Shown piece by piece: positions 1-20,529 of a stretch of DNA of 20,529 nucleotides. Numbering within the stretch: position 1 is the stretch's first letter; each line of letters opens with the position of its first letter. Below the pieces are notes generated by a model. That model did not search any database. It saw nothing but the letters and a program-made list of their open reading frames with translations, and was not told the origin of the DNA. The stretch is from Candidatus Krumholzibacteriia bacterium (GTDB lineage: Bacteria > Krumholzibacteriota > Krumholzibacteriia > WVZY01). Location: assembly GCA_036478295.1 (NCBI GenBank), contig JAZGDW010000035.1, positions 1-20,529 on the forward strand, written 5' to 3'. Both the position numbers and the translations under genes were made by a program.

Positions 1-1883
1 GTATCGGCGGCCCCCGGAGGGATGGTGCGTGCATAGAGAACCGTGCGGGTCGCCCAGGCGTTGCGTTTATTGATGAGGTTGCCGTGCTCGTCCAACAAAT
101 AGCCGCGGTAAAAGTGCGCTCCTTCATCAACCGGGCCGTTGCCGTCCACCGCTTCGATCCTTCCACTCCAAAAGACGACTTTCCCATTTTCGTCAGTAGC
201 TTTCAGCTCCAACCAGATATCGAACGCATCAATGGTCCCCGCCGGAAATCGGTGTCCGACGTCCCTCGTACGAACCACAACGTCGATACGAACCTCTTCA
301 CCCCGCTGGACGGTTGCATGCGCTCGGTCGACCGGAGCGACGGTCTTCGTGATATCCGTCACACTGCCGGACGGGCCGCGCCGCTCGTCCGTTTCACCCA
401 CCATGCTGAACATGGAAGCACGACCCGTAACACCGGCCTGGCCGGTACGCTGGATCGGCGTTGCCGGGGCCAGCGCAAAGACGTCTACGGTGACTTTGTC
501 AGCCTGGAGGAATTCAGTAACAGTCTCGAGCTGTTTATCATGCTTGTTGACGAAGGGGAGCGCCGTGTTGGCCGCAGGAAAACGATGACTGTGGACGCTG
601 CCGTTAATATTCCCCGCATCCCGGGACGGGACCAGCGGCATGTGACAGTCATTACATTGCTTCGGCGCTGCAGGATAATAGAAGGAAAGGGCCCCCTGGT
701 GGGACACGCCACTGGATTGCCACTGATCATACTCGTCAAATCCCCGGAACCAGCGAAAATTGTTGACCGGTTCGTCGAGGTGTACCTTGTGACAGGTCGA
801 GCAAAACTCGGCCTTGTTCTGACGATGGAATGGCTTCAAGAAGCTGTTCTTGTGGGGTTGTGGATCCAGCCGTATCAGGTAATTATGGAGGCTGCGGATG
901 ATGGGATTGTCGCTGGCGGCAATTCGGTGCAGGGGCGGATACTTGATAACGTATCCATTGTTGCCCATCGTATCCTTGACCTTTTCGATGGAGTGACACC
1001 CCGTGCAAGCAAGCCCCGCTTGTGCTGCAGGTGTGTGGACGTTTTCCCGGATGGGCCGGTCCATCACCCCGTTGAGCAGGACGGCCAGATCATGGCACCC
1101 GCCGCACCATTTGGACGGTTGAATCCCGTTGACATCCTGCATGTACGTAATCGCCTTGCGGTACCATTGATTATTGAAGGAGGCAAAATGGTGAGCTGAT
1201 TCATTCCACTGCTCGTAGATGTCCGGGTGGCATCCACTCGCAGCGCAGGTTTCAGAGGTCAAAAAGAAGTCTGTTGGAATGAGATCACCCGAGTACGTCT
1301 CAACCGAAGCGGGGAAGAACGGCCCACCCGTGCCCCCGCCTTCCTCATACATGCTGGTCGGAGGAGAAAGTGGATTCCGAATGAGATAGTCCGGATTGGG
1401 ACGGTAATGCTGGATGATCGTTGCAACAACAGGAAAAAGAATCGCAACGACCAGGACGATCCCGGCTGCCCGTGCCGTCCGTTGGTATACGGAATGCGAA
1501 GACTCCGTTCTCGCAGAAGCCTGTCGCCGCGCGGCCAGGGTGAGTAGATGCCCGACCAACAGAATCGTACCAAGTGTCACACTGACAATGTGGACAACCA
1601 GTAGCCAGCGATTCGGCGTCGTCGCCCCCACAACCATCAAGTATCCGCCGGAGGCGACGCCGATGGCGAGACAGACGACGCTTGCCCTGCCAAGGGGTGA
1701 CAGGTGTGTGAAACGTCCCCGCAAAAATCCTATAGCCGGTATTACCAGCCCAACGCCAAGAAGAACGTGAATAAACACGTTGCCTATATAGAACAGCGTT
1801 GGATCCCCAAAGCTGACAAGATACGCGCTGTTGAGTAACAGGAGGAAGAACCCATACAGCAATAGCTTTGTCCGTACCGTCAT
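1..1883 (-). CDS. Membrane-anchored pentaheme c-type cytochrome (cytochrome c554/c552-like multiheme domain) with N-terminal multi-TM domain; 3' end truncated by window
   Basis: Absent from the ORF track because there is no stop codon in the window; translated by hand. ATG at 1883 gives MTVRTKLLLYGFFLLLLNSAYLVSFGDPTLFYIGNVFIHVLLG... and stays open to base 1 (...NAWATRTVLYARTIPPGAAD). It has about 5 hydrophobic segments, then CAASGCH, CGGCH, CTGCH, CSTCH and CNDCH, plus WNESAH, HSHRFPAAN and VGHRFPAG motifs. It is collinear with the paralog at 11443-13542. Confidence 0.9.
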   Translation of the reverse strand, partial: MTVRTKLLLYGFFLLLLNSAYLVSFGDPTLFYIGNVFIHVLLGVGLVIPAIGFLRGRFTHLSPLGRASVVCLAIGVASGGYLMVVGATTPNRWLLVVHIVSVTLGTILLVGHLLTLAARRQASARTESSHSVYQRTARAAGIVLVVAILFPVVATIIQHYRPNPDYLIRNPLSPPTSMYEEGGGTGGPFFPASVETYSGDLIPTDFFLTSETCAASGCHPDIYEQWNESAHHFASFNNQWYRKAITYMQDVNGIQPSKWCGGCHDLAVLLNGVMDRPIRENVHTPAAQAGLACTGCHSIEKVKDTMGNNGYVIKYPPLHRIAASDNPIIRSLHNYLIRLDPQPHKNSFLKPFHRQNKAEFCSTCHKVHLDEPVNNFRWFRGFDEYDQWQSSGVSHQGALSFYYPAAPKQCNDCHMPLVPSRDAGNINGSVHSHRFPAANTALPFVNKHDKQLETVTEFLQADKVTVDVFALAPATPIQRTGQAGVTGRASMFSMVGETDERRGPSGSVTDITKTVAPVDRAHATVQRGEEVRIDVVVRTRDVGHRFPAGTIDAFDIWLELKATDENGKVVFWSGRIEAVDGNGPVDEGAHFYRGYLLDEHGNLINKRNAWATRTVLYARTIPPGAAD

Positions 1884-1928
1884 TCTCGGATACTCGTTTC
1901 AGGGGTTGATCAAAGCGTGTGAAGTGCG

Positions 1929-1956
1929 AAAACCGACCCAAAGGTAACGGTCGGCT
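1929..1956 (-). other. Stem-loop in the leader of the cytochrome gene
   Basis: The - strand reads AGCCGACC-GTTACCTTTG-GGTCGGTT-TT: an 8-bp stem with one G-U pair, followed by a short U run. It lies just downstream of the putative -10 element. Confidence 0.4.
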
Positions 1957-1964
1957 ACGCACAT

Positions 1965-1973
1965 ATTATATCA
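1965..1973 (-). promoter_or_regulatory. Extended -10 promoter element (TGnTATAAT) for the cytochrome gene
   Basis: The - strand reads TGATATAAT in an AT-rich patch about 80 nt upstream of ATG 1883. There is no good -35 at 17-bp spacing. The same 11-mer occurs at 13756-13766. Confidence 0.6.
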
Positions 1974-2076
1974 TATTTATGGCGCTATTGTACTTCAATC
2001 TGGGGAGTTCAGGGTCCAACCCGTGTGCCGACGCAATATGGAAGGTCGTGGAGACGATACCTGCACACTGACATGG

Positions 2077-5000
2077 CTACCGCGTCCGCACCAGTCGCGT
2101 GTTGAATTGGCGCCGGTAGGCCCGGGTCTTCTCGTTGTCCGGGTAGTGCTCGTTTGGGCCGTACGGATACCCGCTCATGGCGTGGAAGGGAAGCGGCTCG
2201 ACAGTGTCGGGATAGCCCGTGTAGAGGTCCATGTCCTTGCAGAAGCTGTCGGTCTTCAGGATGAAGGTACGGCGCTGGCCCTCCGGCACAGGTCCGAAAG
2301 CGTCGGCCGGGAAGCGCAACGTCAATTCGTCGCCGTGCTGCATGATGACGTAACAGTCATCGGCTTCCCCGACGAGTTCGGTGACCGCGCCGTAGCGGGT
2401 GTACTGTCCCGCCATCAACTTCCACGATGTGGCAGTATCGATGTTGTCGTAGTCGCTCAAAAGCGGGTGCCGGCCGTCGGGCGAATACTCGCGGGGATAC
2501 CCACGGAAGTGGAGGTCGGCGCTGCGCGCCGGCGCTTCGCTAAGCGTAAGCCCCGCGTCGTCGAGATGCTCCGCCAGAAAGACCCGGTCCCAGTAAAGTT
2601 CCATGTTGCTCGAGATGCGGATGTGCCGGTCACCGCTGCGGATCTTGCCGGTGACATCCAGCGTCATCATGTGCTGGATGCCCGCGGGGTAGCCCACCTC
2701 GTGAAACACCTCTGTCCACGCGCCGTCGCGGAGCACGTGGATGCTTGGTGCTTTGGCCGACTTGCCGGCCTGGGCCGCAGCGTAGTTTGTAGACGAATAG
2801 CCGTACTCCACCCAACCGTACAGAAAGAGTATCAAGCGGCGCCCGGGCGCCAGTTTCGCCAGGCGGTCGCCGAAGTCCAGTTCGACGAAATGATCGTCGG
2901 CGAGCCCCATGAAGTGGCCACCTACGCGGGTCGCACCGGCGCAGCGTCGATCGATGCGAAGCAGTTCATCGGTGACGTCGACACCCCGATTGTCTTCTGC
3001 GCGCACCGGGTCAATGGATTGCTCGAAACAGAACACCTCGGGTGCCGGCGGCGCTGTGCCGACCGCCATCATTTCATGGGGATAGACCTCCGTCCCCGCT
3101 GGGTGGTCCACCGCGATCAGCTTGGCCTCGTCGAAGTACGTCACCTCCTCGAGCGGGGTCAGGCATTGCAGGATGTACTCGCCATCTCGCGTCTCGAGAC
3201 GCGGGATGCGAAGATATTCCGTCGGGTCCGGCGGGGCGTAACTGCCCGGCGCCAGAAAATAACCCAATCCACCCACGCCGCCGAAATCGGCGACGAACTC
3301 GAACCTCGAACCGTTCCACGCGAAAAGGTAGGGACACGAAGACGTCTTGCGTTGCACTTCGGTCACCTCCAGCACCTGGTCGGCCGCAACCTCGAGCTCG
3401 GCCTGCAGGACGCCGTCGGGCCAGACGATCCGCAGCCAGTCGATCTTGGGGTTGTCTCCGAGGCCGGCGTGGACTCTCGCGGGCGACATGGCCACCGGAC
3501 CCGAGTTCCCGCCTACCAGGAACTGTTGAAAGACAGCGCCGGTCTTGATCTCTACCCGGGCTCCGATCGCCCAACTGTTGGACCGGGCCTTGCGGTCCCG
3601 CTCGCGGGTGCCGCGCAGGTCCAGCTCGATCCAGTGCCCGCCGGGTGTGGCGTTGACGATGAGCAGCGGCTCACTGCCCATCGGAGCCAGAAGAATGTCG
3701 CATTTCCCATCGCCGGTGAAGTCCGCCACGACACAGCTGGCGTCTCCCTCCGTGCGAATTGCATCTAGCAGATTCCCGGGATCGATCTCGGCGGTGTTGA
3801 GGAACCGCTGGCGGGGCCAATCATTGATAAGTACCGCGGGCCCGCGGCTGCCGTCGCGCCGCAGCGCGTCGGCAATCACGATGTCCAGATCACCGTCGTT
3901 GTCCATGTCGGCGAACTGTCCCCCGGTACCACCCAGCCGGCCGTGCTGGTCGGCAAAACTCTGTTCGATCTCAAAGGCGAACCTGCCGCCGTTGACCCAT
4001 AGTTCAAGACCCCGCTCGGAGAAGACGAGCAGGTCCCGGTCCCCGTCCTTGTCGGGATCGCCGGACGTCGCGCCGACCACCCCGCGCGTGGCGAGACCCG
4101 TGGCCGCTTCATCGAGGATACGAAACTCGCCGACCCGGTCGTTCACCCAGGGTACCGGTGGGGCGTCGCCGGCAGGGAAGACCACCAGGTCCAGGTCGCG
4201 GTCGCTGTCGAAATCGTCGTAGACAACGGCGGCAACCGGCGTAGTGGCCAGCGCCAGTCCCAACCTGGCCGCGACGTCGGTGTATGAGTCGTCCCCGTTA
4301 CTATTGTAGATGCTGCTCGCCGCAGGAACGCTACCGGCGAGGACCGGCACGCCGCCTTCGGCGAGGCGGAACGCCAGAAAGTCCAGATCCCCATCGCTAT
4401 CGAGGTCGACGAGCCGGGCACATTGGGTCAGGGTCCCGGGGCCGGCGAGGCCCGCGAATTGCCCCGAAGCAAAGCGGCCCTGCCCGTCGTTCACGAAGAC
4501 CCGGTCGGAGTCGGTGCACCCGAGCCACAGATCGAGATCGCCGTCATTGTCGATATCACCGAAACAAGGGGAGACCCCTTGCCGGGCAAGCTGCTGGACC
4601 TGCGAGAAACGTCCGGCGCCGTCGTTCAGCCACAGGACCGTTTCTCCCTGCTCTCCCGACGCCGTAAGACACAAGTCGAGGTCCCCGTCGTTATCGATGT
4701 CACCCACAGCCATACCCGGCAGGTCCACGGACCCCCCGGCCCAGCTCCAGGACGCCGACCGTGCGTTCAAACGAATGATGTCGGGGGACAGGACGATCCG
4801 CCGGGTGGATTCCGGCGCCGCCAGCGGAAGGTTGTTGGGCCCGAGTACCCGGTAGTATTTGCCCACCGTCCCGTAGATTTTCTGCACGACGAAGCTCCCG
4901 CTGGCCAACTCGGCTGCGTTGAGCTCTCCGAAGCGCGCGAAGAGTTTGGCGGCCTCCTGCCGCCGGTCCGTGCGCTGATACTGGAGTGCAAGGCGGTAGA

Positions 5001-5550
5001 CGGCGGAGATGAAACCGCCGTCGAGGGCAACGACCTTCTCGAGCATCTCTGCACCCTCGTCGTCCCGTCCCAGGGCAAGAAGGGTCTCGGCGTACTTGTA
5101 GGCCACGTAGGGGTCGTCGCGATCACCCCGGTAGACGGCGTGAAAATGCTCCAGGGCTTCCGTGTTCTCCCCAATGTGCTGGAGGTAGAGGCCCAGACAA
5201 AAGTGAGCGGGGAGGTGACCGGGATCGGATGCGAGGATCGCGTCGAAGACGTCGCGCGTTCTGTTGGGGTCCTCGTGTTCGCCCTCCTGGCCTTGCATGT
5301 TCAGGTACGCCAGTCCGAGGTTGAAGCGTGCGGCAACCCAGTCGGGTGCGAGCCGCACGACTTCTTCGAAAGCTGCGGCCGCCTCGCCATACTTGTACTG
5401 CTCCATGAGCCCGCCTCCGCGGTTGAACTCGGCCAACGCCTTGGCGTATGCCGCCGATTTCACGGGCGAGAGCTTCTTTGGCTCGTCCCCGCCGCAACCC
5501 GCAAGAACGGCAAGAATCGCAATCAAAACCGGCGCTATGATTCTTCCCAT
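2077..5550 (-). CDS. Lipoprotein: TPR repeats + FG-GAP/VCBS beta-propeller + ASPIC/UnbV domain + uncharacterised C-terminal domain (CRTAC1-like fusion)
   Basis: 1157 aa with an AAGGAG RBS and lipobox LAG-C19. TPR-like helices (AARFNLGLAYL, AHFCLGLYLQH) are followed by seven DxDxDGxxD-type motifs (GDIDNDGDLDL x2, DLDSDGDLDF, DFDSDRDLDL, DPDKDGDRDL, DMDNDGDLDI, DFTGDGKCDI). The UnbV signature (SNSWAIGARVEI...HAGLG...IVWPDG) precedes a ~420-aa extension starting SSCPYLFAWNG. Confidence 0.9.
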   Translation of the reverse strand: MGRIIAPVLIAILAVLAGCGGDEPKKLSPVKSAAYAKALAEFNRGGGLMEQYKYGEAAAAFEEVVRLAPDWVAARFNLGLAYLNMQGQEGEHEDPNRTRDVFDAILASDPGHLPAHFCLGLYLQHIGENTEALEHFHAVYRGDRDDPYVAYKYAETLLALGRDDEGAEMLEKVVALDGGFISAVYRLALQYQRTDRRQEAAKLFARFGELNAAELASGSFVVQKIYGTVGKYYRVLGPNNLPLAAPESTRRIVLSPDIIRLNARSASWSWAGGSVDLPGMAVGDIDNDGDLDLCLTASGEQGETVLWLNDGAGRFSQVQQLARQGVSPCFGDIDNDGDLDLWLGCTDSDRVFVNDGQGRFASGQFAGLAGPGTLTQCARLVDLDSDGDLDFLAFRLAEGGVPVLAGSVPAASSIYNSNGDDSYTDVAARLGLALATTPVAAVVYDDFDSDRDLDLVVFPAGDAPPVPWVNDRVGEFRILDEAATGLATRGVVGATSGDPDKDGDRDLLVFSERGLELWVNGGRFAFEIEQSFADQHGRLGGTGGQFADMDNDGDLDIVIADALRRDGSRGPAVLINDWPRQRFLNTAEIDPGNLLDAIRTEGDASCVVADFTGDGKCDILLAPMGSEPLLIVNATPGGHWIELDLRGTRERDRKARSNSWAIGARVEIKTGAVFQQFLVGGNSGPVAMSPARVHAGLGDNPKIDWLRIVWPDGVLQAELEVAADQVLEVTEVQRKTSSCPYLFAWNGSRFEFVADFGGVGGLGYFLAPGSYAPPDPTEYLRIPRLETRDGEYILQCLTPLEEVTYFDEAKLIAVDHPAGTEVYPHEMMAVGTAPPAPEVFCFEQSIDPVRAEDNRGVDVTDELLRIDRRCAGATRVGGHFMGLADDHFVELDFGDRLAKLAPGRRLILFLYGWVEYGYSSTNYAAAQAGKSAKAPSIHVLRDGAWTEVFHEVGYPAGIQHMMTLDVTGKIRSGDRHIRISSNMELYWDRVFLAEHLDDAGLTLSEAPARSADLHFRGYPREYSPDGRHPLLSDYDNIDTATSWKLMAGQYTRYGAVTELVGEADDCYVIMQHGDELTLRFPADAFGPVPEGQRRTFILKTDSFCKDMDLYTGYPDTVEPLPFHAMSGYPYGPNEHYPDNEKTRAYRRQFNTRLVRTR

Positions 5551-6545
5551 TCGAGTCTCCTTTTGGCTTCGCGAATGGCGCGGCTTGTCATCTCTGTATC
5601 CAGGTTCGTTTCACCCGTCCATTGACCGGGCGCGAAGAACGTCTTGCGGTAGACCGAATAGGCTTCGGTGCGAAGGTGGGCGGGCATGTGGTGACCGGTG
5701 CGTACTTTCCGCTCGTGGCGGAGAGCCGTAATATCAATCGGAGCCACGACGATCTTGGCACCCGCTCCGGGGTCTGCCTGGGCGAGGATGCGACCGTCGA
5801 AGTCCACAATCATGCTTCCTCCCGGCCACGAGAACGGTGGGTAATTCGAGAGGCTGGCCGCTTGATTGGCGCCAACGACGTAGGCGATGTTCTCCAGGGC
5901 GCGACACCGGTTTACGATCGTCCACCAGTCCATGGGTGTCGTCGCGCCCCACGGATCCATATAGGCGGAAACCCGGATTAACACCTCCGCGCCGCTGGCG
6001 GCGAGCTGGCGCAAGACCTCGGGGAAAAGCCAGTCGTAACAGATTGCGACGCCGAGGCGACCGATCGGTGTCGAGGCAACCGGGAAGAGTTCCTCGTCGT
6101 AACCCTCCAGATCGTGCGGACTCGAGTGGACCTCCCACGGGATCCACGGATTGACTTTCCTGTACCGGGTCAGGAGCCCTTCCGGGCCGATGAGGCACGT
6201 CGTATTGAAAACACTGCCCGGCCATTTGGGATCCTCTTCCAGAAAGGTGCCGGTCTGGATGTACACGCCAAGTTCCTTGGCTACCTTCTCGTACTGCTCT
6301 GTATGTTCGTTTGGAACGGGGACCGTCAGATGGCGGCGTAATTCCTCGGATGTGGGGTAGATTGGAGCGGCGTGTGCGAACTCGGGAAAAACAATTAGTT
6401 TTACCGGCAAAAAGGGCGAGTAACCGTCGACGGCCATTCGGACCATACCGATCATGTGGGTAACACGCTCACCGATTTGGTCTCGCCGGGCGGGATTGGG
6501 AAGATCGATCTGGCAGGCGGCGGCGCTGTAGCGAAGAGGGTTCAT
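5535..6545 (-). CDS. Nitrilase-family carbon-nitrogen hydrolase (amidase-like)
   Basis: Glu-Lys-Cys triad motifs VFPEF, YRKVNPW and ICYDW, plus RALENIAYVVGAN and GGSMIVDFDG. Start placed at ATG 6545 (MNPLRY; GGGGAG upstream) rather than 6632, which would overlap the GT gene. The stop overlaps the next gene's start by 16 nt. Confidence 0.9.
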   Translation of the reverse strand: MNPLRYSAAACQIDLPNPARRDQIGERVTHMIGMVRMAVDGYSPFLPVKLIVFPEFAHAAPIYPTSEELRRHLTVPVPNEHTEQYEKVAKELGVYIQTGTFLEEDPKWPGSVFNTTCLIGPEGLLTRYRKVNPWIPWEVHSSPHDLEGYDEELFPVASTPIGRLGVAICYDWLFPEVLRQLAASGAEVLIRVSAYMDPWGATTPMDWWTIVNRCRALENIAYVVGANQAASLSNYPPFSWPGGSMIVDFDGRILAQADPGAGAKIVVAPIDITALRHERKVRTGHHMPAHLRTEAYSVYRKTFFAPGQWTGETNLDTEMTSRAIREAKRRLEWEES

Positions 6546-6577
6546 TGGGTCACTGCTCCCCAGTTGGTTATGGCCGG

Positions 6578-7774
6578 TCAGGCTCCGGCGCAAATTACGC
6601 TCTGACCGGACGGTCGCGAATGATTCTCCCACAAGTCACGATAAAGCGCCTGATGTTGATCCGCAATCACAGAAAGTTCGAAGTATTGCAGGGCGTGCCG
6701 GCGAGCCTCCTCAGCCAACCGTGTTCGCAGAGGCAGATCGTCCAGGAGCCGCAAGACCGTACTCGCCAATAAACGCGGTCGCCGTGCCGGAAAGCACAAC
6801 CCGGTACGTTCGTGTTCGACGACTTCGCAACTGCCGACGTTGTCCGCGCAAGCGATCGGCACTCCGAGGAGCGCCGCCTCGACCAAAACGCGTGGAATGC
6901 CTTCTCGATAAAACGACGGAAAAACCAGGACATCCGAACAGGCGAGCAATTCCGGAATCTCGGCTCTCTCGCCGAGCCAGATGACCTGCTGGCGCAAGCG
7001 ATCTACCTCTCGCCGGCTGAGGCGATCGACCGCCTCAGGATCCAGGCCGCCAACTGCCACGATCTGCACGTTCGGTCTCCCGGCCCGGATGAACGGCACC
7101 GCGTCGAGCAAGTCAACGATGCCTTTCGAACGTATCAACCGGCTGACGAGTGTGACAACGGGCGCCTGGCCATCGAGTCCAAAATTCCTCCGTGTTGCGA
7201 CTCGCTTCCCGGGCGACACCACGTCTCTATTGAAGCGTGAGGCACATACTCCCGAGCCACGAATTAGATGGCTGCGAGCATGGTTGACGACATCAAGCCG
7301 GCAGAACCGATCACGATCATCGGCATTCTGAAAAACTGTACGATCGCTGAGCCGACAGGCGAGCCGGTGCAGGTGAAGGTAAACCCATCGGCGCCAGCGT
7401 ACTTGCAAGGAATGATAAGTGAAGAGTCCACCGAGGCCCGGCAGGGTTGCCAGGACGACTGGAACACCCTCGAGGCGCGCCGCAATCCTCCCAACTACCG
7501 ATGGCTTGGTGTCGAAGCAATGAACAATCTGTGGCCGCAGCCGGCGAATACGAGAGCGTAGCGAAAGAACAGCCTGCAAATCGGAACCCAGATCGAAGCG
7601 TCGCGACAGGGGATAGGATTCAAACCTGTATCCGAACTGTTCGAAACGTGCGGCGATGGATGCTTCGCTCCCGATCGCCGAGACTTCGAAATCATCTTCG
7701 AGCCGCTGGAGAAGCGGGATCCTCTTGTCGACGTCCGGCCCACCGATAATGCAGAGCCGCAATCGTTCAGTCAC
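6578..7774 (-). CDS. Glycosyltransferase family 4 (GT-B fold, CapM-like)
   Basis: Motifs HCFDTKP, LPGLG, VFQNADD, GSGV, SRLIRSKGI and the EX7E motif FPSFYREGIPRVLVEAA. Start placed at GTG 7774 (GGAG/GAGG upstream), overlapping the stop of the DUF692 gene (GTGACTGA). Confidence 0.9.
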   Translation of the reverse strand: MTERLRLCIIGGPDVDKRIPLLQRLEDDFEVSAIGSEASIAARFEQFGYRFESYPLSRRFDLGSDLQAVLSLRSRIRRLRPQIVHCFDTKPSVVGRIAARLEGVPVVLATLPGLGGLFTYHSLQVRWRRWVYLHLHRLACRLSDRTVFQNADDRDRFCRLDVVNHARSHLIRGSGVCASRFNRDVVSPGKRVATRRNFGLDGQAPVVTLVSRLIRSKGIVDLLDAVPFIRAGRPNVQIVAVGGLDPEAVDRLSRREVDRLRQQVIWLGERAEIPELLACSDVLVFPSFYREGIPRVLVEAALLGVPIACADNVGSCEVVEHERTGLCFPARRPRLLASTVLRLLDDLPLRTRLAEEARRHALQYFELSVIADQHQALYRDLWENHSRPSGQSVICAGA

Positions 7775-8594
7775 GTAGCCCTCGCTCCCGGAGAAGCGTG
7801 CCGCACCGCAAAAGTTGTTCTGCAAGTGCATCAATATCGGTACGCCACTCAAAATGTGGACCGACACCACCATATTCGAGCGTGATGACCCATGGTCGAG
7901 GCCACAACCCCTCCGCGATCTGGTCCAGTGCCCAGACGAACAGCTGCCAATCGGATTCTCGCATCGGCATGCTCTCCCTCATTCGTCCCTCGGTATCCTC
8001 ACCGAGACCGGTGACGTGCAACTCTCGCAAGTGATGTAATGGATGGGCTTCAACGAACGGACGAATTTGCATTTCCAACTCGTCCGCCGCCATGCGCGCG
8101 TGCGCCAGATCCAGCAGTAACAGAGCGCCGGTCTCTTCCAACAGCTCGGAAACAAATTCAGGATCAACACCAGTCGCGGCGATCGGATAGTCCGACCGCG
8201 TCTCCCACGGCACGTTCTCAACGATCACACGCTGCGCCCCGAAGGTATTACAGAGTCGCTCGACGTCGGTGCGGACGCTTCGCTGGGCCCGGCGATACCT
8301 CTCTGATTCGGGGTATTCGACGAGATCACCAGCCAGTGGTGCAACGTGCGTGTTTATGTATGGAGTCGTCGTGGAATCGATCGACGCATGAAGGTTTGTG
8401 ATTTCGCTAGCCCGAGGTTGACCCTGCCCTGCCATGAGTTCGTGGTGCACATACGTGGGGCGCTGTCGCTGGGCCTCATGCAGAACGTCGAACCAGTCAG
8501 GACATTTGAAACAATCGAAATCCACTCTGCCCGAACGAAACAACTCGCTGGCTTGCGGAGAGTAATTGACGGCCAGTGCGATAGGGTTCTTCAT
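7767..8594 (-). CDS. DUF692-family multinuclear non-heme iron-dependent oxidative enzyme (MNIO; MbnB/TglH/ChrH superfamily)
   Basis: 275 aa, consistent with a TIM-barrel protein. Metal-ligand pattern H50, H83, E126 (VENVP), D162/H165 (LLLDLAHA), H193 (RELHVTG) and E240 (TLEYGG) matches the family spacing. Confidence 0.8.
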   Translation of the reverse strand: MKNPIALAVNYSPQASELFRSGRVDFDCFKCPDWFDVLHEAQRQRPTYVHHELMAGQGQPRASEITNLHASIDSTTTPYINTHVAPLAGDLVEYPESERYRRAQRSVRTDVERLCNTFGAQRVIVENVPWETRSDYPIAATGVDPEFVSELLEETGALLLLDLAHARMAADELEMQIRPFVEAHPLHHLRELHVTGLGEDTEGRMRESMPMRESDWQLFVWALDQIAEGLWPRPWVITLEYGGVGPHFEWRTDIDALAEQLLRCGTLLRERGLRD

Positions 8595-8624
8595 GGGTTC
8601 TATTCAAACGTTCCCACTGATGGG

Positions 8625-8667
8625 CGCCACACCGTGAACCGGGTTCCCCTCGGTTCAAAGGGTGGCG
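8625..8667 (-). other. Intergenic stem-loop with GNRA tetraloop
   Basis: Immediately after the TPR stop, the - strand reads CGCCAC-CCTT-TGAACCG-A-GG-GGAA-CC-CGGTTCA-CGGT-GTGGCG. No U-tract follows. Confidence 0.55.
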
Positions 8668-9555
8668 TCACTTCACCCTTCCCTCCTCGAGCAGAAGGCT
8701 CAGTTGGTGATCGAGCCCCTTGTACTCGTCATCCATCTGGCGCTCAGAGACCTCCGTATGCTCCCAGGTTTTCAACGCCATCCAGTGTAACGCAAAAAAA
8801 CTCCTGCGGCTTGCCCCCTCCGTCAGCATCGGTCCGCCTCCGCGGGTGTCCCCCTCTCCCAGTGGTTCCCCGGCGGGCTTTTGTTTCGGCCGGCTCAGTT
8901 CCGCCGCCTGCCGAAGGGCCTGCAGTGCCGCGTCTCGATCCCCGCGCCGCCACTCGAGGTAGCCGATCAGATAGTGTGCCTCGACACTCTTCGAGTTCGA
9001 CTGGACGGCTGTCGTGAAATACGTCAGCGCCTGTTCTCTGCGGCCGCTGAGCAGATTCACCTCGCCCAGTTTGATAATCGGCCCCGTCTCCTCCTTATTG
9101 ATGGCCAGCGCCCGTTGAAACTCCCGTTCGGCGGCCTCGAGGTCAAAGGGCGCCCCCTGTGCCCCACACGAGTAGACCGCCCCCAGCTGGAGGTAGGCCC
9201 GCGCGCTGATCGGGTTCACCTCGATCAGCCGACGCCAGGTCGTCACCGCCTCTTCATACCTCTCCAACTCGAAAAACATGTTTCCCAGATAATAGAGTGC
9301 GTCTTCGTGTCGCGGGTCAATCGCCAGAGCTTCCTGGTAGGCGGCGGTCGCCCCTTCCCACGACCCCTGCCGCATCAGGTACGTCGCCCGGCGGTGGACG
9401 TCCCAGAAGCGGCGGATCTCTGCTTTCCGTTCCGCCGACAGCCCCGAGTCCTCTGCCGTCTCGGGAACGGCCATGTCCCGCGTAGACTTCCTGATCGAGA
9501 TCGCCGCGAATACGGACAGCAGAATCACCGCCACGATGATAACGGATCGTTTCAT
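8668..9555 (-). CDS. Tetratricopeptide repeat protein with N-terminal signal peptide/anchor
   Basis: 295 aa. N-terminus MKRSVIIVAVILLSVFAAISI, then about 5 TPR-like units (ALAIDPRHEDALYYLGNMF, LIEVNPISARAYLQLGAVY, EAHYLIGYLEW). ATGA overlap with the upstream CRTAC1 gene at 9552-9555. Confidence 0.9.
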   Translation of the reverse strand: MKRSVIIVAVILLSVFAAISIRKSTRDMAVPETAEDSGLSAERKAEIRRFWDVHRRATYLMRQGSWEGATAAYQEALAIDPRHEDALYYLGNMFFELERYEEAVTTWRRLIEVNPISARAYLQLGAVYSCGAQGAPFDLEAAEREFQRALAINKEETGPIIKLGEVNLLSGRREQALTYFTTAVQSNSKSVEAHYLIGYLEWRRGDRDAALQALRQAAELSRPKQKPAGEPLGEGDTRGGGPMLTEGASRRSFFALHWMALKTWEHTEVSERQMDDEYKGLDHQLSLLLEEGRVK

Positions 9556-11399
9556 TGCCCGCCACCCCCGCGATCCTCGATACCGCCCCCCGTATCCCGC
9601 GTCACCACGACGATCTGGTCCACCGCGAGATCGATCGATTGCTGAATCGCCCCATCGGGCCAGGTAACCTGCAGGGAATCCACTCGGTCGATGGCTCCCA
9701 GACCAAACAGTTCCTCTCCCACGGCGTTCTGCGACAGGTACGAGGATCCGGCACCGACCTCCCGGATCGCAGCCTTGCCGCCTGCGACAAGCCGAAGTTT
9801 CGCGCCGAGGCCGAACCGGTTGCCCGATCCCCCCACCAGGCGCACCTTCAGCCAGTGGTTGGTTTTCACGCCCTCGTTTCTCAACAGCATCGCCGGTCCC
9901 CCGTTGACGACCACGAACACGTCGGGATCCCCATCGTTGTCAAAGTCCCCGACGGCGACGCCCCGCCCGACGTACTTTCGTTCGAAGACCTCGCCGCTGA
10001 CCGGACCGACGTCGAAGAATCCGTCTTGTGAACCCTTGTTCCAGAACAGCTGCATCCTCATCGGGACGAGCAACCTCGGATCTTCGTACTGCTGAAACGT
10101 GCTTCCGTTCGCGATGAAAAGATCCAACCACCCGTCGTTGTCGAAGTCCAGAAAAGCCGTCCCCCAACCGACATAATCGAGCGCAATCTGACCCAATCCA
10201 AACTGGTCGGCGACATCTGTGAAATTCATCGGAGCTCCACGCTTCACTCCGACCCCGGAGAACTCCGTGCGCATGTTGTTGTAGAGCGCGTTCTCCTGGG
10301 CGATCCAATGGGTCACGAAGAGGTCCAGATCCTCGTCCGCGTCCCAGTCCCCGATGGCCAGGCCCATTGCTCCCCGATAATCGGCCACCCACGCATTGTG
10401 ACTTATGTCTTCGAACGTCCCGTCCCCCTTGTTGTGGAATAACACATTATCCGAGATATCGTTGGCCACGTAGAGATCGAGCTTCCCGTCGTCATCGAAA
10501 TCACACCAGGACGCCGACAGGCTCCGGCCCGCGATGTTCTCTACGCCGGCCGACGCGGCCACCTCTTCGAAGGTTCCATTCCCGTTGTTGCGATAGAGCA
10601 GGTTGCGCTCCGGTTTGTATGTTGACGGATTTAACGAGGCGGGTATGAGAGCGTTATATTGTCGGGATTGTGTCTTCAGGTCCGCCGGGTGGTAGCGGTA
10701 CTTTACGTAGCCGCAGATGTAGAGGTCGAGATTACCGTCCCGGTTGTAATCTCCCCACGATGCTCCCGCCCAGTAACCACTTTGCCCCGCGATGCCGGCC
10801 GCATCCGATGCGTCCTCGAACGTCCCGTCCCCCCGGTTGCGATACAATACGTTCGTCCCGTAGTTGGTGACGATGAGGTCCAGAAACCCGTCGCCGTCAT
10901 AATCGCCCCACGCCGCCGCGTTGCCGCATCCACGATAGCCGACGCCAGCCCTGGCCGTCACGTCTTCGAACGTCCCATCCCCCCGGTTGCGATAGAGGAC
11001 GTTGTGTGCATCCGAAGCCGCGACTTCATCTGGAGACATCGTTAGCGGACCGGCCGCGTTGACCACGTAAAGGTCGAGCCAGCCGTCCCGGTCGTAGTCT
11101 CCCCATGCCGCCCCGGACCCCATGTCCTCCGGCAATTGCGTCGTTCTATGTCCCTGGAAATGGCGGAAATCAATCCCTGCTTGCGCAGAGACGTCCGAAA
11201 AAGTCACTTGGGGATGGCCCTGGGGAAGCGAGCGGGCCAGCTGGTCCGTCAGCCCCTCGATCTCCTCCCCGGGGATGTAGGGTTTCGGGGACGGTTTGAA
11301 AATTACCGCCGCGGCCACGATCAAAGCGAGAGACCCACTGACCGCAACCGTGAGGGCAATGCGCCGCTTGCGTCGAGACCAGCCAGCGGTCAAGACCAA
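9552..11399 (-). CDS. CRTAC1-family protein (FG-GAP/VCBS propeller + ASPIC/UnbV domain), membrane-anchored
   Basis: Basic stretch plus hydrophobic anchor, seven D[YFW][DN]xDGxxD-type motifs, and C-terminal GSSYLSQ...FGLG...VTWPDG. The start is uncertain: TTG 11399 or TTG 11393, the latter with better spacing to GAGG. Confidence 0.9.
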   Translation of the reverse strand: MVLTAGWSRRKRRIALTVAVSGSLALIVAAAVIFKPSPKPYIPGEEIEGLTDQLARSLPQGHPQVTFSDVSAQAGIDFRHFQGHRTTQLPEDMGSGAAWGDYDRDGWLDLYVVNAAGPLTMSPDEVAASDAHNVLYRNRGDGTFEDVTARAGVGYRGCGNAAAWGDYDGDGFLDLIVTNYGTNVLYRNRGDGTFEDASDAAGIAGQSGYWAGASWGDYNRDGNLDLYICGYVKYRYHPADLKTQSRQYNALIPASLNPSTYKPERNLLYRNNGNGTFEEVAASAGVENIAGRSLSASWCDFDDDGKLDLYVANDISDNVLFHNKGDGTFEDISHNAWVADYRGAMGLAIGDWDADEDLDLFVTHWIAQENALYNNMRTEFSGVGVKRGAPMNFTDVADQFGLGQIALDYVGWGTAFLDFDNDGWLDLFIANGSTFQQYEDPRLLVPMRMQLFWNKGSQDGFFDVGPVSGEVFERKYVGRGVAVGDFDNDGDPDVFVVVNGGPAMLLRNEGVKTNHWLKVRLVGGSGNRFGLGAKLRLVAGGKAAIREVGAGSSYLSQNAVGEELFGLGAIDRVDSLQVTWPDGAIQQSIDLAVDQIVVVTRDTGGGIEDRGGGGQ

Positions 11400-11442
11400 C
11401 CTCGTCGGTCACTTGATGAAGAACGGCTCAGCGTCATTTCCG

Positions 11443-13542
11443 TTAGTCGGAGCGCACCTGAGCCTGCACGATCTTAATGCGCCCTGTGGCCTCCGATATC
11501 GTCGTCACGGGTGAGGTCAGCTCCGTTTCTTCTCCATACAGGAAAGTCAGGAGATACTGGTCGATCTTGCGGTACTGGAGCCGCGCTTCCACGTGCAGCA
11601 TCCCGCTCCCCGTCGGCGGGGCAGAGAATTGAAACGACTCTCCCTTGGGCAGTTCCGTTTCACTCGATCGCAAGGCGACCGGACAGTCGAACGCGTATTC
11701 GGCAACGTCGGAAAAGCCCGGAAACAGAGTCCGCTTGTAACGCACACCGACCATCTCCCAAAGGTTGTGGCGATCGATCAGATTTCCGTATTGGTCCACC
11801 GCTTCCGCCTTGAAGATGAACGACCCTGGTTCGATGAAGTGATTATCATCCCGGGTTCCCGAATTGTACACAACATTTCCCTCGTTGTCCTTCACCACGA
11901 CCTCCAACCAGGCCTGGATGATATCCAACGGCCCTGTTGGAAAGTCGTGTCCAACCTTGTTGTTTGTGATAACGACCTGGATCTCAACCTGCTCCCCCGC
12001 CGCGACCTGTTCCGGCACCTGCAGTTCTATCGGCACCGCCGGCCCCTGCGACCATTTGTCGGCGATTTCCGGTATCTCGATCTCGCCCCTCAGCCACTGC
12101 TTGACGAGGTCCGTGTGCAACTCTGCATCCGGGAGCTCGTGGAGCAACGGCATAAACTGGTTTGCTCCGAGAAAGCGGTGGCTCCGGTGCTTCTTGTCCT
12201 TCGAAGAACGATTGTAGTCCAGCGCATCCCCGCTTGCCGGCTCTTTGGAGTCCGCCACCAGCGGCATGTGGCACTCACGACACTCGATGGTTTTTGACGG
12301 GTCGCCCTCGGTGTTCCAGCGGCTCTTGCGCCAGTTATCGAACTGGTTCTGCAGCTGCACCCAACCGACCTTGTTGATTTCCTCATCGATGAACTGTTTG
12401 TGGCACGCCGCACAAAACTCCGGGCTCTTGAAGAGTCGGTGACTCAAGCTCTCGACGTGCTGCTTCGGATACGACCGGATGAGAAAATCCCGGAGGTACC
12501 TCGCCGTCTCACCTTCCTTCAGTTCGTAAGCGTAGCGCTCCGGTTGAACAATCGTATACGCCGCGTTTCCTTTGACATCCGTTTCCTTGATGGCATGACA
12601 GACAAGGCAGGAGATGCCCTCTTGATGGCCGGCAAGGCTGGTGAGGTCATCTACAAAGATATTCTTTGTCCCGGAAAAGAGCGATATTGGATCGTGACAC
12701 CCTCCGCAATAGCGGGTGGATTCCGGCCCATTTTGTTCTGCCATCACGGACTGCACTTTCTGAAAGGCCGCGTCCATCGCGGAGTAGCGGTGGGCGCTCG
12801 GCTCCCACTCTTTCAGGATCTCTTCGTGGCAGCCCGACGTCCCGCACGAGCGGGAACCGGACAGAGAGCGGTCGTCGAGCGCCCCGCCCGTCGACGTTTG
12901 AGCGAGGCTGGGCATGAAGGGACGGTCCTCCCCGTGAGTGAAGTTGTAGTCTTGCGGAAAGTCATTGCGAAACTCCACCGGCTCATAGGCGTACATCCAC
13001 AGCGCCGTTACCGCAAAGAGGGCAACCGCCACACCCAGGCTTCCCCACCCGAACACGCGCACGGCGGCCACAACCTGCGCGACTCTCTCGTTGTCCTTGA
13101 GCCTCCAGTTTCTGAGCAACAACGTGAACACGTGCGGCAACGCAAACGCGATCAACGCGAACGTGCTGACGATATGCGTCGTATCCCACACGTAACTGAT
13201 CCGTGTCGCAAACAACGCCTGGAATGTCAGCACGATTCCAGATACCCCGCATACCAGTGTCGCCACCAGCGACAGATACCCCGTCATCTTGACGTGCGTC
13301 ATCGTCTGCCGGCGATAGACGAGCCAGTGGCGTATTTGATACCATGTATAGGGAAAGATGAAAATAAGTCCTGCCGCCGTGTGGACAAGAACCATGAACT
13401 GTATCGACAGGCTGAATGGCAGCAGATAGATAGCCAATCCCGTCAATGTCTCGAAGATCAGCAGTCCCATTACCAGAATCGCTGATATCGCCCGCCACTC
13501 ACGCGGTCGATCGATCTTCAGTCCGTTCCTCTTGTTGTTCAC
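11443..13542 (-). CDS. Membrane-anchored pentaheme c-type cytochrome with N-terminal multi-TM domain
   Basis: 699 aa. GTG start with a strong AAGGAGGAG RBS, about 5 TM segments, then CGTSGCH, CGGCH, CLVCH, CAACH and CRECH, plus WEPSAH, RSHRFLGAN and VGHDFPTG motifs. Confidence 0.92.
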   Translation of the reverse strand: MNNKRNGLKIDRPREWRAISAILVMGLLIFETLTGLAIYLLPFSLSIQFMVLVHTAAGLIFIFPYTWYQIRHWLVYRRQTMTHVKMTGYLSLVATLVCGVSGIVLTFQALFATRISYVWDTTHIVSTFALIAFALPHVFTLLLRNWRLKDNERVAQVVAAVRVFGWGSLGVAVALFAVTALWMYAYEPVEFRNDFPQDYNFTHGEDRPFMPSLAQTSTGGALDDRSLSGSRSCGTSGCHEEILKEWEPSAHRYSAMDAAFQKVQSVMAEQNGPESTRYCGGCHDPISLFSGTKNIFVDDLTSLAGHQEGISCLVCHAIKETDVKGNAAYTIVQPERYAYELKEGETARYLRDFLIRSYPKQHVESLSHRLFKSPEFCAACHKQFIDEEINKVGWVQLQNQFDNWRKSRWNTEGDPSKTIECRECHMPLVADSKEPASGDALDYNRSSKDKKHRSHRFLGANQFMPLLHELPDAELHTDLVKQWLRGEIEIPEIADKWSQGPAVPIELQVPEQVAAGEQVEIQVVITNNKVGHDFPTGPLDIIQAWLEVVVKDNEGNVVYNSGTRDDNHFIEPGSFIFKAEAVDQYGNLIDRHNLWEMVGVRYKRTLFPGFSDVAEYAFDCPVALRSSETELPKGESFQFSAPPTGSGMLHVEARLQYRKIDQYLLTFLYGEETELTSPVTTISEATGRIKIVQAQVRSD

Positions 13543-13756
13543 GGTTCTCCTCCTTGCTCACTTTTTCGGACGTATCACGTATCATCCAACTGGCAAACAG
13601 TCCAACAGCTTCGGATTCTTGGGCCTGATAGCGAATGGTGGCCACTAAGTTGAGACGGCTGGCCAGTCCATGCCGTAGCAAAAACACAAACGTGTCGAAG
13701 ACAACTATCGTCCGGGGGCACGCCTTCAGGCGAATAGTCAGACGTTATGAGCATGT

Positions 13757-13785
13757 ATTATATCATTTTCAGTAGATTGAATCAA
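13757..13785 (-). promoter_or_regulatory. Sigma70-type promoter of the leftward operon
   Basis: The - strand reads TTGATT (13785-13780), a 17-nt spacer, then TATAAT (13762-13757) with a TGn extension. Confidence 0.7.
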
Positions 13786-13806
13786 TTTTGTCACACGGTA
13801 AGAGAG

Positions 13807-13820
13807 TTGACTTTTATCAA
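13807..13820. promoter_or_regulatory. FNR/CRP-family-like binding site
   Basis: TTGAC-TTTT-ATCAA is a 9/10 match to the FNR consensus TTGAT-N4-ATCAA. It is centred about 63 bp upstream of the inferred leftward start site. Confidence 0.5.
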
Positions 13821-14046
13821 TAACTCGTAGATCAGGTTATGACGCAATTTCGCTTTTCTCAACGTAGCCCGATAAACACGGAGGTCTTCCCGGCGCCTGG
13901 GTGACAAGTTTCCGTCGTGTCACTTTCTCCGTCAGACCACTTGTCTCCATGCTTCACGAAACAGCACACAAGTGACATTCTTGCACTTTCGTGGACACTT
14001 GTTAAGTAAATAATTAACGAGTACATCATCAAAACGGCATTCCACC

Positions 14047-14076
14047 TTGACGTAGGCGTGATTCAGCCGTCATACT
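14047..14076 (+). promoter_or_regulatory. Sigma70-type promoter of the rightward operon
   Basis: TTGACG (14047-14052), an 18-nt spacer, then CATACT (14071-14076), about 100 nt upstream of ATG 14178. Confidence 0.5.
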
Positions 14077-14177
14077 GATACCAAACCTGTCGCTCAAAGT
14101 CGCATATCTTGCGTACCCTGTGTCGGAGGTACAGCCCATCGAGGCGGTCCACACGTCGCAGACATGGGAGCGCGTCG

Positions 14178-15593
14178 ATGAAAAATCCGAAGAAATCTGC
14201 AAAACACCGGAGCACGAAGCGCCCGGTTGGGGCCAAGGGTGGCGGCCGGGGGGGGCGGCGCGTGCGGCTCCTCATCGCCGGCGTAATTGCGTGTGCTGCG
14301 GTGGTGGTTGGTCTCGTTCTCATGCTGCTTCCGAATGCGGCCGAGGATGCCCAACCGCAGGGCGGCGCCGAGGTGACGTCGGCCGGGCAGCCGGCGACGG
14401 ACCTGGCAATGAAGAACGAGACGTTCGAGGTGGCCCGCCAACTGATCGCGGATTTCCCGGAAAGCGCCTTTCCAATCGGGTTAATGGGAACCGTGCATAA
14501 TCAATTCGGCAACTCCAGTAAGGCGGAAAAGTGGTGGCTGAGGTGCCTCGAGCGGGACCCCAAGCGTGCCGATGTCTACGAGGTGCTGGCCGTCGCCTAC
14601 CTCAGAAAGGGTCAGTATGAGAAAGTCGCCGATTTGTTGCGCAAGGCGCAGGCGATCGTTCCGAATCTGCCAGGTTTGCATCGCCGTTATGCAGAAGCCC
14701 TGATGGAAATGGGAAAGCTGGACGAGGCACTGGCGGCGATGGAGAAAGAAGTGAAGGTCGCCCCTGACTTCAGCGATAACCACCTCGTCTTCGGCAAGAT
14801 ATACCTTCAGCGGAAAGAGTACGAGAAGGCGGTGGCAGCTTACACCAAAGCGCTCGAGATGCGACCCGGTGACGCGAAGTGTTACTACGGTCTGGCCACC
14901 GCCAGTCAAAGGCTGGGTCAAAGCGACAAGGCCAGGGAGTACATGGAAACATTCAGCAGACTAAGGGACGACGACGACAGGATCTCGACGACACGAAGAA
15001 TGACGACCGACCAGATGCGCCGGGCCGCTCCGATTCTGGCAGAAACGCTTTTGGATGTAGGCCGTGTGTACAATGGGCATCGACAAGTCCTGAAAGCGGA
15101 GGAGTGCTGGAAGCGGGCGGCAGTACTCGACACGACGAACACCGCTTGCCGGCTTTTGCTCGTAGAACTGTACAGACGCGCCAGACGCCGGCAGGAGGCG
15201 GTGGAGGTGGCTGAACAGCTCAGGAAAATCGATCCGAAGAACGCCTCGTATCACCAGGTTGCCGGCGTTGCGCTCGCCGAAATGAAGCGATTTGATGCCG
15301 CCGAGGTGGCTATACGAAAAGCAATCGAGCTTGCACCGGAGCACCCAGCGGGCTACCGGTCCCTGGTGGAGGTTCTCCTGCTCAGCAACCGCAAGCTCCC
15401 CGAGGCGAAGGTGCTTGCCCAGAAGGCCGTCGAATTGGCGCCGACGGCCTGGCACTATTCCTTGCTCGGCAAAGCGTGTTCCCGCAACCAGGACCACTCG
15501 GGCGCCCTTGCGGCGATGAAACGGGCCGCCGAGCTGGCGCCGGACAACGAGGACATCCGCAAAGCATACGAGAAGCTAAAGGAAACGAAATGA
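14178..15593 (+). CDS. Membrane-anchored tetratricopeptide repeat protein
   Basis: Start placed at ATG 14178 (GGGAG 7 nt upstream), giving 471 aa. Lys/Arg-rich N-terminus, one TM (LLIAGVIACAAVVVGLVLMLL), then roughly ten TPR-like units (e.g. AYTKALEMRPGDAKCYYGLA, KAIELAPEHPAGYRSL). Confidence 0.9.
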   Translation: MKNPKKSAKHRSTKRPVGAKGGGRGGRRVRLLIAGVIACAAVVVGLVLMLLPNAAEDAQPQGGAEVTSAGQPATDLAMKNETFEVARQLIADFPESAFPIGLMGTVHNQFGNSSKAEKWWLRCLERDPKRADVYEVLAVAYLRKGQYEKVADLLRKAQAIVPNLPGLHRRYAEALMEMGKLDEALAAMEKEVKVAPDFSDNHLVFGKIYLQRKEYEKAVAAYTKALEMRPGDAKCYYGLATASQRLGQSDKAREYMETFSRLRDDDDRISTTRRMTTDQMRRAAPILAETLLDVGRVYNGHRQVLKAEECWKRAAVLDTTNTACRLLLVELYRRARRRQEAVEVAEQLRKIDPKNASYHQVAGVALAEMKRFDAAEVAIRKAIELAPEHPAGYRSLVEVLLLSNRKLPEAKVLAQKAVELAPTAWHYSLLGKACSRNQDHSGALAAMKRAAELAPDNEDIRKAYEKLKETK

Positions 15594-17272
15594 GGACTGC
15601 CCGCGGTCGTGACATCAGGTCTTTGGTGAGCTGGTTCGCGGCCGCGGTGATGGCGTGCGCCTGCGCGGTTGCCCCAGCACGTGCGGACAGTCCGATTCAG
15701 CTTCGGGACGTGACCCGTTCGACGGGAATCACCTTCAAGCACACGGATGGCAGTGGCGGCAAGCGGTACATTCTCGAGGTGATGAGCGGCGGGGTGGCGC
15801 TGTTCGACTACGACCGAGACGGGGACGTCGACATCTACTTCCTCAACGGCGCCCCGCTCAAGGGAACGAAGACCGATGTGACGCCGACGAACGCACTCTA
15901 CCGCAATGATGGCGACTTCAAATTCACCGACGTGACGAACCAGGCCGGTGTGGGGGACACGGGGTTCGGACTCGGGGTCGCCGCCGGCGACTACGACAAC
16001 GACGGAGACCTGGATCTCTACGTCAACAACTACGGCCCCAACGTCCTGTACCGGAACAACGGCGACGGTACCTTCACCGACGTGACGAAGGAGGCAGGGG
16101 TGGCCAGCGGCCACCGGCTGGGCGCTGGAGCTAACTTCATCGACATTGAAGGGGACGGCGATCTGGATCTCTTCGCCGCCAACTATGTGGCCTGGTCCTA
16201 CGACGCCCACACCGAGCGTTACCTCGGGCCGTGGATGGTCTATCCGGGACCCCGCGATTATCTCAGAAGTTCCAATGTTCTTTTTCGCAACAATGGGGAC
16301 GGCACGTTTACGGACATCAGTGAAGCATCGGGTATCGCTTCGCACGTGGGAGCAGGGATGGGCACGGTCTGCGTCGACAGCGATAACGACGGCGACACCG
16401 ATATCATCGTCGCCAACGATGATTGGGGAAACTTCGTTTTTCAAAACGACGGCACGGGAAAGTTCACGGAGGTCGGGCTGATCAGCGGAATCGCGCACGA
16501 CCTGTCCGCCTCGGCACAATCGAGCATGGGCATCGCCTGCGGCGACTACAACAACGACGGCTGGCTGGACTTGCAGATGACGTCCTACCAGACCGAGTTG
16601 GCCACGCTTTACGAGAACCTGGGCGGCGGGCTCTTCAACGACGTGACGCGCGTGACCGGGGCGGGAGCGGGAACGCTCACCAACGTGACGTGGGGAAATG
16701 GCTTTGCTGACTTCGACAACGACGGCGACCGCGACCTGTTCATTGCCTGTGGGCACCTCAATGACAATGTCGAGAAATACACCGACCTGACGACGTACTA
16801 CGCCCGGAACATCCTCCTGATGAACACCGGCGACGGAAAGTTCGTAAACGTCTCGGACGAGTGCGGCGACGGCATGGACGTGAAACTAAGCAGCCGCGGG
16901 GCGGCCTTCGACGACCTGGACAACGACGGCGATATCGACGTGGTGATCCTGAACTCGAGACGCGAGCCCACCATCCTGAGAAACGACTCGGCCACGGGTA
17001 ATCACTGGATACAAATCCAGCTCGAGGGAGTGAAGAGTAACCGCGACGGCGTCGGGGCACACGTGACGGTGGTGGCCGGGGACCTGAAGCAGATGGACGA
17101 GGTTCACAGCGGCCAGGGCTACCAGAGTCACTTCGGTATGCGGCTGCACTTCGGCCTGGGCGGGCGCGACCGGATCGATCGCATCGAGATCCGGTGGATC
17201 GGCGGTGGTGTGGACGTGCTGGAGAACGTTGAGGTGGACCGGCTGCTGACCATCACCCAGAAAAAAGGGTGA
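15590..17272 (+). CDS. CRTAC1-family protein (FG-GAP/VCBS propeller + ASPIC/UnbV domain), secreted
   Basis: Start placed at ATG 15590 (ATGA overlap with the TPR stop), giving 560 aa. Signal peptide ending ARA/DSP, seven DxDxDGxxD-type motifs, and UnbV signature SNRDGVGAHV...GQGYQSH...LHFGLG...IEIRW. Confidence 0.92.
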   Translation: MRTARGRDIRSLVSWFAAAVMACACAVAPARADSPIQLRDVTRSTGITFKHTDGSGGKRYILEVMSGGVALFDYDRDGDVDIYFLNGAPLKGTKTDVTPTNALYRNDGDFKFTDVTNQAGVGDTGFGLGVAAGDYDNDGDLDLYVNNYGPNVLYRNNGDGTFTDVTKEAGVASGHRLGAGANFIDIEGDGDLDLFAANYVAWSYDAHTERYLGPWMVYPGPRDYLRSSNVLFRNNGDGTFTDISEASGIASHVGAGMGTVCVDSDNDGDTDIIVANDDWGNFVFQNDGTGKFTEVGLISGIAHDLSASAQSSMGIACGDYNNDGWLDLQMTSYQTELATLYENLGGGLFNDVTRVTGAGAGTLTNVTWGNGFADFDNDGDRDLFIACGHLNDNVEKYTDLTTYYARNILLMNTGDGKFVNVSDECGDGMDVKLSSRGAAFDDLDNDGDIDVVILNSRREPTILRNDSATGNHWIQIQLEGVKSNRDGVGAHVTVVAGDLKQMDEVHSGQGYQSHFGMRLHFGLGGRDRIDRIEIRWIGGGVDVLENVEVDRLLTITQKKG

Positions 17273-17347
17273 TACCGGCCCGGGTAGCTGGCGAGGCAAT
17301 AGTCCGGACGCGACTTCGTCTACATTCCAAACCCCAACACTTCGGTT

Positions 17348-18577
17348 ATGTCGTCTCGCACAAGAAAGCCGGTCATATTATTATGGGTTGTTATCTCGCT
17401 CGTTGTGGTAGCGGTGTTCCTGTTGCGAGGCAAACCGCCGACAACGGGCGTTCCCCTGGATTATCCGTGGGCGAGCGCCATTCCGGCGCAGTCTGTTCCC
17501 GAAGGCCTGGTGGGCATTCGGGCGAGCGACTGCGGTGCTTGCCACAAAGCCATCTATGCGGAGTGGCGGAAGAGCGCCCACGCCAGTGCACTCGTCGATC
17601 CCCAGTTCCAATTCGAGTGGGCGAAGGATGGGCACCTGTGGCTTTGTCTCAATTGCCATATTCCGTTGACCAACCAACAGATCTTGGTCGTGCGGGGTGT
17701 ACATGATGGGGATTTGCACCGGCCCATCGTCGAATCGAATCCCTCTTATGATAGCGAACTTGCGCAAGAGGGGATTACCTGTGCCGTCTGTCACGTCAGG
17801 GAGGGCGCCGTGCTCGGCCTCCGCGGCGACGGCGCAGCACCTCACCCGGTCAGAGTCGAGCCCGATATGCTGTCGTTCGAGGCCTGTCTGATCTGTCACA
17901 ACGCGCTAGGCCGATTCGGTGGCACGCTTGTGTGCAATTTCGACACGGGCGACGACTGGCGCCGCACCGGGCTTCCCGAGTCGGGCACGGACTGTGTACA
18001 CTGCCATATGCCGCGAGTTACGCGACCTGTCGCACAAGGAGCGGCTGCCAGGGACAGCCGGCGTCACGCCTGGTCCGGGGCGGGAATCCCGAAGTTCTTC
18101 GAAGACAGCTCGCTCGTAACGCCCCGAAGTGGCCTTGATATCGAGATCATTCCCGATCCGGAGGGATACCGTCCGGGAGAGAGGGGCCGGATCACGGTCA
18201 ACGTCGCCAACCGCCATGCGGGACATAGCGTACCCACGGGAGACGTGGAAAGGTTCGTGCTCATCATTCTGCGTCTCAAGAACGGAGCTCTGGACCGGAC
18301 GTACTGGGAGCACGAGGAAAGAATAGGCGAAGTGTGGGTCTGGTCACCGGAAGCGAAACAGATTTCCGACAATAGCCTTGCCTTTGGCGAGGAGCGCTTG
18401 TTGCAGTACGAGGTTGACATCCCGGGAGAGGTATCTTCCCTTGCATTCGAAGTCACGATAGAGAACCACCGCATGACGGTCGAGAACGCGACTGAAATGG
18501 GGTTGATGGGCAAATACCCGTTGAAACGTGAGGTTCTAAGATCATCCGTACCGCTCGTTGTGCGGACGGGTCGATGA
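17348..18577 (+). CDS. Pentaheme c-type cytochrome (c554/c552-like) with single N-terminal anchor
   Basis: 409 aa. One hydrophobic N-terminal segment, then CGACH, CLNCH, CAVCH, CLICH and CVHCH, plus WRKSAH and AGHSVPTG motifs shared with the two larger cytochromes. Confidence 0.9.
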   Translation: MSSRTRKPVILLWVVISLVVVAVFLLRGKPPTTGVPLDYPWASAIPAQSVPEGLVGIRASDCGACHKAIYAEWRKSAHASALVDPQFQFEWAKDGHLWLCLNCHIPLTNQQILVVRGVHDGDLHRPIVESNPSYDSELAQEGITCAVCHVREGAVLGLRGDGAAPHPVRVEPDMLSFEACLICHNALGRFGGTLVCNFDTGDDWRRTGLPESGTDCVHCHMPRVTRPVAQGAAARDSRRHAWSGAGIPKFFEDSSLVTPRSGLDIEIIPDPEGYRPGERGRITVNVANRHAGHSVPTGDVERFVLIILRLKNGALDRTYWEHEERIGEVWVWSPEAKQISDNSLAFGEERLLQYEVDIPGEVSSLAFEVTIENHRMTVENATEMGLMGKYPLKREVLRSSVPLVVRTGR

Positions 18578-18598
18578 TGCAAGAAAAAGGACCGGTAC

Positions 18599-19975
18599 AT
18601 GTATCGCTATCTCAAGAAACAGGTTGGTCGTCTGGCGGGCATCGGAACTCAGTCAACCGACACTGAGAAGGACAAGCTACACAAACGCTTTCTCGTCTAT
18701 ATGGCCCTGATGATGAGTGGTGGTGGCCTCTTGTGGGCGGCGATATGCGGATACCATGGGCTCCGGCTTCCCGCCGCGATACCGCTTGCTTACGTCGCCT
18801 TGACCGTCGCGAACCTCCGGTATTTTTCCCTCTCGAAGCGATTTGAAGCGGTTCGGTTCATCCAGCTCTCGATTAGTCTGGTGCTTCCGTTTGTTTTTCA
18901 GTGGAGTCTCGGCGGATTCGTACGTTCGGGCTCGGTGATGCTATGGGCGATGACGGCGATTTTGGGCGCGTTAACGTTCCAGGAAGTCCGGATCACACTA
19001 CACTGGTTTCTCGCCTACGTTGTCCTCACCGTTCTGTCCGGGTTCCTGGGCGACGACCTTGCTGGATCCGCTACACAGGCCTCATCCGCAGTTGTGAGCA
19101 CGCTGTTTGTCATAAACATAATCGGAGTGTCACTGATAGTCTTCGGGCTCATGATATATTTCGTTCGCAGAAATGAACTTGCCTACGAAGAGTTGGAGCT
19201 GAAGAACACGGCGCTGATTGATTCGCAAGCGCAGCTGGTTCAGGCGGAAAAGATGGCGTCGATTGGAGCACTGACCGCAGGAATCGCACACGAAATGAAC
19301 ACGCCGATCGGCGTGATCAACAGCAATACGGATGTTTCCGGTCGATGCATCGCTACCATCGTGAAGGCTCTGAAAAACAGCACGTCCATTGACGAGCTCG
19401 AAAATAACAGCCAGTTTCAACAGGCGTTAAAGCTTCTTCAAAGCAACAATGAATTCACCCTGGGCAGTAGCGCTCGTATTACAAAGCTCGTCAACAGCTT
19501 GAAGAACTTCGCTCGGCTGGATGAGGCCACGCTCCAAAAGGCTAACCTCCATGAAGGAATCGACAGCGCACTGGATCTGATCAGCCACGATTTGCGCGGT
19601 CGAATCGAGATCGTCAAAGAGTACGGGACCATTCCCCGCATTATCTGTCACGCGGGTGAACTGAACCAGGTATTCATGACCCTCTTGACGAACGCTGTGG
19701 GGGCGATCGAGGGTCCCGGTACAATCACGATCCGATCGTTCACCTCGGGCGATAACGTCCATGTTCAGGTCGAAGACACGGGGGTTGGTATCGCGCCGGA
19801 GCGGATGCAGCGCATATTCGATCCCGCGCTTAATAAAAAGGGATCGCGGGTTAAGGCCGATTTGGGGTTATTCACGTCTTATGGAATCGTGGAGAAACAC
19901 AAAGGTGAGATCAAGATAGAGAGCGAACTCGGTCGAGGTACTTGCGTCACGATTATTCTGCCAACGACTTTGTGA
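18599..19975 (+). CDS. Membrane sensor histidine kinase (6 TM + HisKA + HATPase_c, NtrB-like)
   Basis: AAAGGA RBS and six hydrophobic segments. QLVQAEKMASIG precedes the H-box AGIAHEMNTPIG, followed by N-box LNQVFMTLLTNA, G1 VEDTGVGI and G3 SELGRGT. Confidence 0.92.
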   Translation: MYRYLKKQVGRLAGIGTQSTDTEKDKLHKRFLVYMALMMSGGGLLWAAICGYHGLRLPAAIPLAYVALTVANLRYFSLSKRFEAVRFIQLSISLVLPFVFQWSLGGFVRSGSVMLWAMTAILGALTFQEVRITLHWFLAYVVLTVLSGFLGDDLAGSATQASSAVVSTLFVINIIGVSLIVFGLMIYFVRRNELAYEELELKNTALIDSQAQLVQAEKMASIGALTAGIAHEMNTPIGVINSNTDVSGRCIATIVKALKNSTSIDELENNSQFQQALKLLQSNNEFTLGSSARITKLVNSLKNFARLDEATLQKANLHEGIDSALDLISHDLRGRIEIVKEYGTIPRIICHAGELNQVFMTLLTNAVGAIEGPGTITIRSFTSGDNVHVQVEDTGVGIAPERMQRIFDPALNKKGSRVKADLGLFTSYGIVEKHKGEIKIESELGRGTCVTIILPTTL

Positions 19976-20095
19976 CCGGGTCTCGTGGCCAATCCAACGC
20001 CAATATCCTCTATTTACATAAATGGAAGATCCTCGCTAGCATGGGCAATTACTGACAAAAATCAATATAAACCCCACCTGAAGAGCGATCTCCAC

Positions 20096-20101
20096 TATAA
20101 T
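20096..20101 (+). promoter_or_regulatory. Possible -10 element for the kinase gene
   Basis: TATAAT in the AT-rich intergenic region about 60 nt upstream of GTG 20163. There is no recognisable -35. Confidence 0.35.
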
Positions 20102-20162
20102 GAGCGATTATTGGCAAAAATCGAATTGAAGCCCGGCTCCCGGGCAATACCGGAGGGCACGC

Positions 20163-20529
20163 GTGATTGGCAAAACCATATCCCATTATGAAATCACCGA
20201 CAAACTCGGCTCGGGCGGCATGGGCGACGTCTACCGCGCACGCGACACCAAGCTCGGCCGTGACGTCGCGATCAAATTCCTCCCCGAAGAGATGGCACGC
20301 GACACCGAGCGCCGCAAACGCTTCGAGCGCGAAGCTCGGGCGATCGCCGCGCTCAAGCACCCCAATATCGTCACCATCTATACCGTCGAAGAGGCGGCGG
20401 GAAGGCATTTCATTACGATGGAGCTTGTCGAGGGTCAGAGCCTCCGCGACGTGATTCCCAGCGGGGGGCTTACACTCGAGCGGCTCTTTGACCTCGCCAT
20501 ACCGTTGGCCGACGCGATCAGCAGTGCAC
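20163..20529 (+). CDS. Hanks-type serine/threonine protein kinase, N-terminal part (truncated by window)
   Basis: Absent from the ORF track; translated by hand. GGAGG RBS and GTG start give MIGKTISHYEITDKLGSGGMGDVYRARDTKLGRDVAIKFLPEEMARDTERRKRFEREARAIAALKHPNIVTIY...ITMELVEG. This contains the Gly-rich loop, VAIK lysine, helix-C Glu and HPNIV. Confidence 0.95.
   Translation, partial: MIGKTISHYEITDKLGSGGMGDVYRARDTKLGRDVAIKFLPEEMARDTERRKRFEREARAIAALKHPNIVTIYTVEEAAGRHFITMELVEGQSLRDVIPSGGLTLERLFDLAIPLADAISSA

Follow-up and report, generated by a model that had tools for sequence, protein, structure and literature searches.

Three kinds of proteins, namely TPR proteins, CRTAC1/ASPIC-UnbV propellers and pentaheme cytochromes c, are encoded close together on a Candidatus Krumholzibacteriia contig (JAZGDW010000035.1), and a preliminary description of the sequence had seen in them three shuffled copies of one triad. 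The question raised by this locus is whether such a unit exists, in how many copies, and what it would do. The whole stretch of 20,529 bp that was analysed is called here the window.

Gene content of the window

The eight ORFs of the preliminary description proved to be real, with the strands and coordinates it had given, and the Pfam search recovered the families it had named: three CRTAC1-type proteins, two TPR proteins in addition to the TPR part of fusA, and three heme-c proteins. A hydrophobic segment, signal or lipobox was present at the N-terminus of all eight, as had also been claimed. On the minus strand, cytB (11443..13542, 699 aa) encodes a protein with five TM helices, five heme-c motifs and an Ig-like C-terminal domain. 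It is followed by crtB (9552..11399, minus strand, 615 aa), a membrane-anchored CRTAC1 with an FG-GAP propeller and ASPIC/UnbV, and by tprB (8668..9555, minus strand, 295 aa), an anchored TPR protein. The same strand carries cytA (3..1883), an A-type membrane pentaheme cytochrome gene of which the contig end leaves only the 5' 627 codons, fusA (2077..5550), a 1157-aa lipoprotein (lipobox LAGC) made of TPR, CRTAC1 and a 420-aa C-terminal domain, and a CN-hydrolase (nitrilase-family) gene (5535..6632). On the plus strand are found tprC (14178..15593, anchored TPR protein), crtC (15590..17272, secreted CRTAC1), cytC (17348..18577), a single-anchor pentaheme of 409 aa belonging to the MccSep/5ZE8 family, and a membrane histidine kinase gene (18599..19975) starting 21 nt past cytC. 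Operon-like overlaps link crtB to tprB and tprC to crtC (4 nt each) and the nitrilase gene to fusA (16 nt), and a promoter and terminator scan gave a signal near chance level.

FG-GAP_3 and UnbV_ASPIC (PF07593) were above the Pfam gathering cut-offs in crtB, crtC and fusA. Each of these proteins possesses 5–6 DxDxDG motifs (six in crtB), which are predicted to bind Ca2+. The five heme-c motifs ascribed to each cytochrome were all CXXCH in cytC, whereas cytA and cytB have one CX4CH (heme 1) and four CXXCH. The latter two had been described as merely anchored; both start in fact with a five-helix membrane domain which had been overlooked.

The cytB-crtB-tprB module and its neighbours

The only complete and conserved module among the three proposed copies is cytB-crtB-tprB (13542-8668). 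In the best 80 of 581 matches to cytB, a crtB ortholog was found downstream in all 75 informative loci, the CRTAC1 gene being adjacent in 71 and separated by one intervening gene in 4, while the other 5 were at contig ends. The TPR was fused to the crtB C-terminus in 29 of the 80 loci and encoded by a separate gene in 35; in A-type loci, it is fused to the cytochrome. Among the 41 genomes of a Gemmatimonadetes sample, the 11 carriers of A/B cytochromes all fell within the 16 genomes with ASPIC/UnbV, and by hand count an ASPIC match lay at most about 3 kb downstream of 15/15 informative A/B cytochrome genes, compared to approximately 0.4% by chance. A CRTAC1 partner was present in 29/29 informative loci among the best 30 of a Planctomycetota class sample, and in 23 of 27 informative loci in Acidobacteriota (29 examined), the relatives counted in all these samples being kin and not independent. 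As a control, another pentaheme of the same fold was considered: six genes in five regions of 17–20 kb were all devoid of CRTAC1. The link is one-sided: of the 109 ASPIC matches in the Gemmatimonadetes sample, approximately 15 lie behind such a cytochrome gene, and most CRTAC1 genes do not have one. The enrichment beside CRTAC1 genes which the preliminary description expected was observed for A- and B-type cytochromes and not for cytC.

In a FastTree phylogeny, which gave long-branch warnings, the downstream CRTAC1s of the A-type cytochromes and those of the B-type formed two separate clades. The A partners (18/18) and the B partners (26/26, sampled from 72) each fell into one starred clade, and 17 clade-specific conserved positions were found in the partners. 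The crtB protein belongs to the clade seen solely downstream of B-type cytochromes; crtC belongs to neither. The distances of cytB and crtB were correlated (rho 0.81, n=54), a value expected from linkage alone and, without a control gene, not counted as co-evolution. This correlation would also be found if adjacency resulted from the joint transfer of large CRTAC1/TPR superclusters, with no direct partnership, an explanation which is true of copy C in the window and agrees with the clustering of CRTAC1 genes in many loci. The constant order, strand and partner clade across phyla, together with the co-presence at the genome level, largely refute it for type B, where it is scarcely credible.

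It is very unlikely that CRTAC1 and TPR serve to assemble, mature or protect the cytochrome instead of being subunits of the working enzyme. The TPRs do show a weak, sub-threshold similarity to the CcmH/NrfG TPR models, and an adjacent partner is missing for some A-type cytochromes. However, these matches are generic and far below the cut-off (16–30 bits with the NrfG model, for a cut-off of 306), the same fold exists without CRTAC1 in cytC and in the FTR1-linked sister clade presented below, and the partner-specific clades and membrane anchor better fit a stable subunit. The tprC protein passes PF23914 (71 for a cut-off of 42), but it also passes many generic TPR models.

The two other proposed copies are of a different nature. 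The cytA gene is part of a truncated paralogous module: the ORF leaves the contig at base 3, and full-length A-type relatives reach about 950 aa, with their own C-terminal TPR and usually a different CRTAC1 downstream. Neither this C-terminus nor the usual downstream CRTAC1 was found in the assembly by tblastn of the genome. The idea that fusA is cognate to cytA was rejected, as this gene order recurs in just one other locus (L137) and fusA lies in a separate clade. A-type cytochromes without a nearby CRTAC1 were seen in 4 of 27 acidobacterial loci, and in 7 of 17 informative, partly redundant loci of a low-GC metagenome lineage to which some of the nearest relatives of the window's cytA belong; an unlinked partner is possible in these metagenome loci.

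In the same supercluster, fusA, tprC and crtC are accessories without a cytochrome. A fusA-type gene is often near A/B modules (21 of 80 cytB loci), has its own CRTAC1 clade and travels with the nitrilase-family gene, which adjoins fusA-type genes in four other genomes (74–91% identity). A nitrilase-fusA-TPR-CRTAC1 unit without cytochrome, including tprC and crtC, recurs in two genomes (G013 and G007). The 420-aa C-terminal domain of fusA gave no known family, no notable PDB match and only unnamed Atlas clusters.

The position of cytC beside crtC is likely incidental, and cytC an unrelated neighbour, since a CRTAC1 was found beside it in 0 of 10 orthologous loci. No PF07593 was detected in two genomes possessing a cytC ortholog, G017 (92% complete) and G026 (83%), the upstream side of the G026 locus being a contig end. 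The nearest one elsewhere was at 8 kb on the other strand (G502) or at 26 kb (G802), and no cytC ortholog was found in the genomes holding crtC orthologs. The histidine kinase directly follows cytC in G017 and G026 also. The crtC-cytC junction is not an assembly chimera, as it is bridged by contigs from two runs of one study (X1 record 7 and X2 record 14). Run X4 showed no cover over cytC, an observation not counted as evidence.

The view of three equivalent triads must therefore be abandoned, as the partner of cytA is missing, fusA, tprC and crtC are cytochrome-free and cytC is unlinked: copy 1 is mis-paired, and copy 3 is a juxtaposition of tprC-crtC with cytC-kinase. The one-to-one pairing holds only for copy B; cytA usually has a partner other than fusA, and outside the window no link of cytC to CRTAC1 was seen. 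For the A and B types, the idea of a TPR-CRTAC1-pentaheme functional unit is supported by conserved neighbourhoods, partner-specific clades and the fusion of TPR to either partner.

Heme-2 pocket, membrane domain and proposed function

The cytA, cytB and cytC proteins share the MccSep/ExtKL/5ZE8 pentaheme-Ig fold. The best PDB profile match of cytB and cytC was 5ZE8, also the only Foldseek match with E <= 0.001 (E 3e-6) for the cytB model, whose heme region is of low confidence (pLDDT approximately 45–70). The cytC profile matched MccSep/ExtKL with an E of 7e-13, and the window cytochromes scored 28–34 bits with NF040886, for a cut-off of 250. The differences are concentrated around heme 2. 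The C196 of cytC corresponds to the C239 region of MccSep and to Q396 of cytB. This Cys is retained in cytC (62/66 sequences), whereas in cytB the pair Q396/D540 replaces Cys/Sec, with Q396 in 67/67 B-type sequences, and in cytA the pocket is R380/D552, with Arg in 21/21 A-type. The Sec position 325 of MccSep is occupied by Pro in cytB, Thr in cytA and Asp (Asp299) in cytC. No Cys was read at the heme-2 position in 90 distant representatives, by a rough regex readout mis-registered in many rows. A polysulfide reductase function was rejected for cytA and cytB, as the catalytic residues are absent.

In the membrane domain of cytB, H54, H72, H123 and H137 form two His pairs on two TM helices and are invariant in 67/67 B-type sequences; the A-type conserves only the equivalents of H54 and H123. 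The five-helix domain is likely a di-heme cytochrome b, as predicted from these residues. It had no cytochrome b or DUF4405 match in the Pfam search, and its alignment with a Shinella DUF4405 protein was weak (probability 19%), with the four His in register (HMM E 1.5e-5 among 8 sequences). Genes for cytochrome c maturation, and two homologs of heme-copper oxidase subunit I, are present in the genome. The cytochromes were present in 35 of 121 genomes of the Planctomycetota class sample and, with non-CRTAC1 relatives included, formed 682 clusters at 50% identity (E <= 1e-30).

We propose, with a probability of roughly one half, that cytB-crtB-tprB is an inner-membrane, periplasm-facing, quinone-linked oxidoreductase in which CRTAC1 presents the substrate. 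In this model, cytB would connect the quinone pool to an open heme site by electron transfer, the propeller would bind and present the substrate, and the TPR would likely clamp together the two anchored subunits. The electrons would flow from quinol to the two b hemes, with H54/H123 near the periplasmic face and H72/H137 near the cytoplasmic face, then to c heme 1, hemes 3 and 4, and heme 2, following the route proposed in the available part of the MccSep preprint (bioRxiv 10.1101/2025.11.18.688581). Heme 2, having lost its Cys ligand, is likely five-coordinate or Met-ligated, and would face a polar pocket made of K382, N390, W394, Q396 and D540. The enzyme would more likely reduce a chelated or organic substrate than oxidise it, as MccSep itself is a reductase and iron-uptake operons harbour a sister clade. 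Against this proposal stand the A-type solo loci, the one-sided link, the weak membrane-domain match, the retention of just two of the four membrane His in the A-type, the low confidence of the modelled heme region, the lack of FTR1 and imelysin homologs near the CRTAC1-linked loci and in this genome, the kinship of the sampled loci and the long-branch warnings of the tree.

It seems unlikely that the propeller itself carries out catalysis, as an enzyme of amides, glycans or secondary metabolites, with the cytochrome as no more than its electron wire, in the manner of propeller-heme complexes such as hydrazine synthase. Such a role is suggested by the CRTAC1 genes situated between hydrazine-synthase-like alpha and beta-gamma genes in non-anammox bacteria (accessible part of PMC12758564), by one HZS_alpha gene upstream of a cytB relative (L037), by enzymatic propellers with the same repeats among the fold matches of crtB (aldos-2-ulose dehydratase), and by clade-specific polar residues including R85, D92, H364 and W365. 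The strongly conserved polar heme-2 pocket points instead to chemistry on the cytochrome, the residues common to all propeller clades are mostly repeat Asp/Gly, and the best fold match of crtB is murine CRTAC1, followed by integrins and lectins. No HZS alpha or beta/gamma homologs were found among the 13 window proteins scanned.

The oxidoreductase proposal may be extended, more tentatively and with some doubt on our part, to CRTAC1/UnbV proteins in general. They might be interchangeable substrate-recognition subunits on one b/c pentaheme chassis with a Cys-free and Sec-free heme 2, retargeted by partner swap (CRTAC1 clades, or imelysin and FTR1), and forming widespread quinone-linked periplasmic heme enzymes. 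The bacterial CRTAC1 family, for which no biochemical function was found in our literature search, would then gain its first biochemical role. UnbV has a role in enediyne gene clusters; our search for literature on UnbV and enediyne returned nothing. The cytochrome-CRTAC1 pair was not found described in a search conducted mostly without subscription journals, although the homolog tables of the MccSep preprint might include these families, and the accessible part of PMC3174227 does not mention an ASPIC/UnbV-cytochrome link. The CRTAC1/ASPIC-UnbV family is multiplied in Acidobacteriota, Planctomycetota, Gemmatimonadota and Bacteroidota, with up to 16 matches per genome among those searched, and a fixed, clade-specific cytochrome partner offers a direct handle on its function.

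Comparison with known systems

CbcL-like inner-membrane b/c fusion cytochromes also combine, in one protein, a membrane domain bearing His and a periplasmic multiheme domain; presumably they differ from cytB in heme-c fold and heme count. MccSep/ExtKL of Geobacter sulfurreducens (PDB 9WT8) is, according to the available part of the preprint, a soluble tetrameric polysulfide reductase, and no CRTAC1 partner is described there. It has in common with the window cytochromes the five c hemes, the Ig-like C-terminal domain, the GHxxPxG loop and four distal His. Its Sec/Cys catalytic loop is absent from all three, and cytA and cytB, which also lack the heme-2 Cys, are membrane-bound via five helices. 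They extend this recently solved fold to a different heme-2 chemistry. The low-potential pentaheme cytochrome c552 of Thermochromatium tepidum (5ZE8), with which the PHC family of cable bacteria is grouped (PMC11976967, part available), is soluble and has no membrane domain, TPR or CRTAC1. In place of the Gln of cytB and the Arg of cytA, it possesses a Cys.

The sister-clade pentaheme (32% identity, probability 99.9) was beside FTR1 in all three genera opened, and accompanied in two by imelysin and a separate four-His membrane protein. Imelysin-DUF4405-pentaheme-FTR1 operons exist in Shinella sp. HZN7 (pShin-02) and Nitratiruptor (pNitYY0814, with ferritin), and Aeromonas has a long fusion before FTR1. 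Their cytochromes share a GHxxPTGxxD loop, and the combination of imelysin, DUF4405, multiheme cytochrome and FTR1 was not found in our literature search. Imelysins and EfeUOB are tied to iron uptake (PMC3143127, part available); for these operons, that role comes from annotation and context only. The operons, and a TonB-dependent receptor in a related cluster of the cultured Granulicella tundricola MP5ACTX9 (plasmid pACIX901), are what would be expected if the module of the window changed the redox state of iron or of a metal chelate for uptake, the carrier of the metal or chelate being CRTAC1 in place of imelysin. This is decidedly unlikely, as tblastn revealed no FTR1 or imelysin in the fetched CRTAC1-linked loci or in this genome, and the Granulicella cluster is also beside glycoside hydrolases and a sugar porter.

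Compared to the quinone-linked oxidoreductase proposed for cytB-crtB-tprB, the imelysin-FTR1 operons have a homologous pentaheme domain, a four-His membrane part and no heme-2 Cys, but the membrane part is a separate gene just upstream, and imelysin and the FTR1 permease take the place of CRTAC1 and TPR as partners. On the propeller side, the crtB model (pLDDT 88), the one on which the fold likeness of the CRTAC1s of the window is based, best matched murine CRTAC1 (9ETN, E 1.8e-32, TM 0.67–0.75). Both consist of an FG-GAP propeller and an ASPIC domain, whereas crtB comes from a bacterium, is anchored in the membrane and goes with a single cytochrome type.

Gene content and the standing of the three gene groups

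The window corresponded to the complete contig G000:C246 of a 3.5 Mb genome, 91% complete. The eight genes of the preliminary description were all found in place. Pfam confirmed the three FG-GAP plus ASPIC/UnbV proteins, the TPR proteins and the three multiheme proteins, and a hydrophobic segment or lipobox was seen at each of the eight N-termini, as claimed. Their reading as three copies of one cytochrome–CRTAC1–TPR triad did not hold. Copy B (cytB at 13542–11443, then crtB and tprB, down to 8668, minus strand) is a real gene module, copy A was mis-paired and copy C is a juxtaposition. CytA and cytB were 28% identical, and both showed five transmembrane helices at the N-terminus and CX4CH as first heme motif. 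CytC, with a single anchor and five CXXCH motifs, was only about 24% identical to either, over part of the length. Six more CRTAC1-like ORFs (one a short fragment) lay on other contigs, without multiheme neighbour.

In copy C (tprC, crtC and cytC, 14178–18577, plus strand), orthologs of cytC with 72–74% identity were present upstream of the same histidine kinase gene in genomes G017 and G026, neither of which gave a PF07593 match, and CRTAC1 was adjacent in none of eight Bacteroidota-side orthologs. These loci ruled out cytC as a CRTAC1-linked cytochrome; its junction with tprC–crtC is real in related strains but looks lineage-specific. CytC stood alone in Bacteroidota. In three genomes, all of one taxonomic order, it was paired with the membrane histidine kinase gene (the two genes span 17348–19975 in the window; also loci L118 and L121). 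The cytC profile matched the pentaheme cytochrome 5ZE8 (E 2e-17) and MccSep, the Geobacter polysulfide reductase (E 7e-13), with C196 aligned to the MccSep C239/C240 region and D299 to Sec. CytC is a pentaheme with Cys as a heme ligand and D-x-E-R in the Sec loop; together with the kinase it may serve to sense sulfur or redox state.

Copy A joined fusA, a TPR–CRTAC1 fusion (2077–5550), to cytA (3–1883), both on the minus strand. Full-length relatives of cytA (A-type) were about 950 aa long, with their own TPR at the C-terminus, and typically preceded a separate CRTAC1 gene (genome G013; Gemmatimonadetes loci). CytA is interrupted by the window end, and neither its missing C-terminus nor a close CRTAC1 partner was found elsewhere in this assembly. 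Among 21 A-type metagenome loci, nine had a downstream CRTAC1 (one fragmentary), one had only an upstream fusA-type gene, as in the window, seven had no CRTAC1 (low-GC, partly duplicates, 63–80% identical to cytA) and four were cut; with nine loci having it and seven none, the partner is usual, not obligatory in cis.

A nitrilase-family CN-hydrolase gene (5535–6632; signal-less product, E/K/C motifs) lay next to a fusA-type gene in four further genomes, which represent two phyla (loci L001/L119, L187, L078 and L080). Its identity there was 74–91%, that of fusA across phyla far lower (33–39%). Orthologs of tprC and crtC directly followed fusA in G013 (order nitrilase–fusA–TPR–CRTAC1) and in genome G007, and no cytC ortholog was found in either. 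This suggests a conserved nitrilase–fusA–TPR–CRTAC1 unit. The fusA C-terminal domain (residues 735–1157; 2077–3345) is a conserved segment of 420 aa in an unnamed 3032-member Atlas cluster, for which no Pfam family or PDB relative was found. Two inserted genes (6578–8594), one of the MNIO/DUF692 family (PF05114) and one for a GT4 glycosyltransferase, separate tprB from the nitrilase gene; in L001/L119 the tprB-type and nitrilase genes are adjacent. A modules, B modules and fusA-type genes often shared one operon (L014, L019, L066, L179), and the window is therefore a permuted supercluster.

The probable cytB–crtB partnership across genomes

CytB had 581 genomic matches. Among the best 80, crtB directly followed the cytochrome gene in 71 loci and came after one intervening gene in 4 (in the single case scanned, this gene encoded a six-bladed propeller); in the remaining 5 the sequence ended at most 267 bases from cytB. 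Record titles placed the matches in Gemmatimonadota, Bacteroidota, Rhodothermales, Planctomycetota, Marinimicrobia and Krumholzibacteriia. Of these 80 loci, 35 had the TPR as a gene of its own and 29 as a fusion with crtB; one locus is counted in both lists, and 17, mostly cut short, showed neither state. Upstream of one cytB module lay a hydrazine synthase alpha-like gene (PF18582; L037:2-1612), and divergent from another a seven-CXXCH lipoprotein gene (L057:5579-7768).

The proposed enrichment of multiheme cytochromes beside ASPIC/UnbV genes stood for A- and B-type cytochromes (relatives of cytA and cytB) in three samples, each taken evenly across a whole group. In 41 Gemmatimonadetes genomes, a sample whose centre was picked for having cytB, all 11 genomes with such a cytochrome fell among the 16 with ASPIC/UnbV. 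Their 18 cytochrome matches counted as 16 genes, 15 of which were followed on the same strand by an ASPIC match at a distance of about 3 kb or less, the sixteenth lying at a contig end; chance would give about 0.4% per gene, kin not being independent. CRTAC1 was downstream in 29/29 informative cases among the best 30 loci of a Planctomycetota class sample, and in 23/27 informative cases of 29 Acidobacteriota loci examined, one unpublished genome being left out. A functional cytB–crtB partnership is very probable, and mere hitch-hiking of the two genes most improbable. The link is one-sided, only about 15 of 109 ASPIC matches in the Gemmatimonadetes sample being preceded by an A- or B-type cytochrome. 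Five regions of 17–20 kb that carry another family of pentahemes with the fold of these cytochromes contained no CRTAC1. A pentaheme of about 455 aa and the same fold, in relatives of this genome (L084–L095, L122–L126), carries GHxIPxGSxE[ED]R without the heme-2 Cys, with no CRTAC1 link in those loci.

A FastTree phylogeny was built from 107 CRTAC1 domains, with 26 of the 72 B-partners included and a single gappy row removed; it came with long-branch warnings. The 18 CRTAC1 proteins encoded downstream of A-type cytochromes grouped together, as did the 26 that follow B-type cytochromes, giving two separate clades, each with support 100; fusA and crtC fell outside both. Seventeen positions were conserved differently between the clades, such as R85/D92/H364/W365/S433 in B versus F/T/N/F/H in A. 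A physical cytB–crtB complex is proposed as more likely than not; a role as assembly factor appears unlikely. The predicted crtB model (pLDDT 88) matched murine CRTAC1, then integrins, GlcNAc lectins and aldos-2-ulose dehydratase. A propeller that is itself catalytic is a minority possibility beside one that would bind the substrate.

Heme 2 and the proposed electron chain

The predicted cytB model matched 5ZE8 (pLDDT 73, weak around the hemes). In MccSep, hemes 1, 3, 4 and 5 are described as bis-His and heme 2 as His/Cys with Sec325 beside it, electron entry being proposed at heme 1 (bioRxiv 10.1101/2025.11.18.688581). CytB kept four candidate distal His (251, 362, 455, 532), whereas the Cys position at heme 2 was an invariant Gln396 in cytB and an invariant Arg in A-type. 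Because of this substitution, heme 2 of both types is predicted to be open or otherwise ligated; in cytB the invariant Met267 is a candidate ligand. Three residues (Lys, Asn and Trp) were invariant in both types, and an Asp located two positions past the Sec site was conserved in both. Helices 2 and 4 of the membrane domain, which no Pfam model recognises, carried four invariant His in B-type cytochromes; A-type cytochromes had two. Such a His pattern on membrane helices is that of cytochrome b. We propose, with a probability of roughly 0.5, that a quinone-linked electron chain would feed the cytochrome, that chemistry would take place at heme 2 and that the CRTAC1 propeller would be the substrate-binding subunit.

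Relatives with other partners and known systems

Six records of a plasmid collection matched cytB and four were examined. In Shinella and Nitratiruptor (L256:4221-9692, L257:3901-9372) the homolog lay in an operon imelysin–four-His membrane protein (DUF4405)–pentaheme–FTR1, and in Aeromonas (L258:4348-8156) a 989-aa fused form was upstream of FTR1. These loci appear to represent a hitherto undescribed, EfeUOB-like form of iron uptake that employs a multiheme cytochrome. A metal-chelate redox step for uptake in the CRTAC1 modules themselves seems rather improbable, and neither FTR1 nor imelysin was found with the CRTAC1-linked cytochromes. The Granulicella tundricola plasmid (L255:5867-17323) encodes a CRTAC1, a cytochrome–TPR fusion, a small cytochrome c, two further CRTAC1, a TPR protein and a TonB-dependent receptor, adjoining glycoside hydrolases (GH88) and a sugar porter, and offers a cultured test case. 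From the FTR1/imelysin and CRTAC1/TPR contexts, the same cytochrome chassis takes different periplasmic partners.

The component folds are already known, and the A- and B-type cytochromes differ from MccSep at two of its defining residues. No description of the cytochrome–CRTAC1 pairing was found in the literature searched; the nearest statement is that hydrazine-synthase-like genes are flanked by CRTAC1 genes (PMC12758564). This analysis adds that the CRTAC1 partners fall into two cytochrome-specific clades, that the heme-2 Cys is replaced, that a sister clade of the cytochrome is linked to FTR1, and that the third copy is to be rejected.
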